From a bacterium (lineage in GTDB: Bacteria > Patescibacteriota > Minisyncoccia > Minisyncoccales > JAGLPU01), in assembly GCA_030635055.1 (NCBI GenBank), contig DAOVZN010000002.1, positions 17,481 through 81,480 of the forward strand: a DNA stretch of 64,000 nucleotides, written 5' to 3'. A model generated the notes under the pieces. It had not been told where the DNA came from. It did not search any database and saw nothing but the letters and a program-made list of their open reading frames with translations. This document shows positions 1 through 64,000 of the stretch, piece after piece (positions within the stretch are counted from its first letter, which is position 1; each line of letters begins with the position of its first letter). Position numbers and translations under genes: made by a program.

Positions 1-465
1 TCTGAGAAATGCTCAGATCTGATTTATTGAATTTTATAATTAAGCCATCATTGTTGCCCTCCCCCTCCGACCATGTGTACCCAAGCGCATAAATATAATT
101 TCCGTCAACATAAACAGAAGTAAAATAATCATCACCGGTTCCTCCATAAACCTTTCTAGAGCTAATGCTCAAATCGGATTTGTTAAACTTCATAATTAGA
201 GCGTCGCTACCGCCTGTTCCTTCTGAAGCTGTACTCCCAACCGCATAAACATAATCACCGTCAACATAAACAGAAGTAAAAGAGTCAGCACCGGTTCCTC
301 CATAAATTTTTCTCTGAGAAATGCTCAGATCTAATTCATCAAATTTTATAATCAAAGCTTCTGTTCCGCCCTGCCCTTCTGAAGCTGTACTCCCAACCGC
401 ATAAACATAATTTCCGTCAACATAAACAGAAGAAAGAGTATCATCACCGGTTCCTCCATAAAGTT
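1..465 (-). repeat. 156-bp (52-aa) tandem coding repeat, beta-propeller-blade-like
   Basis: accggttcctccata recurs at 134, 290 and 446. Protein unit YGGTGxDxxxSVYVDGxYxYAxGxTxSEGxGxxxxLIxKFxxxDLSISxRK. Confidence 0.9.
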
Positions 466-3400
466 TCGAAAGGAGTTTATTTGCTTCTCCTCCATCATCA
501 TTCCTCCATCGATAATGAAGCTCATCAACATTGGGAACTCCTATTTCAGCATATTCTGAATAGACAAAAGTGCTGGTGGAATTGTTGTTGGTAAGACGCA
601 AACAATAACTGGTGGTGGCATGCTCTGTCATTCTGACCGCATATTCAAATTCAGTGTAATTGTCGCTAGGCAGAGAATGAGCCAGCGTCATATTATAATC
701 ATCTTCAATGCCATAGCCATCATACCAACTACCAACACCTGTTAAGTGACCCACAGTGGTACTGGCATTATTTACATAGTGAGTAGAATTAAACATTTCA
801 AAAGGACCAGAAGCGGTGCTGGTAGGAATAACGGAAAAACTACTGGCGGCGCAAGTGCCGTTTTTGGCCGCATATTCAAGCTGGTATTGATAATTAGTAG
901 CTGTTCCGCCGGTATTGGCAACCTCTATTCTCAAACGAACAGTGCTGCTGGCAGTCGTCACTAGTTCAGTGTTTTCAGCCGCCAGCCAGCCGTTGGTAGT
1001 AGTGCTTAAACTATCCAGATCCGCTCGCCAGCGGTAATAATTTTGAGTGAGAACAATTTCGTCTTCATTGTCATAAACAAAATAGGCATTCTGCATAACA
1101 TCATCACTGGCGGTCTCATGAGACTCCCAGGCGGCGTCCCAAGCAGAGCCGTTCCATTCAATGGTGGCAACATCATCCGTAACGCCAATCATGGTAAGCA
1201 TTATATTGTTTGAATGAGAATCAGAAGAAAGCTGATGCCAGTCAATGGCTTCCGGAGCGCTAGCAGACAATGTTTGTGGACTCCCCCAGCCGCTGGTGGT
1301 TGTCCATTCCCGATAAGTCGGCTGTGTCACTTCCAGGCCGTAAGTAAGAAGCGCGTTATAGCTATTACGCTCAAAACCCAGAGCAAAGCCTCTGCTGGCT
1401 TCGGTTACTCCGCCGATATCACCAGAAAGCTGGCTCTCGCTTCCCCAAGCGTCTCCGTCCCAACTATTCTGCTCCAAATCATCGTCATCATCCGCCACCA
1501 CAATAAGAATCTGATCGCTAGTGGGGTCGGGGTTAGCTTTCATTTCAATCCAAGTTTTTTCAGCAGTTGGAACTCCTCCTATAATATCGTTTAACACACT
1601 GAAATTTCCTGTTGACCTGGTCCAAAGATAGCCGTCTATGGCATGGTCTCCATCGGCGTAATGAGCCTCCACAAAATCTCCGGTATTGGACTCCCAAGCG
1701 CCATCAAAACTGAAACAGCCATCGCAAACTGAACAGTTATCATCTGTCTCCTGATAATGAGTAGTTGTGGTCCCGTCCCAAATCACAAGATGACAGTCAT
1801 CGGCCGTGTCATGCGCCATAACCGCAATGTAGTTTGTACCCGATTCTTTAACGCATCTGATCGTTGTCAACGGACCGCCGACATCCTGCAGAGTCTGTTC
1901 ATTTCCCCAGCTGCTTCCGCTCCATATCTTATAGCCAATGATACTTGTATTGCCGGCAGTCCGATAAAAGACCATAGCATCGCCGGACACCTGTTCATAA
2001 CAGACATCAAAAGAACGGTCGCCGGCAACTCCGCTGGCCGCCATTTCTTCCAAGTTTCCCCAGGAAGAACCATCCCAGACTTGGCAATTAGTAGTATCAT
2101 TAGAGTCCTTGGTGCATAAAACCTTTTCGTCGGAACTATTGCTGGGATGCGCCGCAACTTTTACCCACTCAATCGCGCCAGTCACATCTGAAGAGGTTGC
2201 TTCAGTAGCCCAGCCGTCAAGAGCATTGTGTGTTCTATACTCCGGAATTGAAGTGTCTCCTCCTCCCCGATAAACAAGCATATCCTCAACAGCCTCCGCA
2301 TCCGAAGCAATCTGCCACTGTCGAACTTCGCTGAACATTATAATATCGGACGAAGCATCTTCTCCATAGCTGAAAAAATCTCCAATTGCGTCTCCCGCTT
2401 TTTCAAATATGTTTTTCTCCTCTTCGTCGCCGCTGACAAGATCTTCGGCAGAATCGCTGTCAGTGGATTGATCTCCTCCAACTCTTAACGGACCCAATAA
2501 ATAAAGATAAGGGCTGATATCCGGCGCGTCAAATTGATACCGTAACTCATAAATCCCGCCTTCTCCCCATGCCACTTGCCAAATGATTTTTTTCATATTA
2601 TCTCGCATAGATATTCGCGCATTATCCGACTCCACGATCTTAAATCCAGTTGGAACTGTTTCTTTAATCTCACCGCTGAAATTTTCGCTGGCTTTTATTT
2701 TTAAAACCACTTCATAAGTCGCCGGAGGATAAATTCTGGTCGGTCCTATTCTTTCTATGTCAAAAGGAACCGACTCTCGAACTTCAAAGCGATCAATTAT
2801 TTCCGAGGAGGTATTTAGATTGGTTAATTCCATTTGATATGTCCCTGATTCGTTTGTTTGATAATAGGCAAAGTAATCAGGAACATTTGTCACATTGTTG
2901 CCTTTGCATTGGCCGCTATATTGAATAGTCCCATCTGCAGTGGATAAATTAGTTTCTGCCCCTGTTTCCAAATAAGTAATTTTTAAAGCCAAGTCAGCGT
3001 CGCAGATTGTATGCCCATTATCTTTTAAAACAGCCATTTGCAGATAAGCTTGTTCATTGGGAAGATAAATAGATTTATTGACATTGATAGCCAGCACTCC
3101 CCAGCCGAACTCCTGTTCAAATTCTTTCACTTCTCCATCCTCTTCAATCTTTAAAATTATTTCATAAAGTCCAGGCCTTCTTCCATTTTTTTCAAAAAAA
3201 TCAACCGGCAGTTTTACTGAAAACTCGCCATTGTTCTCAAATAAAATATCAGATGATATAGCTGAAATTTTTCCATGAGGGCCCCTAATCTCCACCTGAA
3301 CATTTATGCCATTCCAGTAATCAGTAATATTTAAAGCTTCCCCCAGCGAAGCAAGAAGACCTTTATTCATCTTTTTGTGCTTGAAACGAAATTCAGGAAT

Positions 3401-5440
3401 TTGGTTTGACTGAAAATCTTTTTTAATTGAGATTTGCTCAACCACTTGAAGTTCGGCCTCTGTCTCGCTTACTTCCACCCAAACGCTGTCAAGATAGACC
3501 TCAATGTTTCTTTCTCCGCCGATTACTCCTTCAAATTTAATCTGCAAATTTTCAATGTCTTTCCAATTCTCTAGAAACGAAGCATCATATTCAAAATAGC
3601 CATTGTTTGATTTATTAGACAAAGGATATTCAGAAATTTCATCAAGCGTCCACCAAACTATGCCATCTAATGAATAGGAAATTCTAATTTTTGTGTCAAC
3701 GCCCAATAGCATATCGTCATTTCTATAGGAATCAGAAACACTGGGTTCTTCGTTGTATTCATCGTCCTCTTCAACAACAGAGAAGCTCTCTTCATCAGTA
3801 GAACTTGCGTTGGCAAAAACATCAGGATCATCGCTTAAGATAGGATCTGTGCTTGTAACATTTACTGGCTCAATAATCTCTATTAAATCAACTGTCTTTG
3901 TGTCGGTATCTATTATACTGCTTAAAACATCAGGGTATTCTTCAGCGTTAACATCCAAACTATCAAACACTCCTTTAAACTTCTCTACTTGCCGAGCTAT
4001 CGCCCGCTTTGCTTCAAATGCTTTTTGAGCAACTTGTTCAGCCACGCATTTTATCTTCCCGATTTGTTCAATCACTGTTTGTTTTATTTTTCCAAAGAAT
4101 TTCTCAGCTCTGTTTAAAATATCTGTTTCTTCTGGAGCCGGAGCAAGCTCTTTCTCCTCCAGCAGGAAAATATCCGGTTTTATTTCATCAATAGCAAAAG
4201 ATATTTTTATTTTAACCGATTGAAAAACATTGTCTTCTTGGGCGATGACTGAATTTTCAAAATTAAATAGATTCTTTATTTCTTTTATCCCTTTGGAAAA
4301 AGTATTTTTAATCGGAGTAAAAAATGAAGCTTCTTCTAGACCTAAATCTTCTTCAAAAATAACTTCATCAGACGATTCTTCAGTATCCGTTTTGAGAATG
4401 TCATCTATCAATAATTCATCGTGAGTTTCAATGCCATCATCAGTGCTGGTGGAAAATAAGTCGTCAGTAAAAGTTTCAGCTTCCTCGGGAACAGCGGCAT
4501 CAAAGGATTCTTCAGTGTCAACGCTGAGAATATCATCTATCAATAATTCATCGGTTGGCAAAGAGTCAGTGGAAACAATAAACAAGTCATCGTGAGTTTC
4601 AATGCCATCATCAGTGCTGGTGGAAAATAAGTCGTCAGTAAAAGTTTCAGCTTCCTCCTCTTCCGGCAACTCTTTTTTCTTCAGGGGGACTGTCTCTTCT
4701 TCCGCCTTGAAATTTTGGCAAACAAGATTTAAAGCTCCATGGCTGTAAACTGCTGAATTTTCTCCAGAAAAATTATCAATATCTCCCTTGGAATTGACTT
4801 CCGGCGGGCCAATAACATTTTTGGAGTTTGTCCAGCTTCCCTGAACATTAGTGGCATAGAGCTTTGTTATTTTTGTCTTATCTGTAAAGGCTTGGATTGA
4901 ATTGTGTAAAAATTTTATTGGTCCAGTTCCAAAAATCACTATAATGACGCAAGCCAAACCAAAACGCCAGCTAAGGCCAACAGCCCGTTTAAGAATTTGC
5001 TTTACAAGAAACAGCTTTGGATTTTCTTTTCGTTCTTTCTTTCGATTATCACGTAATTTTTTATATCTTCTCACTATTTTTTCCGATAGCTCCCATGAAG
5101 TTTGCTCATAAGATTTTTGGCCGGTTATTTTTCCTTTTCTAATCAACCAGCCGATGTAGTCAGGAGCATAACCTGAAATTTCTGCCGCTTCTTTTAAAGA
5201 AACCAGCTTTCTGTTTTTAAAAAAATCCAGGCAGTCTTTCTTGTAAACAAATTTCTTATTATTCTTGGAAGCATAATTTAAAATCGCTTGCTTGGATATC
5301 TTCCATGTTTTCTTTGAAAATACTTTTCTGCCGGTTATTTTTCCTTTTCTAATCAGCAAACCAATATAATCCGGAGCATAATCCAGTATTGCTGCCGCCT
5401 CTTTGAGCGATATGAAATTATGTTTTTTATTAGCCGGCAT
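1..5440 (-). CDS. Giant membrane-anchored surface protein (>1813 aa, 3' end beyond the window): 2 HTH repeats, TM helix, acidic repeats, large extracellular beta-rich region with propeller-like repeats
   Basis: ATG at 5440 (MPANKKHNFISLKEAAAILDYAPDYIGLLIRKGKI). The same frame reads ...YTWSEGEGNNDGLIIKFNKSDLSISQ at base 1. It is missing from the ORF track, consistent with no in-window stop. Hydrophobic segment WRFGLACVIIVIFGTG near 4925-4972. Confidence 0.9.
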   Translation of the reverse strand, partial: MPANKKHNFISLKEAAAILDYAPDYIGLLIRKGKITGRKVFSKKTWKISKQAILNYASKNNKKFVYKKDCLDFFKNRKLVSLKEAAEISGYAPDYIGWLIRKGKITGQKSYEQTSWELSEKIVRRYKKLRDNRKKERKENPKLFLVKQILKRAVGLSWRFGLACVIIVIFGTGPIKFLHNSIQAFTDKTKITKLYATNVQGSWTNSKNVIGPPEVNSKGDIDNFSGENSAVYSHGALNLVCQNFKAEEETVPLKKKELPEEEEAETFTDDLFSTSTDDGIETHDDLFIVSTDSLPTDELLIDDILSVDTEESFDAAVPEEAETFTDDLFSTSTDDGIETHDELLIDDILKTDTEESSDEVIFEEDLGLEEASFFTPIKNTFSKGIKEIKNLFNFENSVIAQEDNVFQSVKIKISFAIDEIKPDIFLLEEKELAPAPEETDILNRAEKFFGKIKQTVIEQIGKIKCVAEQVAQKAFEAKRAIARQVEKFKGVFDSLDVNAEEYPDVLSSIIDTDTKTVDLIEIIEPVNVTSTDPILSDDPDVFANASSTDEESFSVVEEDDEYNEEPSVSDSYRNDDMLLGVDTKIRISYSLDGIVWWTLDEISEYPLSNKSNNGYFEYDASFLENWKDIENLQIKFEGVIGGERNIEVYLDSVWVEVSETEAELQVVEQISIKKDFQSNQIPEFRFKHKKMNKGLLASLGEALNITDYWNGINVQVEIRGPHGKISAISSDILFENNGEFSVKLPVDFFEKNGRRPGLYEIILKIEEDGEVKEFEQEFGWGVLAINVNKSIYLPNEQAYLQMAVLKDNGHTICDADLALKITYLETGAETNLSTADGTIQYSGQCKGNNVTNVPDYFAYYQTNESGTYQMELTNLNTSSEIIDRFEVRESVPFDIERIGPTRIYPPATYEVVLKIKASENFSGEIKETVPTGFKIVESDNARISMRDNMKKIIWQVAWGEGGIYELRYQFDAPDISPYLYLLGPLRVGGDQSTDSDSAEDLVSGDEEEKNIFEKAGDAIGDFFSYGEDASSDIIMFSEVRQWQIASDAEAVEDMLVYRGGGDTSIPEYRTHNALDGWATEATSSDVTGAIEWVKVAAHPSNSSDEKVLCTKDSNDTTNCQVWDGSSWGNLEEMAASGVAGDRSFDVCYEQVSGDAMVFYRTAGNTSIIGYKIWSGSSWGNEQTLQDVGGPLTTIRCVKESGTNYIAVMAHDTADDCHLVIWDGTTTTHYQETDDNCSVCDGCFSFDGAWESNTGDFVEAHYADGDHAIDGYLWTRSTGNFSVLNDIIGGVPTAEKTWIEMKANPDPTSDQILIVVADDDDDLEQNSWDGDAWGSESQLSGDIGGVTEASRGFALGFERNSYNALLTYGLEVTQPTYREWTTTSGWGSPQTLSASAPEAIDWHQLSSDSHSNNIMLTMIGVTDDVATIEWNGSAWDAAWESHETASDDVMQNAYFVYDNEDEIVLTQNYYRWRADLDSLSTTTNGWLAAENTELVTTASSTVRLRIEVANTGGTATNYQYQLEYAAKNGTCAASSFSVIPTSTASGPFEMFNSTHYVNNASTTVGHLTGVGSWYDGYGIEDDYNMTLAHSLPSDNYTEFEYAVRMTEHATTSYCLRLTNNNSTSTFVYSEYAEIGVPNVDELHYRWRNDDGGEANKLLSKLYGGTGDDTLSSVYVDGNYVYAVGSTASEGQGGTEALIIKFDELDLSISQRKIYGGTGADSFTSVYVDGDYVYAVGSTASEGTGGSDALIMKFNKSDLSISSRKVYGGTGDDYFTSVYVDGNYIYALGYTWSEGEGNNDGLIIKFNKSDLSISQ
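4393..4657 (-). repeat. Internal direct repeats in the acidic linker of the giant protein
   Basis: About 71 bp identical at 4416-4486 and 4587-4657 (EEAETFTDDLFSTSTDDGIETHD). A second ~28-bp near-identical pair lies at 4393-4421 and 4525-4552. Confidence 0.85.
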
Positions 5441-5552
5441 TATCTAATTTTAGATTAATTTAAAAAGGTTTTTATTAAATCTCGTGAGGCGAGATTTCTT
5501 TATTTTAACATATTTTAAAAGACTTTTATTGTGGAAAACTATTTTAAGCAAC

Positions 5553-5580
5553 AAAAAAAACGAACCTATGTTCGTTTCTT
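5553..5580 (-). terminator. Intrinsic terminator of the 16S transcript
   Basis: Minus strand AAACGAAC-ATAG-GTTCGTTT followed by a T run, just beyond the 16S processing stem. Confidence 0.7.
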
Positions 5581-5699
5581 TGTTTTGTTTAGTTTTTTGA
5601 AGTTGCCCTAATAATCGAGATTTAAGACTCCTCGATCAACATCCTGCAGTTGAATTCAGAATTCTAAAATTCAACCGCAATCGACACTTTTCAAATAAA

Positions 5700-7185
5700 T
5701 GTAATGATCCATCGACAGGTTCCCCTACCGATGCCTTGTTACGACTTCACCCTTATTACTGGCTTTACCTTAGGTCCCGCCGAGGCGGGAACTTCGGGTA
5801 CTGTCAGCTCTCTTGGTGTGACGGGCGGTGAGTACAAGACTCAGGAACGTATTCATCGCCACATGGCTGATTGGCGATTACTAGCGATTCCAACTTCATG
5901 AGGTCGAATTGCAGACCTCAATCCGAACTGAGAGACCGTTTGGTGGGATTAGCTCCGCCTTGCGGCTTGGCAACCCATTGTCAGTCCCATTGTATCATGT
6001 GTGCAGCCCAAGGTATCAAAGGGCCATGCTGATTTGGCGTCATCCCCACCTTCCTCCCAATTGTCTCGGGCAGTCCTCCATGACATATAAAACATAGAGT
6101 AGGGGTTGCGCAGGTTTCCCCATTTAAGGGAGCGCTTCACAGCACCTGCTGACGACAACCATGCAGCACCTGGGTTAGTGCCTTGTGGGGGCCCTGCGTT
6201 TCTGCAGGGTTTCACTAACTTGTCAAACCTTGGTAAGGTTCCTCGCTTATCATCGAATTAAGCCACATGATCCACCGCTTGTGTGAGTCCCCGTCTATTT
6301 CTTTGAGTTTTAGCCTTGCGGCCGTACTTCCCAGGCGGGATACTTAACGCGTTAGCTTCGCCACTTGAAGGGTCGACACTTCAAATAGCTAGTATCCATC
6401 GTTTACGGCGTGGAATACAAGGGTATCTAATCCTTTTTTATGCCCACGCTTTCGTCTCTCAGCGTCAGGGTCGCCCCAGCTGAATGCCTTCGCTTTTGGT
6501 ATTCCGGTCGATATCAACGGATTTCACCCCTACACCGACCGTTCCATCAGCCTCTAGCGCCCTCTAGTTTAGAAGTTTTTTTGGCATTCCAAAAGTTGAG
6601 CTCTTAGTCTTTAACCAAAAACTTTCTAAACCGCCTACAGACTCTTTACGCCCAATAAATCCGGATAACGCTTGGGGTACTCGTATTACCGCTCCTGCTG
6701 GCACGAGTTTAGGAACCCCTTATTCAACCGGTACCGTCAATAATTTCTTCCCGGTTAAAAGAATTTTACACCCCGAAGGGCTTCTTCATCCACGCGATGT
6801 CGCTCCGTCAGGCTTTCGCCCATTGCGGAAGATTCTCGACTGCTGCCTCCCGTAGGAGTATGGTCCGTTCTCAATACCATTGTTGGGGAACACACTCTCA
6901 TGACCCCTACCCGTCATAGCCTTGGTAAGCCATTACCTTACCAACAAGCTGATAGGCCGCAACCTCTTCCAATACCGATTTGCATCTTTACCGAACACTC
7001 AGTAAACTAAATGTTCGGACCATCGGGAATTAGCCTAGATTTCTCTAAGTTATGCCCGTGTACTGGGTAGATAGTTACGTGTTACTAACCCGTTTGCCAC
7101 TCCCTGCCGAAACAGGGCGTTCGACTTGCATGCCTTATCCACATCGCCAGCGTTCATCCTGAGCCAGAATCAAACTCTCAAAAAA
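5700..7185 (-). rRNA. rrs: 16S rRNA, unlinked from 23S, no evident intron, lacking the anti-SD
   Basis: Minus strand AGAGTTTGATTCTGGCTCAG at 7178-7159, ACTCCTACGGGAGGCAGCAG, and AAGTCGTAACAAGG...GGATCA near 5705. About 1485 nt; ends are approximate. Confidence 0.98.
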
Positions 7186-7311
7186 TGTTTTGATAAAAAA
7201 ATCAAAACATAAAATAGATTAGGACAACTTCAAAAAACTAAAATTGAACTAATATTTAGCTCACAAACAAACTACTTTAAATTTTCAAAATACTTCATTC
7301 TTTGTAGTACC

Positions 7312-7340
7312 ATACTATCCTTTATTAAAATTCTTGTCAA
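7312..7340 (-). promoter_or_regulatory. Sigma70 promoter of the 16S gene, with a boxA-like motif in the leader
   Basis: TTGACA (7340-7335), 17 bp, TAGTAT (7317-7312). Leader contains GTATTTTGAAAA (~7293-7282). Confidence 0.8.
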
Positions 7341-7346
7341 GCAATG

Positions 7347-7418
7347 AGCCAGCGGTCGGACTCGAACCAACGACCGACTGTTTACAAAACAGTTGCTCTA
7401 CCACTGAGCTACGCTGGC
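7347..7418 (-). tRNA. tRNA-Thr(TGT), CCA not encoded
   Basis: GCCAGCG acceptor stem, anticodon arm ACTGT-TTTGTAA-ACAGT, T loop TTCGAGT. Confidence 0.95.
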
Positions 7419-7423
7419 AAAAA

Positions 7424-7807
7424 TTATTCAGCACTTTTTTTAACTCTAACTCTCTTCCTCTTTATCGACTTACTAGTCTTTTTCAACTCCTCCCAATAAT
7501 TATCCTTACCATTAATCCTATCTTGCTGAGATAATCTTTGTATTAAATTATTTGTTTTATTTTCAGTTTTTAAGCTCAAAATACGAACATGTAAAAGAAT
7601 TTTTTGTAAGAAATTTTTATGATTAAAAGATTTAGACGGCACTAATTCTTTAACTTTTGATTTAGCTCTGGTAAAAATATCTTGATCGCAAATATCTCCA
7701 TCAAAAGACAATTGGGCCAATACTGGAATTTTCCAAATTGATAACGCCGTCAAAATTCCTAAACTACAAATTAAAATAATTATTGCAATTAATTCAATCA
7801 TAATCAA
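7424..7807 (-). CDS. Hypothetical protein with N-terminal TM helix
   Basis: 127-aa ORF directly after tsf, with a hydrophobic N-terminus. Confidence 0.7.
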   Translation of the reverse strand: MIMIELIAIIILICSLGILTALSIWKIPVLAQLSFDGDICDQDIFTRAKSKVKELVPSKSFNHKNFLQKILLHVRILSLKTENKTNNLIQRLSQQDRINGKDNYWEELKKTSKSIKRKRVRVKKSAE

Positions 7808-7808
7808 A

Positions 7809-8393
7809 TTATATTTCGTACCTAGTGAATTTTTTAACTAAAATATTCTCTTTTAGCTTGGTGATGGATTCTTCAATTAATCCTTGAATTGTTTTGCTTT
7901 CGTCTTTAATCCATGCTTGCGACAGAAGCGAAATTCTTTTTTCGTATTTATTTATCTTGCCAGCAATAATTTGCTCAAGGATTTCTTTAGGTTTATCTTT
8001 ATCTTTCATTTGTTCTTGGTATATACATTTCTCCTTTTCTAAAACTTCAGCAGGGATGTCTTCCTCTTTTAAATATAAAGGTTTAGCGGCCGCAATCTGT
8101 AAGCAGACTTCATGTGCCAGTTCTTTGAATCCTTCTGATTTTGCCACAAAATCTGATTCGCAAAGCAACTCCATCATTACTCCAATTTTCCCGTTAGGGT
8201 GAATATAAGTTACAATAATGCCTTGATCTACTTCTCTATCTGATTTCTTTTGAGCCAATTGAGAACCCCACTTGCGCAAAATTTCCTTAGCAGCTTCAAT
8301 ATCTCCATTTGTTTCTTCAATAGCTTTTTTGCACTGCATAAAAGAAACATCAGTTTCTTCACGCAGTTGTTTTATTTGTTCGATGTTCGCCAT
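7809..8393 (-). CDS. tsf: Elongation factor Ts (short form)
   Basis: IKQLREETDVSFMQCKKAI and ELLCESDFVA motifs. Start moved to MANIEQ at 8393. Follows rpsB. Confidence 0.95.
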   Translation of the reverse strand: MANIEQIKQLREETDVSFMQCKKAIEETNGDIEAAKEILRKWGSQLAQKKSDREVDQGIIVTYIHPNGKIGVMMELLCESDFVAKSEGFKELAHEVCLQIAAAKPLYLKEEDIPAEVLEKEKCIYQEQMKDKDKPKEILEQIIAGKINKYEKRISLLSQAWIKDESKTIQGLIEESITKLKENILVKKFTRYEI

Positions 8394-8397
8394 AATA

Positions 8398-9237
8398 TTA
8401 TTTTTCTTTAAGAATTTCTTGCTCTGTTCCTGAATCATTTTTCTCTGAGACAGCTTGCTTTTCTTTCTTATTATCTTCGGCTGGTTTTTTGACTCCTTGT
8501 TTAGCCTTTAATACAATTTCTTTGGCTTTTTCCAAAATATATTTTATTGAGCTAAGAGCATCGTCATTCGCCGGAATAGGATAATCCACTAAGCCAGGAT
8601 CTACATTAGTGTCAATTATTCCTATAACTTTCACTCCTTTTATTTTAGCTTCCTTGACAGCTAAAATATCTTTTTTAACATCTAAAACAAAAATAGCGTT
8701 CGGGAGTTTTTCTAAATCTTTAATTCCTCCAAACTTTGTCTTAAGTTTTTGTAACTCTTTATCTATTTTAATTTTCTCTTTCTTTTTGTACTTTTCTAAA
8801 CCTCCTTCTGCTTTTTTCTTTTCTAAATCTTTAAAATATTCCACTCTTTTCTTGATGGTTTCAAAATTAGTAAAAGTCCCTCCAATCCATCTTTCCGTCA
8901 CATAAGAAAAACCACATTCTTCAGCAAAGCCTTTCGCTAGATTTTTAATTTGAATTTTGGTTCCTACTAAAATCAAATTTTTCTCGTCAGCGATAAGCTT
9001 TTCGATAAATCTTAAAGCCTCTTCAAATTTTTCTGCGGTTGCTTCCAGGCTAATAATATGGACAGCACTTCTTGTTCCATATATATATGGTTTCATTTTG
9101 GGATGAATTTGGGAAGCACGGTGCCCGAAATGAACTCCTGCTTTCAGCATTTCATCTAAATCAATGCCAAAATCACAAGTTATGCTAGAGCTTTTTTTGG
9201 CAAGCTCTTTTTCTTTTGTCTCTTTAATTGTTATCAT
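8398..9237 (-). CDS. rpsB: 30S ribosomal protein S2
   Basis: MLKAGVHFGH, RWIGGTFTNF, IPANDDA motifs. Confidence 0.97.
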   Translation of the reverse strand: MITIKETKEKELAKKSSSITCDFGIDLDEMLKAGVHFGHRASQIHPKMKPYIYGTRSAVHIISLEATAEKFEEALRFIEKLIADEKNLILVGTKIQIKNLAKGFAEECGFSYVTERWIGGTFTNFETIKKRVEYFKDLEKKKAEGGLEKYKKKEKIKIDKELQKLKTKFGGIKDLEKLPNAIFVLDVKKDILAVKEAKIKGVKVIGIIDTNVDPGLVDYPIPANDDALSSIKYILEKAKEIVLKAKQGVKKPAEDNKKEKQAVSEKNDSGTEQEILKEK

Positions 9238-9319
9238 AATAAATCTAATATATCATATAAAAAAAAATAATCAAGTGTAAGTCTTGATTTTTTAAAATAT
9301 TTTTGATAGTATTAGAAAT

Positions 9320-9565
9320 ATGAAAAAAGATATTCATCCTAAATACTATAGCAAGGCAACTGCTAAATGCGCTTGCGGGAACACTTTTGACATTGGTTCC
9401 ACTAAAGAATTCATTGAAACTGAAGTGTGTTCTCAATGCCATCCTTTTTATACGGGTAAGACAAAAATTATGGACACTATGGGAAGAGTGGATAAATTCA
9501 AAAAGAGGCTGGAAAAAAAGCAAGGCGTTAAAGCTAAAAAAACAAGAGAAAAGAGTAAAAAATAA
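9320..9565 (+). CDS. rpmE: 50S ribosomal protein L31 (Zn-binding form)
   Basis: [29 protein letters not shown]. Confidence 0.97.
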
Positions 9566-10629
9566 TGCCTAGCGTTAGTGAACTTAAAAAAGAATATCAG
9601 GAAATATTAAATAAGCTCAGTGATCCTGAGCTTATTTCTGATTGGGAAAAATTTGAAGAACTTTCCAAAAGAAAAACTTCTTTGGAAAAAACCATAGAAA
9701 AAGAAAAAGAAATTGAAGATATTAAAAATCAAATTGAAGAAAATAGAGCAATCTTAAGTGCCAATGAAGATGCAGAATTTTCCAGCCTGGCCCAGGAAGA
9801 ATTAAATTCCCTGCTAATCAAGCAAAAGAATATGGAAACAGAACTGGAAAAAGAATTAAATCCAGAAGAATCAGTTGAAGAGGTAAGTCCAGAAAAACAA
9901 AACAATACAATAATTATGGAGATTAGAGCCGGAACAGGAGGAGATGAGGCCGCCTTATTTGCGGCCAATCTTTATCGGATGTATTCCCGCTATGCTCAAA
10001 TCAAAGGCTGGAAAGAAAAGGTCTTGAATTCTTCTCGTAACGAAATTGGAGGAACCAAGGAAATAAGCTTTGAGATCAAAGGAGATGACGTCTTTGCTTC
10101 TCTTAAATACGAAGGAGGAGTCCATCGAGTCCAGCGGATACCGGAAACTGAAAAAAATGGCAGAATTCATACTTCCACAGCAACTGTAGCAATTATGCTC
10201 CGACCTAAAAAAACGGAAATAAAAATAAGCTCGGCAGATTTAAGAATTGATATTTTTAGATCTTCCGGACCGGGAGGCCAAAATGTTAATAAAAGAGAAA
10301 CAGCCATCAGAATTACTCATTTGCCAACAGGAATGGTTGTAGCTTCCCAAACAGCCAGGAATCAACTGGCAAACAAAGAAAACGCCATGGCCATTTTAGA
10401 GGCACGATTACTGGAAAAAAAACGGACTGAAGAGGAAGAAAAAAGTGCCGGAAATAGAAAAGCTCAAGTCGGCTGGGGAACAAGATCAGAGAAAATAAGA
10501 ACCTATAATTTCCCCCAGGACAGAATTACGGACCATCGCATCAAAAAAAACTGGCACAATATTGAAAAAATCATGGCCGGAGAAATGGACCAGATTGTTA
10601 CGAGCTTGAAAAAAGGATTAGCAGAATAA
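9565..10629 (+). CDS. prfA: Peptide chain release factor 1
   Basis: EIRAGTGGDEA, GVHRVQRIPET (PxT motif), GPGGQNVNK, EKIRTYNFPQDR. Confidence 0.96.
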   Translation: MPSVSELKKEYQEILNKLSDPELISDWEKFEELSKRKTSLEKTIEKEKEIEDIKNQIEENRAILSANEDAEFSSLAQEELNSLLIKQKNMETELEKELNPEESVEEVSPEKQNNTIIMEIRAGTGGDEAALFAANLYRMYSRYAQIKGWKEKVLNSSRNEIGGTKEISFEIKGDDVFASLKYEGGVHRVQRIPETEKNGRIHTSTATVAIMLRPKKTEIKISSADLRIDIFRSSGPGGQNVNKRETAIRITHLPTGMVVASQTARNQLANKENAMAILEARLLEKKRTEEEEKSAGNRKAQVGWGTRSEKIRTYNFPQDRITDHRIKKNWHNIEKIMAGEMDQIVTSLKKGLAE

Positions 10630-10659
10630 AAAAAGGACGCTGGATTACAGCGTTTTTCA

Positions 10660-12147
10660 TTAGAATATCAATCCATTGCAATAGGAAGACATAGTTCCTT
10701 TATCAATAAAAGCCTGTATACAATCGGCTCGGTTAGCCACTTGTCGGGCATAACTACTTGAACCTCCATAATATCTGGAAGCTGCGTTAGCTTCTGATGT
10801 TCTAGTTTGGGCAGAAGCGCCAAGATCATATAAATATAAAGCGGAAGCAGTAAAAGCGTCTTTTATATTCCAAGGATTGGGAATATCGCTACCTGTATAG
10901 GATTTGACTCTGTCTTCAAATAATACCCAAGTGCTGGGAATAAACTGTGCCGGACCCATTGCTCCGCCAAAGCCAAAAGGCACATATCCGCTCTTGTAAC
11001 AATTGATGTTTCCGCTGTTATCTACCGAGGCTCCGCAAAAAGACGAATTATTTATGCAATTTGGAATCCAGCAAGAAACAGGGGTTTTTGTAAAATCCAT
11101 TCCTAGTTTTTCCGTTATTTCTAGAAAAGGCGGTAAATCACGGATATAGTGTATAATCCGGTCTACCGGCTTGCCGCTTTTATAAATACCACCGCCTCTT
11201 TCTGCATCAGTTATATAACACTGACCTACATTCCTTCCAAGAGCAGACTCCTGGCTGATTATAGCTAGCAAAAAAGCAGGACGAATTTCGACCCTGTCAG
11301 TGACAAGCTTGGCAATGCTGATAGCTTCACCAAAAGTCGGCGCGTCAGGAACTCCTACTAACTTGAAAATCCGGGCCGCAATCTCAGCTGCCGCAATTTC
11401 TGCTTCCTCTTTCTCTACAAGAGATTTTTGATACTCAGCTTCTGTCATTTTAAGTAGACCCTCATGCTCTTTTTTTACATTGGCATTTTCCTTTTTCTGA
11501 ATACTGTTAATGCTTACTGTTTTTTCCAATCCTATTTTTTCGCCATCCAAAGAAACTTTTTGGTTCTCTAAATAATATTTTAAATCTTTTACATTTTCCA
11601 ATAACTCTTTACTTTCAATATTTAACGCCTCTAAAGCCACTAAATCGTTAAAAAAATCAGAAAGTTTATCTTCCTCGAAAAATACCTCTACGATTGATTT
11701 CTGGTCTTCTTTGTGGATTGTTCTTAAAATATTACCCAGTTTCTCTTTAGAATCCTCAATCCCTAAAGAAGTTTTATCAATAGAAACTTCCGTATCTTCA
11801 ATCTGTAAGCTTAAGTCTTCAATCATTAAACTACTTTGATAAATTTGATAATCTAAGTTTTTAATTTTGTTGCCCAAAGTATAAATTTGGTTTTGCAGAG
11901 TTTTCTTTTCCTGGCTGGTTTTAGTTAAATCCTTTTCAATCCTAATACTTTCTTCTTCATAATAATCTTGGCATTTTTCCAATAATTTTTGATAATCTTC
12001 TCTGGATAAAATATTTTCCTGCTTTTCAATATTATCCAAGGCGCAAGTATTTTCTAAATCTTCTTGAGCAAAAAGAAAAAAAGCCGGCAAAATTAAAGCC
12101 GGCAATACAACGAATAAGAAAATTAATTTTGAAGCGCGGAAAAACAT
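10660..12147 (-). CDS. Secreted coiled-coil protein with a C-terminal lytic transglycosylase (MltB/SLT_2-like) domain
   Basis: Signal/TM N-terminus, long coiled coil, AIISQES catalytic Glu, GAMGPAQFIPSTW. Confidence 0.8.
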   Translation of the reverse strand: MFFRASKLIFLFVVLPALILPAFFLFAQEDLENTCALDNIEKQENILSREDYQKLLEKCQDYYEEESIRIEKDLTKTSQEKKTLQNQIYTLGNKIKNLDYQIYQSSLMIEDLSLQIEDTEVSIDKTSLGIEDSKEKLGNILRTIHKEDQKSIVEVFFEEDKLSDFFNDLVALEALNIESKELLENVKDLKYYLENQKVSLDGEKIGLEKTVSINSIQKKENANVKKEHEGLLKMTEAEYQKSLVEKEEAEIAAAEIAARIFKLVGVPDAPTFGEAISIAKLVTDRVEIRPAFLLAIISQESALGRNVGQCYITDAERGGGIYKSGKPVDRIIHYIRDLPPFLEITEKLGMDFTKTPVSCWIPNCINNSSFCGASVDNSGNINCYKSGYVPFGFGGAMGPAQFIPSTWVLFEDRVKSYTGSDIPNPWNIKDAFTASALYLYDLGASAQTRTSEANAASRYYGGSSSYARQVANRADCIQAFIDKGTMSSYCNGLIF

Positions 12148-12156
12148 ATGTTTTAA

Positions 12157-12813
12157 TTATTTTTCTTTATCTCCTTCCGGTTCCACTTCTTCTTTCTTTT
12201 CTTCTACCTTTTCCACTTCTTCTACCTTTTCTTCAATCGGTTTTTCGAGCTCTTCATCTACTTTTGCTGGAGGAGTGACTGAAGCCACAATTTCATTTTC
12301 CTCTTTTAAAACCTCTACTTCCTTGGGAATATCTAAGTCTTTAATCAAAATATTGTCTTCAAATGTCTCTAATTTTTCTATGTTTACTTTAATCTCATGA
12401 GGAAGATTTTGTGGCAAGGCCTTAACTTCAATTTCTTGGATATTTTTAACTAAAGTTCCTTCAAGGTTTTTAACTGCAGGCGATTCTCCGATAAACTCCA
12501 AAGGAACAGCAGCCTCTGTTTCTTTTTTCAAATTCGGCTTGTACAGGTCGACATGTATAATTTCATCTGTCAATGGATGATGTTGAATGTCGTGAATCAA
12601 AATTAATGATTCTTCTTTTCCTCCTTCGATCTGTAAAGGAATTAAAGAACTTTCCCCTGCTTTCTGATAAATCTTTTTAAACTCTTTTAAGTCAACTTTC
12701 AAAGACAAATTTTCCGTCCCTACTCCATATAAAACAATAGGCAAAAAACCCTTCTTCCTTAGAGCCGATGGAGTTTCCTTTTTATCTCTAATTTTTGCTA
12801 CAAGAACTGACAT
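12157..12813 (-). CDS. rplY: 50S ribosomal protein L25/Ctc
   Basis: LRKKGFLPIVLYG, IQHHPLTDEIIHVDLY, Ctc C-terminal domain with acidic tail. Confidence 0.93.
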   Translation of the reverse strand: MSVLVAKIRDKKETPSALRKKGFLPIVLYGVGTENLSLKVDLKEFKKIYQKAGESSLIPLQIEGGKEESLILIHDIQHHPLTDEIIHVDLYKPNLKKETEAAVPLEFIGESPAVKNLEGTLVKNIQEIEVKALPQNLPHEIKVNIEKLETFEDNILIKDLDIPKEVEVLKEENEIVASVTPPAKVDEELEKPIEEKVEEVEKVEEKKEEVEPEGDKEK

Positions 12814-12874
12814 AATGTTTATATTTGATTAATTTGAATATTAAGAGTTTACCATTTTCTCTAAAAAAAGCAAG

Positions 12875-13783
12875 TTATTTCTGATAAATCTGCAAAGCCT
12901 GTTTAATAGTTTTATTTTCTACGGTTATAGCGTAAATTGCATTACACATCCTGACTGCTTCGGCCAAGCTTTTTTGATGGATGTTTCTTCCGGTAGCATT
13001 TCCGCAAGCGCCGCTCTGAATCTGATCGCAAAGCCGCTGTAGAAAAGATTCCACATCAGTAGAAGAACCGCCGGCACAAACGACGCCGGTTCTGCCAGCG
13101 GCGGCAACCGCTTCTTTAAAAATTTCTTTTGATTCTTTCCCTGCCTGTTTGGAATAATTAACTTTAACAAAGTCAGCTCCTAAACATACTGCCGCTCCAG
13201 TAGCTCCAGCAATTAAATGCGGATCTTTCTCGTCAGCAACAGCTTTTCCTCGCGGATAAATCCAAAGGACTGTTAGTAATCCATATTGATGAGCTTGATA
13301 AACCGCCTGTGCCGCTTTTTTCAACATTTCTCTTTCGTATTCGCTGCCGAGATAAATAGTAAAACCCACGGCCAAAATTTTTAATCCTGAGTTTTTTTGA
13401 AACTCAACTACCTGTTCAACTTCGGTTATATTGTCATTATAGGGATCCTGCTGAGCCGTTTTCACCAGATTCGTTTTAGAGTTAAGCTTCACTAAATACG
13501 GAACCTTCTTATAATCTTCTCCATATTTGGCGACAAGCCCCAACTGAGTGGCGAACACTCCAATCTTTGCCTTGCCGGCAATTCTAAAAAGGTGCTCGGG
13601 ATTTGCGTCATCAACATGAATCCCTTTGCCGTAAAAATCATTATTAAGATGCTCTAATTTTTGGTCACCGGCAAAAAGCATTAACCTTCCCGAATTTCGG
13701 GTAATATCTAAATAGTTTTTAATATATTTCGCCTTAAATTTTTTAGGAACATCTAAGGGAACTTTAATGTCTGTTTTTTTCAT
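12875..13783 (-). CDS. Class I (DhnA-type) fructose-bisphosphate aldolase
   Basis: FAGDQKLEH, VLWIYPRG, LGADFVKVNY (Schiff-base Lys), ATGRNIHQ. Confidence 0.88.
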   Translation of the reverse strand: MKKTDIKVPLDVPKKFKAKYIKNYLDITRNSGRLMLFAGDQKLEHLNNDFYGKGIHVDDANPEHLFRIAGKAKIGVFATQLGLVAKYGEDYKKVPYLVKLNSKTNLVKTAQQDPYNDNITEVEQVVEFQKNSGLKILAVGFTIYLGSEYEREMLKKAAQAVYQAHQYGLLTVLWIYPRGKAVADEKDPHLIAGATGAAVCLGADFVKVNYSKQAGKESKEIFKEAVAAAGRTGVVCAGGSSTDVESFLQRLCDQIQSGACGNATGRNIHQKSLAEAVRMCNAIYAITVENKTIKQALQIYQK

Positions 13784-13800
13784 ATTTTTATTTATTTTAA

Positions 13801-14679
13801 TTATAGTTTTTCTATTTTATCTACTAAATTCTGATTGCCCACATAAACCGGAGTTCTTTGGTTCAAGTTTTTCGGCTCAATTTCTAAAATTGATTTCTCT
13901 CCGTTGCTTGAAGCACCGCCGGCCTGTTCAATTATCAAAGACATAGGAAAAGCCTCAACTAGCAGCCTTAATTTTCCTTGCGGTTTGCTGGTTAAGGCCG
14001 GATAAGAAAATATTCCTCCGTAATGGAGCACCTGGTTAAAGTCTCCCACAAACGAACCTCCATAGCGCAGTTTAGAACCTTTATTCTCTAATCCTTCAAT
14101 ATACTCCTTGAATTTTGGCAACCAATCTTTGCGCAATCCGCCAATGCTGTATAATCGGCCTGGCTCCGGGATCTTAATGTTTTCCTCCCTCAATACAAAT
14201 CCTTCTTTGGTCCACAAAAATTCATGAACGCCGTTTAAGGTCGTATAAACCAAAGTTGTTGTCGGACCGTATAGAATATACATGGCGGCTACTTGATGCT
14301 TTCCCTGAGTTGGCAAATCTTCCTTATATATCCCCACTATTATTCCCACTGAATTATTGGTCTCAATATTTGAAGAACCGTCCAAAGGATCTAAAGTAAC
14401 ATTATATCTTCCCTGCTTATTAATTTCCACTATATCCGGATGCTCTTCCGACACTATTGTTTTAACTATTCCCGTCTTTCTTAATTCATCAATCAAGCAT
14501 TCATCCGCCCATTTATCGGCGACTAACTGAACTTCACCAAAAACATTCTTAGTGTCTGCCTTGCCCCGACGATAAGGAAGCTCACTGCTAATAATATTCG
14601 CAATCTCGCCTATTTTAATAATCAAAAAAGCAAGCTCGCTGTCTGTTGTTTCTAAGTGCTCTTTTAAAGTTTTGGCCAT
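13801..14679 (-). CDS. fbp: Fructose-1,6-bisphosphatase class I
   Basis: VSEE, DPLDGSSN, LRYGGSFVGD, GKLRLLVEAFP. Confidence 0.93.
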   Translation of the reverse strand: MAKTLKEHLETTDSELAFLIIKIGEIANIISSELPYRRGKADTKNVFGEVQLVADKWADECLIDELRKTGIVKTIVSEEHPDIVEINKQGRYNVTLDPLDGSSNIETNNSVGIIVGIYKEDLPTQGKHQVAAMYILYGPTTTLVYTTLNGVHEFLWTKEGFVLREENIKIPEPGRLYSIGGLRKDWLPKFKEYIEGLENKGSKLRYGGSFVGDFNQVLHYGGIFSYPALTSKPQGKLRLLVEAFPMSLIIEQAGGASSNGEKSILEIEPKNLNQRTPVYVGNQNLVDKIEKL

Positions 14680-14683
14680 AAAT

Positions 14684-17059
14684 TTATTCAGCTAAATTTA
14701 AAATAGTTTTAATTACTGTCGCTGGATTCAAGGACATCGACTCAATACCTTGGTCCGCTAAAAACTTGGCAAACTCCTTATAAGTTGAAGGGGCTTCTCC
14801 GCAAATGCCAATATATTTCTTTCTTCTTTTGCAGACTTTAATAACCTCGGCAATCATTTTTTTGACTGCTTCGTTGCGTTCATCGCCGATATAAGCGATA
14901 TTGGCGTTATCTCTGTCTAAGCCTAAAGAAAGCTGAGTCAAATCGTTGGAACCAATGCTCATCCCGTCAAAAATATCCAAAAACTCGTCAGCTAAAATCA
15001 CATTAGCAGGAATTTCGCACATTACAACAACTTCTAATCCATTTTCCCCTTTAGTTAGGCCGAATTCTTTCATCAAATGTAAAACCTGCTTCCCTTCCGC
15101 CACTGTCCGGCAAAAAGGAATCATAACGGCAACATTGATCAAACCAAAAATTTCTCTGACTCTTTTTATTGCCTGACATTCCATTTTAAAAGCCGGCTGA
15201 TATCCTTTATCTAAATAACGGCAAGCTCCCCTAAAGCCCATCATTGGATTTGCTTCCTCTTTTTCAAACAATTCTCCGCCGATTAAATTTTTATACTCAT
15301 TGGTTTTGAAATCCGAAAGTCTGACAATAACTTTCTTGGGATAAAAAGCCGCCGCAATCTGAGCGACTCCCTCGGCCAATTCTTTAACAAAATAATCTCT
15401 TTTGTTTTGGTGTTCTATGGTAATTTCTTTAATTTCTTTAATAATCGGCCCTACCTTAATCCTCGGCCCAAAATCCAATAACTTATCATAATGATACAAG
15501 GCCAAAGGATGAATTCTAATTTTTTCAGCGATAATAAACTCCTCTCTGGCCAATCCAACTCCATCATTGGGCAAAAAAGAAGTTTTAAAGGCAATTTCCG
15601 GCGCGGCAATATTAATCATTATTTTAGTCTTGAGCTTGGGAATTTTTTTCAAATCATACTTCTTGACTTCAAAAGGAATTTTGTCCTGATAAACTCTACC
15701 ATAAAGGCCTTGAGTACAATCGGCCGTTACAATCTGCCCTGTCTTCAAGATACTGGTGGCATTTTTTGTTCCCACTATGCAAGGTATGCCCAATTCTCTG
15801 GCAACTATGGCCGAATGGCAAGTCTTTCCTCCCTCATTGGTAATAATTGCCGCCGCCTGACGCATTATTGGAACCCAATCAGGATCAGTAATTTTAGTCA
15901 CTAAAATTTCTCCCGGCTTAAAATCAGCAATTTTAGCAACATCAGGGATAACTCTTACTTTCCCTTGTCCAATTTTCTCGCCAATGGCAATACCGGTTAG
16001 AATTGGCTTGTTTTTGGTTTTTATCTTATACTCCTCATAGGACTTGATATTCAAAGCATGAATTGTTTCCGGCCTGGCCTGAACAATAAACAACTGGCCA
16101 GTCTGACCGTCTTTTGCCCATTCAATATCTTGAGGCCGTCCATAATGCTTTTCAATCTGGCAGCCCCATTTAGCCAAAGTCAGAATGTCCTTATCTTCCA
16201 AAGAAAACCTTAATTGGTCTTTCGGTTTGACCGCAACTTCTTTAATCCCGCTATTTTTATCGTAAATATATTTTTTGTTTTTTCTGCCTAAATTCTTTAA
16301 AAAGATGGACTTATATCCCTGCTTTAAGGTCGGCTTGAAAACAAAAAATTCATCTGGCGTAATTCTCCCCTGGACAATCATCTCGCCAATCCCCCAGATG
16401 GAATTGATCAAAACCGCCTCGCGAAAACCGGTTTCCGTATCCAAAGTGAACATTATCCCGGAAGAAGACAAATCGCTTCTAATCATTTTTTGAACACCAA
16501 CTGAAAGAGCAACTTCCATATGCTTGAATCCTTTTCCCTCCCGGTAAGAAATTGCCCTGTCAGTAAATAAAGAAGCAATACATTTTTTAACTGTTTGCAA
16601 CAAGTTTTTTTCTCCAAAAACATTAAGATAAGTTTCGTGCTGACCCGCGAAACTGGCATCGGGCAAATCCTCGGCCGTAGCCGAAGAACGAACAGAGACA
16701 TCAACATTTTTTTGTTTATATTCTTTAGACATTCGGCGATAATTTTCCCTGATGTCTTTTTCCATGTCTGCGGGAAACTTAGCTCCCAAAACCAGTTTGC
16801 GCGCAGCCAAACCTGTCTTCTGAAGGTTTTTGATATCTCCCGGTTTGAATTTTTTAAAAATCTCTTTCAGTTTTGCATCTATTTTATTCGCTTTTAAAAA
16901 ATACCAATAAGCGTCAGCAGTTAAAATAAAACCATTGGGAATATTAATTCCTTTTCTTATTAATTCAGAATACATCTCTCCCAAAGAAGCGTTCTTGCCT
17001 CCAACTAATGGAACATCTTTAGAGCAAACTTCTGAAAACCATAGAATGTTTTTTTTCAT
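14684..17059 (-). CDS. ppsA: Phosphoenolpyruvate synthase
   Basis: VGGKNASLGEM, VRSSATAEDLPDASFAGQ, GGKTCHSAIVARELG (phospho-His), SIGSNDLTQ. Confidence 0.96.
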   Translation of the reverse strand: MKKNILWFSEVCSKDVPLVGGKNASLGEMYSELIRKGINIPNGFILTADAYWYFLKANKIDAKLKEIFKKFKPGDIKNLQKTGLAARKLVLGAKFPADMEKDIRENYRRMSKEYKQKNVDVSVRSSATAEDLPDASFAGQHETYLNVFGEKNLLQTVKKCIASLFTDRAISYREGKGFKHMEVALSVGVQKMIRSDLSSSGIMFTLDTETGFREAVLINSIWGIGEMIVQGRITPDEFFVFKPTLKQGYKSIFLKNLGRKNKKYIYDKNSGIKEVAVKPKDQLRFSLEDKDILTLAKWGCQIEKHYGRPQDIEWAKDGQTGQLFIVQARPETIHALNIKSYEEYKIKTKNKPILTGIAIGEKIGQGKVRVIPDVAKIADFKPGEILVTKITDPDWVPIMRQAAAIITNEGGKTCHSAIVARELGIPCIVGTKNATSILKTGQIVTADCTQGLYGRVYQDKIPFEVKKYDLKKIPKLKTKIMINIAAPEIAFKTSFLPNDGVGLAREEFIIAEKIRIHPLALYHYDKLLDFGPRIKVGPIIKEIKEITIEHQNKRDYFVKELAEGVAQIAAAFYPKKVIVRLSDFKTNEYKNLIGGELFEKEEANPMMGFRGACRYLDKGYQPAFKMECQAIKRVREIFGLINVAVMIPFCRTVAEGKQVLHLMKEFGLTKGENGLEVVVMCEIPANVILADEFLDIFDGMSIGSNDLTQLSLGLDRDNANIAYIGDERNEAVKKMIAEVIKVCKRRKKYIGICGEAPSTYKEFAKFLADQGIESMSLNPATVIKTILNLAE

Positions 17060-17060
17060 T

Positions 17061-19004
17061 TTATTTCTGCGTTTTAATTACTTTTTTAATTGCTTCCACG
17101 CTTTCCGCATTGGCTAAGGTGGAGAGGTCTCCCAAATTCTCGCCAGAGAATAATTTCCTTAAAATCCGACGCATTATTTTACCGCTTCTTGTTTTGGGTA
17201 AATCAGCAACCAGATAAACTTTCTTTAAAGAAGCAATCGGCCCTATTTCTTTCCTCACTTGTGTTTTAATTTCCGTTTCCAAAACTGCTAGAGATTTTTT
17301 CGTCCCGGAAATTATAAAAGCAATCGGCGCCTGCCCTTTAATCTTGTCTGGAATTCCAATTACCGCACTTTCAGTAATATCTTTTAATTGATTTATGGCG
17401 TCTTCCAGCTCGCCAGTGGTCAAACGATGTCCGGCGACCTTAATCACATCATCAGATCGGCCCACAATCCTGATTAAGCCTTTTTTATCTTTATAGGCGG
17501 TATCACTGGTAAAATAGATCTTTTTACCAAACTGTGACCAATAAGTTTTTACATATCTTTCTGGATTTTTATAAACTCCGCGCAATAAGCCGGGATTAAA
17601 AGGAGGCAAAATCACTAAATTCCCCTCTTTATTGGGAGGCAGAGACTTGCCTTCGTCGTCTAAAATATCAACTTTCACTCCAGGGAAAGGCAAACCGGTA
17701 AAGCAAGGCTTAAACGGACCGATGCCTGGCAAAGAAGTCATTATAATACCTCCTGTTTCAGTCTGCCACCAAGTATCAACCAAAGAACATTTTCCTTTAC
17801 CAACCTCTTCAAAAAACCAATTCCAGGATGATTCGTCAATCGGCTCTCCCACTGAACCGATAATTCGCAAGCTATCAAATTTATACTTATTAAGACTGCC
17901 TAATGTTTTAATGAACATTCTGACTGCCGTGGGAGCGGTGTAAAAAATCGTTGCTCCGTATTTCTCAATTGTCTGAGCCCAGCGATCAGGGCTCGGCCAA
18001 CTTGGCAAGCCTTCAAAAATAACAAAAGTGGCGCCGTTAAGTAACGGTCCGTAGCAACTATAAGTATGTCCAGTAACCCATCCCACATCAGCGGTTGACC
18101 AGAAAATATCATCTTCTTTCAAATCAAAAATGTATTTGGCCGTGGCATATGCCTGAACTGCATATCCTCCGCAAGCTTGAACCGTTCCTTTGGGCTTCCC
18201 AGTACTACCGCTGGTATAGAGTATGAATAACAAATCTTCAGCGTCCATTATTATTGGCTCACAAGAATCGCTTTCTTTTTGAGTCAAATCATGCCAAAAA
18301 TAATCTCTATTCTTTTTCATTGAAATTTCATTCTTGGCGCGTTGAACAACCACTATTTTTTTAACATTTGTTCCTTCAACCCCTTTATCCGCGTTTTGCT
18401 TTAAATTAACAATCTTTCCTTTTCGGTAGTAACCGTCAGCAGTAATTAAAACTTTTGTCTGAGTGTCTTGTAAGCGCAACTTCAAGGCTGTCGGACTGAA
18501 AGCGGAAAAAACAACCGCATGAATTGCTCCGATTCTGGCACAAGCCAGCATAGATATCATTGCTTCCGGAATCATCGGAAGATAAATTCCCACTTTATCG
18601 CCTTTTTTAACTCCCATTCTTTTAAGAACATTGGCAAAGCGGTTAACTTCTTTTAAAAGTTCGTAATAGGTTATTATCCTTGGTTTTTCTTCCAAAGGTT
18701 CCGGCTCCCAAATTAAAGCAACTTTGTTCTTGATTTTATTAAAACCCAAGGTATTTTCTTCAAAAATACTCGCAGTAATATTGGTTTTTCCGTTGACGAA
18801 CCATTTGAAGTAGGGCGGTTTATGAGAAAAAACCTTCTGCCATTTCTTAAACCAAAAAAGCTCTTTAGCTTGTTTTTCCCAAAATTTAAGAGGGCTTTCT
18901 TTATAAATAGAATTATCTTTTAGCCAAGCTTTTTTCTTAGTCTCAGCTCCGGGGAAATACGAGTTTCCTTTTTTTATCAACTTTGCCGGAATTTTTTTAG
19001 CCAT
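17061..19004 (-). CDS. acs: Acetyl-CoA synthetase (AMP-forming)
   Basis: YTSGSTGKPKG, DTWWQTETG, GRSDDVIKVAGHRL, LPKTRSGKIMRR. Confidence 0.95.
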   Translation of the reverse strand: MAKKIPAKLIKKGNSYFPGAETKKKAWLKDNSIYKESPLKFWEKQAKELFWFKKWQKVFSHKPPYFKWFVNGKTNITASIFEENTLGFNKIKNKVALIWEPEPLEEKPRIITYYELLKEVNRFANVLKRMGVKKGDKVGIYLPMIPEAMISMLACARIGAIHAVVFSAFSPTALKLRLQDTQTKVLITADGYYRKGKIVNLKQNADKGVEGTNVKKIVVVQRAKNEISMKKNRDYFWHDLTQKESDSCEPIIMDAEDLLFILYTSGSTGKPKGTVQACGGYAVQAYATAKYIFDLKEDDIFWSTADVGWVTGHTYSCYGPLLNGATFVIFEGLPSWPSPDRWAQTIEKYGATIFYTAPTAVRMFIKTLGSLNKYKFDSLRIIGSVGEPIDESSWNWFFEEVGKGKCSLVDTWWQTETGGIIMTSLPGIGPFKPCFTGLPFPGVKVDILDDEGKSLPPNKEGNLVILPPFNPGLLRGVYKNPERYVKTYWSQFGKKIYFTSDTAYKDKKGLIRIVGRSDDVIKVAGHRLTTGELEDAINQLKDITESAVIGIPDKIKGQAPIAFIISGTKKSLAVLETEIKTQVRKEIGPIASLKKVYLVADLPKTRSGKIMRRILRKLFSGENLGDLSTLANAESVEAIKKVIKTQK

Positions 19005-19094
19005 TATTTATTAGAGTTTGCTCTAAACCAAGTTTAGCACAAACTATTATTGTTTATTCTTCTAAATAGTATAACAAATTTCATGAAAACAAAC

Positions 19095-19127
19095 AAAACT
19101 GACAGAGGCCCAGCCTCTGTCAGTTTT
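19095..19127. terminator. Hairpin/terminator between gap and acs
   Basis: Perfect 15-bp stem AAAACTGACAGAGGC-CCA-GCCTCTGTCAGTTTT. Confidence 0.75.
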
Positions 19128-19152
19128 ATTGTAATTCTTTTATCAACGGTGA

Positions 19153-20160
19153 TTAAAGCTTCTCGCCTATTAGTTCGGCAAATTCCGCCATACGGGTTGC
19201 GTAGCCGCATTCATTATCATACCAAGCAACAACTTTAACTAAATTATCTTTAACCATTGTTAAGGGAGCGTCTACAATAGAAGAAAAAGAATTGCCAACA
19301 TAATCGGAAGAAACTAAAGGAGTTTCTTCAACCGCAAAAATTCCCTGGAAATATTTCTCTTGAGAAGCTTTGATAAAAGCGTTGTTTACCTCTTCAGTGC
19401 TAGTCTGTTTTTCCACTTCGCAAACCAAATCCACTATGGAAACAGTGGCAGTGGGAACACGCAAAGCAATCCCGTCCAGTTTCCCTTCCAGCTGTGGCAG
19501 AGCTTTGCCGATAGCCTTGGCCGCTCCGGTAGTAGTAGGGATAATGTTTACTGCTGCCGCCCTAGCTCTGCGCAAATCTTTATGCGGAGCATCTAAAAGC
19601 CGCTGGTCACTGGTATAGCTATGAATAGTAGTCATAAATCCTCTCGCTATTTTAAATTTCTCGTCCAACACTTTCGCTACCGGAGCTAGACAATTGGTGG
19701 TGCAAGAGCCCATATCCATAATATCTGTTTTAGTTAAATCAAGCTCTTCTTCGTTTATCCCTAATAAATAAGAAGGAACACCCTCTCCTTTGCCCGGAGC
19801 TGAAATAATTACTTTCTTAGCGCCTGCGTCAATGTGTTTTTTTGCTCCTTCAATTGTTCTGAAAAAACCCGTGCATTCCAAAACAACATCTATCTCCAAT
19901 TCTTTCCAAGGCAACTCAGCCGGATCTTTCTCAGCGAATATTTTTATCTCATTATCATCAACTGAAATACTGTTTTTCGTAGACGCAACATTTTTTCCGT
20001 AAATCCCAAACAAAGAATCATATTTCAGTAGATGGGCCAATGTTTTAGAATCGGTAAGGTCATTAATCGCCACCACTTCCAAATTAGGATGGCGGTCAAT
20101 TATTTGTTTGAACACTAAGCGGCCAATTCGGCCGAATCCATTGATTGCAATTTTAGTCAT
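19153..20160 (-). CDS. gap: Glyceraldehyde-3-phosphate dehydrogenase type I
   Basis: INGFGRIGR, GSCTTNCLAP, WYDNE. Confidence 0.97.
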   Translation of the reverse strand: MTKIAINGFGRIGRLVFKQIIDRHPNLEVVAINDLTDSKTLAHLLKYDSLFGIYGKNVASTKNSISVDDNEIKIFAEKDPAELPWKELEIDVVLECTGFFRTIEGAKKHIDAGAKKVIISAPGKGEGVPSYLLGINEEELDLTKTDIMDMGSCTTNCLAPVAKVLDEKFKIARGFMTTIHSYTSDQRLLDAPHKDLRRARAAAVNIIPTTTGAAKAIGKALPQLEGKLDGIALRVPTATVSIVDLVCEVEKQTSTEEVNNAFIKASQEKYFQGIFAVEETPLVSSDYVGNSFSSIVDAPLTMVKDNLVKVVAWYDNECGYATRMAEFAELIGEKL

Positions 20161-20163
20161 ATT

Positions 20164-20400
20164 TTATTCTTCAATATTTAATAGTTCACAAAGCTTTTTC
20201 CTATCGAAACCAATTATCATTTCTCCGTCAATTTCCACTACAGGAACCGCCATTTGCCCTGATTTTTCCACCATTCTTTTCTGCTCCTCTTCGTTTTGAG
20301 AAACATCAATATCTTCAAATTCTATATTATGCTGTTTTAAAAATTCTTTTAAAGTATAACAATAGGGACAAACTGGCGTGCTGAATACTTTTACTTCCAT
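20164..20400 (-). CDS. Glutaredoxin/NrdH-like redoxin
   Basis: CPYC active site, SGQMAVPV, IIGFD. Confidence 0.9.
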   Translation of the reverse strand: MEVKVFSTPVCPYCYTLKEFLKQHNIEFEDIDVSQNEEEQKRMVEKSGQMAVPVVEIDGEMIIGFDRKKLCELLNIEE

Positions 20401-20408
20401 AGTTTCTT

Positions 20409-21278
20409 TTATTTTTTAATTAATAGTAAAGCTGCGCCGACTGCTCCGGAAAATTCTCCAAGCTTAGCCTTTTTTATTCTAACATATTTTTTAGCTAAAG
20501 GGGAAATAATTCTCTTAGAGCATTCCTCTTGAGTTGACTTCATAAAAAACTTACTAGTCTTGGAAGTTCCTCCTCCCAGAACAATAATTTTCGGATCTAA
20601 AACATTAACTATATTGGCCAACCCTATTCCTAAGTATTTGCCGTAATCGGAAAAAAGCTGCAAGGCTTTTTTATCTCCTGCGCTTGCTTCAACCTCCAAT
20701 TCTTTTGAACTGATTTTTCTTCTTTTGAAAAATTTTTCAGAAGCATACTCTTCAAAACAACCAAAACTTCCGCAGGAACACTTATAGCCGTCAAACTTAA
20801 TGCTCATATGACCCACTTCTCCTCCAGAGCCATAAGCACCATGATAAATTTTACGGTTTAAGACTATCCCAGCCCCTATTCCGCTTCCCAGAGTTATACC
20901 GCAAACAACTTCAGCTTCTTGTCCTGCTCCCAAACAAGCCTCTGCCAGAGCAAAACAGTTAGCATCATTATCCATGGCAACAGCTGATTTTTTAAACAAA
21001 AATCCCTTAACAAGCTGTGGCAAGGGACAATTATTAAGATAAGGTAAATTTGGTGAATTTAAAACTAATTCTCTTTTAATGTCTAAAAGAGCTGGAACTC
21101 CTATGCCGACTCCGGCGATAGGCTTGGTTTCTAAAACTAAATTTTCTTTCAAAGCTGAAAAAAAAGCAATTTTGGTTTTAGGAGTGGGAATCTTCTTTTT
21201 TTTGACAATTTTGTTATTTGCCAACAAAAGAAAAATAATTTTGGTCGCACCAATATCAATTCCCACAAAATACTTCAT
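20409..21278 (-). CDS. ROK-family sugar kinase (glucokinase-like)
   Basis: GIDIGAT, DNDAN, GEVGH, CSCGSFGCFEEY. Confidence 0.9.
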   Translation of the reverse strand: MKYFVGIDIGATKIIFLLLANNKIVKKKKIPTPKTKIAFFSALKENLVLETKPIAGVGIGVPALLDIKRELVLNSPNLPYLNNCPLPQLVKGFLFKKSAVAMDNDANCFALAEACLGAGQEAEVVCGITLGSGIGAGIVLNRKIYHGAYGSGGEVGHMSIKFDGYKCSCGSFGCFEEYASEKFFKRRKISSKELEVEASAGDKKALQLFSDYGKYLGIGLANIVNVLDPKIIVLGGGTSKTSKFFMKSTQEECSKRIISPLAKKYVRIKKAKLGEFSGAVGAALLLIKK

Positions 21279-21279
21279 A

Positions 21280-22047
21280 TTAGGATTCTATTTGGCTAAT
21301 TAAATCCTGAACGCCGCTACAAACCCCTTCTGGTTGATTATTCGTTAATTTACAAATTAAAGCTGTCAAAATCCTAGCTTCTTCTTCCTCTCCATTGCTT
21401 TGCCCGGAACCGACTCTCCAATATTTGCACCCCAGGACCGTTGTCGGCACACCGCCAGTGCTGTACTGGGAAAACACATCCATATCTTTAGTGGCGTCCA
21501 TATTGTTATGAAAAGCTATTTCATCTCCAAACTGGGCAACTGCTTTTTCCACTATTGGATGCTCCCAGACGCAGTGAGGACAGCCAGGAGAGCCGAAGAA
21601 ATAAATAATTGGCTTACCGTTCTCTTCACAAATTTGATTTTCACCGGCAGTAAAATTACCGATAGTAGTTTCTTCTTTGGTTTTTTCTTCCAGTTTGATT
21701 ACTTCCGGAAATAACAATCCTCCATCTAAACTGGCATATAAATCAAATTCATTGCTATCTATCTTAACTTTTAATTTATATACTTTATTTTCTTCCACTA
21801 TACCTATTAAAGAAGCTGTCGATGGACTTTGTAAAAGATATTCGTTAATATAGGCAATTGTTCTTTCCCCTACTTCATCTGCAGACAGAACAATAAAATT
21901 AGTTGAAATAATATTGTTTTCTGGCAAAGGAAGCGCGTTAGTGCTGTGAATATAACTTACCGCAAAAATAGCGATAACTCCAGCCATAATAATTACCAAA
22001 GATGCTATATTTTTCTTTAAAAAATCCATAATATTTTTAACAACCAT
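21280..22047 (-). CDS. Membrane-anchored thioredoxin-fold protein
   Basis: N-terminal TM helix, CPHC motif, GVPT cis-Pro loop. Confidence 0.75.
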   Translation of the reverse strand: MVVKNIMDFLKKNIASLVIIMAGVIAIFAVSYIHSTNALPLPENNIISTNFIVLSADEVGERTIAYINEYLLQSPSTASLIGIVEENKVYKLKVKIDSNEFDLYASLDGGLLFPEVIKLEEKTKEETTIGNFTAGENQICEENGKPIIYFFGSPGCPHCVWEHPIVEKAVAQFGDEIAFHNNMDATKDMDVFSQYSTGGVPTTVLGCKYWRVGSGQSNGEEEEARILTALICKLTNNQPEGVCSGVQDLISQIES

Positions 22048-22132
22048 ATTTTATGACTATATTAATTAATAATTATAATTATTTATATTATATTCTCTTC
22101 AAAATTGCAACTCTTTAAATAGTGGATAATTA

Positions 22133-22204
22133 AGCCAGCAGAGAGATTCGAACTCCCGACCTCCTCTTTACGAAAGAGTTGCTCTACCCCTGAGCCATGC
22201 TGGC
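22133..22204 (-). tRNA. tRNA-Thr(CGT), CCA not encoded
   Basis: GCCAGCA acceptor stem, anticodon loop TTCGTAA, T loop TTCGAAT. Confidence 0.95.
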
Positions 22205-22211
22205 ACCATTA

Positions 22212-22283
22212 AGCGAGTGAAGGGAATCGAACCCTCGTCTCAACCTTGGGAAGGTTATGTAATAGCCATTATACGACACTCGC
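22212..22283 (-). tRNA. tRNA-Gly(CCC), CCA not encoded
   Basis: GCGAGTG acceptor stem, TAACC-TTCCCAA-GGTTG anticodon arm, T loop TTCGATT. Confidence 0.95.
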
Positions 22284-22287
22284 ATTT

Positions 22288-22464
22288 GTGAACTGGTTAT
22301 AAAACTATTTTTGCTACAATTTTATATTTTAAGCTACGATTTCGTTAAGTTGCTTAAAAAGATTTTCTTTGTGACTCTATCACGCCTCAAATCTTTTCAC
22401 TTACTTTCCTTGTCTCGCTCGAGAATCTAAAATTTCGCAACGAAAAGATTTAGAACCATCTCAC
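22288..22464. repeat. ~177-bp imperfect palindromic element, copy 1
   Basis: Colinear along its whole length with 27024-27201. Ends are imperfect inverted repeats. Confidence 0.8.
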
Positions 22465-22847
22465 TAAAACTTTATTTTTTTCAGGAGTTTCTGCCAAAAG
22501 TTTTCTTTCTCCTCTACTTCTTCTTTCTCGCTTTCCTCTTTAATAAAAGCCACCACCTCTTCCCCTGGCTTTTTAAGGTTAAACTGCTCCCGCGCTTTCT
22601 TCTCTAAATAACTGTCTTGAGAAATCTGGAAAATTCCTGCTTTCAATTCCTGGTTTTCTTTTTCTAAAACCTGTATCTCTTCAGACAAGGAACTAATCCG
22701 AGAGCTAAGTTCTTCTTTTCTTTCGCTCAGCTTTGAATTAGAAGTGAGAAGAAACATTAATATAATCAATGCCAGAACACCAATAAAAGAAAAAGAGAAA
22801 ATAGTTTGGAAAGAATATTTTGCGTTTTTCTTGTATTTTGCTATCAT
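22464..22847 (-). CDS. Septum formation initiator (FtsB/DivIC family)
   Basis: Single TM helix, coiled coil, YLEKKAREQFNLKKPGE motif. Confidence 0.85.
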   Translation of the reverse strand: MIAKYKKNAKYSFQTIFSFSFIGVLALIILMFLLTSNSKLSERKEELSSRISSLSEEIQVLEKENQELKAGIFQISQDSYLEKKAREQFNLKKPGEEVVAFIKEESEKEEVEEKENFWQKLLKKIKF

Positions 22848-22853
22848 ATATTA

Positions 22854-22994
22854 ATGAAAAAGATTAAAAAGAAAACTATTTTTAGAATTATCTGGATTAT
22901 CTTAATATTTTTTGTAATCTTGGGAATGATTGGTTTTTTAATGATTGGCTTTATCTAGCTCAAAATTTTCAAATAGACATCGGGAGGAATTCTG
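22854..22994 (+). CDS. Small single-pass membrane protein (46 aa, below the ORF-track cutoff)
   Basis: MKKIKKKTIFRIIWIILIFFVILGMIGFLMIGLSSSKFSNRHREEF*. Candidate promoter TTGCGT-16-TATCAT lies 6 nt before the ATG. Confidence 0.6.
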
Positions 22995-24724
22995 ATCTTC
23001 CCTTTCGCTTTAAGCTCGGCCTTGCCTTTTTTTTGCTTTTCCAGTAGTTTATTCTTTCTGGTAACATCTCCTCCATACAAATAACCAGTAACATCTTTTC
23101 TCTTGGCGCTGATCGTTTCTCTGGCGATTACTTTTCCTCCCACTGCCGCTTGGACAGGAACCGCAAAAAGTTGATCAGGAATTAATTTCTTTAATTTTTT
23201 AACCATATCTCTGCCTTCTGGCAGAGCTTTTTCTTTAGGAACAATTCGAGCAAAGGATTCTTCTTTCTTTCCTAGAATCAAAATATCCAGCTTTACCAGT
23301 TCAACTTTTCTCCAGTCCAAAATATCATAGTTCATAGAAGCAAATCCCTGAGAAACGCTTTTCAGCTTATCATAAAAATTACGGTCTATTATTTCCCTTA
23401 AAGGAGCTTCCAATATTAGCTTTGCTTTACCCCCAACCCATTGAGTGTCTAAATATTTGGCGGAAATAAGCTTTGACAGCTCCAACACCTGACTGAGATA
23501 TTCTTGCGGGGTCAATATTTGAAGATTAACCCAAAGTTCAAAACTCTCTTTGATGGCCGAAGGATCCGGAAAATCTTGGGGAGTATAAACCAAGGTCTCC
23601 TTGTTATCTCCGGTAACCGCTTTATAAAGAATTGAAGGAGTGGACAAAACCAGGCTTAAATCAAATTCTCTTCTTATCCTCTCGGTTAAAATTTCAGCAT
23701 GTAGCAAACCTAAAAATCCGCACTGAAATCCACGACCCAGTCCTGTCTTCATTTCCGGCTTAAAATCAAAAGCGGCATCTGTAAGCTTTATCTTTTCCAG
23801 AGCTTCTTTTAAATTTTTGTGATCGTCGGTATCTTCCGGATAAATGCTAAGAAAAACCATTGGCTTTGATTCTTCGTATCCAAGCAAGGCCTCTTTAGCC
23901 GAATTAGTGATAGTGTCTCCTATTTTTACTTTGTCTGGCTGCTTTATCCCTGTAGCGATATAGCCTATTTCCCCGCACTTTAATTCTGAAGAAGGAGAAA
24001 GTTCTGGAATGAAAAATCCCACTTCTTTTACTTCTCCTTCTGTTTTTTCAGCCATTAAATAAATCTTTTCTCCGGTTTTAATTCTGCCGTCAACCGCTCT
24101 GACAAAAGCTGTCACTCCCTTATACGAATCATATTTAGAATCAAATATTAAGGCGCGGAAAGATTTATCTGAATTATCTGGTGGACCAGGAATCTTTTCC
24201 ACAACTGCTTTAAGAACTTCTTCAATATTAATACTATTTTTGGCTGATATCTTTATCACCTCGCTTTCTTCCACACCCAAAACATCAGCCAGTTCTTTAA
24301 TAGTTTCTTCCACCCTGGCATGGCTCAAATCAATTTTATTTATCACCGGAATAATCACCAAGTTTTGTTTCTGAGCCAGTTCTAAGTTAGCCAAAGTTTG
24401 AGCCTGGATTCCCTGACTGGCGTCAACCAATAAAACGGCTCCTTCCACCGCGGCCAAGGCTCGGGAAACTTCATAGCCAAAATCCACATGACCGGGAGTA
24501 TCTATCAAATTCAAAATATATGGCTGACCGTTGAAAACATAATTCAGCCGGATTGGCTGCATCTTTATGGTTATTCCTTTTTCTCTTTCCAAATCCATCA
24601 TATCCAGAAACTGTGGCTGCATCTTTCTCTTTTCAATAGCACTGGTCAATTCCAAGAACCGGTCAGCTAAAGTTGACTTGCCGTGATCAATATGACTAAT
24701 AATGCTGAAATTTCTAATCTTCAT
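22955..24724 (-). CDS. lepA: Elongation factor 4
   Basis: IRNFSIISHIDHGKSTLADR, DTPGHVDF, GFLGLLH, RKDVTGYLYGGDVTRK. Confidence 0.97.
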   Translation of the reverse strand: MKIRNFSIISHIDHGKSTLADRFLELTSAIEKRKMQPQFLDMMDLEREKGITIKMQPIRLNYVFNGQPYILNLIDTPGHVDFGYEVSRALAAVEGAVLLVDASQGIQAQTLANLELAQKQNLVIIPVINKIDLSHARVEETIKELADVLGVEESEVIKISAKNSINIEEVLKAVVEKIPGPPDNSDKSFRALIFDSKYDSYKGVTAFVRAVDGRIKTGEKIYLMAEKTEGEVKEVGFFIPELSPSSELKCGEIGYIATGIKQPDKVKIGDTITNSAKEALLGYEESKPMVFLSIYPEDTDDHKNLKEALEKIKLTDAAFDFKPEMKTGLGRGFQCGFLGLLHAEILTERIRREFDLSLVLSTPSILYKAVTGDNKETLVYTPQDFPDPSAIKESFELWVNLQILTPQEYLSQVLELSKLISAKYLDTQWVGGKAKLILEAPLREIIDRNFYDKLKSVSQGFASMNYDILDWRKVELVKLDILILGKKEESFARIVPKEKALPEGRDMVKKLKKLIPDQLFAVPVQAAVGGKVIARETISAKRKDVTGYLYGGDVTRKNKLLEKQKKGKAELKAKGKIRIPPDVYLKILS

Positions 24725-24737
24725 AAATAGAAATAGT

Positions 24738-24772
24738 TAAAATTTCGCAACGAAAGAATTTTGTAACCATCT
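24738..24772. repeat. Right-end remnant of the palindromic element, upstream of lepA
   Basis: taaaatttcgcaacgaaa...aaccatct matches the right end of copy 1 (~22428-22461). Confidence 0.7.
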
Positions 24773-24800
24773 TGTGCTATCTTTCTATCATTTTTTGCGT

Positions 24801-24832
24801 AAAAAAGAAATGAGCATTCTGAAAATGCTCAT
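24801..24832 (-). terminator. Intrinsic terminator of mini-cassette 1
   Basis: Minus strand ATGAGCATT-TTCAG-AATGCTCAT-TTCTTTTTT. Confidence 0.75.
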
Positions 24833-24837
24833 ATTAA

Positions 24838-25001
24838 TTATTCGTCGCTACCTGCCATTAACCATGCTATCCCAGAAACTAGAGCAACTGAGACAATTTC
24901 TTTCGCCTCTACGCCACCAGAAAGAACTGTGGCGACCATTAATGCCATGAGGAATGCGCAGCTCTATACAATATTGTGACTGTTGTGCTTATCACCTTCA
25001 C
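24838..25001 (-). pseudogene. Small hydrophobic ORF of mini-cassette 1, apparently frameshifted
   Basis: GTG at 25001 gives MKVISTTVTILYRA. Removing one GC from GCTGCGCATTC continues it as AFLMALMVATVLSGGVEAKEIVSVALVSGIAWLMAGSDE* (stop 24838-24840). Alternatively a 36-aa ORF starts at ATG 24948. Confidence 0.5.
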
Positions 25002-25090
25002 TTACCTCTTTTTCAAAGATCCATCAGCTTAACTAGTTTAGCTAAGCTTCTTTTAAAATTATAATAGCAGAATTTTGTTATTTGTCAAAA
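25001..25090 (-). promoter_or_regulatory. Cassette leader copy 1: -35/extended -10, hairpin, boxA-like motif, SD-like motif
   Basis: TTGACA-16-(TGC)TATTAT, then AGCTTAGCTA-AAC-TAGTTAAGCT, then GATCTTTGAAAA, AGAGGT and GTG. Confidence 0.7.
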
Positions 25091-25291
25091 AGAAAAAGCG
25101 CCATTGGCGCTATTATGTTTTTCTTTGGGATAAAACAATTTATCAATAATATCCACAGCAACAAATATCGTTATTACCAATATTCCTAAGCTAAATCTTT
25201 TGCACCAACTGATTGCGATATGAAGACATAGCCGAATTATAATTTCTGCAAATGTTATTATTGTCATTACTTTTGGAATTTTCATTTTCAC
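25085..25291 (-). CDS. Small hydrophobic hypothetical protein of mini-cassette 2
   Basis: 68-aa ORF with two hydrophobic stretches. A terminator-like AGCGCC-AAT-GGCGCT-TTTTCTTTT overlaps its last codons. Confidence 0.55.
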   Translation of the reverse strand: MKMKIPKVMTIITFAEIIIRLCLHIAISWCKRFSLGILVITIFVAVDIIDKLFYPKEKHNSANGAFSF

Positions 25292-25379
25292 CCACCTCTT
25301 TTTTAAAGATCACTAGTTTGGCTAATTTAACCAAACCTCTTTTACCACTACAATAGCAGGATTTCCTTATTTGTCAAAA
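25291..25379 (-). promoter_or_regulatory. Cassette leader copy 2
   Basis: TTGACA-16-(TGC)TATTGT, then GGTTTGGTTA-AAT-TAGCCAAACT, then GATCTTTAAAAA, AGAGGTG and GTG. Homologous to copy 1 about 290 bp away. Confidence 0.7.
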
Positions 25380-27019
25380 AATTGACTCCTAAATTCTCTA
25401 AAAATTGAAGTTTTGGCTGCTGCCAGCTCTGAAGATTTTAATAAAAAAGAAACAAAAAGATAAAATAACATCCCCAATGTTCCGGCAATTCCCGCTTGCA
25501 GGAATAAACCTAAAAAAGTTTTAGTGTCTAAAACTTCGGCAAAAATATAAAGAGAAACATAGGTTGTTGGAATCATAAAGACAGCAGCGATAATTATTTT
25601 GAAAAATGAATTAATAATCCGCTTAAGGTCAATATCGCCAATCTTTTTATAAAGAAAGATTAATAATAAAACAAACTGGCAAAGCATAATCAGAGTAAAA
25701 GCCAAAGGCAATCCAACTACCGCGATATCTTGAATTTCTTCCAGCTTTAAAATATCTCTCATGAAATTGCTGAACCAGTTGGAAAAACCTAATGAGGAAA
25801 CAAAAACAATGGAAAAAATAATATTTAAAAATATTGTCGCGACAGCAATAACGGTTGGGGTTTTAGTGTCTTGCAGGCTGAAAAACATCCGCAGAATAGT
25901 TGGGATTAAGGCCTGAGCAAAAATTCCCAGACAATATATTCCTAAGCAAGCCGCGGTCAATCTTGTTTCCAGCCAGCCAAATTCTCCTGTTCCCAATACG
26001 AGCCTGATAAACTGAGCTCTTAATATGAACATCAGCAAGCTTATTGGAACGACCCAAAAAAGAATTTGCCGGAAAATGGAAGAAAAACTGTTGATAAAAG
26101 CTTTTTTTTGATTGCTCGCCCAGGCTTTCGAAAGGAAAGGGAAAGAAACAGTGGCAAAAGAAATGCCAATCAGTCCAACAGGAAGATAGCGCAAATTATT
26201 AGCAAAATTAAAAACAGTCAATGAGCCAACAGCCAAGGTAGAAGCAATTATAGTGATAACAATAAAATTTATTTGGGAAGCTGCTGCTGCAATAGTACGC
26301 GGAATAGCCAATAAAAACATTTTTTTAACAGCCGGATATTTAAAATCAAAAAGCATCTTATACCTAAAACCGGACTTTATTGCCGAAGGTATTTGAATGA
26401 GCATATGGCAGAAAGCTCCCAAAACCACTCCCAAACTCACTCCTAAGATCCCCCACTGAGGAGCTAGAAACAAGATGCCGAAAATAATGCCAAGGTTATA
26501 GAAAATCGGAGCCAAAGAATAAGCCAGGAATCGATTAAAATAATGCAACACTCCGGAAAAAATAGAAGAAAGTCCCAAGAATAAAGGACTTAAAAACATT
26601 ATCCGCGTCAAAGTAGTCACCATAGCTTTATTCTCTGCAGTAAAACCGGGAACTAAATATTCAACTAACCAAGGAGCAAGAATAAAAAAAAGGCCCAAGA
26701 GAGAAAGGAGCAAGAATAAAAAGATATTCAGGACGTGATTCATCATGCGCCAGCTCTCCTCTTTATTTTTCAAATAATATTCAGAAAACAGAGGCAAAAA
26801 ACAAACCACGATGCTGCCAGTGAATAAAATATTATAAATCAAATCAGGAATTTGGAATGAAGCAAAATAAACATCAAGCTCGGTTCCCGCTCCAAAACGG
26901 CCGGCCAATAACCTGTCCCTTACTAACCCCAAAATTCGGCTTAGTAAAGTGGCTACCGCCAAAACTATGGCTGAAGCGGCGATAGTCTTCGTTTGAGAAT
27001 TTAAAAGTCGTTTTATCAT
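25367..27019 (-). CDS. murJ: Lipid II flippase MurJ (MviN)
   Basis: LLSRILGLVRDRLLAGRFG, FQIPD, LPVGLIGISF, FFSLQDTKTP. Start placed at MIKRLL (27019); the longer ORF-track start lies inside a repeat. Confidence 0.93.
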   Translation of the reverse strand: MIKRLLNSQTKTIAASAIVLAVATLLSRILGLVRDRLLAGRFGAGTELDVYFASFQIPDLIYNILFTGSIVVCFLPLFSEYYLKNKEESWRMMNHVLNIFLFLLLSLLGLFFILAPWLVEYLVPGFTAENKAMVTTLTRIMFLSPLFLGLSSIFSGVLHYFNRFLAYSLAPIFYNLGIIFGILFLAPQWGILGVSLGVVLGAFCHMLIQIPSAIKSGFRYKMLFDFKYPAVKKMFLLAIPRTIAAAASQINFIVITIIASTLAVGSLTVFNFANNLRYLPVGLIGISFATVSFPFLSKAWASNQKKAFINSFSSIFRQILFWVVPISLLMFILRAQFIRLVLGTGEFGWLETRLTAACLGIYCLGIFAQALIPTILRMFFSLQDTKTPTVIAVATIFLNIIFSIVFVSSLGFSNWFSNFMRDILKLEEIQDIAVVGLPLAFTLIMLCQFVLLLIFLYKKIGDIDLKRIINSFFKIIIAAVFMIPTTYVSLYIFAEVLDTKTFLGLFLQAGIAGTLGMLFYLFVSFLLKSSELAAAKTSIFREFRSQFFDK

Positions 27020-27023
27020 TTTG

Positions 27024-27201
27024 GTCAAATGCTTGCAAAACTTTTTCTGCTGCAATTTTATATTTCTAACTGCAACTTCGTCAAGCTGCCTAAAAAGATT
27101 TTGACCGTAGCTATTACTACGCTTCAAGCCTTTTTACTTGCTTTCCTCATTTTGCTTAAAAATCTAAAATCTAGCAACGAAAAATTTTACAACCATCTCA
27201 C
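27024..27201. repeat. ~178-bp imperfect palindromic element, copy 2
   Basis: Left end GTCAAATGCTTGCAAAACTTTTTC versus right end (reverse complement) GTGAGATGGTTGTAAAATTTTTC. Central hairpin CGTAG-TAATAG-CTACG. Confidence 0.8.
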
Positions 27202-27226
27202 TTTATCTTAATCTAAATTGCAAAAT

Positions 27227-27255
27227 TTGACAAAAGTTTTTTAAAATTATAAAAT
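27227..27255 (+). promoter_or_regulatory. Sigma70 promoter of rnpB
   Basis: TTGACA (27227), 17 bp, TAAAAT (27250). Confidence 0.8.
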
Positions 27256-27260
27256 GAATT

Positions 27261-27598
27261 GTTTTAGTAGGTTGGGTGATTGCCCCGTTTTGCGGGGAGG
27301 AAAGTCCGGACACCCCCTTTGATAAGGGAAGTAGGTAGTCGTTAATTGCGACCGAGAGTGATCTTAGGGAAAGTGCCACAGAGACTAAACAGCCAATCAA
27401 GTCAAGCTTCGCCCTAAAGGCAAAACTGATATTTGAGGCTAAGGTGAAAAGTAAGAAAATAAAATTTCTTTCGTCAGACGGTAACGTTTTGGCGTGGTAA
27501 ACCCTATCTGGTGCAAGAGCTTATGCTCGCTTAGATAGATAATCGCTAATCTTTCTACAAAGAAAGATACAAAATTCGGCTTATAGACCTACTAAAAC
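27261..27598 (+). ncRNA. rnpB: RNase P RNA
   Basis: GAGGAAAGTCCGGAC, GGAAAGTGCCACAGA, GGTAAACCC, ACAAAATTCGGCTTAT. P1 stem GTTTTAGTAGGT/ACCTACTAAAAC. Confidence 0.95.
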
Positions 27599-27599
27599 T

Positions 27600-27626
27600 T
27601 CCCCCGCTTCAGCGGGGGTTTTGTTT
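27600..27626. terminator. Terminator between convergent rnpB and rnhA
   Basis: CCCCCGCT-TC-AGCGGGGG followed by TTTTGTTT. Confidence 0.8.
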
Positions 27627-28065
27627 AAAATAGGCTTTGCGCGTTTCCTTCATTATCTAAAGCTTCATTAACCAGCTTGTCTGCTTCCTTATTTCTTTCT
27701 CTAGGAATATGAATAAACTCTATTTTTTTAAAATCAATTCTTAAATTCCAAATTTCTAAAAACAAAGGCTGAATTTTTTCATCCAGAATTTTGTATTTTG
27801 CGTTTAGCTGATTTACTAAAAGTTCTGAATCTGAACGCATTTCTATTTCAGCGCTTTGAGCCGTAGCTTTTCCGAACAAGGCCTTGAATTTTTTTAAAGC
27901 GAATATCACTGCTTGATACTCTGCTTGATTGTTAGTGGCTTTGCCCAAACATTGAGAACATCTTTTAAGAATTTCCTCTTTTTCGTTGTAAAAAACAACT
28001 CCTATTGCTGAAGGTCCTGGGTTGCCCCTTGACCCGCCATCCGTACAAATAATAAATTTCTTCAT
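27625..28065 (-). CDS. rnhA: Ribonuclease HI (archaeal/Gram-positive-like)
   Basis: TDGGSRGNPG, TNNQAEY, SDSELLV, IPRERNKEADKL. Confidence 0.92.
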   Translation of the reverse strand: MKKFIICTDGGSRGNPGPSAIGVVFYNEKEEILKRCSQCLGKATNNQAEYQAVIFALKKFKALFGKATAQSAEIEMRSDSELLVNQLNAKYKILDEKIQPLFLEIWNLRIDFKKIEFIHIPRERNKEADKLVNEALDNEGNAQSLF

Positions 28066-29207
28066 AGATTTTTAAAATATTTAATTAAGCCCTCTTTAAA
28101 TTTAGCTATATTCTCCTTTTTTACCCTAAACCCGGCAGCCGCGGGATGACCGCCAAAAGTTTCAAGAAGGTGCTTACAGCTTGCCATCGCCTCTACCGCG
28201 TTTATGCCTTTAGGTACCCTTACTGTCCCGGGACTTTCTTTTTCTGTTTTTTTAAAAATAAAGGTCGGCTTGTCAAATTTATCGCAAATTCTTGAAGCGA
28301 CTGAACCAATTAAAATTAGATGCCAGTCAGGCCCACCTTCAAAAACAATAGGTCCTTCAGATTCGGCAATAACTTCTTCTACTTCTGCGGTGATTTCTTT
28401 TATCCTAAGTTTTTTCTCCAGATTTCTTGCCTTCAATTCTACTGCTTGTTCTTTTGCTTCTTCTAAAGAAGTAGATATCAGGAACGAATATGCTTCATTT
28501 AAATGATTTATGGTTCTGCCAGCATTTAATATTCCTATCATGTTCTGGGCAATTTGACGGTCTGAAACAGAATTGACACTGCTCATGTCCCAAAGAATCC
28601 GTAAAGACGGCCGGAAAGTGTATCTAAGGATTTTCAATCCTTCTTCTATAAAACCCTTGTTCTCGTCATCTTCCACCATCATATCGGCGATAGTGGCCAA
28701 AGCTGTAAGTTCCAGAAAATTATTATTTAAGCTAGCACTCATTTTCTTGCCTAAGAGCAACTGTGAAAACTTATAAACAATACCTGCATTGGCAAATTCC
28801 TTAAAAGGATATTTATCTTCTTTTTGCTTTGGGTCAATAATTATTGAAGCCTGCGGGACTTTTTCCAAAACCTGATGGTGGTCAATGATTATTACTTCAA
28901 ATCTCAGTTCCTTGGCTATAAGAACTTCTTTAACATTTCCTATCCCTAGGTCTAAAGTAACCAATAAAGCGGGAGCTTTCGGCTTTAAAATCTTTAGAGC
29001 AGTCTTATTAAGCCCGTATCCCTCGCTTTCCCTATCTGGAAAATAAACAGTATCCACTTCTCCCCCTAAATTTTTTATCGTCTCTTTTAAAATAATAACT
29101 GAAGCTATGCCGTCCAAATCAGCATCTCCATAAAGAATGATTCTTTCTTTTTCTTTAACCGCTTGTTTTATTCTGTTAGCAGCTTTTTTAAAGTTTTTAA
29201 TTTCCAT
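28062..29207 (-). CDS. RecJ-like DHH/DHHA1 exonuclease, C-terminally short
   Basis: YGDADLDG, IIDHH, ATIADMM, FGGHPAAAGF; 381 aa. Confidence 0.85.
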   Translation of the reverse strand: MEIKNFKKAANRIKQAVKEKERIILYGDADLDGIASVIILKETIKNLGGEVDTVYFPDRESEGYGLNKTALKILKPKAPALLVTLDLGIGNVKEVLIAKELRFEVIIIDHHQVLEKVPQASIIIDPKQKEDKYPFKEFANAGIVYKFSQLLLGKKMSASLNNNFLELTALATIADMMVEDDENKGFIEEGLKILRYTFRPSLRILWDMSSVNSVSDRQIAQNMIGILNAGRTINHLNEAYSFLISTSLEEAKEQAVELKARNLEKKLRIKEITAEVEEVIAESEGPIVFEGGPDWHLILIGSVASRICDKFDKPTFIFKKTEKESPGTVRVPKGINAVEAMASCKHLLETFGGHPAAAGFRVKKENIAKFKEGLIKYFKNL

Positions 29208-29213
29208 ATAATA

Positions 29214-30356
29214 TTAATTTTCAATTGCCTCAATTCCAGGTAGTTTTTCTCCACTTAAAAACTTCAGCATCGCTCCGCCGCCGGTGGAAACATAGCCGAA
29301 CTTGTCAGCCAATCCTAAACGATTAACTAATTCAGCTGTCTCTCCGCCGCCGACTACGGAAAAAGCCGGACTGGCCAATATCGCTTCAATTATTTTCCTG
29401 GTGCCCTGGGAATATTCTTCGTCTTCAAATTTTCCCAAAGGCCCGTTCCAAATAATTGTTTTCGCTTGGCTGATTATTTTAGAAAAATCGTCAATTGTCT
29501 CCGGACCAATATCTAAAACTAGTTCTTCTTCTTTTATGTCTCCGCAAAAAGCCTGACGAGCACTGTCGTTAACCGCAATAACATCTACCGGCAGATGCAA
29601 TTTAGGACTGGTAAAATCAAGATTCTCAACCAATTGGGCAATATCAGGGGCAGGCGCTGACCTGCCGACAGAGATACCTTTAGCGTCCAAAACAATATTA
29701 GCTGTTTTTCCTCCCAAAAGCAAATTATCAACATCTCGCAGAAAACGTTCAATCAGTTTAACTTTGGTGTTGATTTTCGCCCCGCCGATTATTGCTGCCA
29801 AAGGCCGCTCCGGGTTATCTATGACCTTGGAAAGAATTTTCAATTCTTCTTCCACTAAGAACCCGATGCCAGAGGGCAGGTGTTCAGGAACACCAGTAAC
29901 GGAAGCGTGAGCCCTATGACTGACTCCAAAAGCATCTTGGATAAAAATATCTCCTAATTCAGCCAATTTTTTAATGAAAGACGGATCAGCCTCTTTCTCT
30001 TCTTTATAGAATCTTAAGTTTTCCAAAAGCACTATTTCTCCAGGCTTCATATCTGCTATTTTTCGGTCTATTTCATCTCCGATGCAATCATTCAAAAATT
30101 CTATTTGCCTACCTAATAATTCTTCCAATCTTTCGGCTACCGGCTTTAGGCTAAATTTCATTTCCCTGCCTTCGGGCCTTCCTAAATGACTGATTAAAAT
30201 AACTTTAGCTTTATGCTCGCTTAAATATTGAATTGTGGGCAAAGTCTTTCTAACTCTAAAATCATCTAAAATGCCCTTGTTTCCCAAGGGCACATTGAAA
30301 TCACATCTCATTACCACACGTTTGTCCTCAATATCAAAATCTTTGACAGTTTTCAT
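29214..30356 (-). CDS. pgk: Phosphoglycerate kinase
   Basis: RCDFNVP, SHLGRP, LLENLRF, STGGGA. Confidence 0.96.
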   Translation of the reverse strand: MKTVKDFDIEDKRVVMRCDFNVPLGNKGILDDFRVRKTLPTIQYLSEHKAKVILISHLGRPEGREMKFSLKPVAERLEELLGRQIEFLNDCIGDEIDRKIADMKPGEIVLLENLRFYKEEKEADPSFIKKLAELGDIFIQDAFGVSHRAHASVTGVPEHLPSGIGFLVEEELKILSKVIDNPERPLAAIIGGAKINTKVKLIERFLRDVDNLLLGGKTANIVLDAKGISVGRSAPAPDIAQLVENLDFTSPKLHLPVDVIAVNDSARQAFCGDIKEEELVLDIGPETIDDFSKIISQAKTIIWNGPLGKFEDEEYSQGTRKIIEAILASPAFSVVGGGETAELVNRLGLADKFGYVSTGGGAMLKFLSGEKLPGIEAIEN

Positions 30357-30357
30357 A

Positions 30358-32052
30358 TTATTCAAATTTAATAGTTTCTCCGGGCTTAATTACTCCTTTT
30401 TTTACTTCTTCTTTTGGTTTTTGAACAGACTCTTTCAACACTTCTTTTAGTTCTCCAAGATTAACCTCTTTCCTTTTTGGCCTTTCTGTTTGAAGCTCTC
30501 TGCGTGCTGAAAATGGAACAGGAACTTCCCTTAATGCTTCTTTTAAAGACATTCTTTCCTCTTTCGGCTGTTCAACTTTATTAAGCAGACTTTTCTCATT
30601 CTGTACAATCTTTTTATCTATTTTTGTTACTTTTTCTTTTTCTATTTCACCTAAGCAAGGTTTACAATAAACAGGACGAACGCCGTCAGGAGCGAAAATA
30701 ACCTTAATGTCCTTGCCGCATCTACTACATTTAGCATCATAAAGCTGTTTAGATTCCGAACTAACAACCGGAGGCGCTTTTGCCAACTCTGTCCATCTGC
30801 TGATTTTTTCTTCAACAATCTTTAGGGGAACTCCATACCTCTCTTGAGAAACTTTAATAATTTTATCTTTGTTTGACTTTTCAAGAGCAACGGTTGGAGG
30901 AAGCGTCTGGGCGGAAAAAGCATTACCGGCTATACCGTTAATCATTAATTTCAAATAAATATTGTATTTGGCCAAATTGACAATATCCCGAGCCCAAAAT
31001 TCAGGGGAAAACTCTTTCTCTAAAAATTCCGCGTCATCAGCTCCCACCCGGAAAGAAATCAGTGTTCCGACATTTCCAAAAACCGCGTCCCTAACCCCTT
31101 CTTCCATTTGAGTAATGTATTGGTGGCCCAAAATCAAAGACAGCCTGTATTTTCTTGCTTCGGATAAAATACTGACGAATGATTCTGTGGCAAAATTCTG
31201 AAATTCGTCGACATAAAGAAAAAAATCTTTTCTTTCCTCTTCTGGTATATCTACCCGCGACATCACCGCTAATTGTAATTTAGTAATCAAAAGACAGCCT
31301 AATAAACGAGAGGCATCTTCTCCTATTCTTCCCTTGGAAAGATTCAGAATCAAGATTTTTTTCTTGTCCATAATCTCCCTCATATCAAGAGAAGATTTAA
31401 CCTGCCCGATAATATTTCTGATAAGAGGAGTAGAAATAAACTGACCGATTTTATTTTGGATAGCAGCCGTTGCTTCTACTTCGTATTTTTGAGAATAACG
31501 GGAAAATTCAGTAACCCAAAAACTCTTAACAATAGGATCAGTAATCTTATCAATAACTTTTTTCCGATAATCAACGTCTGACAAGACTCTGTTGACACCC
31601 AATAAGGTTGCATCCGGATATTCAAGTAAAGCCAAAATGGAATTATGTAAAATATATTCCATCCGCGCCGACCAAACATCGGGCCAGATCTTTTTAAATA
31701 CTCCCATTAGTCCGCTAGCCACCAAATGCCTGTACTCCGAATCCACTTTTTCCATAATATTAAAAGCAATAGGAAAATTAATATCTGCCGGATTAAAATA
31801 AATAACATCATTAATTCTATTAGAAGGAACAAAATCAAGCAGCCTTTCCGCCGCTTCTCCGTGAGGATCAACAAAACCTATGCCATTTCCCTGCTGAATA
31901 TCTTGAATAGCCATATTTTCCAACATGGCTGTTTTCCCCATGCCTGTCTTTCCCACAACATAAACATGCCGCCGTCTATCGTCGGTTTTAATGCCGAATT
32001 TTTTCATTTGGTTGCGAAAATCCGTTTTCGCAAAAAAATTGATTTCACCCAT
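30358..32052 (-). CDS. VirB4/VirD4(TraG)-HerA-like P-loop ATPase with a C-terminal CxxC-x17-CxxC domain
   Basis: Walker A GKTGMGKT, DPHG, Walker B LYVDEFQNF, EARKYRL, CSRC...VYCKPC. Confidence 0.85.
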   Translation of the reverse strand: MGEINFFAKTDFRNQMKKFGIKTDDRRRHVYVVGKTGMGKTAMLENMAIQDIQQGNGIGFVDPHGEAAERLLDFVPSNRINDVIYFNPADINFPIAFNIMEKVDSEYRHLVASGLMGVFKKIWPDVWSARMEYILHNSILALLEYPDATLLGVNRVLSDVDYRKKVIDKITDPIVKSFWVTEFSRYSQKYEVEATAAIQNKIGQFISTPLIRNIIGQVKSSLDMREIMDKKKILILNLSKGRIGEDASRLLGCLLITKLQLAVMSRVDIPEEERKDFFLYVDEFQNFATESFVSILSEARKYRLSLILGHQYITQMEEGVRDAVFGNVGTLISFRVGADDAEFLEKEFSPEFWARDIVNLAKYNIYLKLMINGIAGNAFSAQTLPPTVALEKSNKDKIIKVSQERYGVPLKIVEEKISRWTELAKAPPVVSSESKQLYDAKCSRCGKDIKVIFAPDGVRPVYCKPCLGEIEKEKVTKIDKKIVQNEKSLLNKVEQPKEERMSLKEALREVPVPFSARRELQTERPKRKEVNLGELKEVLKESVQKPKEEVKKGVIKPGETIKFE

Positions 32053-32079
32053 GACTTTATTATAGGGTATGTGGAGAAG

Positions 32080-33387
32080 CTATTCAACAGGCAAGCTGAA
32101 AGGAGCCTTTCCTTTTTTAGCCTCAACTCTTTTAACTCCCGGAGCATAGGAAACAGTTCTCCCCGGAAAATGATACAAAGTGGCCAGCTCTTCAATATTT
32201 AAAACATAGGTTCCTCCTGATTCAGGGAATAAAGGAGTATCTCGCCCCATATATCTCCTTAAAAGTCTTCTCTTCCTAACATAAACTCTTCTTGCGTCCA
32301 AAAACCATGTCAATACTGTGTGAACCTTGGTAATGGTTTTTTTCCAAGGCTTCATAGCATTCAAATGAGTGGTATTAAATTGATCGAAAAAACCCATAAC
32401 CCATGCTTTATGCGCGCCAAAAAAAGACTCTTTTTTGGCCAGATAAATAAATCTAATATTAGACATAAAAGAGGTTTTACTGACCTTTTCTTCAATTTTC
32501 GTTACTATCTCCCTCTCTCCGGGAGTAAGCTTCATTTCCGGAGGGATGAACTCTCTTGTCTCGGATTTTTTTTGTTCCATTTTTTCGCCGAAAACCAATA
32601 AATCAGTCGCTCCTATCAAGTCATCTTTATTAATCATTATAGATGGCTTTCCTGACTCTGCTGGCCTCTTTATTAATTTATTTACTGCGTCCCGGCCTAG
32701 CTTGGGAAAATCATAGTCCACTGACGGCACAAGCGGCTTAGCCATAATTTGAACCCATAATTGTTCTCCCGGACCTAATTTTGACATTCCTTCCAACAGG
32801 GGAGATAATGGGTCAATTCTTTTTTCTTCTTTGCTGGCCTCCGGGCTGGTTTCGAAAAAACTGCTATAAGTCTTAATAGGATAAATTTCATTCTTCATTA
32901 GCTCATAATCACAGCCCCAAAGCTCCCACTCCTTGTTAGGCATGGTTTTGGGAACATTTTTAATATAATCGTCAACAATTGAAATCTCAACATCCGGGTA
33001 CTGAGAATAAATAGAAGATTCAACCATATTGCGCAAATTTTTAGGCACTCTGATATAAAAATGTATTTCGCCTTCGATGGAAACAATTTCTAGTGACAAA
33101 GTTAGCAGAAATTTTCCTTCCAGCCATTTTTCCCGCGGATTCGGCGGATCATAAATATGCCATAAACCAGAAAAAACCGCTTCCATAGCCCGTAACGGTT
33201 TTAATACTTCTATGGGAGGTTTTATTTCCAAAAGGATGCGTTCAATTTTGCTGTCAAAAACTTCCTGCCTCCACCAAAGATAAAGGAATTCAAAAGAACG
33301 ATAAAGAATAAAAGGCAACGGCACCCACCACCACGCCTTAACGAAATCTCTTAAGACATTAAAAATTATTAAAAATTCCTCCTCCAT
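32080..33387 (-). CDS. Hypothetical membrane-anchored protein upstream of the ATPase
   Basis: 435 aa, N-terminal TM, YSQYPDVEI, YPIKTY, EELATLYHFP. Resembles CPR proteins that accompany these ATPases (recollection, not searched). Confidence 0.75.
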   Translation of the reverse strand: MEEEFLIIFNVLRDFVKAWWWVPLPFILYRSFEFLYLWWRQEVFDSKIERILLEIKPPIEVLKPLRAMEAVFSGLWHIYDPPNPREKWLEGKFLLTLSLEIVSIEGEIHFYIRVPKNLRNMVESSIYSQYPDVEISIVDDYIKNVPKTMPNKEWELWGCDYELMKNEIYPIKTYSSFFETSPEASKEEKRIDPLSPLLEGMSKLGPGEQLWVQIMAKPLVPSVDYDFPKLGRDAVNKLIKRPAESGKPSIMINKDDLIGATDLLVFGEKMEQKKSETREFIPPEMKLTPGEREIVTKIEEKVSKTSFMSNIRFIYLAKKESFFGAHKAWVMGFFDQFNTTHLNAMKPWKKTITKVHTVLTWFLDARRVYVRKRRLLRRYMGRDTPLFPESGGTYVLNIEELATLYHFPGRTVSYAPGVKRVEAKKGKAPFSLPVE

Positions 33388-33402
33388 TATATAATGAGTA
33401 TA

Positions 33403-34434
33403 CTAAATTTTTATAAAATATTCTCCTTGGTCGTTCCTTAAAAAGTGTTTTTTGTTTTGTAAATTTAAAATAATGGTATTTTCTTTTACTTGCCGCTGTT
33501 CTAAAACTTTGGCAACTAATTCCTCTCTGGTCATTGGTTTTTCCCGCTCCCTTAAAATTTTCAAAATAACATCTTTAACTACACCAGGCTCATATCCCCA
33601 TTCTTTTAAGGCGTAAACTCCCCGGCCGACTAAAACAAACCTATCGTCACGAATCAATTCATTGTGCACGGTCTGAGGAAGAACAGTTCCTTTTATTCCT
33701 TTAGCGTCATTAATAAGGTCAGTCACCTCTTTAAAATACAAAGGTCTGTTCTCTTCTTTAAGTATTAGATAAGCCTTGTCTCTAACTCCCTTTGGGTTGA
33801 CTTCCGGCCAAAAATCTAAGCCAAGCCGTTCATTAGGCGCCTGGGCAACCTGTCGGGAAACTTCAATAAAAGATAATAAAACCGGAGCGCTTAATGTTTT
33901 TTTCGTCTGCGGCAAAACTTCATGCTGATAAATTTTAAAAATCTCTCCGAGGCAGAGAGGTTTGTTTTCTTTTTTGAATTTTTTAACGAAAAAATCGCCA
34001 ATTTTTTTGGCCAAACTTGCTGAATTATTATCAGTTGTCCAAAAAGGATAAAAATTCTGTTCTCCTTTTACTCTTTTAAAACCATCTCCTAGGACCAACA
34101 AAAAGAAAACATGGTTAGAGTGTTTTTCTCCTCCCAGTTGTTCCAAGAGCTTGTCTTCTCTTTTTAAGCTGCCTTCTTTTTCAAGATAATCAGTAAAATT
34201 CTTAAAAATCTTCTGGTAAGAAGAGTTGTTGCTTTTAATCTTAGCACTTGCTTTCTTCAACCCGTCTTCTTGTATTTGACGCACCCTTTCCCGGGTGATG
34301 CCGTATTTTTTGCCGATTGCTTCCAAAGTTTCCTTTTTTCCTGTCTCCAAACCAAAACGGCAAACAACAACATCCTTTGACCTAGGAGGTAAATCTTTTA
34401 CTAAATTTTTGCAAATATTTGGATAATTAAACAT
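33403..34434 (-). CDS. Sigma70 region-4 HTH plus HARE-HTH (RNAP delta-like) protein
   Basis: RFGL...TLEAIGKKYGITRERVRQI and QTVHNELIRDDRFVLVGRGVYALKEWGY. Confidence 0.8.
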   Translation of the reverse strand: MFNYPNICKNLVKDLPPRSKDVVVCRFGLETGKKETLEAIGKKYGITRERVRQIQEDGLKKASAKIKSNNSSYQKIFKNFTDYLEKEGSLKREDKLLEQLGGEKHSNHVFFLLVLGDGFKRVKGEQNFYPFWTTDNNSASLAKKIGDFFVKKFKKENKPLCLGEIFKIYQHEVLPQTKKTLSAPVLLSFIEVSRQVAQAPNERLGLDFWPEVNPKGVRDKAYLILKEENRPLYFKEVTDLINDAKGIKGTVLPQTVHNELIRDDRFVLVGRGVYALKEWGYEPGVVKDVILKILREREKPMTREELVAKVLEQRQVKENTIILNLQNKKHFLRNDQGEYFIKI

Positions 34435-34467
34435 GTTATTATTTTATATAACAATTTAAAGATACTG

Positions 34468-35364
34468 TCAAGCTTTTCTTTTTTCCCAGCTGACTAAAAC
34501 AGAATTTATTAAAAACATTGAAGAATAAGTTCCTGCAATAATTCCCATGATCAAAGCTAAAGAAAAATACTTAAGAGTTTCTCCACCAAAAAAGAAAATA
34601 GCTATTAAAACAAACAAAGTAGTCAAGGAAGTGTTGATTGAACGAGTTAAGGTTTGCCGCAAAGCAACATTTACTGTTTCTTCAAAAGTGAAGTTTGTTT
34701 TTTTGAAAAGATTTTCTCTGATTCTGTCAAAGACCACCACTGTATTATTAACAGAATATCCAAAAACAGTAAGCAAAGCGGTAATAACCGGAATGGTTAT
34801 TTGGATACCGTAAAATTTGCCTAAAATTGAGAAAATTCCCAAAGGAATCAACACATCATGGAAAAGAGCGACTAAAGTGACTACTCCATATTGCCAGCTG
34901 GCCATTGGCCTAGAAACTTTCCTGAAAGCAAAAGAAATATACAGAATTATTGCCAATAAGGAAAAGGCTATTATCATTCCTGTCTTTTGGGTAAGTTCTC
35001 TCCCAATCACCGAGCTGATAGCTTCAAAAGCCGGTTTGGTCTCCTGATCAATTTCTCCCAACTCTGCCAATTTCTGAATAATTTCATCGCAAACCTGCTG
35101 ATTGATATTTTTTTCTCCAACGCTTAAGATAACTCCTGACTCACCCACTTGCCGGAGAGATAAATCTTTAAAATCAAAATCAGAAAGCTTCTCCTTAATA
35201 AGGTTGGTATTAGGCCTAGCGTCTTGGTACTCTATTTCCAAAACGCTGCCTCCCTTAAATTCAATACCAAAATTCAAACCAAAAACAGACAGACAGATCA
35301 AGCTTGTTAAGACCAGTGTTCCTGAAAAGAAGAAATATATTTTGCGATATTTTAAAAAATCCAT
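34468..35364 (-). CDS. secF: Protein translocase subunit SecF
   Basis: GIEFKGG, LFHDV, GYSVNNTVVVFDRIRE, TLTRSINTS, GTYSS. Confidence 0.95.
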   Translation of the reverse strand: MDFLKYRKIYFFFSGTLVLTSLICLSVFGLNFGIEFKGGSVLEIEYQDARPNTNLIKEKLSDFDFKDLSLRQVGESGVILSVGEKNINQQVCDEIIQKLAELGEIDQETKPAFEAISSVIGRELTQKTGMIIAFSLLAIILYISFAFRKVSRPMASWQYGVVTLVALFHDVLIPLGIFSILGKFYGIQITIPVITALLTVFGYSVNNTVVVFDRIRENLFKKTNFTFEETVNVALRQTLTRSINTSLTTLFVLIAIFFFGGETLKYFSLALIMGIIAGTYSSMFLINSVLVSWEKRKA

Positions 35365-35376
35365 ATTAAATAAGTT

Positions 35377-37095
35377 TTAGCGCCAAAGCCATTTCCAGTT
35401 TTCAAATATTGTTCCAGTAAAAACTCTTAAAAAGTTTTTAGTGATAAAAATCGCTGAAAACATGCTTAATAAAATTCCAATACTTAAAGTTAAAGCAAAA
35501 CCTTGAACAAAGCTAGTACCAAAGCTGAACAAAATAAACGCTACCAATAAAGTAGTAAGATTGCCGTCGCAAATTGAAGACCATGCTCTTCTAAAACCCT
35601 CTTCAACAGAATAAGAAAAAGAATTTCCATCTTTTAGTTCTTCTCTCATACGGGAAAATATAAGAACATTAGCGTCAACCGCCATACCAATAGATAAAAT
35701 AACTCCTCCCATACCGGCCAAAGTCAGGGTGACGGGAATTAGCTTGAAAAGAGCCAAGAGCAAAACTGCATAAACCAGCAAAGAAATTGACGCCAATACT
35801 CCCGGCAAGCGATAAAACACAATCATAAACAGAATTACTGCCAAAAATCCATATATGCCGGCCACTAATGATTTTTCCAAAGAAATCGCTCCCAGGCTCG
35901 GACCAACGGTTTTCTGATAAATCGGTTCGCCGATATCAACCGGCAAAGCACCAGCCTTCAACCTCCTGACAATTTCTTTTGCCCGAACAATGTCCATATT
36001 GCCGCTTATCACCGCCTTGCCGCTGGTTATCGGCTCTTGAATTGTCGGAGCATAAATATCCTCAAAAGTAATCTCTCCATCGCCAGTAGTGTCAACAATT
36101 GACATTCCATCCAAAAAAATGGCTAAAGGTTTGTCCACATTTCTTTTTGTAATTTCAGCGAACATTTGCGTCCCTTCTTTTTTAAATTCTAAAGCTATTG
36201 TCGGAGCCCCTGAAGTCGGCTCAAATTCCAAACGAGCTGTTTGCAAATGTTCTCCGCCCAGCCCTGTATATTTCCAAGGCGTCCATTGCGATAAATCCAG
36301 ATAATCAAATTTGGTTTTTATTCTAATTAAAATATGGCTGGCTTTAACTTCGTTTTCCCGAACATCTGTTTTTTTAATAATATGGTAGCCATAAACAGTT
36401 TCCACTAAGTCTTTCGTGATTTCTCCTGTTTTCAGTTCGTCAAAAACAGCTTTTTCAAACTGTGGCACCATTGTTCCTTTGGAAAACCAGCCCAAATCTC
36501 CGTCTTTCTCTTGAGAAACAGTATCTTCAGAGTATTCTCTGGCTAAAGAAGCAAAATCCGCACCCTCTTTCAGCACCTCAGCCAAAATCCGTTTGGCTTC
36601 GACTTTAATAACTGCATTATCTGCTTCCATTTGATTTTCCTGTTCAGGAGTAAGCTCTGGCAAAGTGTTTTCTTCTTTAAATTCCAATAAAGGGGTCTCT
36701 CCAATCCATTCTAAAGCTTGGCTAACATCTTTTACATTCGGAAGCTCTACTACTAAACGCCAGTTTTCCCCAGCTTTACTGGTTGTTATACGCGGTTCAG
36801 AAACACCAAAAGTATTTATTCTCCTTTCGATAACATCACGCACTCCTTCCATAGCCGAGTCTCTATCTCCTTCCGAAATATCAGACAAATCTGCTTGATA
36901 AATTAATCGGACACCTCCCTGTAAATCCAAACCGAATTTAAAAGGCAGGGACCAGAAATGAGGCACTTGCCATGAAAGTTTGGAGTTTAGATTATCGGCT
37001 GTTTGGTTGAAACATTTAGGCTCTACAAAATTGCCGGCGAGAAAAGCCAGAAGGAAAATAAAGACAATAGTTAAGTAAATTCTCGTTTTTACCAT
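35377..37095 (-). CDS. secD: Protein translocase subunit SecD with an inserted parvulin PPIase domain
   Basis: GLDLQGG, RRINTFGVSEP, IGMAVDANVLIFSR. Insert contains FASLAREYSED...GDLGWF...GYHIIK. Confidence 0.93.
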   Translation of the reverse strand: MVKTRIYLTIVFIFLLAFLAGNFVEPKCFNQTADNLNSKLSWQVPHFWSLPFKFGLDLQGGVRLIYQADLSDISEGDRDSAMEGVRDVIERRINTFGVSEPRITTSKAGENWRLVVELPNVKDVSQALEWIGETPLLEFKEENTLPELTPEQENQMEADNAVIKVEAKRILAEVLKEGADFASLAREYSEDTVSQEKDGDLGWFSKGTMVPQFEKAVFDELKTGEITKDLVETVYGYHIIKKTDVRENEVKASHILIRIKTKFDYLDLSQWTPWKYTGLGGEHLQTARLEFEPTSGAPTIALEFKKEGTQMFAEITKRNVDKPLAIFLDGMSIVDTTGDGEITFEDIYAPTIQEPITSGKAVISGNMDIVRAKEIVRRLKAGALPVDIGEPIYQKTVGPSLGAISLEKSLVAGIYGFLAVILFMIVFYRLPGVLASISLLVYAVLLLALFKLIPVTLTLAGMGGVILSIGMAVDANVLIFSRMREELKDGNSFSYSVEEGFRRAWSSICDGNLTTLLVAFILFSFGTSFVQGFALTLSIGILLSMFSAIFITKNFLRVFTGTIFENWKWLWR

Positions 37096-37130
37096 TGGTT
37101 TAATATAGGCTCAAAAAGCTTAATTGTCAA

Positions 37131-39584
37131 TTATCCATATTTGGGATAGCAGCATTTTTTATATTTCTTACCGCTTCCACATGGGCATGGATCATTTCTG
37201 CCAGCTTTTTTGTCCAACGGAGTTTTAGAGCTAGCTGAAGTTGATGGTTCGCTGAACATCGGCACAGATGGCTGAGACGGCAGATTAGCGGCAAAAATAT
37301 TTTTGACAATGGCTGATTCAACAGTATCTAAGAAATTGCGAAACATTCTATGCCCTTCATTTTTATACTCAATTAAAGGATCTTGCTGACCATAAGCCCT
37401 TAAACGTACTGAGTCCCTTAAATGGTCCATAGCTTCCAAGTGATCCATCCAGAAAAAATCCAATGTCCGCAAACAAACAATCTTTTCTATTCTTCTCATA
37501 TTTTCTGTTCCTATTTCCGCTTCTTTTTTTTCATAATCCTCTTTGTTTTGCCCTTGTTTCTCCGCAAGTTCCATAACATATGCTTTTAACCTGCCTTGTT
37601 CAAATTTTTCTAAAACTTCCGCTCTTTTTTTATAAACTACTTCTCGATGCTTGTTCAAAACATCATCATAATCCAAAAGGTGCTTTCTTAGATCAAAATT
37701 CATTCCCTCAATTTTTGACTGAGCTGATTCAATAGCGCCTGAAATTAATTTAACTTCAATTGGCTCGTCCTCTGGAATTTTCAACATCTCCATTAAAGAT
37801 TTTATCTTGTCTCCGCCAAATATCCGTAGCAAATCGTCTTCCAAAGAAATAAAAAACTGAGAAGAACCAGGATCTCCCTGACGGCCGGCTCGTCCCCGCA
37901 GCTGATTATCAATCCTCCTAGCTTCATGCCTTTCAGTGCCAATAATATGAAGCCCTCCTATTTTTGCAATCTCTTCCATGTCTTGAGCAGGATTGCCTCC
38001 CAGGGTTATATCCACTCCCCGGCCGGCCATATTGGTGGCAATTGTCACTGCTCCTTTTTTACCTGCTTGGGCAATAATTTCTCCCTCTTGTTCGTGGCGC
38101 TTGGCGTTTAAAATCTTATGGGGGATTCCTTCTCTTTCTAATAGCTTGCCTAAATATTCGTTTCTCTCAATGGAAACTGTTCCCACCAAAATCGGTTGGT
38201 CCTTTTCATGTCTTTCTTTGATTGCCGCGACCACCGCTTTAAACTTGCCATCCCTTGTTTTATAAACCCTGTCTGACAAATCTTCACGCAACATTGGTTT
38301 ATTAGTGGGGATAGCTGTCACTTCCAGTCCGTAAACTTTATCAAACTCTTCAGCAGAAGTAAGCGCAGTTCCAGTCATACCGGCAAGCTTTTTATACATT
38401 CTGAAATAATTCTGAAAAGTGATTGAAGCCAAAGTCATTGACTCCGGCTGGACCTTTGCCCCTTCCTTAGCTTCAATCGCCTGATGAAGACCTCCGGAAT
38501 AGCGACGACCCGGCAATAAACGACCGGTAAATTCATCAACAATAATAATCTGTCCCTCTCTTACCGTATAATCCTTATCTTTTTTAAAAAGCGCCTGAGC
38601 GCGCAAAGCTTGTTCAAGATGGTGTAAATATTTTATTCCTTTCTCTTCATAAATATTCTCCATTCCTAAAATTTTCTCCACTTTTTCAACACCCTCTTCC
38701 GTCAAAGTGACTGCTTTTAGTTTTTCGTCAATACTATAATCAGCATCTTCTTTTAAATGGGGAATGATTTTGGCAAACTCGCCGTAAGTCTTGGTCGCCT
38801 CAGTATCCGGGGCGGAAATAATCAAAGGAGTTCGGGCTTCGTCAATTAAAATTGAGTCTATCTCATCAACAACGGCATAATTAAATTCTCTTTGAGTTCG
38901 AGCTTCCGCGTCATAGACCATATTGTCCCGCAAATAATCAAAGCCAAATTCATTATTCGTTCCATAGGTGACATCCGCTTGATATGCTTCTTTCCTGGAA
39001 ACCGGTTTTAAATAGCTTTCAATAACTTTAAAGCCGCCTGTTAAATCTCTGGCTTCATCATTTTCTTTATCCAGTGTTGGATCATAAATATAGGCTGCGT
39101 CATGAACTATGCAGCCGATAGACAGCCCTAGCAAGTGATAAACCTGTCCCATCCAAACCATATCTCTTTTGGTTAAATAATCATTCACTGTAATCACATG
39201 AACTCCTTTCTGTTCTAAGGCATTAAGATAAACAGCTAGGGTGGAAGATAGAGTTTTTCCTTCTCCTGTTTTCATTTCAGCTATTCTTCCTTGATGCAAA
39301 ATTATTCCTCCTATTAATTGAACATCATAGTGTCGCTGCTGTAAGGTTCTCTTAGCCGCTTCTCTAACAACGGCAAAGGCTTCTGATAGAAGGATGTCAA
39401 GGGATTCCCCGTTTACAATCCTTTCTTTAAATTCAGTTGCTTTTCCTTTCAGCTCTCCATCAGAAAAACCCTCGAATTTTGATTCGAGGCTGTTTATTTC
39501 TTCTACTAACGGCTGAATTTTTTTCAGATGTTTGTCTTCGCCGCCACTGAAAAATTTACTAAAAATTGAACTAAAATTTCCCAT
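37131..39584 (-). CDS. secA: Preprotein translocase ATPase SecA (compact) with SEC-C motif
   Basis: [53 protein letters not shown]. Confidence 0.97.
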
Positions 39585-39635
39585 ATTTAATGTTAAAATA
39601 GCACAAGTAAATAGCGCTGTTTAAAACAAGATATT

Positions 39636-40004
39636 CTATTTTGAAATACTTTTTCTTGCCTTTGCCTTTGGCTTCTCCTTATACTTTTTTAACTGTATTT
39701 GCAGTTCGTCTTTTACTTCCACTATTGCCTGCCTTAAATCTTCTGATTTCGCTGTAGCCCTAATGCTTTTTTTAAGATGCACTATCTGGCACTCCGCTCT
39801 AAAGAAAGGGCCTTTCTTGTGATGTAAAGTAGTCTTCCCCACCTCAACCAAAGCTTCTATTTTTGGTTTTCTTCCTTCAAAATAATCTTTTTCCTCTTCT
39901 TGCAGCAAAGTAACGAACTTTTCCAAGCCGCCGATTTTCTCTTCAATAAACTCCTTAATAGCAGGAGTTAATTCTATTTTCTCTGTTTTTATGATTATTT
40001 TCAT
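39636..40004 (-). CDS. hpf: Ribosome hibernation factor (HPF/RaiA)
   Basis: IELTPAIKEFIEEK, SEDLRQAIVEVKDELQIQLKKYK. Confidence 0.88.
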   Translation of the reverse strand: MKIIIKTEKIELTPAIKEFIEEKIGGLEKFVTLLQEEEKDYFEGRKPKIEALVEVGKTTLHHKKGPFFRAECQIVHLKKSIRATAKSEDLRQAIVEVKDELQIQLKKYKEKPKAKARKSISK

Positions 40005-40036
40005 ATTATTTAATTATTTCATTTTTAAAAGAAAAG

Positions 40037-40912
40037 TCAACCAAGATATTGTATTTCTTCTTCCAGGGTTGTCCCTGTCTTTTTTTTAACTTCCTGTTTA
40101 ATTAAATTTATTAAAGTAACAACCTCCTTGGCTGTTCCACCGCCCGTATTGATAATAAAATTGGCATGTTTTTGAGAAACTTCAACTTTGCCAATTTTTT
40201 TCCCCTTAAGCCCGCATCGCTCAATCATCTGTCCAGCGGAAAAATCAGTAGAATTTTTAAAAATAGAGCCGGCGCAAGGGAAACCAGTCGGCTGTGTCTT
40301 AGCCCTATGTTCCAAATGCTCTTGCATTTTTTGAACAATATTTTCTTTTCTTCCTTGCTTTAATTTAAAACCGGCTGACAAAATTACTAATTGAGGATTC
40401 TTTTTAAAAATACTGCTACGATAGCTGAATTGGCAATCTTTATTTTGAAAAACCTTTATTTCCTCTTCTTTAACATCAAGGACTTCCGCTTGAGCCAGAA
40501 CATCGGCTATTGAATATTCAAAAGCTCCTGCGTTACCGCAAATTGCTCCGCCGATTGTTCCAGGAATGCCGGCAGCCCATTCCATTCCTGTTAATTCATT
40601 CTCCTTGGCAAAATTTACCAGCTTGCTTAAATCCATGCCGGCTCCGCACTGAAGATTGTTGAATTCCTGATTAGCAATTCTGATTATTAACCCCTGATAG
40701 CCTTTATCGGAAATCAAAAGATTGCTTCCTCTGCTTAAAATAAAAAAAGGCAGATTACATTTTATTGCTGCCTTGATTGCTTTGACTATATCTTCTTTGG
40801 TTTTCGCTTCAAAAAAATACTTGGCCAATCCGCCAATTTTAAAAGTAGTGTAATCGGCTAAAGAAACATCCTTTCGCACTCCAGATAATTCTTGATTAAT
40901 ATTTTCCTTCAT
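40037..40912 (-). CDS. murB: UDP-N-acetylenolpyruvoylglucosamine reductase
   Basis: YTTFKIGG, GSNLL, GIPGTIGGA, NAGA, AGSIFKN, HANFIIN. Start moved to 40912. Confidence 0.95.
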   Translation of the reverse strand: MKENINQELSGVRKDVSLADYTTFKIGGLAKYFFEAKTKEDIVKAIKAAIKCNLPFFILSRGSNLLISDKGYQGLIIRIANQEFNNLQCGAGMDLSKLVNFAKENELTGMEWAAGIPGTIGGAICGNAGAFEYSIADVLAQAEVLDVKEEEIKVFQNKDCQFSYRSSIFKKNPQLVILSAGFKLKQGRKENIVQKMQEHLEHRAKTQPTGFPCAGSIFKNSTDFSAGQMIERCGLKGKKIGKVEVSQKHANFIINTGGGTAKEVVTLINLIKQEVKKKTGTTLEEEIQYLG

Positions 40913-40916
40913 TTTA

Positions 40917-40974
40917 TAAAAATGGCCCCGAAGCGAACTCCAATTCAATGTTTATGTGAGTGCTGTCGAGGCCA
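40917..40974 (-). ncRNA. Candidate small structured RNA B, or murB 5' leader
   Basis: Promoter TTGCTT-17-TAAAAT (41008-40980). Closing stem TGGCCTCGA/TCGGGGCCA followed by TTTTT. Confidence 0.4.
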
Positions 40975-41006
40975 ACTATATTTTACATTATTGAAATAAA
41001 AAAAGC

Positions 41007-41076
41007 AAAAAACCTCGCTTAAGCAAGGTTCTTCGCCAACAAAGAATTATGCGGAGTTTGCACTCTCGCACTCACT
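41007..41076 (-). ncRNA. Candidate ~70-nt small RNA A
   Basis: Promoter TTGACA-17-TATTCT (41111-41083). GNRA hairpin TGCG-A-GAGT-GCAA-ACTC-CGCA. Terminator AACCTTGC-TTAA-GCGAGGTT-TTTT. No ORF. Confidence 0.5.
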
Positions 41077-41094
41077 GAAATTAGAATAACAAAT

Positions 41095-42198
41095 TTAGCT
41101 TGTCCTGTCAACCTCTGTTTTGATGTTCTGTAAAATACCCAAAGCAATAAAAAACATTATCATACCGGAACCACCATAGCTTACAAAAGGCATGGGTATA
41201 CCGATAATAGGTAGAAGTCCCAAGTTCATACCAATGTTAATAAAAATCTGTGCAGCCAAAAGAACGGCAAAGCCGGAAATAAAAAGCCGGGAAAAATTAG
41301 ACCGTACTTTGGCTGCAATTCTGAGTATTCGCCACATAAAGAGCAAGAACAAGGTTAATAAAACCGTTACCCCTGCCAATCCTGTTTCTTCCGCAATGGC
41401 GGAAAAAATAAAATCGGTTTGCGGTTCTGACAAGAATCCGTACTGGGTCTGTGATCCCTTTCCAATACCCTGGCCCAAGAGCCCGCCGTTGCCAATGGCA
41501 ATTTTCGCCTGTGTCTGGCTCCAGCCGATCCCTAATGGTTCAAATTGGGGCTGAACAAAACTAATAATTCTTTCTTTTTGGTAGTCTTTCAACAAAAACA
41601 TCCAGCTAAAGGCAAAAAGTATTAAGCCGCATAAAAGTAAAACTAAAAAATGTCGCAGCTTGATTCCGGAAATAAGCAAAACTCCTATCCATAAAAAAAC
41701 CAATACCATTACCGAACCCATGTCCGGTTGAAAAAATATTAAAGCGGCTGGCAAAAAAACATAAAGTCCGGAAAGTAAAATATGCCGAACCCTGTACATT
41801 TCTATGTGCCGAAGAGAAAAATATTTGGCCAAGAGAATTATTAAAATAAGCTTAGTGAATTCTATGGGGTCTATGGAAACAGGCCCCAGCTTATACCATC
41901 CTTTAACCCCTCTAATTTCCGGTCCGAAAAAAAACAAACCAGCTAGAGAGAGCAGACAGAAAAAATAGGCGGCCAAAATCAGATACGGTTCATTTTTAAA
42001 AGAACGAAAATCAACAAAAGAGGCTAAAAACATCAAAAAAATTCCAATGCTGAAAAAAATAATCTGTTTTTGAAAATTTAAAAAATCTCCGCTGCCTAAA
42101 GAACAGCTGTATATCAGCAACAACCCAAAAGCGACTAAAGCTCCTGCAATAGCAATTAAAATCCAGTCTAGTTTTTGAAAATGTTTTAAAAGTTCCAT
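41095..42198 (-). CDS. rodA: SEDS peptidoglycan glycosyltransferase RodA/FtsW
   Basis: QPDMG, AIGNGG, EPQTDFIFSAIAEETG, PFVSYGGS. Confidence 0.9.
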   Translation of the reverse strand: MELLKHFQKLDWILIAIAGALVAFGLLLIYSCSLGSGDFLNFQKQIIFFSIGIFLMFLASFVDFRSFKNEPYLILAAYFFCLLSLAGLFFFGPEIRGVKGWYKLGPVSIDPIEFTKLILIILLAKYFSLRHIEMYRVRHILLSGLYVFLPAALIFFQPDMGSVMVLVFLWIGVLLISGIKLRHFLVLLLCGLILFAFSWMFLLKDYQKERIISFVQPQFEPLGIGWSQTQAKIAIGNGGLLGQGIGKGSQTQYGFLSEPQTDFIFSAIAEETGLAGVTVLLTLFLLFMWRILRIAAKVRSNFSRLFISGFAVLLAAQIFINIGMNLGLLPIIGIPMPFVSYGGSGMIMFFIALGILQNIKTEVDRTS

Positions 42199-44250
42199 CT
42201 ATTTAATCATTTTTAAAAACTCCTGCTCGTTAATGAGTTTAACTCCCAGTTTTTTGGCCTTGCTGAATTTAGCAGAACCGGAATCTTTATTAGCCACAAC
42301 GAAATCTGTTTTTGCAGACACAGATTCAGGCACACTGCCGCCTAGCAACCTAACCTTTTCTTTCGCCTGATCTCTGGTCATCGAATCCAAGAAACCAGTG
42401 AAAACAAAACTTTTGCCTTTTAATTTTTGAGCTTTAATTATAGCTCTTGAGGGATTAATAATTTCCACCCCGTGTTTTTGTAAATCATTAATTAATTCAA
42501 CATTTCTGACTGTATTAAGCCAACTATAAAGACTTTTAGAAGTTTCCGGGCCAATGTCCGGCAAACAGTCCATCTCTTCTTGAGAAGCATTGATTAATTT
42601 TTTAATTGAACCGAAATAATTAGCTAGGTCTATGGCTGTTTCCTCGCCGATATGGCGAATGCCTAAAGCGTAAATAAAGCGCTGTAAGCTGACTTTTTTG
42701 CTGTCTTCTATCGCTGTAACTAAATTCTGGGCAGACTTATCCGCAAACCTCTCTAAGGACGACAAATCCCCTTCTTTTAACATAAAAAGGTCAACAGGAT
42801 TGGATATCAAGTTATTTGCCAGCAACTGGTTAATAACCTTTGGCCCCAGTCCGGAAATATCAAACGCTTTTTTGGAAACAAAATGATGCAGAGATTGCTT
42901 TTTGCGGGCTAAACAGCTTTTGTTGCCACATCGCCATACCACTTCTCCTTGCGGACGAACAAGCTTTGTTCCACAACTAGGGCATTGAACAGGCATTTTA
43001 AATTTCTTTTCCTGCCCGCTTCTTAACTCAGGCAATACTTTCAACACTGCAGGAATTACATCTCCAGCCCGTTCCACTATCACCGTGTCTCCAATCATCG
43101 TGCCCAATCTTTTTATCTCATCTTCATTATGAAGAGTAGCCCGCGAAATAGTCACTCCTTCTATCTTCACCTGCTTAAGGCATGCAATAGGAGTAATAGC
43201 ACCTGTTCTGCCAATCTGGATTTTAATATTTTCAATTTTAGTAACAGCTTGCTTCGGCGTAAATTTAAAAGCTCTGGCTGCTCTAAAACTTTTGCCTACT
43301 TTCCCCAGTTTTTCAAAAACAGCATTCTTGTCTATATTTACTACAACCCCGTCAACCTGAAAAGCAATCTTGTCTCTTTTTTTCTCCGCTTCTTGCCAGA
43401 AGCTTATTATTTCCTTAGAATCAGCGCATACTTTGCCTAAATCAGCATTAAAACCTAAAAAAGGCAGAACTTGATGTTCTTGCGAATGTTTTTTTTGGCC
43501 AAAATCAGTGATAATATCATAGGCTAAAAACCTTAAGGGACGGACAGCTGTTAGTTTAGTATCAAGCTGGCGGATAGAGCCGGCCGCTAAATTGCGCGGA
43601 TTAGCGTAAATAGGCAGGTCTTTTTTCAACCTCTCTTTATTAAATTTATTAAAATCTTTTTTAGCCATATAGACTTCCCCTCTGATTTCAATTTCTCCCT
43701 TGTTAATCAATGCTTGAATATTTTTTTCAAGACGCCCAATCTCTTTTGGCAAATTTTCGCGCAGCTCAAGCTTTAAAGGAATGCTTTCTATGGTTTTTAA
43801 ATTTTGTGTAACATTCTCTCCTATTTTCCCATTTCCTCTGGTAGCTCCGCAAACAAAAACCCCATCCCTATAAATTAAGGTAACGGCAAAACCGTCAACC
43901 TTAAGTTCACAAAAATAATCAAATTCAGCAGCAGGAGCCAGCCGAGTTAAATATTTTTGCCAGTCAATAAGTTCTTTTTCCGAAAAAACATCCTCAATGG
44001 AAAGCATAGGAGCTTCATGCTTCACTTTTTCGAATTGTTTCTGCGGCTCTCCTCCAACTCTTTGAGTGGGCGAATCCGCATTAATAAATTCCGGATATTG
44101 TTGCTCTAATTGATAAAGCTCATGTTTTAATGAATCCAAAGCTTCGTCAGAAATTTCTTGACGATTAAGAACATGATATAAATAACGGTGATGATTAATC
44201 ACCTTTTTAAGTTTTTCTATACGATTTTTAATTTCTTGCTTCTTCATCAA
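42199..44250 (-). CDS. ligA: NAD-dependent DNA ligase
   Basis: ELKVDG adenylation motif, TRGNG, NPRNLAAGS, Zn finger, C-terminal BRCT domain. Confidence 0.97.
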   Translation of the reverse strand: MMKKQEIKNRIEKLKKVINHHRYLYHVLNRQEISDEALDSLKHELYQLEQQYPEFINADSPTQRVGGEPQKQFEKVKHEAPMLSIEDVFSEKELIDWQKYLTRLAPAAEFDYFCELKVDGFAVTLIYRDGVFVCGATRGNGKIGENVTQNLKTIESIPLKLELRENLPKEIGRLEKNIQALINKGEIEIRGEVYMAKKDFNKFNKERLKKDLPIYANPRNLAAGSIRQLDTKLTAVRPLRFLAYDIITDFGQKKHSQEHQVLPFLGFNADLGKVCADSKEIISFWQEAEKKRDKIAFQVDGVVVNIDKNAVFEKLGKVGKSFRAARAFKFTPKQAVTKIENIKIQIGRTGAITPIACLKQVKIEGVTISRATLHNEDEIKRLGTMIGDTVIVERAGDVIPAVLKVLPELRSGQEKKFKMPVQCPSCGTKLVRPQGEVVWRCGNKSCLARKKQSLHHFVSKKAFDISGLGPKVINQLLANNLISNPVDLFMLKEGDLSSLERFADKSAQNLVTAIEDSKKVSLQRFIYALGIRHIGEETAIDLANYFGSIKKLINASQEEMDCLPDIGPETSKSLYSWLNTVRNVELINDLQKHGVEIINPSRAIIKAQKLKGKSFVFTGFLDSMTRDQAKEKVRLLGGSVPESVSAKTDFVVANKDSGSAKFSKAKKLGVKLINEQEFLKMIK

Positions 44251-44597
44251 TAAGTTGCGCTAATCGCTCTCTTGGTTCCTTCATAACTGCCAACAGATTT
44301 TATAGAAAAATTACCACCTCCCATGTCTGTAACAGATACTTCATAAGAAGCAACATTGCCACTTAGATTAAAAGAACCAGAGTAAGAGGTTGGATGATTG
44401 TCTCTGTCATCTATTGCTTCTTCTATGCCGGTATCAGCGGCATAAAAAGCAACTACTGAATATCCTAACTTTTGAGTTCTCTTCATTTCATTTATCAAAA
44501 TAATAGTTATTCCTAAAACTATAGATAAATTAAGGCTTAAAATAAGGAGAGCGAGATAAAGAGAAATGCCTTTTTGTGAATCTTTAAATTTTATCAT
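44247..44597 (-). CDS. PilX-like minor pilin
   Basis: QKG|ISLYL prepilin site without E5; AFYAADTGIE motif. Confidence 0.75.
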   Translation of the reverse strand: MIKFKDSQKGISLYLALLILSLNLSIVLGITIILINEMKRTQKLGYSVVAFYAADTGIEEAIDDRDNHPTSYSGSFNLSGNVASYEVSVTDMGGGNFSIKSVGSYEGTKRAISATY

Positions 44598-45172
44598 AAG
44601 TCTAAGTTTCTTTGTGAAATTGTAGTTTGAATTTTAAATCGCGGAGCATCGGAGATACTATTAACTTGAATGTCCAACGACATGGTTACTCTCGGCTGAA
44701 GGTTATCAGCATGGGATGCCCCTATAAGGTGAAAATTAAGAGAATGAATTGTCATATGGTCTGAAGTTAAAGCTACGCCAGTGGCGAAATGTGTCCAATC
44801 ATGATCTGATGATTTTCTTTCCTTTAATTCTCCACTATCTAAATAAAATTCCTGGCATTCCCCTTGATAATTTAAGAACCTAACAATAGAAGAATCACCT
44901 AAAGGGTTTTGGTAACTATCGTTAGTCGCCGGAAAAACCAAACAATTTCCCTGCAAGTCTTTCTGCGCCATCCTCAAGGCGCGGCTCATATATTCAAGAG
45001 TGTAGCTAGTCTGGCTAAAAAGCTCTTGGCTTTTTAAAATTATTTTTTGGTTGCGAATAGCCGAAACAGAAAGGCTGGTGATGCTGACAACAACAATCAT
45101 AAACACTGCTAGCGCTACTAACATTTCAATTAAAATAAAGCCTTTTTTATTTTTTATGTTATTTCCAATCAT
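44594..45172 (-). CDS. PilW/GspJ-like minor pilin
   Basis: KKG|FILIEMLV, C-terminal QTTISQRN. Start moved to 45172. Confidence 0.8.
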   Translation of the reverse strand: MIGNNIKNKKGFILIEMLVALAVFMIVVVSITSLSVSAIRNQKIILKSQELFSQTSYTLEYMSRALRMAQKDLQGNCLVFPATNDSYQNPLGDSSIVRFLNYQGECQEFYLDSGELKERKSSDHDWTHFATGVALTSDHMTIHSLNFHLIGASHADNLQPRVTMSLDIQVNSISDAPRFKIQTTISQRNLDL

Positions 45173-45656
45173 ATAATACTTCTTGGACGAAAAAAGATTC
45201 GCCTTCCCAAATAACTTCCACTTTAACAATCATAGAATCCACTGCAGGTGAGGTAATAATTTTTCTTTGAAATTTAGTTTTAATGTCATTCTCTGAAGGA
45301 GCGCTGATATATTTATAAATTCCGTCAGTATCGTCAATGTATAAAAAATTACCTGTATAAGCGCTCATTGCTAAAGTTTCATTAAAATCAGCTTCGCAGC
45401 CAGCATTACAAGAATCAAGTCCAGTTGTCCATGGTTCTCCATCCAGCCAGTTTCCATCCCTGATATTTCTGGTAATCTCAATCCCTTCCTGGGCAAGATA
45501 GCTTGCTATTAAGCGGGAAGAGATATACGAATTTTGAGACATAGACCTTGTCACAGCTCCATAAATCCCGACTATGCCCACCGTTAAAATAAAAACAGTG
45601 AATACCATTTCCAGTAAAGAAAAACCTTTATTATTTTTCAATAATTCATTTTTCAT
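45159..45656 (-). CDS. PilV/GspI-like minor pilin
   Basis: KG|FSLLEMV, LAQEGIEITRNIRD. Confidence 0.8.
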   Translation of the reverse strand: MKNELLKNNKGFSLLEMVFTVFILTVGIVGIYGAVTRSMSQNSYISSRLIASYLAQEGIEITRNIRDGNWLDGEPWTTGLDSCNAGCEADFNETLAMSAYTGNFLYIDDTDGIYKYISAPSENDIKTKFQRKIITSPAVDSMIVKVEVIWEGESFFVQEVLYDWK

Positions 45657-45658
45657 AA

Positions 45659-46219
45659 TTATTTTACCTCTACTAGTCCAGCGTTATTGACAATAATGCT
45701 TCTAGTAATAGAAGTATCATCTTCGCAGGAAATTTCAATCTCTGCTGTTTGGCCTGTTTCGAAATTGCTGATATAAGTAACTGGATCAGGCGGTTGAAAG
45801 AAAATACCAAAATCATCAGAGGGTTTTAATTTTGTTATTTCAATTCCCTTTATTAAATAAATTTTCTCTACCTCTATGTCTGTTCCGCTGTTATACTGTT
45901 CATTGCCGCTGCATTCGGCAAATAAAATATAAAATTGACCGTCGGCGTCTTTGTACGCCGACTTTTTAAAATGAATGCCATACCCAACAGCAGGAACAAA
46001 AGGAAGACCATCATCACAATCTATTTCTATCCCTGACATTGCCATTTCCTGCGCTCTCTTTATATCCTGCGCTAACTTATAAGCATCTCTTTGCAATGCC
46101 AATTTTTTTTGTCCTGTATCAAAATCAAAAAGAATTGTAAATGACAAAATAACAATAATAGCCATCGCCACCAAAAGTTCTATCAAAGCAAAACCTTTAT
46201 TATCAAAAAATTTGTGCAT
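45659..46219 (-). CDS. FimT/GspH-like minor pilin
   Basis: KG|FALIELLV, LAQDIKRAQEMA, C-terminal IVNNAGLV. Confidence 0.8.
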   Translation of the reverse strand: MHKFFDNKGFALIELLVAMAIIVILSFTILFDFDTGQKKLALQRDAYKLAQDIKRAQEMAMSGIEIDCDDGLPFVPAVGYGIHFKKSAYKDADGQFYILFAECSGNEQYNSGTDIEVEKIYLIKGIEITKLKPSDDFGIFFQPPDPVTYISNFETGQTAEIEISCEDDTSITRSIIVNNAGLVEVK

Positions 46220-46223
46220 AAAA

Positions 46224-46982
46224 TTATTTATACAGCAAAGTTAAATACCAATTAAAAATCTTTTCACCCCAAAAAATGCTAATCAAGGTTCCAGTCACTA
46301 AAAATGGGCCAAATGGCACTTCTGACTTTAAACCTTTCTTATTTAAAACGATGAGCACTGTTCCTATTATAGCACCAATAAAAAAACCTAGGAATAGGGC
46401 TATCAGAATATTAGGAAAATTTAGCAGCAAGCCCATAAAAAGAGCTAGTTTAACGTCCCCAAAACCAATCCAGCGCCCCCTGGAAATAAGAAAAATTGCC
46501 AGAAAAAAACCAGCCGCTGCCAGAGCGCTTATAACAGCGGAATAGAAAATATCAATTGACTGAAGATTTGAAACCAGCTGGTAAAAGAATGAAATGATTA
46601 TCGCCGGGAAAATTACTTTATCCGGAATAATATAATATTTAAAATCGTAAATAAAAATAACAATCAAAAAACAGAAAGCGAGAAGCAAAAAATAGGAATG
46701 CTGCGTTAAGGCAAGCACGAATAAAGCTCCTGTAGCCAATTCTGCTAAAAAATATTGTGAAGAAATCGGCATTTTGCAATACCGGCATTTTGCTTTTAAA
46801 AATAAAAAGCTGAAAATAGGAATTAAGTCCTGCCAAGACAATGGATGCTTGCAATGAGGACAATAAGATCTTTTAACTAAAAAATCTTCATTATTATGAA
46901 GACGGCAAACCAAACAGTTTAAAAAGCTTCCAATGATTGTTCCTAAGATAAAAAACGCTGGATATAAAAATATGTCTGACAT
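46224..46982 (-). CDS. pilD: Prepilin peptidase
   Basis: GSFLN, RSYCPHC, KCRYC, GFGDVKL, VPFGPFL. Confidence 0.93.
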   Translation of the reverse strand: MSDIFLYPAFFILGTIIGSFLNCLVCRLHNNEDFLVKRSYCPHCKHPLSWQDLIPIFSFLFLKAKCRYCKMPISSQYFLAELATGALFVLALTQHSYFLLLAFCFLIVIFIYDFKYYIIPDKVIFPAIIISFFYQLVSNLQSIDIFYSAVISALAAAGFFLAIFLISRGRWIGFGDVKLALFMGLLLNFPNILIALFLGFFIGAIIGTVLIVLNKKGLKSEVPFGPFLVTGTLISIFWGEKIFNWYLTLLYK

Positions 46983-47015
46983 TTTTTTATTATATCAAAA
47001 AAACGCTATTTCCGC

Positions 47016-47047
47016 AAAAAAAGCAGAGAGATCACTCTCTGCTTTTT
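47016..47047. terminator. Terminator after the major pilin gene
   Basis: AAAAAGCAGAGAG-ATCA-CTCTCTGCTTTTT. Confidence 0.8.
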
Positions 47048-47066
47048 ACGATCGAAAATGTTTGGA

Positions 47067-47495
47067 TTACGGACAAGACCAAGTCGTGGCATTACAGTGA
47101 GCCGTTGCGGGATTAGTCCCGGTTTTAACTGATTTCAAAGTACTGTCCACACAATAATACTGGCCTGATTCATTTAATGCGACATATACGCAATATCCAG
47201 TTCCAAGTACGTCATCAACACAAGTGGCAGAACCGTCTACTTGATCACCAATATCAGCTATAAGCGTCGTTATATCAGTATCTGCGCAAACATCTGCCCA
47301 ATCGTCATCTTCTAATTCTACAATTTGCGCCTGGCTGCGGATTTGATTCATGTCAGCTATAACCCTTCCGTCTTTAGCAGTGTTTCTGGCTCCTGACAAA
47401 GAAACCAATACAATACCGGCTAAAATACCGATAATAGCGATAACCACCAACAATTCAATTAAAGTAAAACCTTTTGATTTAATTAAAGTTTTCAT
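47067..47495 (-). CDS. Type IV pilin, probably the major pilin
   Basis: KG|FTLIELLVVIAIIGILAGIV, Cys-rich head, own promoter and terminator. Start moved to 47495. Confidence 0.9.
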   Translation of the reverse strand: MKTLIKSKGFTLIELLVVIAIIGILAGIVLVSLSGARNTAKDGRVIADMNQIRSQAQIVELEDDDWADVCADTDITTLIADIGDQVDGSATCVDDVLGTGYCVYVALNESGQYYCVDSTLKSVKTGTNPATAHCNATTWSCP

Positions 47496-47596
47496 TTTTA
47501 ATTTAAAATATAAATAATTATTTGTCTTTTCGACCTTTAATATTTTTACTCTTTTATTATAACATATTTGAGCAAACAAGCTGTGGAAAACTCATT

Positions 47597-48802
47597 TTAC
47601 ATTCCTCCAATCTGGTAAAGAGGAATATAAACAGAAACGACTAAAATGCCCACTCCTCCACCTAAAGCAACAATCAAAATCGGCTCAATAATACTTAACA
47701 GTCCGTCCATAAAAGCATCAATTTCACCTTTATAAAAATCCACAATTTTCATTAAAGTAGTATCCATTGTTCCGGTTTCTTCTCCAACTTTCATCATTTG
47801 AGCAAAAAGAGGCGAAACAAAATCTGGATATTCTTCTAAAACAGAACTCATGCTTTTGCCTTTTATTACATTTTCTTTAGTAGCTAAAATAATCTCTCCG
47901 TAAATAGAATTATCTATAACTTCCGCCGCAACATCCAAGGCTTTGGCGATCGGTATGCCGGCCACAACCAAAGTAGAAAGGTTCTCAGCAAAACGGGAAA
48001 GATAAACGCTTTTTAAGAAGTTTTTGACCAAAGGAACTTTCAGAAAAAAAGAGTCAATAGCTTCTCTACCCTCTGCTGTTTTCGCATATTTCACTATTGC
48101 TATCGAAGAAACAATAAAAGAAACTATTATCGCCCACCACCAAGCTATCATAAAATCAGAGATAGCCATCATTATCTGAGTTGTTGGCGGCAGATCCACT
48201 TCTGCCTCTACCAGCACACCTGCTAATTGAGGGAAAATATAGATCATCATTACAAAAAATATCGCCACAAAAACAAATAAGATAAAAGAAGGATAAATCA
48301 TAGCTGTTTTCAGCTTCATATTAAGCTGATATTCTCTTTCCAAGTGGTCAGCTACCCGGTTTAACACGCTTGAAAGCTTCCCCGTAACTTCTCCTGATTT
48401 GACCATGTTTACATAAAAATTAGAAAAGATCTTCGGATAAAGCGCAAAAGCCTTGGAAAGAGGAGTTCCACTTTCCACTTCTTCGGCAATCCTAATAATC
48501 TTTTCCTGAAATTCAGCTTTTGATATTGACTTGGCTAGAGTCCTCAACGCCTGAGCTGGAAGAATTTTAGATTCTATCATTATAGACAGCTGACGGGAAA
48601 ACATCACTATATCTTTTTGTGAAATTCCGCCAAAAATTCCAATATTTTTAAAAATTAAAGAAATATCCTCTTGTTCTTCCAAAAAAGTAATATAAAGTTT
48701 GTGCTCTTGTAAAACCTCAAGAGCCGCTTCCTCGGAAGAGGCTTCCACTGTTCCAGATTGCTCTTCGCCGTCTTTGTCTCTTGCTTGGTAGTTAAATTTC
48801 AT
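47597..48802 (-). CDS. pilC: Type IV pilus platform protein
   Basis: FSRQLSIM, GEVTGKL, AMIYP, VGEETG. Confidence 0.93.
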   Translation of the reverse strand: MKFNYQARDKDGEEQSGTVEASSEEAALEVLQEHKLYITFLEEQEDISLIFKNIGIFGGISQKDIVMFSRQLSIMIESKILPAQALRTLAKSISKAEFQEKIIRIAEEVESGTPLSKAFALYPKIFSNFYVNMVKSGEVTGKLSSVLNRVADHLEREYQLNMKLKTAMIYPSFILFVFVAIFFVMMIYIFPQLAGVLVEAEVDLPPTTQIMMAISDFMIAWWWAIIVSFIVSSIAIVKYAKTAEGREAIDSFFLKVPLVKNFLKSVYLSRFAENLSTLVVAGIPIAKALDVAAEVIDNSIYGEIILATKENVIKGKSMSSVLEEYPDFVSPLFAQMMKVGEETGTMDTTLMKIVDFYKGEIDAFMDGLLSIIEPILIVALGGGVGILVVSVYIPLYQIGGM

Positions 48803-48815
48803 ATTTTCTTGAGTT

Positions 48816-49883
48816 TTATCTGACTAATCTCCCTAACTCAGCTGGAGTTGCAGAACAACTGAGGGCTTTTTCCAAAGAAATTTCTTTAGCCCTGACAAGG
48901 TTAGCCAACGCTTTATTTAAAGAAATCATTCCTAATTCCGCTGATGTTTGGATTATTAAAGGTATTTCATAAACCTTATTCTCTCTGATTAAATTAGCCA
49001 CTGCCGGAGTACGAATCAATATTTCGCATACCGGAATCAGTCCTCCCTTGATTCTGGGAACCAGCCGCTGAGAGATAATGCCCAAAAGAGAACCGGCTAA
49101 TTGGGCTCTTATCTGCCCCTGCTGCTCAGAAGGAAAAGTGTCTACAATTCGGTGGATGGTCTGGGCGGCTGAATTAGTATGCAGAGTGGCAAAAACCAAG
49201 TGTCCTGTTTCCGCAGCAGTAATGGCAGTGCTGATAGTTTCCTGATCCCTCATCTCTCCTATCATGATGACATTCGGATCCTGGCGAAAAGTGGCTTTCA
49301 AGGCGCTGGAAAACGAAGGAGTATCCTGATAAACTTCTCTTTGGTCAATAATAGAGCGGTCATCTTCAAAAACATATTCAATCGGGTCTTCAATGGTGAT
49401 TATGCGCTCTGCCCGAGAACGATTTATTTCGTCAACCATAGCGGCCAAAGTAGTGGATTTTCCTTGTCCTGAAGGACCGGTGACTAAAATAAATCCTTGT
49501 CTATGGGTGGCAAATTCGTGCAAAGCAGACGGAAGATTTAATTCTTCAATAGTCGGCACCTTTGACGGTATCAACCGAAGGGCAACACTAATGTTTCCTT
49601 TTTGAAAATAAATATTTACTCTAAATCTAGCTTGATTATCAAAATAATAAGAAAAATCAAGCTCCTTATCTGCAAACAACTTTTGTTGCTGTGATTCATT
49701 CATCAGCGCAAAAGCAAGCCCTTTGGCCGTCTCAGAATCAAGTTTTTTTTCTTTAATTAATGGCACTAGCCGGCCGGCTATCCTTAAAACAGGACAATGC
49801 CCGACTGAAAGATGCAGGTCAGAGGCTTTCTCCTGCACAGTAAAACTAAGCAGCTCATCCATTTTTTTTCTATAATTATTCAT
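48816..49883 (-). CDS. pilT: Type IV pilus retraction ATPase
   Basis: ASDLHL, GPSGQGKSTT, TIEDPIE, AAETGHLVFATLHT, VANLIRE. Confidence 0.93.
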   Translation of the reverse strand: MNNYRKKMDELLSFTVQEKASDLHLSVGHCPVLRIAGRLVPLIKEKKLDSETAKGLAFALMNESQQQKLFADKELDFSYYFDNQARFRVNIYFQKGNISVALRLIPSKVPTIEELNLPSALHEFATHRQGFILVTGPSGQGKSTTLAAMVDEINRSRAERIITIEDPIEYVFEDDRSIIDQREVYQDTPSFSSALKATFRQDPNVIMIGEMRDQETISTAITAAETGHLVFATLHTNSAAQTIHRIVDTFPSEQQGQIRAQLAGSLLGIISQRLVPRIKGGLIPVCEILIRTPAVANLIRENKVYEIPLIIQTSAELGMISLNKALANLVRAKEISLEKALSCSATPAELGRLVR

Positions 49884-50250
49884 CTTTTTTTAATACTTTT
49901 TTAATTTCTTCAACAACCATGCTTGGTGTATAATGCGCTTTAATAAGATATTTAGTCGCTCCCAATTTTAATCCTTTTTCTACATCAGTCCTCTGCCCTA
50001 AATTGGAAAGAATAACCACTGGAATATTTTCAAATCTTTCTATCTCTTTAATTTTTTTTAAAATAGTCCAGCCGTCAAGATTAGGCAAAACAATGTCCAA
50101 AATGAAAAGCTCTATTTCTTCTTCCTCTAATTTTTCAAAAACTTCATCTCCGTTATTAGCGACTGAAACATTAAAACTAAGCTCCTTTAATTTGGTGCTG
50201 TAAATATCTATTAGAAAAGGGTCGTCTTCAATAAGTAAAATAGATTTCAT
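49876..50250 (-). CDS. Single-domain response regulator (CheY-like)
   Basis: IEDD, LDIVLP (phospho-Asp), LSN, YLIK. Confidence 0.9.
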   Translation of the reverse strand: MKSILLIEDDPFLIDIYSTKLKELSFNVSVANNGDEVFEKLEEEEIELFILDIVLPNLDGWTILKKIKEIERFENIPVVILSNLGQRTDVEKGLKLGATKYLIKAHYTPSMVVEEIKKVLKKDE

Positions 50251-50273
50251 AATCGTTAAGATATTATAAATTA

Positions 50274-51998
50274 TTATTCTGCCACTCTTAATATTTCTTC
50301 TATAGAAGTTAAGCCTGCTAGCACTTTAAGCATGCCATCCTGCCTCATAGTGGTCATTCCTTGGTTTTTTGCTTCCGCTAAAATCTTTGCTTCTGATAAA
50401 TCTTGGGAGATAAGAGCTTCCAGGCTGTCGGTCATCTCTAAAACTTCATAAATTCCCAACCTGCCAACTATCCCTTTGAAATTACATTTTTTGCATCCCT
50501 TTGCCTCATAGACATGGATGCTGTCTGGACCGACGGGCAAATCGGAAAGCTCCTTTTTGGCAACATGAGACAAAGATTTAATCTCTTTCCAAATTAAATC
50601 CGCGACTTCTTTTCCAGGCTTTATTTTCTTCTTGCAATTAGGGCATAGACTCCTTACTAACCTCTGAGCAATAACCACGCTTAGTGTGGGCGCAATCAAA
50701 AACTTTTTTACCTCCATGTCAACGAGTCTGGGGATAACTCCTATCGCGCTAGTGGTATGAAGTGTGGAAAGAACAAGATGACCGGTTAAGGCGGCATGAA
50801 TAGCCAGAGCAGCCGATTCTTCATCTCTAATCTCTCCTACCATAATAATATCAGGATCCTGCCTAACTAAAGATCTGAGTCCCTGGGAAAAAGTATAACC
50901 GATTTCAGGTTTTATTTGGGATTGGTTAACTCCGTTTATATAGTATTCTACCGGATCCTCTAAAGTAGCAATATTTACCCCTTCCTTGTTTAATTTGCGC
51001 AAAATCGTATACAAAGTAGTGCTCTTTCCGCAACCGGTCGGACCGGTGGCCAAAATCATACCACAGGGTTTTTTAACAACTTTTTCCAATACTCTGAGAT
51101 CTCTTCCTGTCAGCCCCAAGCTGGCAAAATCTTTAAGGCCCTCTTCCGGATTAAGCACCCTGATAGCTACTTTTTCCCCTAAGGTGGTAGGAAAAGTAGA
51201 AATTCTGAAATCAATAGTCTTGTCTCCTGCTCGAATTGAAAAACGGCCGTCTTGCGGAACTCTTGTTTCATCAATTCTCAGGTTGGAAATTATTTTAAGC
51301 CGCGCTATAACCGCCGGATGAATTCTTAGAGGTAAGAGAATACTGGAGTGTAAAATACCATCTAACCTGAATCTGACTCTTAATTTGTCTCTTGTAGGTT
51401 CAATATGAATATCAGAAGCTTTCCCTTCAACAGCATGTTTTAAAATTACCGCCACAACTTTAATGATAGGGGCATCTTCCACCAACCTTTCCAGCTCAAC
51501 AGCTTTAGCAGGACCAGGTTCCACTTTAAGTTCGTCTTCCAACTCCACTAAAGCTCTCTTCACTTCTCCCTTTAGGCTACGGTATTGCTTTAAAAGCTTA
51601 TTGAAATCACTTAAAGTAATTAAAGAAGTTTTATAGGAAAATTTATTCTGCCGAGCCAAAAATTTTAAGGCCTCTTTCGCTTTTATGTTTTCCGGATAGA
51701 CCATTCCCACTTCCAATATCTTATTTTCCATGGCCAAAGAAACTATCTTATAATACTTGGCCGATTCTTCAGGAATAAATTCCAGAATCTTCAAGGGAAT
51801 TTCTTTATAAGCAACTTCTTTCAAGGGAATTTTTAAACTTTCGCTTTTTAACCTAAATAGAAAATTTTCTGAAACAACTTTTCTTTCCAAAATTACCTGT
51901 TCTTCTGTCTTTCCGGAAGACTTAACTTCTGTTTCCAAAGAAACAGCTTGTTTGTTATCTATTATTTTCTTTTTAATTAATTGTTGAATTAAATTCAT
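50274..51998 (-). CDS. pilB: Type IV pilus assembly ATPase
   Basis: ASDIHIEP, PQDGR, GPTGCGKSTT, RQDPDIIMVGEIRD, CxxC pairs. Confidence 0.93.
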   Translation of the reverse strand: MNLIQQLIKKKIIDNKQAVSLETEVKSSGKTEEQVILERKVVSENFLFRLKSESLKIPLKEVAYKEIPLKILEFIPEESAKYYKIVSLAMENKILEVGMVYPENIKAKEALKFLARQNKFSYKTSLITLSDFNKLLKQYRSLKGEVKRALVELEDELKVEPGPAKAVELERLVEDAPIIKVVAVILKHAVEGKASDIHIEPTRDKLRVRFRLDGILHSSILLPLRIHPAVIARLKIISNLRIDETRVPQDGRFSIRAGDKTIDFRISTFPTTLGEKVAIRVLNPEEGLKDFASLGLTGRDLRVLEKVVKKPCGMILATGPTGCGKSTTLYTILRKLNKEGVNIATLEDPVEYYINGVNQSQIKPEIGYTFSQGLRSLVRQDPDIIMVGEIRDEESAALAIHAALTGHLVLSTLHTTSAIGVIPRLVDMEVKKFLIAPTLSVVIAQRLVRSLCPNCKKKIKPGKEVADLIWKEIKSLSHVAKKELSDLPVGPDSIHVYEAKGCKKCNFKGIVGRLGIYEVLEMTDSLEALISQDLSEAKILAEAKNQGMTTMRQDGMLKVLAGLTSIEEILRVAE

Positions 51999-52000
51999 GC

Positions 52001-52396
52001 TTAATAAGGCATAAATGGATTTCTTCGGCCAACTTCCATTTCTCCTAAAGTAATATCAGTAAGTCCGAGTTCTTCCAGCTGCCTGAGCACATCCTCTGGA
52101 GAAGTACCGATTATGGTGCCTGACGCAATCTCACCGGATTCTGTTATTCCGTTATAATCAAATTCTATGCCGATTAACTCAAAAGACTTAAGAATCTTAA
52201 GAATTGGAGAATTCAAAACATTAAAATTTATATTTATTCTTGAAGGCAAGTTTGCCTGTTGAAAAGAAATCTGTTCCACTTCCGGTTCGGAATAAAAATT
52301 CTTGTAGTTGACAATCACTATTAAAACAATCAGCGCTACTAATATTACAACTAATTTCTTTTGTTTTTTCTTTTCTTTTAAGACAGTAATAGCCAT
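52001..52396 (-). CDS. Pilus accessory protein at the PilP position, with a PilC-N-like insert
   Basis: N-terminal TM helix, C-terminal GRRNPF. Middle segment resembles the N-terminus of the local PilC. Confidence 0.65.
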   Translation of the reverse strand: MAITVLKEKKKQKKLVVILVALIVLIVIVNYKNFYSEPEVEQISFQQANLPSRININFNVLNSPILKILKSFELIGIEFDYNGITESGEIASGTIIGTSPEDVLRQLEELGLTDITLGEMEVGRRNPFMPY

Positions 52397-52400
52397 AATT

Positions 52401-53045
52401 TTAATAAGAATGAGTTTTTAAATTTAAATTAAATAAATATCCGTTCCTATCTATCGCAGAATATGAAAAGGAAATATCTCTTATTTCTATTAAACGGGCA
52501 GATTCTTCCAAGTCGGCCAGTAAAGCCTTGAATAATTCATAAGAACCAAAAACTGTAAGATTAATTTCTATTTCCTTAATGGTTTCTTCTGCTGAACTTT
52601 CTTCTCCTTGAGTGGAGGATTCTTCCGTTCCCATGAGAGACTCTTCTTCTTCCATGTAAAGCTCTTCTTCCACACCCATATCAATATTTTCTTCGTTAAA
52701 ACTATTATCATCCTTTTTAAAAGAAGTGACAAAATCAGTGCTTAAATTCTGTAAAAGCAAGCCCCTGCTTTTAACTGTCGCTTTGAGAAAATCCAGCAAG
52801 GTAGGAATAGAAGCCTCTGCGGGTAAGGCAGTATTAATCTTTACTAACTCTTCTTCGTAATCTTTTAGCTGTTCTACAGTAGCATTAACTTGAGAAAAAT
52901 GTTCTTCTATGTTCTGCAATTCTGTTTCTTTTGATTCAACTTCTGCTTTTTTTTGTTCGAAAATCTGATATTTAGGATATGCCAAAACAAAACCCACAAC
53001 AGCGGAAAGCAAAATAGCAATAATGGTAAAAATAAAACGATTCAT
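52401..53045 (-). CDS. pilO: PilO-like alignment protein
   Basis: TM helix, coiled coil, ALP, GSYELFKALLADLEESARLI; synteny with pilMN. Confidence 0.8.
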   Translation of the reverse strand: MNRFIFTIIAILLSAVVGFVLAYPKYQIFEQKKAEVESKETELQNIEEHFSQVNATVEQLKDYEEELVKINTALPAEASIPTLLDFLKATVKSRGLLLQNLSTDFVTSFKKDDNSFNEENIDMGVEEELYMEEEESLMGTEESSTQGEESSAEETIKEIEINLTVFGSYELFKALLADLEESARLIEIRDISFSYSAIDRNGYLFNLNLKTHSY

Positions 53046-53049
53046 AAAT

Positions 53050-53604
53050 TTATTCTGCAGTTTCAAAATTATAAGAAAAAACTTTTGGATAAAAAGAAAT
53101 ACTTAGATTAAAATCAATTCTCCCGTCTAAATTCATTTGAATATTTGATAGACTGACTCCCTCAACTAATTCGTGATTTTTTAAAACAATCATCTGTTGT
53201 CCCAAGGTTTGGAAATTATCAGTCTCTCCGGAAAGATCAACAGTAAAATCATTAATACTCAAATTGATATTAGAGAACCAAACCCGATTATGACACCATT
53301 CTTCAAAATTAGTAAAAAAACTGGAAATAAATCTATGGTTGGCAAGCAATTTTGAAAAATCCTTAATTTGTCCTTGTGTCTCTAAAACTTCTTTTTCTTT
53401 TATTTTTTCTTCTATGGTCCCTGCCTGCCTTATCTCCATTTTAATATCATCCAAGTTTTTAGAATAACTGGCAATGAAATGGTCAAAAACAAAATAACTG
53501 CCCACTGAAACCAAAAACAAAACTAAAGAAAGATAAAACAATATCGTTACCCATAAAGCTTTGTCTGTTGTTCTTTTGTTGTGAGGAGTTATTTGGATTG
53601 CCAT
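53050..53604 (-). CDS. pilN: PilN-like alignment protein
   Basis: TM helix, coiled coil, ferredoxin-like C-domain; located between pilM and pilO. Confidence 0.75.
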   Translation of the reverse strand: MAIQITPHNKRTTDKALWVTILFYLSLVLFLVSVGSYFVFDHFIASYSKNLDDIKMEIRQAGTIEEKIKEKEVLETQGQIKDFSKLLANHRFISSFFTNFEEWCHNRVWFSNINLSINDFTVDLSGETDNFQTLGQQMIVLKNHELVEGVSLSNIQMNLDGRIDFNLSISFYPKVFSYNFETAE

Positions 53605-53643
53605 ACTATAATAATATAATGAAAAAAATTAAGATGCAAGAAC

Positions 53644-54738
53644 CTATTTTAATCCCCTTAATGCCATACCTACTGCTACAGCATAAGAGGGTCCCATAAT
53701 CTCTAAAGATTCTTCAAGAATTGGAGGATAAAAAAGACTAGTAAAAGGATTCCCAATAATTACTTCTTTCCTCACTTCATTTTTTTCAAGATTAGAGTTA
53801 AGCCGCACTGAAAAATAGTTTTTTAAACCGGGCAGCCTAGATAAGCCGCCAGATAAAATAACTTTTTCTACTTTTTTTCCTTCTTTTTTAGAAATAAAAT
53901 TAAAAATCTTTTCTAGTTCAGCTAAAATTAAATCAACTAATGGATATAGAATTTCATCCACTTTTTTCCCAGAATCAGGTAATAAACCATGCTTCTGTTT
54001 TAATAACTCTGCCTCCTTAAAATCAACGCCTAAAGACTTAGCTACTTGTTGAGTGAAATCATTTCCAGAAATGTCAAAGCTATGGCTTAATTTTAAAACT
54101 CCTTTATCAACAATACTGACGGTAGTGCTGCGATAGCCAATATCCACCAAGCAGATTGTCTTTTTTTCAGTTCCGGCCAAAGATCTTACTAAGCCAAATA
54201 CCTCTGCTTCCAGAGCTACAAGCTCTAGACCGCAAAGAGCGGCAACGCTTTTGTACTGTCTGATAATCTCATTAGGAACAGCAACCAATAATATCTTAAG
54301 CTTGTTCTTCTTATCTGAAAAGTTACCTTCGGTTATCTGCCAGTCTAAAGTAACTTCTGACACGGGAAGAGGAATATAGCGACGAGCTTCAAATTCAATT
54401 GCTCTAGGAAGTTCTTCTTTACTGACTGGAGGAAGTTCAAAAGAAGTATAAAAAGTGGAAAAATCAGAGATAGATAAAACAGCCTTTTTAGTACTTATTT
54501 TTGCTTCTTCCATAATCGCCTTAATCCCCCGCGAGACATCTTTTTCAGATAATAATAAAGTATTTTTTTCAAAAGTTCTAAAAGACTCTTCATATACATT
54601 GGCTGAATTCAGCTCGCCATAATTTTCCAATTTTTTCTTTTTTCCCCAACGAGAAACTTCAACAATTTTGATTGAAGAAGTGCCAATATCTATTCCTAAA
54701 AATCTTTTAGAAAGACCTTTAAAAGGAGACCAAATCAT
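53644..54738 (-). CDS. pilM: Type IV pilus assembly protein PilM
   Basis: LGIDIGTSSIKIVE, EARRYIP, VDIG, LSGG, AVAVGMALR. Confidence 0.92.
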   Translation of the reverse strand: MIWSPFKGLSKRFLGIDIGTSSIKIVEVSRWGKKKKLENYGELNSANVYEESFRTFEKNTLLLSEKDVSRGIKAIMEEAKISTKKAVLSISDFSTFYTSFELPPVSKEELPRAIEFEARRYIPLPVSEVTLDWQITEGNFSDKKNKLKILLVAVPNEIIRQYKSVAALCGLELVALEAEVFGLVRSLAGTEKKTICLVDIGYRSTTVSIVDKGVLKLSHSFDISGNDFTQQVAKSLGVDFKEAELLKQKHGLLPDSGKKVDEILYPLVDLILAELEKIFNFISKKEGKKVEKVILSGGLSRLPGLKNYFSVRLNSNLEKNEVRKEVIIGNPFTSLFYPPILEESLEIMGPSYAVAVGMALRGLK

Positions 54739-54809
54739 AAAACTTAACCTGTTTTGTTATTTCTTTTTATTATACAATAAAAACTGAAAACAACAATTGG
54801 GAATAAACT

Positions 54810-55445
54810 ATGCTTAAACAAATAAAAGAATTTATACTAAATCTTCTTTTTCCCCGCTTTTGTCTGGTTTGCGGGCAAGAAGGAAGCCATCTCTGCCAAG
54901 ACTGCATATCTTGTTTGGAAATTTCAGAAAGCCAGTATTGTCTTTGCCAAAAGCCGCGTAAAGGTGATAAATGTTCTAAGTGTATTTCTAAAAAATTGGA
55001 CAGTCTCTACTACGCTGTTTCTTTGGAAAATAGGCTCTGCCAAAAACTAATTCACAAATTTAAACATCAGCCTTTTATTAAAGAATTGGCGAAGCCGTTA
55101 ACCTCCTTAATTATAGCCCATTTCTTTTTATTAGGCAAAAAACCTGACTTTTCTGATTTCATGCTAATCCCTGTTCCTCAAGAAGTCAAAGAAATAAAAA
55201 GAAGAGGATTTAACCCGGCGCAGGAAATAGCTGAAGAATTAAGGAAATTTCTAGAAATCCCATTGCTTTCCCAATCCTTGCGAAAAAATAAGAATATCTT
55301 CTTCTGTAACGAACCAATGGAAAATAAAAAGATATTATTAGTAAACGACACCTATGTTACCGGAAACACTATGGAAGAATGCGCTGATGCTCTGAAAAAA
55401 GCAGGCACTCAGCAAGTTATCGGTCTTGTAATAGCTAGAGGCTAA
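54810..55445 (+). CDS. comF: ComF family competence protein with a degenerate PRPP motif
   Basis: LLFPRFCLVC double Zn ribbon, RGFNPA, ILLVNDTYVTGNT. Confidence 0.85.
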   Translation: MLKQIKEFILNLLFPRFCLVCGQEGSHLCQDCISCLEISESQYCLCQKPRKGDKCSKCISKKLDSLYYAVSLENRLCQKLIHKFKHQPFIKELAKPLTSLIIAHFFLLGKKPDFSDFMLIPVPQEVKEIKRRGFNPAQEIAEELRKFLEIPLLSQSLRKNKNIFFCNEPMENKKILLVNDTYVTGNTMEECADALKKAGTQQVIGLVIARG

Positions 55446-56206
55446 GCTAAATGTTTTTTAAACCAATCAACCGCTAACTTATAAACTCTCTCTCTGTAGG
55501 GTTTCCATCCATGCTCCATCCCTTCAATAACTATTTTTTCTTTTGGTTCATCAGCACTTTGAAAATACGCACCTGCTTCAGAGATAGGAACTTTCTTATC
55601 TTGGGAGCCATGGATAAAAAGAACAGGGCAATGAATTTTCTTAATTGATTCTAATAAATCATAATTATCAAAATCCGGCCAAAACTGCGGCCCAATTTTT
55701 GTGATAGTCCCATCAGATCTTTTTACGCTTGATGTCCCATGCGGATTATAACCTGTCCCAAATAATTTTGTTAAAATCACTTTGGGATGAGATATTGAGC
55801 TTGTCATAACCAAAGATTTTACTTTCGGTTCTAAAGCAATTGTGACACTGGTCCCGAATGACTGCCCTAAAATACCTATTCTTGATTCATCAACTTTAGC
55901 TTGTGATTTAACAAAATCTAAAATATCTGATAAATCAGATCTCAATTTTGACAAAGATGTTTGAGAATAATCCCCTTCGCTTTCTCCGCAACCGGACAAA
56001 TCAAACCGGTAAACCAAAGAACTGGCTGTTGTAAGACATTGGGTAAGTTTATTAAAATTTCCTGCTTCTTCTTTGGTCACGCCAAAACCATGGACCAAAA
56101 GAATTGTGGGATATTTTTCTTTTTCAGTTGAAGGCAAAGTTTCCAAACCAACCAGCCTTTCCCCATATTTATTGATTATTGAAATTTTTGTTTCCTTAAT
56201 TTGCAT
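55442..56206 (-). CDS. Alpha/beta hydrolase
   Basis: VHGF, GQSFG nucleophile elbow, HGSQD, EH. Start placed at ATG 56206, overlapping the cysS stop. Confidence 0.85.
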   Translation of the reverse strand: MQIKETKISIINKYGERLVGLETLPSTEKEKYPTILLVHGFGVTKEEAGNFNKLTQCLTTASSLVYRFDLSGCGESEGDYSQTSLSKLRSDLSDILDFVKSQAKVDESRIGILGQSFGTSVTIALEPKVKSLVMTSSISHPKVILTKLFGTGYNPHGTSSVKRSDGTITKIGPQFWPDFDNYDLLESIKKIHCPVLFIHGSQDKKVPISEAGAYFQSADEPKEKIVIEGMEHGWKPYRERVYKLAVDWFKKHLA

Positions 56207-57638
56207 TCTCAACAACATTTATTAACCTCACTTTGTATCCACCTTGAACATCATTAACAATAATCCCTTTTTTCAATAATTCTTCCCTAAGCTTGTCAGC
56301 TGATTCATAATCTTTATTCTTCCTTGCCTCAACTCTTTTGGCTAATAATTCTTTTACTGCTGAATCATTAGTCAACTCCTTAAGCCTTTCTTGGTGTTGT
56401 CGATAGAACAATTTAATAAATCCTAAAACAGAATCAATTTCCAGAATGTAATCCTTGATTTTCTGCGCCTGTTTGGTGTTTAAAGATTTAATTACTTTGT
56501 TAATCTCATTAATAAAGTTAAAGATAGCTGCCAGAGCTTCGCTGATATTCAAGTCATCATCCATTCCTTTTTTAAATTCATTCCTGCTCTCTTCTATTAA
56601 GCTGCCTATCTGAACCTCATTTCCTTTTTCATTTTCCACAAAATCAAGATTAATCAAAAAGTCTAAAAACTTAGCCACTATTGTTTCTGCTTCGTTAAAA
56701 CCTTGAAAAGTAAAATTCAATTGCTGGCGGTAATGAGTTTTCAGTAAAATCAATCTAACTAATAGAGAATTATATCCTTTCTCCTGTATGTTTCTTAGAG
56801 TATAGAAATTGTGCAAAGACTTGGACATTTTCTGGCCATCTACAACTAGAAATCCGTTATGTAGCCAATAATTGACAAACTTCTTGCCAGTTGCTCCTTC
56901 TGATTGGGCAATCTCATTAGTATGGTGGGGAAAGATTAAATCAATGCCGCCAGTATGAATATCAAATGTTTCTCCTAGATATTTTGTTGACATTGCTGAA
57001 CATTCTATGTGCCATCCTGGATGGCCTTTGCCAATTTCCGTGTCCCAATAAATATCGCCGTGTTCCGGTTCCCAAGCTTTCCATAAAGCAAAATCATTAG
57101 CTTCTTCTTTCCCGTATTCGTCTTTTATATTCCTTCCTTCAGCATCTCTTTTAAAAGATTGTTTTTCCAGCCGAGCCAATTTCCCATAATTTTTAAATTT
57201 AGCAATACGAAAATAAGTAGACTTATTAATCTCATATGAATACCCGTTTTGTTCCAGCCTTTTTATCATATTCACTATCTCTTCTATGTGCTCCGTAGCT
57301 TTGGCTATCACATCAGGCTTGACCATGTTTAAAGATTCTAAATCCTGCAAAAAGGCTTGAAAATAAAATTCAGTGAATTCTTTTAAAGGTTTTCCTGCTT
57401 CCTGGCTGCCCTTGATTGTCTTGTCGTCAATATCAGTGATATTCATCACATGCTTTACCTCAAAGCCGGAATAGCGCAAATACCTTTTTAACAAATCAAC
57501 GAAAAGATAAGCCCTTAAGTTCCCTAAATGAACATAGTTATATACTGTCGGACCGCAACTATACATGCCAACTTTGCCGTCTTCCAGCGGTTTAAAGGGT
57601 TCTATTCTCCTGATTAAGGTATTATATAGTTGAAGCAT
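56196..57638 (-). CDS. cysS: Cysteine--tRNA ligase
   Basis: CGPTVY, HLGN, PGWHIECS, FPHHTNE, KMSKS. Confidence 0.97.
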   Translation of the reverse strand: MLQLYNTLIRRIEPFKPLEDGKVGMYSCGPTVYNYVHLGNLRAYLFVDLLKRYLRYSGFEVKHVMNITDIDDKTIKGSQEAGKPLKEFTEFYFQAFLQDLESLNMVKPDVIAKATEHIEEIVNMIKRLEQNGYSYEINKSTYFRIAKFKNYGKLARLEKQSFKRDAEGRNIKDEYGKEEANDFALWKAWEPEHGDIYWDTEIGKGHPGWHIECSAMSTKYLGETFDIHTGGIDLIFPHHTNEIAQSEGATGKKFVNYWLHNGFLVVDGQKMSKSLHNFYTLRNIQEKGYNSLLVRLILLKTHYRQQLNFTFQGFNEAETIVAKFLDFLINLDFVENEKGNEVQIGSLIEESRNEFKKGMDDDLNISEALAAIFNFINEINKVIKSLNTKQAQKIKDYILEIDSVLGFIKLFYRQHQERLKELTNDSAVKELLAKRVEARKNKDYESADKLREELLKKGIIVNDVQGGYKVRLINVVENAN

Positions 57639-57647
57639 AATTGAAGT

Positions 57648-58373
57648 TTATTTTAATGTTTCGGCTTCCAGAACTTTTTCTTTAGTGCCGTCAAAATTTA
57701 AAAAGAATACAGTAAAAACCACTACAAAATAGGCTGCAACTATATCTATAGAAGTATTTACTGCCATATTAGAAAGCCAATGTTCCGGCAATAAGAATAT
57801 ATATAAAAAGCCAACCAACATGCCAGCTAAAAAAGACAAGAGACTTAAAGCCAAGCAATACCATAATACTGTCCACCATCTGCCCTGAACAATGCTCTTG
57901 CTGTAGTCTAAAGCCTTTTTCCCTGATTTATCGCATAAAACCACGGCATACAAAACAAATGTCCAATAGACAGCATAAATTATCCCTGGAACTATTAAAA
58001 GTAAAGTCAGACCCAGCAAAAATATGCCCATCATAATATTGGTGCCTATTGCTGTTGTCCATTTTGACAGCGCTTTTCCCAATGCTTGCTGAAAATCAAT
58101 TTGTCTGCCATCTGTTCTGGATTTCACGATATAAGCAATTGCCATAACCGCGATTATTCCAATAAGCCCCTCTAATATCTGTACGATTCTTGCATAGTTT
58201 TCAGAACTTCCGAGAAACTCTCCTTCCGGAACAAATAATAGAACAATATTAATTGGAATATAAACCAGTAGGACAACAATTAAAATTGTCTTAAAATTCT
58301 CCTTGAATATTTTCCAAGCCTCAGAGAGTATTTCACTGATAGAATATTCTTTTTTATAAATTGTTTCTTCCAT
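57648..58373 (-). CDS. Hypothetical integral membrane protein
   Basis: Five to six TM segments; LLIVPGI...ALDYSKSIVQGRWW pattern. Confidence 0.75.
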   Translation of the reverse strand: MEETIYKKEYSISEILSEAWKIFKENFKTILIVVLLVYIPINIVLLFVPEGEFLGSSENYARIVQILEGLIGIIAVMAIAYIVKSRTDGRQIDFQQALGKALSKWTTAIGTNIMMGIFLLGLTLLLIVPGIIYAVYWTFVLYAVVLCDKSGKKALDYSKSIVQGRWWTVLWYCLALSLLSFLAGMLVGFLYIFLLPEHWLSNMAVNTSIDIVAAYFVVVFTVFFLNFDGTKEKVLEAETLK

Positions 58374-58378
58374 ATTAT

Positions 58379-58714
58379 TTAAGTTAGCTTAAGGCCGTTT
58401 AGAACTTTTTGTTCCGGTACAGCCAAGACAACATTATTATTATTTAAAACAAAGCCTGTTGTAAGAACTTCTGAAACAAAGTTCGCAATCTGTTTGGGCG
58501 GAAAATTGACCACGCAAATAACCTGCTTACTTAGTAAGTCTTCTTGAGAGTATAACTCTGTAATTTGAGCGCTTGATTGCTTGATTCCCAGCTCGCCCAA
58601 ATCTATCCAGAGCTTATAAGCCGGTTTTCTGGCTTCGGGGAAGTCTTCCATCTTAATCACAGTCCCCACTCTAATATCCACCCTAGCAAAATCATCCCAA
58701 GTTATCTGTTCCAT
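58379..58714 (-). CDS. csaA: CsaA-type tRNA-binding/chaperone OB-fold protein
   Basis: [34 protein letters not shown]. Confidence 0.88.
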
Positions 58715-58757
58715 AATTTATCTTATCATTTTACGCCTTAAATTCAAGCATCATGGT

Positions 58758-59051
58758 TCAACAAGGTTTTGTCTGGCCGCCAATTTTTTGAAAAACTTCA
58801 TAAAAGTTAACAAAAGACTTTTCCACGCATTTTTCGTCTTTTATTATCATTCCTGGAACTTTCAGTCCCAAAGTGCTAAAAGCCATAGCTATCCTGTGAT
58901 CGTTGTAGCCTTCTATTTCCGCTCCGCGGAGTTGTAAACCGCCTTGGACACCAAGGCCGGCTGTAAAAAGAACTCTTAAGGTGTGGCTTTTTGATGGCGG
59001 AGCTTCTATTTTTGCTTGTACTTGATGAGATAAAGATAAAATTTCTATCAT
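58758..59051 (-). pseudogene. aroA: EPSP synthase remnant with a large in-frame internal deletion
   Basis: N-terminal PPSKS motif joined directly to the C-terminal DHRIAMA...VEKSFVNF; 97 aa against ~430 aa for AroA. Confidence 0.85.
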
Positions 59052-60127
59052 GTTATAAACCCTCCTTGCATTCCCAGATCAGCCAAGACAACGGCTGTGA
59101 TCGACTCCACCACCGGAACTGCTCTGGAAACTATGCAAGGATCGTGTCTTCCTTCAGTTTTTAATATTTCTTTGCTCTTTGTTTCTAAATTTATTGTTTC
59201 CTGGGGCAGGGAAATAGAAGAAGTCGACTTGATCACTACCCTGAAGACAATAGGCATGCCATTGAAGATCCCCCCGAGAATTCCCCCGCAGTTGTTGGTC
59301 TTGGTAATAATCTTTTCCCTCTCTAAAGAAAACTCATCGTTATTTTTCGAACCCTTAAGCTCAACCATTTTAAATCCCAAGCCAAACTCTATCCCCTTGA
59401 TCGCTGGAATAGAAAAGATAGCTTTGGACAGCTCGCTTTCCAAACTGTCGCAAATAGGCTCGCCAAAGCCTACGGGCACATTCAAAGCCAAACATTCTAT
59501 AATACCTCCCACACTATCTCCTTGTTCTTTTACTTCTAAGATCAATTCTTCCATTTTTTCGGCCGCTGTCAGATCAGCGCATCTGACCAAGGTTTTTTCC
59601 TTGTTCTCCCTAATCTCTTCGACTGGCATTTCTCTTGCTTTTATTTTCCCTATCTGGATCGTCTGGGCCAAGATCTCAATATTGCTTTTTTTTAAGATCT
59701 CTTTGGCCACGACTCCGGCCATTACATAGCTTAAAGTCAGCCTTCCGGAAAATATGCCTCCTCCTCTCCAGTCATTGGATCCATGATACTTAAAAAAAGC
59801 GGGCATATCTGAATGACCCGGCCGAGGCAGCCTTTTTATTACTTCATATTTTGAGGAATCAATGTCCTTATTAAAAACCATCAAGCAAATAGGAGCGCCG
59901 GTAGTAACTCCATTAAGTGATCCTGACAAAACTTCAACTCTGTCTTGTTCTTTCCTTTGAGTGGTTAAAGCACTTTGTCCGGGCTTTCTTTTATTAACTT
60001 CTTTTTGGATCTCATTTAGATCAAGCTTCAGTCCGGCTGGGCAGCCTTCAATGATCACTCCGACACATTTTCCATGGCTTTCCCCGAAAGTGGTGATCTT
60101 AAAGTTTTTTCCCAAAGTGTTGGCCAT
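59048..60127 (-). CDS. aroC: Chorismate synthase, possibly decaying
   Basis: TFGESHG, RPGHSD, GGIFSGR, GRHDPCIV. Confidence 0.92.
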   Translation of the reverse strand: MANTLGKNFKITTFGESHGKCVGVIIEGCPAGLKLDLNEIQKEVNKRKPGQSALTTQRKEQDRVEVLSGSLNGVTTGAPICLMVFNKDIDSSKYEVIKRLPRPGHSDMPAFFKYHGSNDWRGGGIFSGRLTLSYVMAGVVAKEILKKSNIEILAQTIQIGKIKAREMPVEEIRENKEKTLVRCADLTAAEKMEELILEVKEQGDSVGGIIECLALNVPVGFGEPICDSLESELSKAIFSIPAIKGIEFGLGFKMVELKGSKNNDEFSLEREKIITKTNNCGGILGGIFNGMPIVFRVVIKSTSSISLPQETINLETKSKEILKTEGRHDPCIVSRAVPVVESITAVVLADLGMQGGFIT

Positions 60128-60163
60128 TGTATATTTTAATAGATATTTAAAGTTTTTATTGCC

Positions 60164-60805
60164 CTATAATTCTAATATATCCTCATGGCTTGATACAAGA
60201 CAATCCGCGCCGGCATTGATCAGGTCTTCTTTTAATCCATAACCATAAAGAACTCCAACTGAACTAATTCCCGCTTCTTTAGCTCCGAGAATATCATATT
60301 TTGTGTCGCCTACCATTATATACTTTTCTTTGTTAGGTTCGTTAAACCTTTTTATGCACTCGCCGATTATTTCCTTTTTGCCAAAAAACTGGCCGTTTAA
60401 ATCGGAACCGATTATATGCTCAAAATAATGAGATAAATCAAAATGGTCCAAGATTTGATCCGCGAATACTGTCGGCTTTAAAGTAGCCACTGCGAGCTTC
60501 TTTCCTTTTTCCTTTAACGCTGTGAGCGTTTTATCAATATTGGAATATGGAGAATTATCAAACATTCCTTTTTCTTTAAAATGTTCATGATAATACTTAA
60601 TTGCTAATTTTAAATCTTTTTCGGAAAACCCATACCATACCATAAGCGATTCACGGAATGATGGTCCTATAAACTTAGTCAACTCATCTAAATCAGCAAC
60701 TTCTATTCCAAACTTTGATAATGAATATTGAATGGATTTTGTAACTCCAGGCTTTGAATCTGTTAATGTGCCATCCAAATCAAATAAAATGTAGTCTGGC
60801 ATCAT
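60164..60805 (-). CDS. HAD-family phosphatase
   Basis: FDLDGTLTDS, VAT, MVGDTKYDILGA. Confidence 0.9.
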   Translation of the reverse strand: MMPDYILFDLDGTLTDSKPGVTKSIQYSLSKFGIEVADLDELTKFIGPSFRESLMVWYGFSEKDLKLAIKYYHEHFKEKGMFDNSPYSNIDKTLTALKEKGKKLAVATLKPTVFADQILDHFDLSHYFEHIIGSDLNGQFFGKKEIIGECIKRFNEPNKEKYIMVGDTKYDILGAKEAGISSVGVLYGYGLKEDLINAGADCLVSSHEDILEL

Positions 60806-60818
60806 AATTTAAAACTTC

Positions 60819-61145
60819 TTAACGAATAACGCTTCCCGGAGGAACTTCTGTTTCCGGTTGTAAAAGAATCGGCTTATCATCAGCTATTGCCACCATAACC
60901 ATTCCTTGGCTTTCATATCCTCTGATCTTTCTCGGCTCAATATTCACCAAAATCGGCATTTCTTTACCAACTAACACGGAAGGGTCTGGGAAAGCTTCTG
61001 CTATCCCGGCCAGAATTTGACGTTCTTCCATTCCCAGATCAAAAACAAACTTAATCAGTTTATCTGCATCAGGAACTTTTTCAGCAGAGATTACTTTGCC
61101 AATTTTAATTTCAAGTTTTTTAAAATCATCAAATATAATTGTCAT
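60819..61145 (-). CDS. tRNA-binding domain protein (Trbp111/MetG C-terminal-like)
   Basis: FKKLEIKIGKV, ADKL, RQILAGI, ESQGM. Confidence 0.88.
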   Translation of the reverse strand: MTIIFDDFKKLEIKIGKVISAEKVPDADKLIKFVFDLGMEERQILAGIAEAFPDPSVLVGKEMPILVNIEPRKIRGYESQGMVMVAIADDKPILLQPETEVPPGSVIR

Positions 61146-61154
61146 AAATTTAGC

Positions 61155-61565
61155 TTAATGATCATTAGGATCATATAATTTAATAAACTCTTGCACGCTG
61201 CGATAAATATCTTTTTGGCCGGCCTCTTCTTTGGTGAAAAACTTTGTTTCGACACACTCTCTTGATGGAGTAAAGTTCAGATCTTTAAGACGGGTTAAAT
61301 AGATCACATTTGAAACCCAAATTCCGCTCATACCTACCGCAGTCAGAAAGTATGCCGGTTTTTCGGTAATAAAAGTGGTTTGAATTCCCATCTCTTCCAT
61401 AATTTCTCTCTTCGGGCATTCTTGAGGTTTTTCCTTAAATTCCATGCCGCCGGCGGGAAGCTCCCAAAAACCATTGTCTTCTTTGGTCAATAAGAACCTT
61501 TTCTCTTTATCAAGGACAAGAGCTTTAATGTTTATCCTGTAAAAACAATTTGGCGTATTGCCCAT
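61155..61565 (-). CDS. NUDIX hydrolase
   Basis: WELPAGGMEFKE...REIMEEMGI Nudix box. Confidence 0.85.
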   Translation of the reverse strand: MGNTPNCFYRINIKALVLDKEKRFLLTKEDNGFWELPAGGMEFKEKPQECPKREIMEEMGIQTTFITEKPAYFLTAVGMSGIWVSNVIYLTRLKDLNFTPSRECVETKFFTKEEAGQKDIYRSVQEFIKLYDPNDH

Positions 61566-61567
61566 AG

Positions 61568-62230
61568 TTAAACTTCAACACTTTCTCTAATTTTTAAAAA
61601 TTTAAAGTTTAAACCCTGGTTTTTGAAGTCTTTCTCTACTTGTTTGAAATCAGCAGGATGTTTCGGATGGTCATAATGCACCGGAATAATTAATTGTGCG
61701 CCTGTTTCTTTGGCAAAAAAGGAAGCTGCAAAAGGATCCATAACTAACCCATGGCCGCAAACAGGAGCTATTAATATATCACATTTATAATCATTATCAA
61801 AACAAATTGTATCTCCGGTAAAATATATTCTTTTTTCTCCATCGTCTATAATATAGCCTATATTCTCCTTGATTTCTTTCCCGCCCTTCAGGTAGGGTAA
61901 AAATCCATGCACCGCTTTAACTACTTCAATTTCAATATCGCCAAAAGTTAAAACATCATCAACTTTGATTATCTTTGGAGAAAGTTCCGAGTAAGCTTCA
62001 GCAACTTCTTTAGTTGTATGGAACTGTGTTTTTGGATCTTTCGCGATCTCCTTGATAGCAGCAACATGACAATGGTCTTCATGTTTATGAGTGACCAAAA
62101 GAACATCAATGTTATTCCATTCGTTATCGGGATATGATTCTTCATATTGAAGACATCCCGGATCAATAAGAATCCTTTTATTGTTTGTTTCAATTAAAAT
62201 ACATGATTGAGCAAAACGGGTAATTTTCAT
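61568..62230 (-). CDS. Metallo-beta-lactamase-fold hydrolase
   Basis: ILIDPG, THKHEDH, YFTGDT, IPVHYD. Confidence 0.88.
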   Translation of the reverse strand: MKITRFAQSCILIETNNKRILIDPGCLQYEESYPDNEWNNIDVLLVTHKHEDHCHVAAIKEIAKDPKTQFHTTKEVAEAYSELSPKIIKVDDVLTFGDIEIEVVKAVHGFLPYLKGGKEIKENIGYIIDDGEKRIYFTGDTICFDNDYKCDILIAPVCGHGLVMDPFAASFFAKETGAQLIIPVHYDHPKHPADFKQVEKDFKNQGLNFKFLKIRESVEV

Positions 62231-62234
62231 AATC

Positions 62235-62579
62235 TTATTTTCTAATAATAAATGATTCAAAATACTTTTCTTGAAATTCTGTCATCGCTCTTATTTGATC
62301 GTCCGTATATGAAATTCCTTCTGGCACCACGATGAGCTTATCGTCTTCGTCATTGGTTCTGTGTATCACGGCAATACATTTTCCGGTGAATTCCTTAAGC
62401 GGTCCAAGAGCTCCCAGCACATATGCATCTAAATCATCTCCATCCGGAGCTGGAACCCCAGGAATGTATCCATAGTTTTGGATATAATAGAGATTAGGAA
62501 ATTCTGGATGCCGTGTTCCCATGGGCCTATCCATTTTAACTGTAACTATTTTGTCTAAAAATTGGGTTGAATAACTCAT
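62235..62579 (-). CDS. Short family-I inorganic pyrophosphatase
   Basis: NYGYIPG, DGDDLDAYVL, DDKL. Confidence 0.85.
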   Translation of the reverse strand: MSYSTQFLDKIVTVKMDRPMGTRHPEFPNLYYIQNYGYIPGVPAPDGDDLDAYVLGALGPLKEFTGKCIAVIHRTNDEDDKLIVVPEGISYTDDQIRAMTEFQEKYFESFIIRK

Positions 62580-62648
62580 ATGTTGAAAATAAATTAAAGA
62601 ATAATTATAATATTGTGTTTAAAAAGCATTATTTTGCCTAATTCTTTT

Positions 62649-63050
62649 TTACTGAATTTTACTTAAATCATTATTAAGAACAATTGGCTTCATAGCTTCA
62701 ATTTCATCAGAATAACTCATTTGCGGGATAGGATTAAGCAAGAATACTTTTTTATCCAAGACATGAGCAAAAGCCATCTCAATTAGACCATTTCCACCAA
62801 CATAATTCTTGATGTTATCCTTGTCTTTGTTGATAATCAAAATTGCATCAGTTTTTTTGATCTTTTTAAAATAAGCGGAAATAACATCAAGCTCTATTTT
62901 TTCCCATTTGTTTTCAGCATCAATAGTGCCATTGGCATATTTATCCGTATTAGTGGGAACTATAACAATATGATTTTGCTCTTCTAATTTCTGCTTGATC
63001 TCAAGCATTTCTTTGGCAAAAGCCATACTTCCACAAATTACAATTTCCAT
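62649..63050 (-). CDS. Nucleoside deoxyribosyltransferase-like hypothetical protein
   Basis: ICGSM, IKKTDAILIIN, YVGGNGLIEMAFA. Confidence 0.65.
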   Translation of the reverse strand: MEIVICGSMAFAKEMLEIKQKLEEQNHIVIVPTNTDKYANGTIDAENKWEKIELDVISAYFKKIKKTDAILIINKDKDNIKNYVGGNGLIEMAFAHVLDKKVFLLNPIPQMSYSDEIEAMKPIVLNNDLSKIQ

Positions 63051-63074
63051 AATATTGAATTATAAATTAATAAG

Positions 63075-63449
63075 CTACCGAGCAGCAACGGCCTCTATTT
63101 CTATTTCCACTCCCTTGGGTAAGGCGGCTGCTTGAATCACTGCTCTGGCCGGCGGTTCGGTTTCAAAGTATTGGCCGTATATCTTATTAACTGTTTGAAA
63201 ATTGTTAATGTCAGTTAAATAAATAGTGGCCTTCACTATATTGTCCAGTTCCAACCCGGCAGACTGAAGAATCGCTTTTAAGTTCTCCATTACTTGCTTG
63301 GTTTGTTCGCTGATATCCTCCTCAACTAAATTGCCTTCCGAAGTTAAAGGGATCTGGCCGGAACAGAAAACAAGGTTTCCTGTTTCTATGGCTTGCGAAT
63401 AAGGGCCGATGGCCTGAGGAGCTTTGTCTGTAGATATTATCTTCTTCAT
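63075..63449 (-). CDS. ridA: RidA/YjgF enamine deaminase
   Basis: APQAIGPYSQA, SGQIP, PPAR, LPKGVEIEIEA. Confidence 0.93.
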   Translation of the reverse strand: MKKIISTDKAPQAIGPYSQAIETGNLVFCSGQIPLTSEGNLVEEDISEQTKQVMENLKAILQSAGLELDNIVKATIYLTDINNFQTVNKIYGQYFETEPPARAVIQAAALPKGVEIEIEAVAAR

Positions 63450-63456
63450 ATTTGTA

Positions 63457-64000
63457 TTATAGCACTATGTATCCTTTTTTGACCAACAGCTCCGCTCCCA
63501 GAATTGCTCCTCCAGCAGCGCCTCTTATCGTATTATGACTTAAGCAGGCAAATCGATAATCAAAAACATTACACTCTCTTAATCGACCGACCGTGGCGGC
63601 CATGCCTTTGCCATTGTAGCGGTCTTTTCTCGGCTGGGGACGATTAGACTCTTCATTGTAAAGAATTGGGGGCTGGGGAGCAAAAGGCAGATCCAGTTCC
63701 TGGGGTTCTGATTTGAAATTCTGCCAGATTTCCAGAACTTCTTCTTTGCTCGGCTTTTTGTTTCCGAATAAAACACTGACACAGGCTAAGTGTCCGTCAG
63801 TAACAGCCACTCGGTTGCAGTGGGCGGAGATCTGCAGCTCTTTGAAGTCCACAAATTCTTTGTTCTCAATCTTCCCCAATATCTTTAAAGGTTCCAGTTC
63901 TGTTTTCTCCTCTTCCCCGCCAATGTAGGGATTAACATTATCAACAACGTCCAAGCTGGACACTCCGGGATATCCTCCCCCGGAAACAGCCTGCAAGGTG
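63457..64000 (-). CDS. asd: Aspartate-semialdehyde dehydrogenase, archaeal-like type (5' part outside the window)
   Basis: [47 protein letters not shown]. Confidence 0.9.

Follow-up and report, generated by a model that had tools for sequence, protein, structure and literature searches.

The loss of the anti-Shine–Dalgarno (anti-SD) sequence from 16S ribosomal RNA is already known and published for the lineage studied here. Tsurumaki, Saito, Tomita, and Kanai (2022, RNA 28:1041; PMC9297842) described it in a subgroup of Parcubacteria and called its link to the ribosomal protein uL1 unclear; the sections of that paper used here contain no SD-usage statistics and no analysis of rpsU or prfB. 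The genome that we analyzed shares with this subgroup a CPR/Parcubacteria affiliation, the lack of CCUCC(U), a uL1 that is not found, and a bS21 that is often missing. All four features apply, we see no essential difference, and the genome is thus a further member.

A second system for comparison is the SD-blind translation of Bacteroidia (Baez et al. 2019, PMC6847099; Jha 2021, PMC7797042; McNutt 2023, PMC9976891; Naeem 2026, PMC13000453). The two have in common genes without an SD and an A-rich, weakly structured start region with A at −3. An extended SD on rpsU, as in Flavobacteriales, is a further shared feature, found in Patescibacteria that keep CCUCC. However, Bacteroidia retain the anti-SD, which is hidden by bS21, bS18, and bS6, whereas this genome has lost it and gave no match for bS21. 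Prominent features of this genome are also U at −1 and a putative leaderless subset. A third comparison is with the SD-scarce organisms lacking CCUCC that form category iv of a PLoS One 2024 paper, which likewise have no CCUCC core and no evidence of pairing between tail and leader. Flavobacteriia and Nanoarchaeia are the main groups named in that paper, and the terms “candidate phyla” and “Patescibacteria” are absent from its main text. Our analysis concerns a window of 64,000 nucleotides (contig DAOVZN010000002.1, positions 17,481 to 81,480) from a genome of the order Minisyncoccales, along with the rest of that genome and its relatives.

The 16S rRNA Gene Is Full Length and Has an Altered 3′ Tail

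The 16S rRNA gene lies at 5697–7185 on the minus strand, where the Rfam model RF00177 matches with 1402.7 bits (cut-off score 50) over model positions 1–1533 without truncation. It is the only 16S match in a genome of 768 kb, assembled in 25 contigs and 89.6% complete, the genomes of relatives measuring 0.3–1.5 Mb. The 3′ end aligns with the covariance model without gaps, reading GGCAUCGGUAGGGGAACCUGUCGAUG-GAUCAUUACAUUU where the consensus is ...GAUcACCUCCUUu. Because of this gapless alignment, it can be seen that helix 45 with its GGAA loop (5709–5735, minus strand) is intact, every pair being standard in the cmscan alignment, and that the tail GGAUCAUUACAUUUAUUU (5693–5710, minus strand) has UUACA at 5700–5704 in place of CCUCC. 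Moreover, CCUCC was not found in the ~150 nt between the end of the 16S and the terminator. The covariance-model check thus confirms two claims of an earlier note made from the sequence alone, that the anti-SD has been lost and that helix 45 is preserved. The note had also allowed for another 16S copy carrying CCUCC, but no second copy was found in this 89.6%-complete genome.

The resemblance of this end to eukaryotic 18S rRNA, also put forward in the earlier note, is a coincidence of strings. To our knowledge, the GGAUCA motif is universal; the nine-letter string here is identical to the 18S 3′ end, and beyond GGAUCA only UUA is shared. The 18S end is given as ...GGAUCAUUA in an oligonucleotide listing (PMC8112863). 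The bacterial small-subunit model fits the gene from end to end, with no homology to 18S past GGAUCA, and the tails of relatives are mostly CACUACAUUU (CACUA), or CAUAUCUUU, CAAAAAUAA, and others, rather than CAUUA. Since these tails differ past the universal motif, we reject convergence on, or shared ancestry with, 18S.

Contigs from two studies cover the altered end. In run X1, which may be the source sample, a 1127-nt contig spans 5450–5754 with 0 differences. In run X5, from another study, a 517-nt contig spans 5588–5747 with 6 differences, five of which are listed, at 5619–5676, with none listed in 5677–5774. These contigs bear on the idea that the tail arose in assembly or binning, or belongs to a pseudogene copy, while the true CCUCC-bearing 16S went unassembled. 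Such an idea draws on the genome being a bin of 25 contigs that is 89.6% complete, on the frequent misassembly of metagenomic rRNA genes, and on the fact that three of the four CCUCC matches within the order come from short contigs or the ends of contigs. However, the contigs of both studies bridge helix 45, tail, and trailer with an identical tail, the gene is held on an 85.7-kb contig together with a leader/trailer stem, a putative promoter, and a terminator, and it matches the full RF00177 model. In addition, the loss is common to 168 of 172 genomes in the order. Since a contig from a second study has the same tail, it is not the misassembly that the earlier note had considered, and we regard an artefact of any of these kinds as extremely improbable.

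The same loss extends across the order. Among relatives represented by one genome per family, 18 of 19 recovered 3′ ends are without CCUCC. In the order as a whole, the motif preceding helix 45 was found in 172 of 301 genomes and CCUCC at its canonical place in 4 of 301, which means that CCUCC is kept in 4 of the 172 recovered 3′ ends. In a sample of the phylum, the corresponding numbers are 92 and 85 of 151, and outside the order but within the phylum, CCUCC is kept in 85 of 90, all these counts being of relatives that are not phylogenetically independent. The loss of the anti-SD is therefore an inherited, order-wide trait that is not special to this genome; the gene is a normal functional 16S and the genome one more member showing a known trait. 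One tail variant, GAUCAYUACAUUU, occurs at 27 loci in 27 species genomes carrying several candidate-phylum labels (Ca. Nealsonbacteria, Minisyncoccales, Ca. Paceibacterota, Ca. Wildermuthbacteria, and Ca. Paceibacter). For Minisyncoccales, a cultured member is reported (PMC12281837). The recurrence of the variant shows that the tail is not random and hints at some remaining constraint.

The 16S Transcription Unit and Its 3′ Trailer

The surroundings of the gene resemble an ordinary transcription unit, all parts of which are on the minus strand. A tRNA gene (7347–7418; RF00005, 71.6 bits) lies directly upstream of a promoter-like TTGACA-17 nt-TAGTAT (7312–7340), read from the sequence, which precedes the 16S leader and probably serves as the 16S promoter. 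The leader contains the 5′ arm (7218–7240) of a long-range processing stem whose 3′ arm is at 5590–5612, the 23 bp of this stem (−31.7 kcal/mol) bracketing the 16S. Between the gene and the 3′ arm is a structured trailer (5613–5689), with a GUGUCGA box and two hairpins (fold z = −3.5), which gave only chance-level matches to Rfam and no known RNA family. A terminator-like hairpin with a U run (5553–5577) ends the unit. There is no 23S downstream, 23S fragments being found on another contig, C4. The 16S also has a change in the 530 loop, which affects the site of a primer in wide use.

Homology places the mature 3′ end of the 16S as given above. It might instead lie elsewhere, with the RNA trimmed after GAUCA or with part of the structured trailer kept, in which case the GUCGAC box and hairpins would act in mRNA binding or subunit biogenesis. 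The box and the first hairpin do recur in the trailers of relatives (GUCGAC..GUUGAAG..GAAUUC) while the intervening tail up to helix 45 varies, the trailer folds well (z = −3.5), and ablation of the anti-SD disturbs rRNA processing in Flavobacterium johnsoniae (PMC13000453). Against this, leader and trailer pair over 23 bp in a stem of the kind usually seen in the processing of precursors, and the trailer lies inside it; the simplest reading is therefore that it is removed, and we consider a displaced mature end unlikely. The RNA run X13 covers only conserved 16S stretches, from other organisms, does not extend below 5693, and yielded no contig that can be assigned specifically to this organism.

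Start Sites Show No SD Enrichment and a Distinct A-Rich Context

SD usage was scored as the presence of an SD 4-mer at −20 to −3, as compared with far upstream, for gene starts from a naive ORF caller, without a trained gene finder or transcript data. By this measure, an SD is present at 90 of 734 starts in the genome and in 89 of 734 background positions; for high-confidence starts, the counts are 35 of 363 and 52 of 363. The same pipeline applied to E. coli gave 44 of 98 vs. 5 of 98. Similarly, the duplex energy with a canonical tail is −2.14 upstream and −3.54 far upstream in this genome, as compared with −5.86 and −3.50 in E. coli. The normal genome-wide SD enrichment that would speak for canonical initiation is thus absent, and the SD-independent initiation that the earlier note had proposed is supported at the scale of the genome. 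In the window, an SD 4-mer was found at −20 to −3 for 3 of 65 ORF calls, with A at −3 in 42 and T at −1 in 40. The housekeeping genes that the note had named as SD-less are so for tsf, rpsB, fba, gap, secA, pilC, and cysS, all identified via NCBIfam. For example, rpsB (8398–9234, minus strand; TIGR01011, 252.8 bits) has an SD-less A/U-rich start, and both gap (19153–20157, minus strand; TIGR01534) and secA (37131–39581, minus strand; NF009538) have SD-less starts with A at −3 and T at −1.

What characterizes these starts is their base composition and weak structure. G accounts for 3–15% of bases at −20 to −1, while A is found at −3 in 64% of the 363 high-confidence starts and T (U) at −1 in 63%. 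The folding energy of the region from −20 to +20 is −1.73 kcal/mol, as compared with −3.88 and −3.79 in the flanks. A “Kozak-like” context has been described for Bacteroidetes (Baez et al. 2019, PMC6847099), and the A at −3 seen here agrees with it. The Kozak-like context suggested by the earlier note therefore stands as regards the enrichment of A at −3, but the context is broader, comprising U at −1 as well as an A-rich, unstructured stretch. As a measure of AUG depletion around starts, following Baez et al., the ATG/GAT ratio was 51/87 upstream and 79/122 far upstream, the downstream figure being biased by the choice of high-confidence starts. The idea of an alternative genetic code was rejected, the longest ORFs not being lengthened by reading TGA, TAG, or TAA as sense.

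Some SD signal is left. Strong, well-placed SD-like candidates (dG ≤ −13) are found at 27 of 744 genes (~3.6%), as compared with 3 of 456 in an internal-start control, which points to a residual signal without a 16S partner. In three SD-poor relatives with CCUCC retained, the SD counts were 24 of 331 vs. 46 of 331 (G039), 34 of 251 vs. 33 of 251 (G306), and 61 of 354 vs. 31 of 354 (G308).

These data also bear on whether the changed tail could be a new anti-SD that pairs with a matching changed motif upstream of starts. The sharing of the GAUCAYUACAUUU variant by 27 species genomes would fit such a role, as would a published category with predicted binding and no conserved CCUCC core (PMC10783764). 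However, neither the canonical nor the real tail shows enriched pairing with positions −20 to −2 of mRNAs, and the energy of the real tail against −22 to −1 is −2.00 kcal/mol, far-upstream and coding sequence giving −2.21 and −1.74, respectively. Furthermore, tails vary widely within the order, yet the start context is the same (A at −3, T at −1) in G039, the sole other genome of the order profiled for it. Since pairing between tail and leader is not enriched, we reject a replacement anti-SD, which we regard as very improbable.

rpsU Carries a Strong SD Where CCUCC Is Kept

The earlier note had suggested a look at bS1, bS21, and bS18 for compensating changes. The genome encodes bS18, bS6, and a bS1 that comprises four S1 domains; a search for bS21 (PF01165) gave no match. 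A bS21 or bS21-like ORF is present in 9–10 of 41 genomes of the order, representing families, vs. 124 of 147 outside the order. uL1 (PF00687) had no match in any of five genomes, including a 99%-complete single-contig relative and the genome studied here (89.6% complete), with 14 of 14 positive controls for this search. Era, which binds GAUCACCUCC, had no match above the cut-off in any of five genomes, including CCUCC-keeping ones. Era loss as a specific cause was rejected, since Era was likewise not found in G308 and G306, which keep CCUCC.

For rpsU, the gene encoding bS21, SD strength was estimated as the predicted duplex dG between its start region and the canonical tail. Values of −9 or lower were found in 34 of 39 Patescibacteria that keep CCUCC, 26 of which reached −13 or lower, vs. 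0 of 11 genomes without CCUCC; the background at −13 or lower is 1.2–6.1% of genes. This pattern, in which rpsU has a strong SD in genomes with CCUCC and lacks one in those that have lost it, may be new. We reject the idea that bS21 loss strictly preceded anti-SD loss, because 9–10 of the 41 families in the order keep a bS21-like ORF. Since, in addition, G039 has CCUCC without a credible bS21, a simple scheme in which bS21 was lost and then the anti-SD fails.

A Covarying mRNA Hairpin Precedes the prfB Frameshift Site

The window contains prfA, encoding RF1 in a single open frame (9565–10626, plus strand; TIGR00019). The frameshifted prfB gene for RF2 is outside the window, on contig C25 (G000:C25, L090). 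As in E. coli, it has an early CUU UGA site, ~22 codons into the gene, after which RF2 continues in the +1 frame, and the site is kept in 30 of 31 genomes of the order. In E. coli, the arrangement is an SD, 3 nt, and CUU UGA C, whereas here there is no functional 16S partner for an SD and a hairpin is found instead. The sequence upstream of CUU UGA, GAUGGACCAU, forms the 3′ arm of this 6-bp covarying hairpin, which ends 4 nt before CUU in this genome and its relatives. Across these sites, 86.1% of the helix positions are paired vs. 73.2 ± 1.9 in shuffles, 0 of 500 shuffles reaching 86.1%. Double changes occupy 29 cells as compared with 10.2 in shuffles, slid controls are 28–56% paired, and the E. 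coli control AGGGGGUAU has 3 of 6 in-register pairs.

A synthetic upstream hairpin mimics the SD duplex in E. coli 70S ribosomes in vitro (Huang, Cho, Chang 2018, PMC6321510), and the hairpin seen here may stimulate +1 frameshifting at prfB. A covarying mRNA hairpin at prfB in place of the E. coli SD may also be new. The notion that hairpins occur only where CCUCC is lost was rejected, hairpin sites being found in CCUCC-keeping lineages as well. In 40 CCUCC-keeping outgroup genomes, the prfB site was found in 17, of which 6 have a classical SD and several others hairpins. The 3′ arms also argue against the tail being a new anti-SD, since GAUGGA, GACGGA, ACUGGA, and AGAGGA all occur with one identical tail and covary with the 5′ arm of their own mRNA.

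The Anti-SD May Have Decayed after Its Client Genes Were Rewired

Overall, it is very probable that we are dealing with a functional Parcubacteria-type 16S, an order-wide loss of the anti-SD core, SD-independent initiation, and decay of the anti-SD after rewiring of its clients. What is shown directly is the loss, its spread across the order, the lack of SD enrichment, the start context, the patterns at rpsU and prfB, and the missing proteins, whereas the order of events, the roles of bS1 and the hairpin, and leaderless initiation are inferred. Ribosomes would most likely bind to leaders that are rich in A and lack structure, A being favored at −3 and U at −1, with the four-domain bS1 perhaps involved in the recruitment. 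The phylum would have been SD-poor already before the tail decayed. The remaining users of the anti-SD would then have been rewired, rpsU losing its strong SD or being lost altogether, and the prfB +1 site relying on an mRNA hairpin instead of the SD used by E. coli; Era, another user of this region of 16S, appears to be missing in the phylum. Judging by what is seen at rpsU and prfB, the decay of the anti-SD would have followed the rewiring of these last clients.

A more specific proposal, to which we give as much credence as doubt, is that the anti-SD of SD-poor Patescibacteria is retained mostly as a partner in a small two-part regulatory module whose main client is rpsU, and that here this module dissolved and the tail drifted. 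Wherever CCUCC is kept, rpsU would combine an extended SD with a weak start codon, amounting to a Flavobacterium-type bS21 autoregulation in a different phylum. In this order, rpsU would be SD-less with an AUG start, or lost, and prfB would depend on a hairpin in cis, with a 5′ arm that often resembles the anti-SD (CUCC...). Such a hairpin would be a natural mimicry of the SD duplex, an effect demonstrated to date for synthetic hairpins only. Once all clients had gone, the 16S tail would have been free to drift. If this is true, a handful of client genes would explain why the anti-SD is retained across SD-blind bacteria, and its loss would be predictable from these genes. The value of the proposal could be that it addresses why a near-universal rRNA element can be lost, with “relaxed selection” becoming a hypothesis on two client genes that can be put to the test. 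The bS21 autoregulation circuit known from Bacteroidia would also be found in Patescibacteria, and prfB would provide a natural example of the substitution of a hairpin for an SD in +1 frameshifting.

A Subset of Genes Appears Leaderless

About a tenth of the genes look leaderless, as suggested by the geometry of their promoters. A TANNNT motif is found at exactly −12 for 85 of 734 starts, as compared with 21–48 at offsets from −20 to −8, and 31 of these 85 have the TG of an extended −10 element at −15/−14. The mRNAs of this subset would arise from −10 or extended −10 promoters located 6 nt upstream of the AUG, and ribosomes would probably bind directly to such leaderless transcripts. In these genomes, gene finders whose scores include SD motifs will put start codons in the wrong place.

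The 16S rRNA Ends without an Anti-Shine-Dalgarno Motif

The single small-subunit rRNA gene in the window (5697-7185, minus strand) matches the 16S covariance model RF00177 over model positions 1-1533, with a score of 1402.7 bits. Its 3' end aligns to the model without gaps, with helix 45 preserved. Beyond GGAUCA, UUACAUUU replaces the CCUCCUUu of the model, so the CCUCC core of the anti-Shine-Dalgarno (anti-SD) is gone from its expected place, as an earlier note on this DNA had claimed. CCUCC is also absent from the downstream stretch that we inspected, between the tail (i.e., the nucleotides after helix 45) and the terminator. The note had allowed for another 16S copy with CCUCC and for a misassembled tail. 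A search of all 25 contigs of the genome (767,979 bases, 37.3% G+C, 89.6% complete), for which the standard genetic code fits, found one 16S gene only. As for misassembly, we rejected an assembly accident because contigs from two sequencing runs show the same tail. A 1127-nt contig from run X1, possibly the source sample, spans 5450-5754 with 0 differences, and a 517-nt contig from run X5, which belongs to a different study, spans 5588-5747 with six differences. Five of these are listed; they fall within the trailer (5619-5676), and no listed difference touches the tail or helix 45. The altered 16S 3' tail is a real, functional and inherited feature. Its likeness to the end of eukaryotic 18S rRNA, which the note had stressed, is coincidental.

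The 16S forms a stand-alone unit (5553-7418, minus strand). A tRNA gene lies upstream, followed by a putative promoter (TTGACA-17-TAGTAT); leader and trailer pair in a 23-bp stem, and the unit closes with a terminator-like hairpin. The trailer is structured and has no Rfam match; relatives share its GUCGAC box and the first of its hairpins. Fragments of 23S lie on a separate small contig (C4). The 530-loop pseudoknot (6683-6719, minus strand) carries a compensated double change, with GCAGGAGCGG instead of the consensus GCAGCCGCGG and UCC instead of GGC on the partner side, which keeps the helix and alters a widely used 16S primer site.

Anti-SD Loss Is Widespread in the Order

Loss of the anti-SD is a known trait, published by Tsurumaki et al. 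2022 (PMC9297842), who detected the motif in only 48% of Parcubacteria, reported that lineages without it overlap the group lacking uL1, and found bS21 to be frequently missing. We compared 40 relatives from the same order, Minisyncoccales (one genome per family, 0.3-0.9 Mb each). Together with the window's own genome, 27 of 41 genomes have a 16S match, and the 30 loci returned gave 19 readable 3' ends, our own included. The end is CACCUCCUU in genome G039 and CAUCUCCUA in G033; the remaining 17 lack CCUCC and have diverse tails. Among these 17, CACUACAUUU was seen four times. In a larger sample of the order, the motif preceding helix 45 was found in 172 of 301 genomes and CCUCC at the canonical distance in 4 of 301. 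In three of these four, CCUCC lies on short contigs or contig ends, and two of the three also carry a second, different 16S 3' end (contigs concerned: G136, C16 and C25; G213, C43 and C64; G133, C98); the copies with CCUCC may be binning contaminants. The same two patterns applied across the phylum recovered 92/151 and 85/151 genomes, respectively. Outside the order, CCUCC is present in 85 of 90 recovered 3' ends, the five exceptions being one- or two-letter variants (CCUCU, CCGCC, CUUCC, UCUCC and AUUCC). The tail type GAUCAYUACAUUU has exact matches in 27 species genomes, including Ca. Nealsonbacteria, Minisyncoccales, Ca. Paceibacterota, Ca. Wildermuthbacteria and Ca. Paceibacter; four of the 27 have the CAUUA form found in the window.

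Translation Initiation Is SD-Independent

A simple longest-ORF script predicted 744 genes, which together span 90% of the genome. From these we drew a high-confidence set of 363 ATG starts, each with an in-frame stop a short distance upstream and free of competing starts nearby. Upstream of these, G is depleted (3-15% over -20 to -1), A accounts for 57-64% at position -11 and at positions -6 through -3, and T for 63% at -1. Among the 65 ORFs called in the window, A stands at -3 in 42 and T at -1 in 40; an SD 4-mer is present in three. NCBIfam confirmed the identities of tsf, rpsB, fba, gap, secA, pilC and cysS, which were among the housekeeping genes that the note had described as lacking SD motifs and often carrying A at -3.

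SD 4-mers at -20 to -3 were compared with far upstream sequence. They occur at 90/734 starts vs. 89/734 far upstream (35/363 vs. 52/363 in the high-confidence set), while 100 kb of Escherichia coli run through the same pipeline gave 44/98 vs. 5/98; starts in this genome are not enriched in SD motifs. Duplex energies with the canonical, CCUCC-bearing tail agree, at -2.14 kcal/mol upstream vs. -3.54 far upstream here, and -5.86 vs. -3.50 in E. coli. With the genome's real tail the values are -2.00 vs. -2.21, and therefore no replacement pairing is seen. The folding energy of a 40-nt segment around the start is -1.73 kcal/mol, its flanks being at -3.88 and -3.79. This organism initiates translation without SD pairing. 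The observation in the earlier note is confirmed, and its interpretation largely holds.

SD independence probably predates loss of the tail. Three relatives with a retained CCUCC make little use of SD motifs as well: G039, from the same order (24/331 vs. 46/331 far upstream), G306, from another class (34/251 vs. 33/251), and G308, which shows mild enrichment (61/354 vs. 31/354).

Strong SD-like starts are in small excess (27/744 genes vs. 3/456 in an internal control). The 20 strongest include 11 without a Pfam family, some internal starts and a few archaeal-type genes. Strong, well-placed sites, with no 16S partner, are found for example at C6:7551-7943, C18:133629-135377 and C9:4681-5358. 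Among the 20 are a TFIIB-repeat protein and an archaeal-type PurP (DUF1246/DUF1297) encoded beside a phosphoribosyltransferase; such genes may have been transferred from archaea or may lie on contaminant contigs.

A Strong rpsU SD Accompanies CCUCC in the Genomes Examined

The note had proposed checking bS1, bS21 and bS18. The first, an ORF of 397 aa bearing four S1 domains, and the last are present in this genome, as is bS6; bS21 was not found there. Across the order, bS21 matches occur in 10 of 41 genomes, three above the cut-off, and that of G039 sits within a 451-aa ORF; outside the order they occur in 124 of 147. No uL1 was found in the five genomes searched. Era likewise gave no match above the cut-off in 5/5 genomes, both CCUCC-keeping outgroups included, in agreement with a review reporting that most CPR lost era, whose product binds GAUCA plus CCUCC (PMC10582724).

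Naeem et al. 2026 (PMC13000453) reported that rpsU alone has a strong SD in Flavobacterium johnsoniae, and that an SD-less rpsU start region largely rescues the growth defect caused by anti-SD ablation. We therefore examined rpsU here. By hand tally, 75 of 85 CCUCC-keeping genomes of the phylum have a bS21 match. We took 40 of these 75, chosen by match strength and including G308, G306 and G309 (loci L209-L228 and L266-L285 for outgroups), of which 39 were evaluable. In 34/39, a candidate start pairs with the canonical tail at a duplex ΔG of -9 or lower, and in 26/39 at -13 or lower; as background for the latter, with the strongest among the first four candidates of each gene, four genomes reached it in 27/744, 4/341, 22/361 and 7/260 genes. 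The typical site is AAGGAGGUGAU, frequently with a GUG or UUG start. By contrast, none of 11 CCUCC-less genomes with a bS21-like ORF (L229-L231 and L238-L245) reaches -9: none pairs more strongly than -4.3, and every start is AUG. The signature that marks rpsU in Flavobacteriales, an extended SD, recurs in CCUCC-keeping Patescibacteria, another phylum. In a non-exhaustive search, the only literature that we found linking rpsU with Patescibacteria or CPR was a preprint on nonessential ribosomal proteins.

A Covarying Hairpin Precedes the prfB Frameshift Site

Both release-factor genes are present in the genome, and RF2 keeps the CUU UGA +1 frameshift site (contig C25, outside the window), as do 30 of 31 order genomes examined; no site was found in the locus inspected for G026. 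A 20-nt stretch that stops 4 nt short of CUU folds into a 6-bp hairpin in fixed register (locus L090, approximately 1452-1488; alignment A1). In a gap-free alignment of 30 order sequences, 86.1% of cells pair, compared with 73.2 ± 1.9 in 500 shuffles (none reaching it) and 28-56% in slid controls. Double-sided changes number 29 cells vs. 10.2 ± 3.4 (0/500), with a covariation score of 0.430 vs. 0.202. These compensatory changes alter amino acids (e.g., Leu to His with Glu to Met). At least five of six in-register pairs form in 24 of the 30, whereas E. coli prfB (AGGGGGUAU), which has an SD where the order has the hairpin, forms three of six.

The 5' arm is often CUCC-like. Four distinct 3' arms occur among genomes whose 16S tail is identical, and the 3' arm therefore follows the 5' arm of the mRNA, not the rRNA. 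With E. coli 70S ribosomes, a synthetic hairpin placed upstream of CUUUGA promotes +1 frameshifting there, an effect described as a "functional mimicry" of the duplex that the SD forms (PMC6321510); the word "hairpin" does not occur in the F. johnsoniae prfB paper (PMC10798248). We rejected confinement of the hairpin to CCUCC-less lineages, because several CCUCC-keeping outgroups have hairpins. Among 40 such outgroups, 23 have no frameshift site at the expected place, six show a classical SD spaced 3 nt from the site, and the remaining 11 carry GGAC(U/C)GU-like sites, several of which include a hairpin.

As for RF1, several homologues in relatives (e.g., G031:C1:95126-95491, G017, G028 and G005) have in-match stops or 243-271-aa frames, and these prfA genes may be split, shortened or misassembled.

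A Likely Stepwise History of Anti-SD Loss

The most likely history has three steps. The phylum would already have been SD-poor; the last SD-dependent clients, rpsU and prfB, would then have been rewired or lost in the order; and the 16S tail would have drifted afterward. However, several findings speak against so tidy an account: the small excess of strong SD-like starts persists, one tail variant recurs across families, some CCUCC-less families retain bS21, G039 has CCUCC but no credible bS21, and every count is taken over related genomes. The rpsU and prfB patterns, which we did not find in print in the literature searched, are testable.

Promoter Geometry Suggests Leaderless mRNAs

TANNNT starts exactly at -12 in 85 of 734 genes, vs. 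21-48 at offsets -20 to -8. Of these 85, 31 have TG at -15/-14, and 23 have TTG at the -35 place (vs. 50/649 controls). This box geometry suggests leaderless mRNAs, predicted in about one-tenth of genes. Genome-wide, the -10 or extended -10 boxes (TGnTAnnnT) of about one gene in ten end 6 nt before the ATG, often directly after the terminator of the preceding gene; examples in the window are at 63075-63449 and 46224-46982. The window also encodes a class A bacterial RNase P RNA (27264-27599, plus strand; 158.4 bits), in which some helices are shortened and others expanded relative to the model.

Follow-up and report, generated by a model that had tools for sequence, protein, structure and literature searches.

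The window, a 64,000-nucleotide stretch from an uncultured bacterium with a tiny genome, carries a 16S rRNA gene and a series of genes whose start codons lie directly behind predicted promoters. Gene identities in the window were checked by Pfam, which matched L31, a TrwB/TraG-type coupling ATPase, SecD, peptidase A24 and tRNA_bind; the pilN-like ORF, which comes directly after pilM, had no Pfam match.

5697..7185, minus strand: 16S rRNA gene, 3' end ...GGATCATTACATTT (5710-5697), without CCTCC
9237..9283, minus strand: rpsB (S2) divergent promoter, TG and TATATT ending 9 nt before ATG 9237, -35 present
9284..9322, plus strand: rpmE (L31) promoter, -35 TTGATT 9284-9289, 17 nt, TGa and -10 TAGTAT 9307-9312, 7 nt, ATG 9320
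22820..22958, plus strand: small 34-codon membrane-peptide ORF, TTGCGT 22820, 16 nt, TATCAT 22842-22847, 6 nt, ATG 22854, stop 22956-22958
24950..25375, minus strand: two tandem Shine-Dalgarno (SD)-like cassettes, TTGACA-N16-TATTGT/TATTAT, hairpin leader, aaaaaGAGGTG/GAGGTA 8 nt before the start
32050..32087, minus strand: TrwB/TraG-type coupling ATPase promoter, TTGAAT 32087, 17 nt, TATAAT 32064-32059, 6 nt, ATG 32052
34432..34471, minus strand: Sigma70_r4 and HARE-HTH protein gene, TTGACA, TAAAAT ending 6 nt before ATG 34434, 33-nt gap
37093..37130, minus strand: secD promoter, TTGACA 37130, 17 nt, TATATT 37107-37102, 6 nt, ATG 37095
46980..47017, minus strand: pilD (prepilin peptidase A24) promoter, TTGCGG 47017, 17 nt, TGa TATAAT 46994-46989, 6 nt, ATG 46982
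53602..53639, minus strand: pilN-like gene promoter, TTGCAT 53639, 17 nt, TATTAT 53616-53611, 6 nt, ATG 53604
58712..58747, minus strand: csaA-like (tRNA_bind) promoter, TTGAAT 58747, 16 nt, TGa TAAGAT 58725-58720, 5 nt, ATG 58714
63447..63461, minus strand: RidA/L-PSP gene promoter, TGc TATAAT ending 6 nt before ATG 63449

An earlier sequence-only reading of this DNA had cited seven promoter-ATG arrangements (rpmE, the small ORF, the coupling ATPase, secD, pilD, pilN and csaA), and all were present at the given coordinates when re-read in the sequence. We compared them with G001, a genome of the same genus (82% nucleotide identity; 501 kb of about 600 kb covered). The rpmE and rpsB promoters occupy one 82-nt gap in divergent orientation; that of rpmE is retained at 7 nt in G001, and position 1 of the Ribosomal_L31 profile aligns with residue 1 of its product, while that of rpsB, with a predicted leader of about 2-3 nt, is kept in the G001 orthologue (C24 25878-26717). 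The coupling-ATPase gene has a 27-nt gap, its -35 sits inside the 3' end of the upstream gene, and the same boxes occur in G001 at 7 nt. The secD promoter takes up the entire 35-nt gap after secA. In G001, pilD has TTGAGA and TGtTATAAT at 6 nt, separated by a spacer that has diverged, and the pilN-like promoter, in a 39-nt gap after pilM, is kept. The small ORF retains its length, stop and TAnnnT (TACCAT) in G001 at 79% nucleotide identity; its promoter overlaps a divIC-like start on the opposite strand, and its conservation is thereby confounded. The promoter of the Sigma70_r4 and HARE-HTH gene, additional to the seven cited sites, is also kept in G001. At the RidA/L-PSP gene the gap is only 7 nt, which places the promoter inside the upstream gene.

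The same arrangement recurs across the genome (768 kb, 89.6% complete). We worked with 818 gene calls made in this analysis, with the first ATG of the ORF as start rather than a validated annotation, and 798 genes were usable for the distance test. In 89 of the 798 the distance from the end of TAnnnT to the first ATG was exactly 6 nt, against a background of 29.5 given by the mean count at 12-40 nt upstream (binomial p 8e-20). The peak also rises above an AT-rich null: 500 resamplings of the 40 nt upstream of each individual gene under a first-order Markov model gave 32.1 ± 5.6, with a maximum of 51, and a conservative independent-column model expected 56.2 (p 1.6e-5). The spacing of 5-7 nt proposed earlier thus holds at 6 nt only as far as bare hexamers are concerned, the counts at 5 (24) and 7 (31) being near background. 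An extended TGn or a -35 TTG accompanied the hexamer in 15/31 cases at 7 nt, 13/37 at 8 nt and 11/40 at 9 nt, compared with 17% of controls.

Independently of gene calls, 29 of 2437 TTGnnn-N16-18-TAnnnT matches had, at 6 nt, an ATG that begins an ORF of 60 aa or more, compared with 4-18 matches at each of the other 30 distances. TAnnnT at 6 nt was found for 24% of 82 genes with gaps of 15-39 nt, 13.5% of 355 genes with gaps of at least 40 nt and only 1.2% of 3339 internal ATGs, and the ATG was the first possible start of its ORF in 83 of the 89 genes. There was no such peak before GTG or TTG (2 of the 41 genes with no other early start). Promoter-like matches as such were at chance level in the window (53 between 30000 and 49999 vs 51.2 ± 7.6 in shuffles), so that in this AT-rich DNA only position relative to the ATG is informative.

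At this position the hexamers carry further promoter features. TGn preceded 31 of the 89 (35%), compared with a share of 8.4% among 855 control hexamers (Fisher p 1e-10), and 24 had a -35 TTG (11.7% of controls, p 2e-4), which peaked at a 17-nt spacer (15/89, 16.9%, vs 5.4%). A sigma70 matrix of generic frequencies scored at least 8 bits at 6-9 nt before 74 of 794 genes vs 13 of 3111 internal ATGs. These features support the view that the boxes behave as sigma70-type promoters, which would be set to start transcription at the AUG or within about 3 nt of it.

Conservation in G001 follows the boxes. TAnnnT at 6 nt was kept in 21 of 24 cases vs 52 of 131 at 15 other distances, and identity was highest at -7 (0.96), -15 (0.92) and -12 and -11 (0.88), compared with 0.60-0.80 at -6 to -1. 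Among genes with a strict site (L-type; -10 at 6-9 nt before the ATG plus TGn or a -35 TTG), 40 of 46 remained L-type, and 15 of 229 others became so; in the 46 compared L-type orthologue pairs the N-termini agreed within 3 residues.

Strict sites precede 83 of the 798 genes, and a bare TAnnnT stands at 6 nt before another 44; by chance alone, about 20 strict sites among the 83, and about 30 bare hexamers among the 89, would be expected. Judged by these motifs, leaderless-type genes would be a minority of about 10-16%, and roughly one in four of the promoter-proximal genes: a promoter was predicted for 200 of the 401 genes having at least 25 nt upstream, in 57 cases at 6-9 nt. Twenty-six of the 83 strict sites lie in gaps below 45 nt, several without a terminator, so these genes could also be read from read-through transcripts, with the box then part of the leader. 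A terminator abutting the promoter was considered as a general module and rejected, being real but minor (5/83 strict sites vs 2/284 controls).

Tight stop/start coupling, the other arrangement proposed for downstream genes, is supported by the gene layout: same-strand pairs number 667, of which 100 show overlaps of 1, 4 or 8 nt and 159 are separated by 0-10 nt, and 39% of genes lie less than 15 nt from the upstream gene. A further 289 genes (36%) stand alone, with an A-rich stretch at -6 to -3, T at -1 and no SD. Leadered, SD-free starts of this kind appear from their sequence to be a third mode, the commonest for uncoupled genes. The context itself (A at 51-60% at -6 to -3, T at -1 in 58% of genes) is found in all genes, coupled ones included. 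With 72 mostly accessory genes that have GAGGTG or GGAGG 6-8 nt before the ATG, the sequences define four predicted start modes: leaderless, close coupling, leadered with an A-rich, U(-1) context, and an SD-like minority. The idea that leaderless initiation and coupling together replace the SD therefore stands in part: both classes are predicted, but the leaderless one is a minority (83/798), 289 genes would have leadered, SD-free starts, and SD-like signals persist in 72 genes.

That the ribosome lacks an anti-SD was confirmed, in that the sole assembled 16S ends ...GGAUCAUUACAUUU and has no CCUCC. CCTCC was missing from 15 of 17 tails in the same order and from 16 of 26 in a class sample. 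A 25-nt h45 word of the 16S is common to MAGs labelled Parcubacteria, Paceibacterota, Nealsonbacteria, Gribaldobacteria and Moranbacteria, and also occurs in Saccharibacteria-labelled MAGs. Neither uL1 (PF00687; found in 14/14 control genomes) nor bS21 was found in the genome, which at 89.6% completeness does not prove uL1 absent; bS1 with four S1 domains is present. Pairing to the own 16S tail at -6 kcal/mol or stronger occurred in 2.5% of upstream regions of the 798 genes vs 4.3% of controls. A Parcubacteria subgroup with anti-SD loss is already published (Tsurumaki, Saito, Tomita, Kanai 2022, RNA 28:1041, PMC9297842), and in the parts of that paper available this genome resembles the subgroup in its 16S tail without CCUCCU and in uL1 and bS21 not being found. 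The word 'leaderless' is absent from that paper, and its available parts hold no statement of what replaces SD pairing and no mention of SD-like motifs persisting in anti-SD-less genomes.

The 6-nt peak extends to relatives, with observed vs background counts of 40 vs 11.1 in G031, 47 vs 14.7 in G001, 24 vs 9.5 in G050, 27 vs 15.1 in G039 and 23 vs 12.5 in G033. G039, of the same order, keeps the anti-SD CACCUCCUUA and shows the peak, though weaker, with no SD use at all; G050, of another order, also keeps the anti-SD and has the peak. The leaderless layout is thus found across the class, including lineages with an anti-SD, and is not a consequence of losing it, contrary to the earlier view of a replacement. 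In G039 and G033 the peak is 1.8-fold, less than the 3.0-3.6-fold of three other genomes, and some link of its strength to anti-SD status may exist, on a basis of six related genomes with the G001 tail outside the comparison.

The SD-like class is a case apart. Its leaders in the genus (about 70 genes) combine a hairpin at the 5' end with an A-run and with GAGGUGA placed 6-8 nt ahead of the AUG, and the tandem cassettes in the window start at ATG 25285 (a 66-codon membrane ORF) or a GTG. The GAGGTGA motif fits a canonical anti-SD (-13 kcal/mol) and not the sole assembled 16S (-4.5 kcal/mol). Residual pairing of GAGGUGAU with the genome's own tail was rejected, the best duplex having 6 bp with two G-U pairs (-4.5 kcal/mol) and no upstream enrichment; the G031 tail would pair slightly better, yet the GAGGT class is nearly absent there (2/399). 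A search for a second 16S returned a single 16S match in the genome, and scanning metagenomes with a 24-nt word from this 16S gave 0 contigs. A trans-acting anti-SD was also rejected: intergenic CACCTCC, TCACCTC, CACCTCT and ACCTCCT matches were reverse strands of SD-like motifs, tRNA pieces or hairpins. Deep conservation was rejected as well, since the purP-like GGAGGA before the ATG occurs here and in G001 and is missing from the homologues in G029 and G007. A fixed second motif, GCACATTTAAA or CTCTTTAAAA, upstream of GAGGTG was rejected on weak enrichment (6/72 vs 1-2/296); where sequences were read, both look like 3' halves of leader hairpins. If the SD-like leaders function, there is a small chance that they are read without a 16S anti-SD, through an unassembled divergent second 16S (specialised ribosomes), a protein or another rRNA receptor. 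A plainer explanation would be import from donors that use an SD; the leaders would then mark a horizontally acquired gene pool.

Returning to the boxes at the ATG, the observed motif position, promoter geometry, conservation and anti-SD absence lead us to consider it probable that they are sigma70-type promoters giving leaderless or near-leaderless mRNAs, with an SD-free start at a 5'-terminal AUG. The hexamers would be -10 boxes of housekeeping sigma70-type promoters, many with TGn or a TTGnnn -35 17 nt upstream; RNA polymerase would start at the A of the ATG where the box is 6 nt away, or 1-3 nt earlier at 7-9 nt; and ribosome and initiator tRNA would bind the 5'-terminal AUG without SD pairing. 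The transcription start at the AUG is predicted from geometry known in other bacteria, and the mode of ribosome binding is likewise a prediction. A look-up of RNA runs for positions 30001-40000 of the window listed none. On this model about 80 genes, some 10% of all and about a quarter of those with their own predicted promoter, would be leaderless, many of them housekeeping genes such as those for L31, S2, SecD and PilD.

The promoters might be real, with many transcripts nevertheless beginning upstream of the ATG by a few bases, or with a later codon as the start of translation. Such short-leader mRNAs would accommodate the promoter-featured sites at 7, 8 and 9 nt (15, 13 and 11 genes), with 1-3 nt leaders if +1 falls 7 nt after the box, as well as the shifts of 6 to 7 or 7 to 9 nt, in either direction, seen in some G001 orthologues. 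The sharpest peak, however, lies exactly at 6 nt, where the A of the ATG is the only purine in the usual start range because -1 is T in 58% of genes, and the agreement of N-termini across the 46 L-type pairs also speaks against it; we regard it as unlikely overall, and by the usual convention mRNAs with leaders no longer than about 5 nt still count as leaderless. Less probable still is that TAnnnT-N6-ATG is no promoter but an A/U-rich, Kozak-like or S1-binding context in the RNA of leadered or polycistronic messages. The A-rich, T(-1) context of all genes including coupled ones, the encoded four-domain bS1, the many sites in very short gaps behind an upstream gene and the lack of overall enrichment of promoter-like matches would suit it, but such a context needs neither a TTG 17 nt upstream nor a TG one base before the hexamer, both enriched only at this distance, and conservation falls on T-12, A-11, T-7 and T-15, not on the bases adjoining the ATG.

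That the peak merely reflects AT-rich composition, upstream stop codons (TAA/TAG) or start-codon choice was tested and not supported, and we consider it highly improbable. Some 6-nt hexamers in packed genes do begin with an upstream stop (TAAACT before cysS; TAAGCT before 60819-61145), and two of three stop-codon hexamers checked were not kept in G001. Against such an origin, the Markov null stays far below the observed count (32.1 ± 5.6 vs 89), the test made without gene calls likewise has its maximum at 6 nt, genes with no abutting upstream neighbour show the strongest peak, and the pattern is conserved in relatives.

In bacterial leaderless genes the TAnnnT -10 stands a short, fixed distance ahead of the start, there is no space for an SD, and the AUG is at the 5' end. 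This architecture has reportedly been described in Mycobacterium tuberculosis, and it is known from Deinococcus and the GeneMarkS-2 'group C' genomes. The genes described here share the fixed short distance, the missing SD room and an AUG at a predicted 5' end, but belong to another phylum, that of an ultra-small CPR bacterium, in which the anti-SD is absent and the starts are predicted. The predicted leaderless share (about 10% of all genes and about one in four promoter-proximal ones) is similar to that usually given for mycobacteria and lower than that for Deinococcus. Bacteroidia are said to initiate independently of the SD with an A-rich, Kozak-like start context; they keep the anti-SD but sequester it. 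Most genes here likewise lack an SD and have A-rich sequence before the start; unlike in Bacteroidia, the anti-SD is missing from the 16S gene, and T(-1) (58%) and the leaderless class are additional. In literature searched outside subscription journals we found no published description of leaderless initiation in Parcubacteria and nothing on the anti-Shine-Dalgarno with Patescibacteria, nor, in the parts of sources available, was the topic of leaderless genes in the candidate phyla radiation or Patescibacteria found addressed. This is a known kind of gene layout, here in a group for which no description was found in print.

Because the layout also occurs in anti-SD-keeping lineages, the likelier order of events, as far as sequences allow it to be inferred, is that SD-independent initiation preceded and allowed the decay of the 16S tail, and not the reverse; the same layout in those relatives suggests that little use was made of the anti-SD tail even before its loss, which would be why it disappeared. 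As to how anti-SD-less Parcubacteria find their start codons, our results offer a partial, testable answer, as far as the available parts of the literature go: one promoter-proximal gene in four looks leaderless, and the remaining genes would use coupling or an A-rich, U(-1) context. Starts in such genomes will be misplaced by gene finders built around an SD, and a -10 box lying 6 nt upstream can serve there as a signal for the start site.

A dicodon model yielded 818 gene calls in the genome analysed (767,979 bases in 25 contigs, 37% G+C, completeness rating 89.6%), with each ORF's first ATG taken as its start; 798 of these genes were usable. Their genome-wide profile of TAnnnT-to-ATG distances, a check named beforehand, showed a peak at 6 nt above the null models: the hexamer ends 6 nt before the first ATG in 89/798 genes, compared to a mean of 29.5 at distances of 12–40 nt (p 8e-20), 32.1 ± 5.6 expected from Markov resampling of each upstream region, and 56.2 expected under a conservative independent-column model (p 1.6e-5). 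The same spacing was found at 1.2% of internal ATGs (n = 3339), and GTG/TTG starts showed no such peak (2/41 at 6 nt). Genes with an upstream gap of 15–39 nt had a rate of 24% (n = 82), those with at least 40 nt 13.5% (n = 355), and the rate was lowest, 5.6% (n = 339), in genes less than 15 nt from the upstream gene. Independently of gene calls, 29 of 2437 TTGnnn-N16-18-TAnnnT matches are followed at a distance of 6 nt by an ATG that starts an ORF of 60 aa or more, versus 4–18 at other distances. Promoter-like matches as such were not enriched in window positions 30000–49999 (53 versus 51.2 ± 7.6 in shuffles); their only informative feature is position relative to the ATG. Terminator-like hairpins were enriched in the same interval (42 versus 16.1 ± 4.0).

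Promoter geometry at this position was distinctive. TGn accompanies 31/89 hexamers at 6 nt, compared to 8.4% of the 855 hexamers at 12–40 nt, and a −35 TTG accompanies 24/89, compared to 11.7%, with the TTG maximum at a 17-nt spacer (15/89 versus 5.4% of controls). Hexamer counts at 7, 8 and 9 nt are not above background; hexamers at these distances are enriched in TGn or −35 TTG (15/31, 13/37 and 11/40, respectively). A generic sigma70 matrix scored at least 8 bits at 6–9 nt in 74/794 genes versus 13/3111 internal ATGs. The starts were sorted by signal.

Start types among the 798 usable genes
−10 box at 6–9 nt with TGn or −35 TTG (strict leaderless type): 83 (~20 by chance)
Bare TAnnnT at 6 nt: 44
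Shine-Dalgarno (SD)-like motif: 72
Less than 15 nt from the upstream gene, without such a signal: 310
Other: 289

A context of A at 51–60% in positions −6 to −3 and T at 58% in position −1 is common to all genes. A promoter scoring at least 8 bits is predicted for 200 of the 401 genes whose upstream gap is 25 nt or more, and 57 of these promoters lie at 6–9 nt; in the window, about 10 of the 63 genes called are predicted to be of leaderless type. The class is thus substantial but a minority. The widespread leaderless initiation proposed by the sequence-only reading thus stands as a sizeable predicted class, and not as the rule for most genes. Five of the 83 strict sites adjoin an intrinsic terminator whose hairpin and T-run lead directly into the TGn/−10 box, placing terminator, promoter and start codon within ~50 nt.

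Strict sites abutting a terminator (contig:positions)
C8:5726-6574
C8:50527-51216
C2:17957-18907
C18:91240-92682
C24:7797-8699

All seven promoter-to-ATG sites cited in that reading were found exactly as described, with the ATG at 9320 for rpmE, 32052 for the ATPase gene, 37095 for secD, 46982 for pilD, 53604 for the pilN-like gene and 58714 for csaA. Pfam matches at the cited genes comprise L31, a TrwB/TraG-type ATPase, prepilin peptidase A24, tRNA_bind (CsaA-like) and SecD, including its rotamase insert; the pilN-like ORF, directly after pilM, had no Pfam match, and the small ORF (22854–22958, 34 codons) is equally long, with its stop conserved, in a same-genus genome. The divergent rpsB and rpmE have back-to-back promoters in an 82-nt gap (window 9237–9320), both conserved in the same-genus genome. 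SecD (35377–37095, minus strand) carries a PPIC-type rotamase (prolyl isomerase) at residues 152–245, after the N-terminal portion of P1 and before the P1 head. Between secDF and the ATPase genes, a 343-aa protein (33403–34434, minus) with its own predicted leaderless-type promoter shows an unusual combination of sigma-70 region 4 (residues 13–61) and HARE-HTH (219–279). A giant ORF of 3784 aa (2–5440, minus; start at 5440, extending to C24:11566) has TAAAAT separated from its ATG by 6 nt, with neither TGn nor −35 TTG. Elsewhere in the window, EPSP synthase is apparently split (58758–60127, minus) into ORFs of 359 aa (59048–60127) and 97 aa (58758–59051) overlapping by 4 nt, the latter matching only the last ~50 positions of the Pfam profile, and an inorganic pyrophosphatase match (62235–62579) is partial (114 aa).

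The architecture is conserved in a same-genus sample of 501 kb with 82% nucleotide identity (399 reciprocal best hits, median 84.5% amino acid identity), which has its own peak at 6 nt (47/484 versus 14.7 expected). Leaving out orthologue pairs with differing N-termini (17 leaderless-type, 69 other, 12 SD-like), 40/46 orthologues of leaderless-type genes were of this type, compared to 15/229 of other genes. Hexamers picked from the analysed genome alone were kept at 6 nt in 21/24 pairs, versus 52/131 at 15 other distances, and identity between the two genomes peaks at positions −7, −15, −9, −12 and −11.

The window, located at C24:17481-81480, also contains RNase P RNA, three tRNAs and the rRNA gene bearing on SD recognition:
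5697–7185, minus strand: 16S rRNA gene, full-length

Its 3′ end reads ...GGATCATTACATTT, in contrast to GGATCACCTCCTTA in E. coli-type tails, and CCTCC was found neither in the tail nor in the next 300 nt. No match to uL1 (PF00687) or bS21 (PF01165) was found in this 89.6% complete genome; four S1 domains occur in one 397-aa protein. The 23S gene does not follow the 16S gene in the window (5400–5700, minus). Within ~10–25 nt 3′ of the degenerate tail, here and in most relatives (loci L001-L028), lies a GTCGA(C/T)-N5-7-TTGAA element that may be part of a pre-rRNA processing stem.

An SD-like motif would not be expected where the 16S lacks an anti-SD. In the 355 genes whose upstream gap is 40 nt or longer, GAGGT occurs within 22 nt before the ATG in 43 (5 in control windows) and GGTGA in 27 (2 in control windows), the motif ending 6–8 nt from the ATG in 54/79 cases. 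It would pair with a canonical tail at −13.1 kcal/mol versus −4.5 with the genome's own 16S; complementarity to the latter was not enriched upstream of starts, and no other anti-SD-like RNA was seen in the genome. The 72 SD-like genes (GAGGTG/GGAGG 6–8 nt before the ATG) are mostly accessory and shorter (median 150 aa), with average G+C, and share contigs with leaderless-type genes, among which they are interspersed. Only 19/72 have an orthologue in the same-genus sample; the share is 41% for bare-hexamer genes and 45–59% for the strict leaderless, coupled and other classes. Of 42 SD-like genes scanned, 33 had no Pfam family match. One member, a purP-like gene, is present in 4/41 genomes of the order; its motif is conserved in the same-genus genome and absent from deeper homologues, and its nearest Atlas clusters carry archaeal labels, a lead only. 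Import from SD-using donors is the likeliest origin of the class, and the elements could conceivably still function here. In SD-like leaders, an A-run often comes after a hairpin at the 5′ end, and two tandem SD-like cassettes, each with a TTGACA promoter, lie at window 24950–25375 (minus). A release-factor-2-like ORF (C25:17793-18659) has GGEDAQDW near its called start and GAGGT upstream, its first ATG apparently being internal to a longer reading frame; a prfB frameshift site in an anti-SD-less genome would be of interest.

CCTCC is missing from 15/17 readable 16S tails in the order sample and from 16/26 in the class sample. We compared four relatives.

16S tail, 6-nt peak (observed versus background) and SD-like signal in relatives
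G031: no anti-SD; 40 versus 11.1; GGAGG 9/217 versus 2
G039 (same order): CACCTCCTTA; 27 versus 15.1; SD not enriched
G033: TCTCC; 23 versus 12.5; GGAGG 16/144 versus 0
G050 (another order): CACCTCCTT; 24 versus 9.5; GGAGG 13/144 versus 1

The proposal that leaderless initiation replaced SD-based initiation in a ribosome without an anti-SD held for the existence of a conserved, predicted leaderless class, and as a causal account was only partly right; the peak is also present in the anti-SD-retaining G039 and G050. Peak strength ranges 1.8–3.6-fold among six genomes, a number too small for a correlation with anti-SD loss. Leaderless architecture is well known in other phyla. Literature searches turned up nothing relevant on leaderless genes in Parcubacteria, CPR or Patescibacteria; anti-SD loss in a uL1-less Parcubacteria subgroup is already published, in an article where the word 'leaderless' does not occur (PMC9297842). 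The predicted leaderless class is real and conserved, in a lineage without a published description of such a class. Because the peak and the A-rich, T(−1) context occur in all four relatives, the predicted leaderless-type architecture appears, across six related genomes, to be class-wide and not a response to anti-SD loss.

Follow-up and report, generated by a model that had tools for sequence, protein, structure and literature searches.

The window (the whole 64,000-nt stretch of DNA analysed here) belongs to a genome labelled G000, whose sister species is G001, and the spacer between its murJ and lepA genes carries, on the minus strand, two units of ~290 nt each, placed back to back (Table 1). 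Both follow the same order, i.e., a sigma-70 promoter, a 10-bp hairpin, the sequence GATCTTT(A/G)AAA, AGAGGT, a start codon, a tiny hydrophobic ORF and a terminator, and every element that an earlier, sequence-only reading had described for this two-unit arrangement, including the separate terminators, was found there. The units are direct repeats (66 nt + 43 nt, 77% identity, spacing 289/290 nt); the -35 hexamer of unit A lies inside the last codons and the stop of murJ (TTT GAC AAA TAA), and the stop codon of ORF A is the TGA within the TTGACA of unit B. The promoter of unit A matches 10/12 hexamer positions, with the TG present, and the promoter is kept in 4/4 close copies of the leader. 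Terminator-like sites in the region amount to 9 versus 1.5 expected, and that of unit B is paralogous to the terminator of a further cassette on contig C11 of the same genome (see below). ORF A has two hydrophobic segments. The ORFs of unit B are so short that their protein coding is uncertain, and this cargo may be degenerate; the start of ORF B1 that the covariance model aligns is GTG 24995, and ORF B2, with one hydrophobic segment, has an ATG at 24939 overlapping the TAA stop of ORF B1 (TAATG). The tandem region is spanned with zero differences by contigs of four DNA runs, all from one study. Two joints of low support, 24835>25088 (X2, X4) and 25146>25282 (X2), were left unused, as both derive from a 715-nt contig with 8 differences in 59 nt, which probably belongs to a relative.

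Table 1. Features of the murJ–lepA spacer and its surroundings, in positions of the window.
Feature	Position	Strand	Details
murJ (lipid II flippase)	25367..27127	-	Pfam MurJ, E 3.5e-76
Unit A promoter	25350..25377	-	TTGACA 25377-25372, 16-nt spacer, TG-extended -10 TATTGT 25355-25350
Unit A hairpin GGTTTGGTTA/TAGCCAAACT	25315..25337	-	10 bp, AAT loop; RNAfold and covariation
Unit A boxA-like element GATCTTTAAAA	25301..25311	-	10/11 versus GYTCTTTAANA
Unit A SD-like motif AGAGGTG	25293..25299	-	AGAGGT 25299-25294; 7 nt before ATG 25285
ORF A	25085..25291	-	68 aa from GTG 25291 or 66 aa from ATG 25285
Unit A terminator AGCGCCAATGGCGCT, then T-run	25087..25111	-	At 25111-25097; within the 3' end of ORF A
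Unit B promoter	25061..25088	-	TTGACA, 16-nt spacer, TG-extended TATTAT; 11/12 hexamer positions
Unit B hairpin AGCTTAGCTA/TAGTTAAGCT	25026..25048	-	RNAfold and covariation
Unit B boxA-like element GATCTTTGAAA	25011..25021	-	9/11 versus GYTCTTTAANA
Unit B SD-like motif AGAGGT	25004..25009	-	Sequence reading and leader alignment
ORF B1 (putative)	24939..25001	-	20 aa from GTG 25001 or 18 aa from GTG 24995
ORF B2 (putative)	24838..24948	-	36 aa, or 33 aa from ATG 24939
Unit B terminator ATGAGCATTTTCAGAATGCTCAT and T-run	24800..24832	-	At 24832-24810; corresponds to the murJ terminator of G001
lepA	22955..24724	-	Pfam GTP_EFTU and LepA_C
16S rRNA gene	5697..7185	-	3' end GGATCATTACATTT, without CCUCC

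Is the pair nothing else than a local duplication? An nhmmer search with the two leaders returned a third copy in G000, on contig C11 (E 3.6e-17; next match E 0.16), and a covariance model, R1, scanned over 151 genomes gave strong matches confined to G000 (3), G001 (1), G089 (3, E<=7.5e-6) and G016 (1). G082 adds one copy through a weak R1 match (L101) with the same layout, i.e., promoter, AAGAGAG, hairpin and AATGATCTTTAAAAA, and the leader is in this way present in two families (G089 with its three copies, G016 and G082) beyond that of G000 and G001, in related bacteria of tiny genome. As for the other weak matches, eight of the 11 inspected resemble A/G-rich coding sequence, having neither promoter nor start context, L108 and L110 are Shine-Dalgarno (SD)-led gene starts without the hairpin-boxA layout, and a weaker match on contig C5 of G089, preceding a CBS protein, has the hairpin and the SD-like motif without boxA. 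In G089, too, two cassettes stand in tandem between murJ and lepA, and a similar terminator is present there; at this spacer, the module is tandemly duplicated in two of the families. G001 does not have the pair, the copy number differs between species, and the neighbour genes differ from copy to copy. Simpler searches reached less far: when the pair was compared by BLAST with 41 relatives, nothing beyond matches of 28-39 nt turned up outside G000 and G001, and a scan for the promoter plus leader pattern gave two stretches in genome contigs (the record of G001 and a chance promoter), three in metagenome contigs (all unrelated promoters) and none in viral contigs.

What follows the leader is, by contrast with the leader itself, highly variable. 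Between the C11 copy and its ortholog in G001 the leaders are 86% identical and the cargo proteins just 47%, and over all copies the cargo comprises a NUDIX protein, a zinc-ribbon membrane protein, a repeat protein (with no significant Pfam match) and small membrane proteins, unrelated to each other. ORF A has no Pfam match at E<=1 and, among 5.8 billion proteins, matches itself alone, being an orphan. When ORFs A, B1 and B2 were compared with each other, with a 48-aa ORF of G089 and with the P0001 family, the Smith-Waterman scores stayed within those of shuffles, and the family HMM gave E >= 0.19 against the six-frame translation of both units. Relatives of P0001 are few: a word-index search found P0001 itself alone, and a profile search yielded three small relatives, together with four long proteins judged to be noise. 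A distant cargo homolog in G089 retains GCTCTTTGAAAA followed by GAGGTGG. The ORFs of the module are, in general terms, short, fast-evolving or orphan, and often encode a small membrane protein. The sequence-only reading had proposed a conserved module with interchangeable cargo, and had named as fatal to it a pair existing only here, cargo ORFs homologous to each other, or the loss of GAGGT and boxA elsewhere; none of these was found. The module has copies in three families, no similarity among the cargo ORFs was detected, and the boxA-like element is retained in nine of the ten aligned leaders, while one copy of G089 presents the module devoid of the SD-like motif.

The hairpin covaries. In the four close leaders all the hairpin cells are paired (40/40), with three pairs altered on both sides, which bears out the compensatory changes noted previously from units A and B; in ten leaders 96% of the cells are paired and 9/10 pairs are altered on both sides, none of 500 shuffles equalling this covariation and slid controls pairing at 15-46%, bearing in mind that the ten leaders were aligned by fitting them to the structure in the model, a procedure biased towards pairing, and that the copies are related sequences and not independent samples. 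G.U pairs are confined to the sense strand, which points to an RNA, rather than a DNA, structure. Apart from the structure, the top of the hairpin (CUAAAYUAG) and a GAUG spacer are kept in sequence too. The order in the predicted transcript is a purine-rich AAAGAG, the hairpin, GAUG, RUCUUURMAAA, a GAGGUG-type motif and the start codon, the GAGGUG-type motif lying 5-8 nt past the boxA-like element and 7-9 nt before the start codon. The fold predicted by RNAfold combines the hairpin with a UCUUU/AGAGG stem (z-scores from -2.8 to -3.8). In Rfam the best match for 24600-25500 reached 23.2 bits versus a threshold of 50, thermometer families falling far below threshold, and the related loci gave tRNAs only.

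The tract behind the hairpin resembles the boxA of gamma-proteobacteria, whose consensus is GYTCTTTAANA according to the available text of PMC5725501. Over the leaders the fit is 9-10/11 positions, measured on the consensus of a distant phylum (PMC5725501, same text); the C11 element, GCTCCTTAAAA, reaches 10/11 on that gamma-proteobacterial scale, and units A and B and C11 keep C4 and T6 and have A at position 2, again relative to the distant phylum's consensus. Overall, the elements have A or G where that consensus has Y. In units A and B, C11 and G001, 14-16 nt separate the end of the element from the start codon, within the 50-nt limit of the mRNA type. Similar sequences occur in 16S leaders of relatives: that of G039, GATCTTTAAAAA, is identical to the element of unit A, and others are GAACTTTGAAAA (G031, G011), GATCTTTTAAAA (G030) and GGACTTTAACAA (G028). 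The local 16S leader had been likened to the units as well, and the element, GTATTTTGAAA, can indeed be read there, but the likeness is partial, as it differs from unit A at 4/11 positions and from unit B at 3/11. Moreover, the own 16S-leader elements of G000 (GTATTTTGAAAA) and G089 (GTTATTTGAAAA) have no C at the position critical in E. coli, from which it follows that the rRNA and mRNA elements are not identical within one genome. GYTCTTTAANA occurs 22 times in G000 versus 6.85 in shuffles, some of the occurrences being really -35 TTGACA promoters. Boxes of this type (<=1 mismatch, <=70 nt upstream) precede 11/70 SD-like starts versus 16/649 other genes in G000, and in the same comparison 4/20 versus 6/281 in G089. 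NusA, NusG and NusB (C19:59650-60039), the last of which the sequence-only reading had suggested looking for, are present, and a gene for an inositol-monophosphatase (SuhB-like, Inositol_P) lies directly upstream of the C11 cassette. No match to Rho (Rho_RNA_bind, PF07497) came up in the order, for which 41 genomes, 32 high-quality ones among them, were searched, whereas the control search matched 9/14 reference genomes; with no Rho found, the way in which E. coli suhB gives its output, via Rho termination, cannot apply.

The SD-like motifs of the leaders stand in a genome whose 16S rRNA has no anti-SD. The only 16S tail in the G000 assembly lacks CCTCC, GGATCACCTCC has zero occurrences in the whole genome, and CCUCC is missing from 23 of the 24 16S tails of the order, the remaining one keeping CCTCC. 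Anti-SD loss in Parcubacteria is already published (Tsurumaki et al. 2022, PMC9297842), and the ACATTT that anti-SD-less tails share across families suggests that the loss is old. The duplex predicted for unit A has an energy of -13.2 kcal/mol if the 16S tail is canonical, but of -4.8 if it is the resident one, the range for the three leaders of G000 with the resident tail being -3.1 to -4.8 kcal/mol, in agreement with the claim that these motifs cannot properly pair with the resident 16S. That they were the only SD-like starts proved wrong at genome scale, given that ~4% of the long genes of G000 have GAGGTG-type motifs. GAGGT peaks at -12 in G000 (16/754 genes) and at -12/-11 in G089 (9 and 5 of 301), while G031, which is also without anti-SD, has lost SD-like motifs. 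In other words, canonical SD-like starts persist as a small class in G000 and G089, and boxA-like leaders are enriched among them. No upstream enrichment of pairing to the resident 16S tail was seen in G000, and a search of the genome for another RNA with CACCTCY gave nothing convincing, just the antisense of SD sites and tRNAs.

In our view, a conserved cis-regulatory mRNA leader is present here in two tandem copies, and each of them drives a small ORF of its own; the probability that this leader is a real, selected RNA can be put at roughly 85%. At least three families of a Rho-less order whose 16S is mostly anti-SD-less have the module, with unrelated cargo behind it. Its candidate function, as predicted from sequence, is best described as that of a Nus-factor-bound or structured regulatory leader, the Nus mechanism specifically falling a little short of even odds. 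According to it, NusB/NusE would load, along with NusA, NusG and the SuhB-like protein, on the hairpin and the boxA-like element, as on the boxB-boxA of rRNA leaders. Because the site adjoins the ribosome-binding site, its predicted occupancy by Nus factors would gate the translation of the cargo, and the competing UCUUU:AGAGG pairing may act as an alternative gate. In this manner, the expression of accessory membrane proteins could be coupled to the state of free Nus factors and ribosome synthesis. The hairpin, located near the expected 5' end of the transcript, is probably an mRNA stabiliser also.

Could the leader be structural, with no Nus factors involved? In that case the 5'-proximal hairpin would shield against 5'-end-dependent decay of the mRNA and the UCUUU:AGAGG stem, a weak one, would tune translation in a fourU-like fashion, in response to temperature or another condition, an explanation that is rather unlikely. 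RNAfold pairs AUCUUU with AGAGGU in 4/4 close copies, beside the 10-bp hairpin; a U-to-C change in the tract of C11 converts, in our reading of the RNAfold output, a U.G into a C-G pair of the UCUUU stem; and the CUCUUU of several other G000 leaders is complementary to AAAGAG on either side. However, as we read their leaders, G089, G016 and G082 keep the linear RUCUUURMAAA with a second stem of just 3-4 bp or none at all, the G089 copy devoid of the SD-like motif retains the tract with no such partner, the second stem shows no covariation, and the thermometer families of Rfam gave the poor matches mentioned above.

An improbable option is that the leader is a site for some other protein or sRNA, be it an RNA-binding regulator particular to the lineage or the entry site of an RNase; its likeness to boxA would then be convergent, both being U/A-rich. 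The conservation of the CUAAAYUAG top and the GAUG spacer in sequence as well as in structure, the unlikeness between the own 16S-leader element of G000 and the mRNA element, and the lack of an Rfam family for the region speak in its favour. Nevertheless, a candidate factor could be associated with none of the copies, whose neighbour genes vary, and the fit to boxA at 9-10/11 positions is common to the 16S leaders of relatives.

A type I toxin-antitoxin-like locus, in which a hydrophobic toxic peptide would be held back by the leader structure and an antisense RNA, had been among the options of the sequence-only reading and is very improbable. The two hydrophobic segments of ORF A and the one of ORF B2, the strong promoter, the structured leader with a possibly occluded ribosome-binding site and the copy number differing between species would suit it, but the sole plus-strand promoter candidate (25327-25354, 9/12) faces away from the ORF and has no matching terminator, no convincing antisense promoter-terminator pair was found in the region, and no Pfam toxin family was matched. 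Furthermore, the same leader precedes NUDIX, zinc-ribbon and repeat proteins, and the module is therefore not toxin-specific. Hardly more credible is a neutral relic, i.e., a recent local duplication of a promoter region in decay, in which the SD-like motifs would be remnants of an ancestor bearing the anti-SD: the absence of the pair in the sister species, the degenerate look of the unit B cargo and the loss of SD-like motifs in the anti-SD-less G031 would fit, but the leader is kept across three families while the cargo diverges to 47% identity or beyond recognition, the hairpin changes are compensatory, and GAGGT is still sharply peaked in G000 and G089 despite the old anti-SD loss. Finally, reading of these mRNAs by an anti-SD-bearing ribosome, that of a host (as had been speculated) or one made from an unassembled second 16S allele, has a close to negligible probability: a canonical tail (-13 kcal/mol) fits the motifs far better than the resident one, but G000 has a single 16S tail, the near-complete assemblies of G089 and G082 have a single 16S match each, and no other RNA of the genome convincingly bears CACCTCY; we know of no mechanism of mRNA export.

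Returning to the conserved leader and its proposed Nus mechanism, what keeps the SD-like motif? In some Rho-less Parcubacteria without the anti-SD, selection may retain it on a small set of promoter-led boxA mRNAs, read by a partner other than the 16S 3' end, although we consider this doubtful. GAGGUG could be the third element of a hairpin-boxA-GAGGUG loading site of the Nus type or, alternatively, a protein might bring SD-led mRNAs to the ribosome. If true, the SD motif would have a function independent of the anti-SD. That two anti-SD-less lineages, G000 and G089, keep sharply positioned SD motifs co-occurring with boxA-like leaders is a puzzle, and their contrast with G031 offers a natural experiment on the role of the SD when pairing with the ribosome is impossible; the anti-SD loss itself is already known for Parcubacteria (PMC9297842). 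The leader is, on the other hand, a candidate RNA motif with covariation support in bacteria of the CPR/Parcubacteria type, for which almost no gene regulation is known, and if its element is a true boxA, Nus factors would regulate ordinary mRNAs in Rho-less organisms, and Nus function would be separable from the anti-termination of Rho.

Regarding known systems, the CCUCC-less 16S 3' ends, 23/24 in the order, agree with those of Tsurumaki et al. 2022 (PMC9297842), the available passages of which report neither retained canonical SD-like starts nor a link with boxA leaders. In the literature, no treatment of anti-Shine-Dalgarno together with Patescibacteria was found; among the texts available, supplements aside, those on Shine-Dalgarno in Parcubacteria gave no description of SD-led leaders, and those on CPR bacteria no relevant boxA work, a lone co-mention looking unrelated. 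Type I toxin-antitoxin systems likewise have tiny hydrophobic ORFs, strong promoters, structured leaders and variable copy number, but here no antisense RNA gene was found and NUDIX and zinc-ribbon proteins are among the cargo. Leaders of the ompA type have 5'-terminal stabiliser stem-loops, and fourU thermometers are U-rich stems occluding the SD. The module shares with them a stable hairpin near the 5' end and a U-rich tract able to pair with the ribosome-binding site, whereas its tract is conserved linearly even where pairing is weak or the SD-like motif is absent, and it has no Rfam match. In rRNA operon leaders, the antitermination layout is boxB-boxA-boxC. The module likewise presents, shortly downstream of a strong promoter, a hairpin and then a boxA-like element, but it drives short ORFs ending in intrinsic terminators, and the 16S leader of G000 itself, with a diverged element and no adjoining hairpin, is unlike it. 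A further parallel is the boxA in the 5' UTR of suhB in E. coli and Salmonella (Baniulyte et al. 2017, PMC5725501) which lies, like the boxA-like element of the units, less than 50 nt from the start and a few nucleotides from the ribosome-binding site, the genome studied here likewise having NusA, NusB, NusG and a SuhB-like gene. Unlike that example, the candidate element of the units is preceded by a covarying hairpin and has A/G at consensus position 2, its cargo consists of orphan membrane and assorted proteins instead of Nus or translation genes, and the module is multi-copy and tandem, in a genome with no detectable Rho.

The spacer between murJ and lepA holds two mini-cassettes, units A and B, on the minus strand, 289 nt apart from start to start in the reading direction of that strand. 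Both follow the same order: TTGACA, a 16-nt spacer, a TG-extended -10, a purine-rich stretch (AAAAGAGG in unit A, AAAAGAAG in unit B), a leader hairpin of 10 bp with a 3-nt loop, GATCTTT(A/G)AAA, AGAGGT, a start codon, a short ORF and a terminator-like hairpin, which in both is G+C-rich and followed by a T-run. The promoter hexamers match at 10/12 (unit A) and 11/12 (unit B) positions, and leaders A and B have direct repeats of 66 nt and 43 nt in common (77% identity). The promoter, hairpin, boxA-like element, Shine-Dalgarno (SD)-like motif and terminator that the sequence-only reading had described in these tandem units can all be read on the minus strand. ORF A comprises 66-68 aa with two hydrophobic segments, and unit B carries two putative ORFs, one of 18-20 aa and one of 33 aa with a single hydrophobic segment, the TAA stop of the first overlapping the ATG of the second. 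No Rfam family matched the unit region, and the tandem arrangement is spanned without differences by contigs of four DNA runs (one study). On the opposite strand, just upstream of murJ, lies an RNase P RNA.

Location of the features discussed (G000, genome holding the window; G001, sister species; C, contig; L, locus)
Feature	Coordinates	Strand	Remark
murJ	window 25367-27127	minus	Pfam MurJ, E 3.5e-76
lepA	window 22955-24724	minus	
RNase P RNA	window 27264-27599	plus	class A, 158 bits
Third leader copy	G000 C11:46809-46895		
SuhB-like gene	L006:708-1499 (G000 C11:46016-46807)		
Possible small RNA	L011:500-690 (G000 C19:53300-53490)	plus	
Lipoprotein-like gene leader	L013:1514-1567 (G000 C22:14064 gene)		G001 ortholog: L053
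Five-gene array	G000 C12:5100-7300	minus	outside the window
~156-nt repeat	window 1-510 (G000 C24:17166-17990)	minus	
ATGTCACACCTCTGTCA, twice	G000 C1:47470-47530	plus	outside the window, near contig end
3' flank of the lone 16S gene	window 5560-5700	minus	

Units A and B are no private duplication. Besides these two copies, an nhmmer search with both leaders as query found a third one in G000, on contig C11 (E 3.6e-17; next match E 0.16), and the C11 cassette has an ortholog in G001. The third copy is flanked by an inositol-monophosphatase (SuhB-like) gene on one side and a 399-aa ORF downstream, and its cargo is P0001, a protein of 134 aa with two N-terminal membrane segments. Mean column identity is 85% across the alignment of the four close leader copies, as against 47% identity between the two orthologous cargo proteins, and three compensatory changes, each affecting both sides of a pair, separate the orthologous C11 and G001 hairpins (AGTTTGGTTA/TAACCAAACT versus AGCTTAGCTA/TAGCTAAGCT). 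In both species, 7 nt separate the end of the SuhB-like gene from the -35 of the C11 cassette; because SuhB is a member of the Nus complex in E. coli, this adjacency may be meaningful, or it may be chance.

When a covariance model built on the transcribed leader was applied to 151 genomes of the order, strong matches were confined to G000 (3), G001 (1), G089 (three with E <= 7.5e-6 and a further one at 0.007) and G016 (1). Among 11 weaker matches inspected, one (in G082, from a third family) has a promoter, AAGAGAG, a hairpin and AATGATCTTTAAAAA in the same layout; L108 and L110 were rejected because, although they are SD-led gene starts, they do not have the hairpin-boxA layout, and the remaining eight, lacking promoter/start context, resemble A/G-rich coding sequence. 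The cargo differs from copy to copy: a NUDIX hydrolase in G082; a membrane protein with a zinc ribbon, a P0001-family protein and, at the weaker match without boxA, a CBS-pair protein in G089; and a repeat protein with no significant Pfam match in both G089 and G016, each of these genes being followed, by reading, by a terminator-like hairpin. No mutual similarity was detectable among ORF A, ORFs B1/B2 of unit B, a 48-aa ORF of G089 and the P0001 family. Close relatives of ORF A and P0001 outside their own lineage were not found; three proteins of about 130 aa are distantly related to P0001. The module with interchangeable cargo that had been proposed is upheld, and the observation is broader than first stated.

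At the site itself, lepA directly follows murJ in 25/31 loci examined; the gap between them ranges from -35 to 141 nt, the exceptions being G000 (646 nt) and G089 (1215 nt). The G001 spacer has no cassette: its murJ stop (also ...TTGACAAATAA) is followed by 32 nt and then the terminator ATGAGCATTTTCAGGATGCTCAT, to which the unit B terminator therefore corresponds; the latter also has a paralog in the terminator of the C11 cassette, the similarity extending beyond, to ATGATAGA. The G089 gap likewise contains two tandem cassettes, the first with a promoter, GGCTCTTTACAAA, the 48-aa ORF with two membrane segments and a terminator (ATGAGCATTCAGCAGGATGCTCC) similar to that of G000, followed by 42 nt repeated from the 3' end of murJ, and the second with a hairpin, CGCTCTTTGAAAA, CGAGGTGG and then the P0001-family gene. 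The second cassette therefore opens with a copy of the murJ-end sequence in both genomes, and we infer that the segment spanning the end of murJ and the cassette was tandemly duplicated in G000 and in G089, the cassettes at this site being either ancestral or arisen twice.

In the four close copies, 40/40 hairpin cells are paired and three pairs have changed on both sides. Across ten model-aligned leaders, 96% of cells are paired and 9/10 pairs have changed on both sides, figures that overstate independence, since the copies are related to one another and their alignment had been fitted to the structure. The ten-leader result was not reached in any of 500 shuffles, and slid controls pair at 15-46%. 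Despite those two limits the covariation pattern is clear, in agreement with the compensatory hairpin originally claimed. G.U pairs are confined to the sense strand, which is more in keeping with a hairpin acting as an RNA structure than with a DNA operator.

The U-rich element matches the boxA consensus GYTCTTTAANA, as given by Baniulyte et al. (PMC5725501), at 9-10/11 positions, the consensus being gamma-proteobacterial and from a distant phylum; the C and T critical in E. coli are retained, and position 2 is A or G, not Y. Similar elements stand in 16S leaders of relatives: GATCTTTAAAAA in G039 (identical to unit A), GAACTTTGAAAA in G031 and G011, GATCTTTTAAAA in G030 and GGACTTTAACAA in G028. 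The own 16S-leader elements of G000 (GTATTTTGAAAA) and G089 (GTTATTTGAAAA) differ, so the match between rRNA and mRNA elements within one genome is imperfect. GYTCTTTAANA occurs 22 times in G000 versus 6.85 in local shuffles, some relaxed matches being -35 hexamers. NusB, NusA and NusG are present, and the Rho RNA-binding domain was found in 0/41 genomes. A second stem, AUCUUU:AGAGGU, is also predicted (RNAfold); because in distant copies it is weak or missing while the linear sequence is kept, protein binding ranks above pure RNA occlusion. Elsewhere in G000, locus L011 shows a strong promoter, a hairpin, TGTTCTTTGAAAAC and then ~120 nt to a terminator, with only a 38-aa ORF inside; no Rfam family matches this stretch, which could be a small RNA beginning with a boxA-like element.

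The lack of an anti-SD holds for G000, whose sole 16S tail reads GGATCATTACATTT, without CCTCC; the tails of G089, G082 and G016 have no CCTCC either, and 1/24 tails read in the order keeps it. Loss of the anti-SD has already been reported for a Parcubacteria subgroup (PMC9297842). Despite A/T-rich upstream regions in G000 (G = 13-18% at -14 to -10), GAGGT peaks at -12 (16/754 genes), and enrichment among upstream 5-mers is highest for AGGTG, GGTGA and GAGGT. Strong pairing with the canonical tail (<= -10 kcal/mol) is found upstream of 6.9% of G000 genes versus 2.3-2.6% in controls, and pairing of these regions with the resident tail is not enriched. G089 is alike (7.0% versus 2.3-2.7%; GAGGT peak at -11). 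In G031, also without anti-SD, the SD-like class is absent and the leader model found nothing at E <= 0.01. SD-like starts have a boxA-like element far more often than other starts do, with 11/70 versus 16/649 in G000 and 4/20 versus 6/281 in G089, sets that include paralogous leaders. No second RNA carrying CACCTCY was found. G001 lacks several of the SD-led orphan genes that G000 has.

Further features of G000 were noted. At equal distance from the ATG, the leader of a lipoprotein-like gene reads GAGGTG in G000 and GGGGTG in its G001 ortholog, the remainder of the leader having diverged. The C12 array comprises five small genes (56-93 aa) in tandem, with a TTGAC -35 hexamer upstream of 4/5 (95 nt displayed), GGAGGTAG before the ATG in four and GAGGTGAT in one, and a terminator after two, whose 3' ends are similar. 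At the window's start, a ~156-nt repeat carries GGAGGAACCG and then similar hydrophobic frames of ~30 aa (MLTEIMFMRLG...), apparently tandem repeats within or next to a large gene. On contig C1, ATGTCACACCTCTGTCA occurs twice within 31 nt. Many relatives share a conserved GTCGAyT..GGTTGAA element after the 3' end of the 16S gene; trailer and 5' leader pair to form a processing stem, and there is no 23S gene within the 5.7 kb downstream.

Overall, we put the probability that this leader is a genuine RNA module under selection at about 85%; its cargo is interchangeable. Its role is most likely that of a Nus-type or structured regulatory leader adjoining the ribosome-binding site. The most surprising by-product is an SD-like class kept in lineages without an anti-SD. 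Functional boxA elements exist in 5' UTRs near the SD, as Baniulyte et al. (PMC5725501) describe, and the present leader, judged from its sequence, would be a variant form of the known boxA-bearing mRNA leaders.
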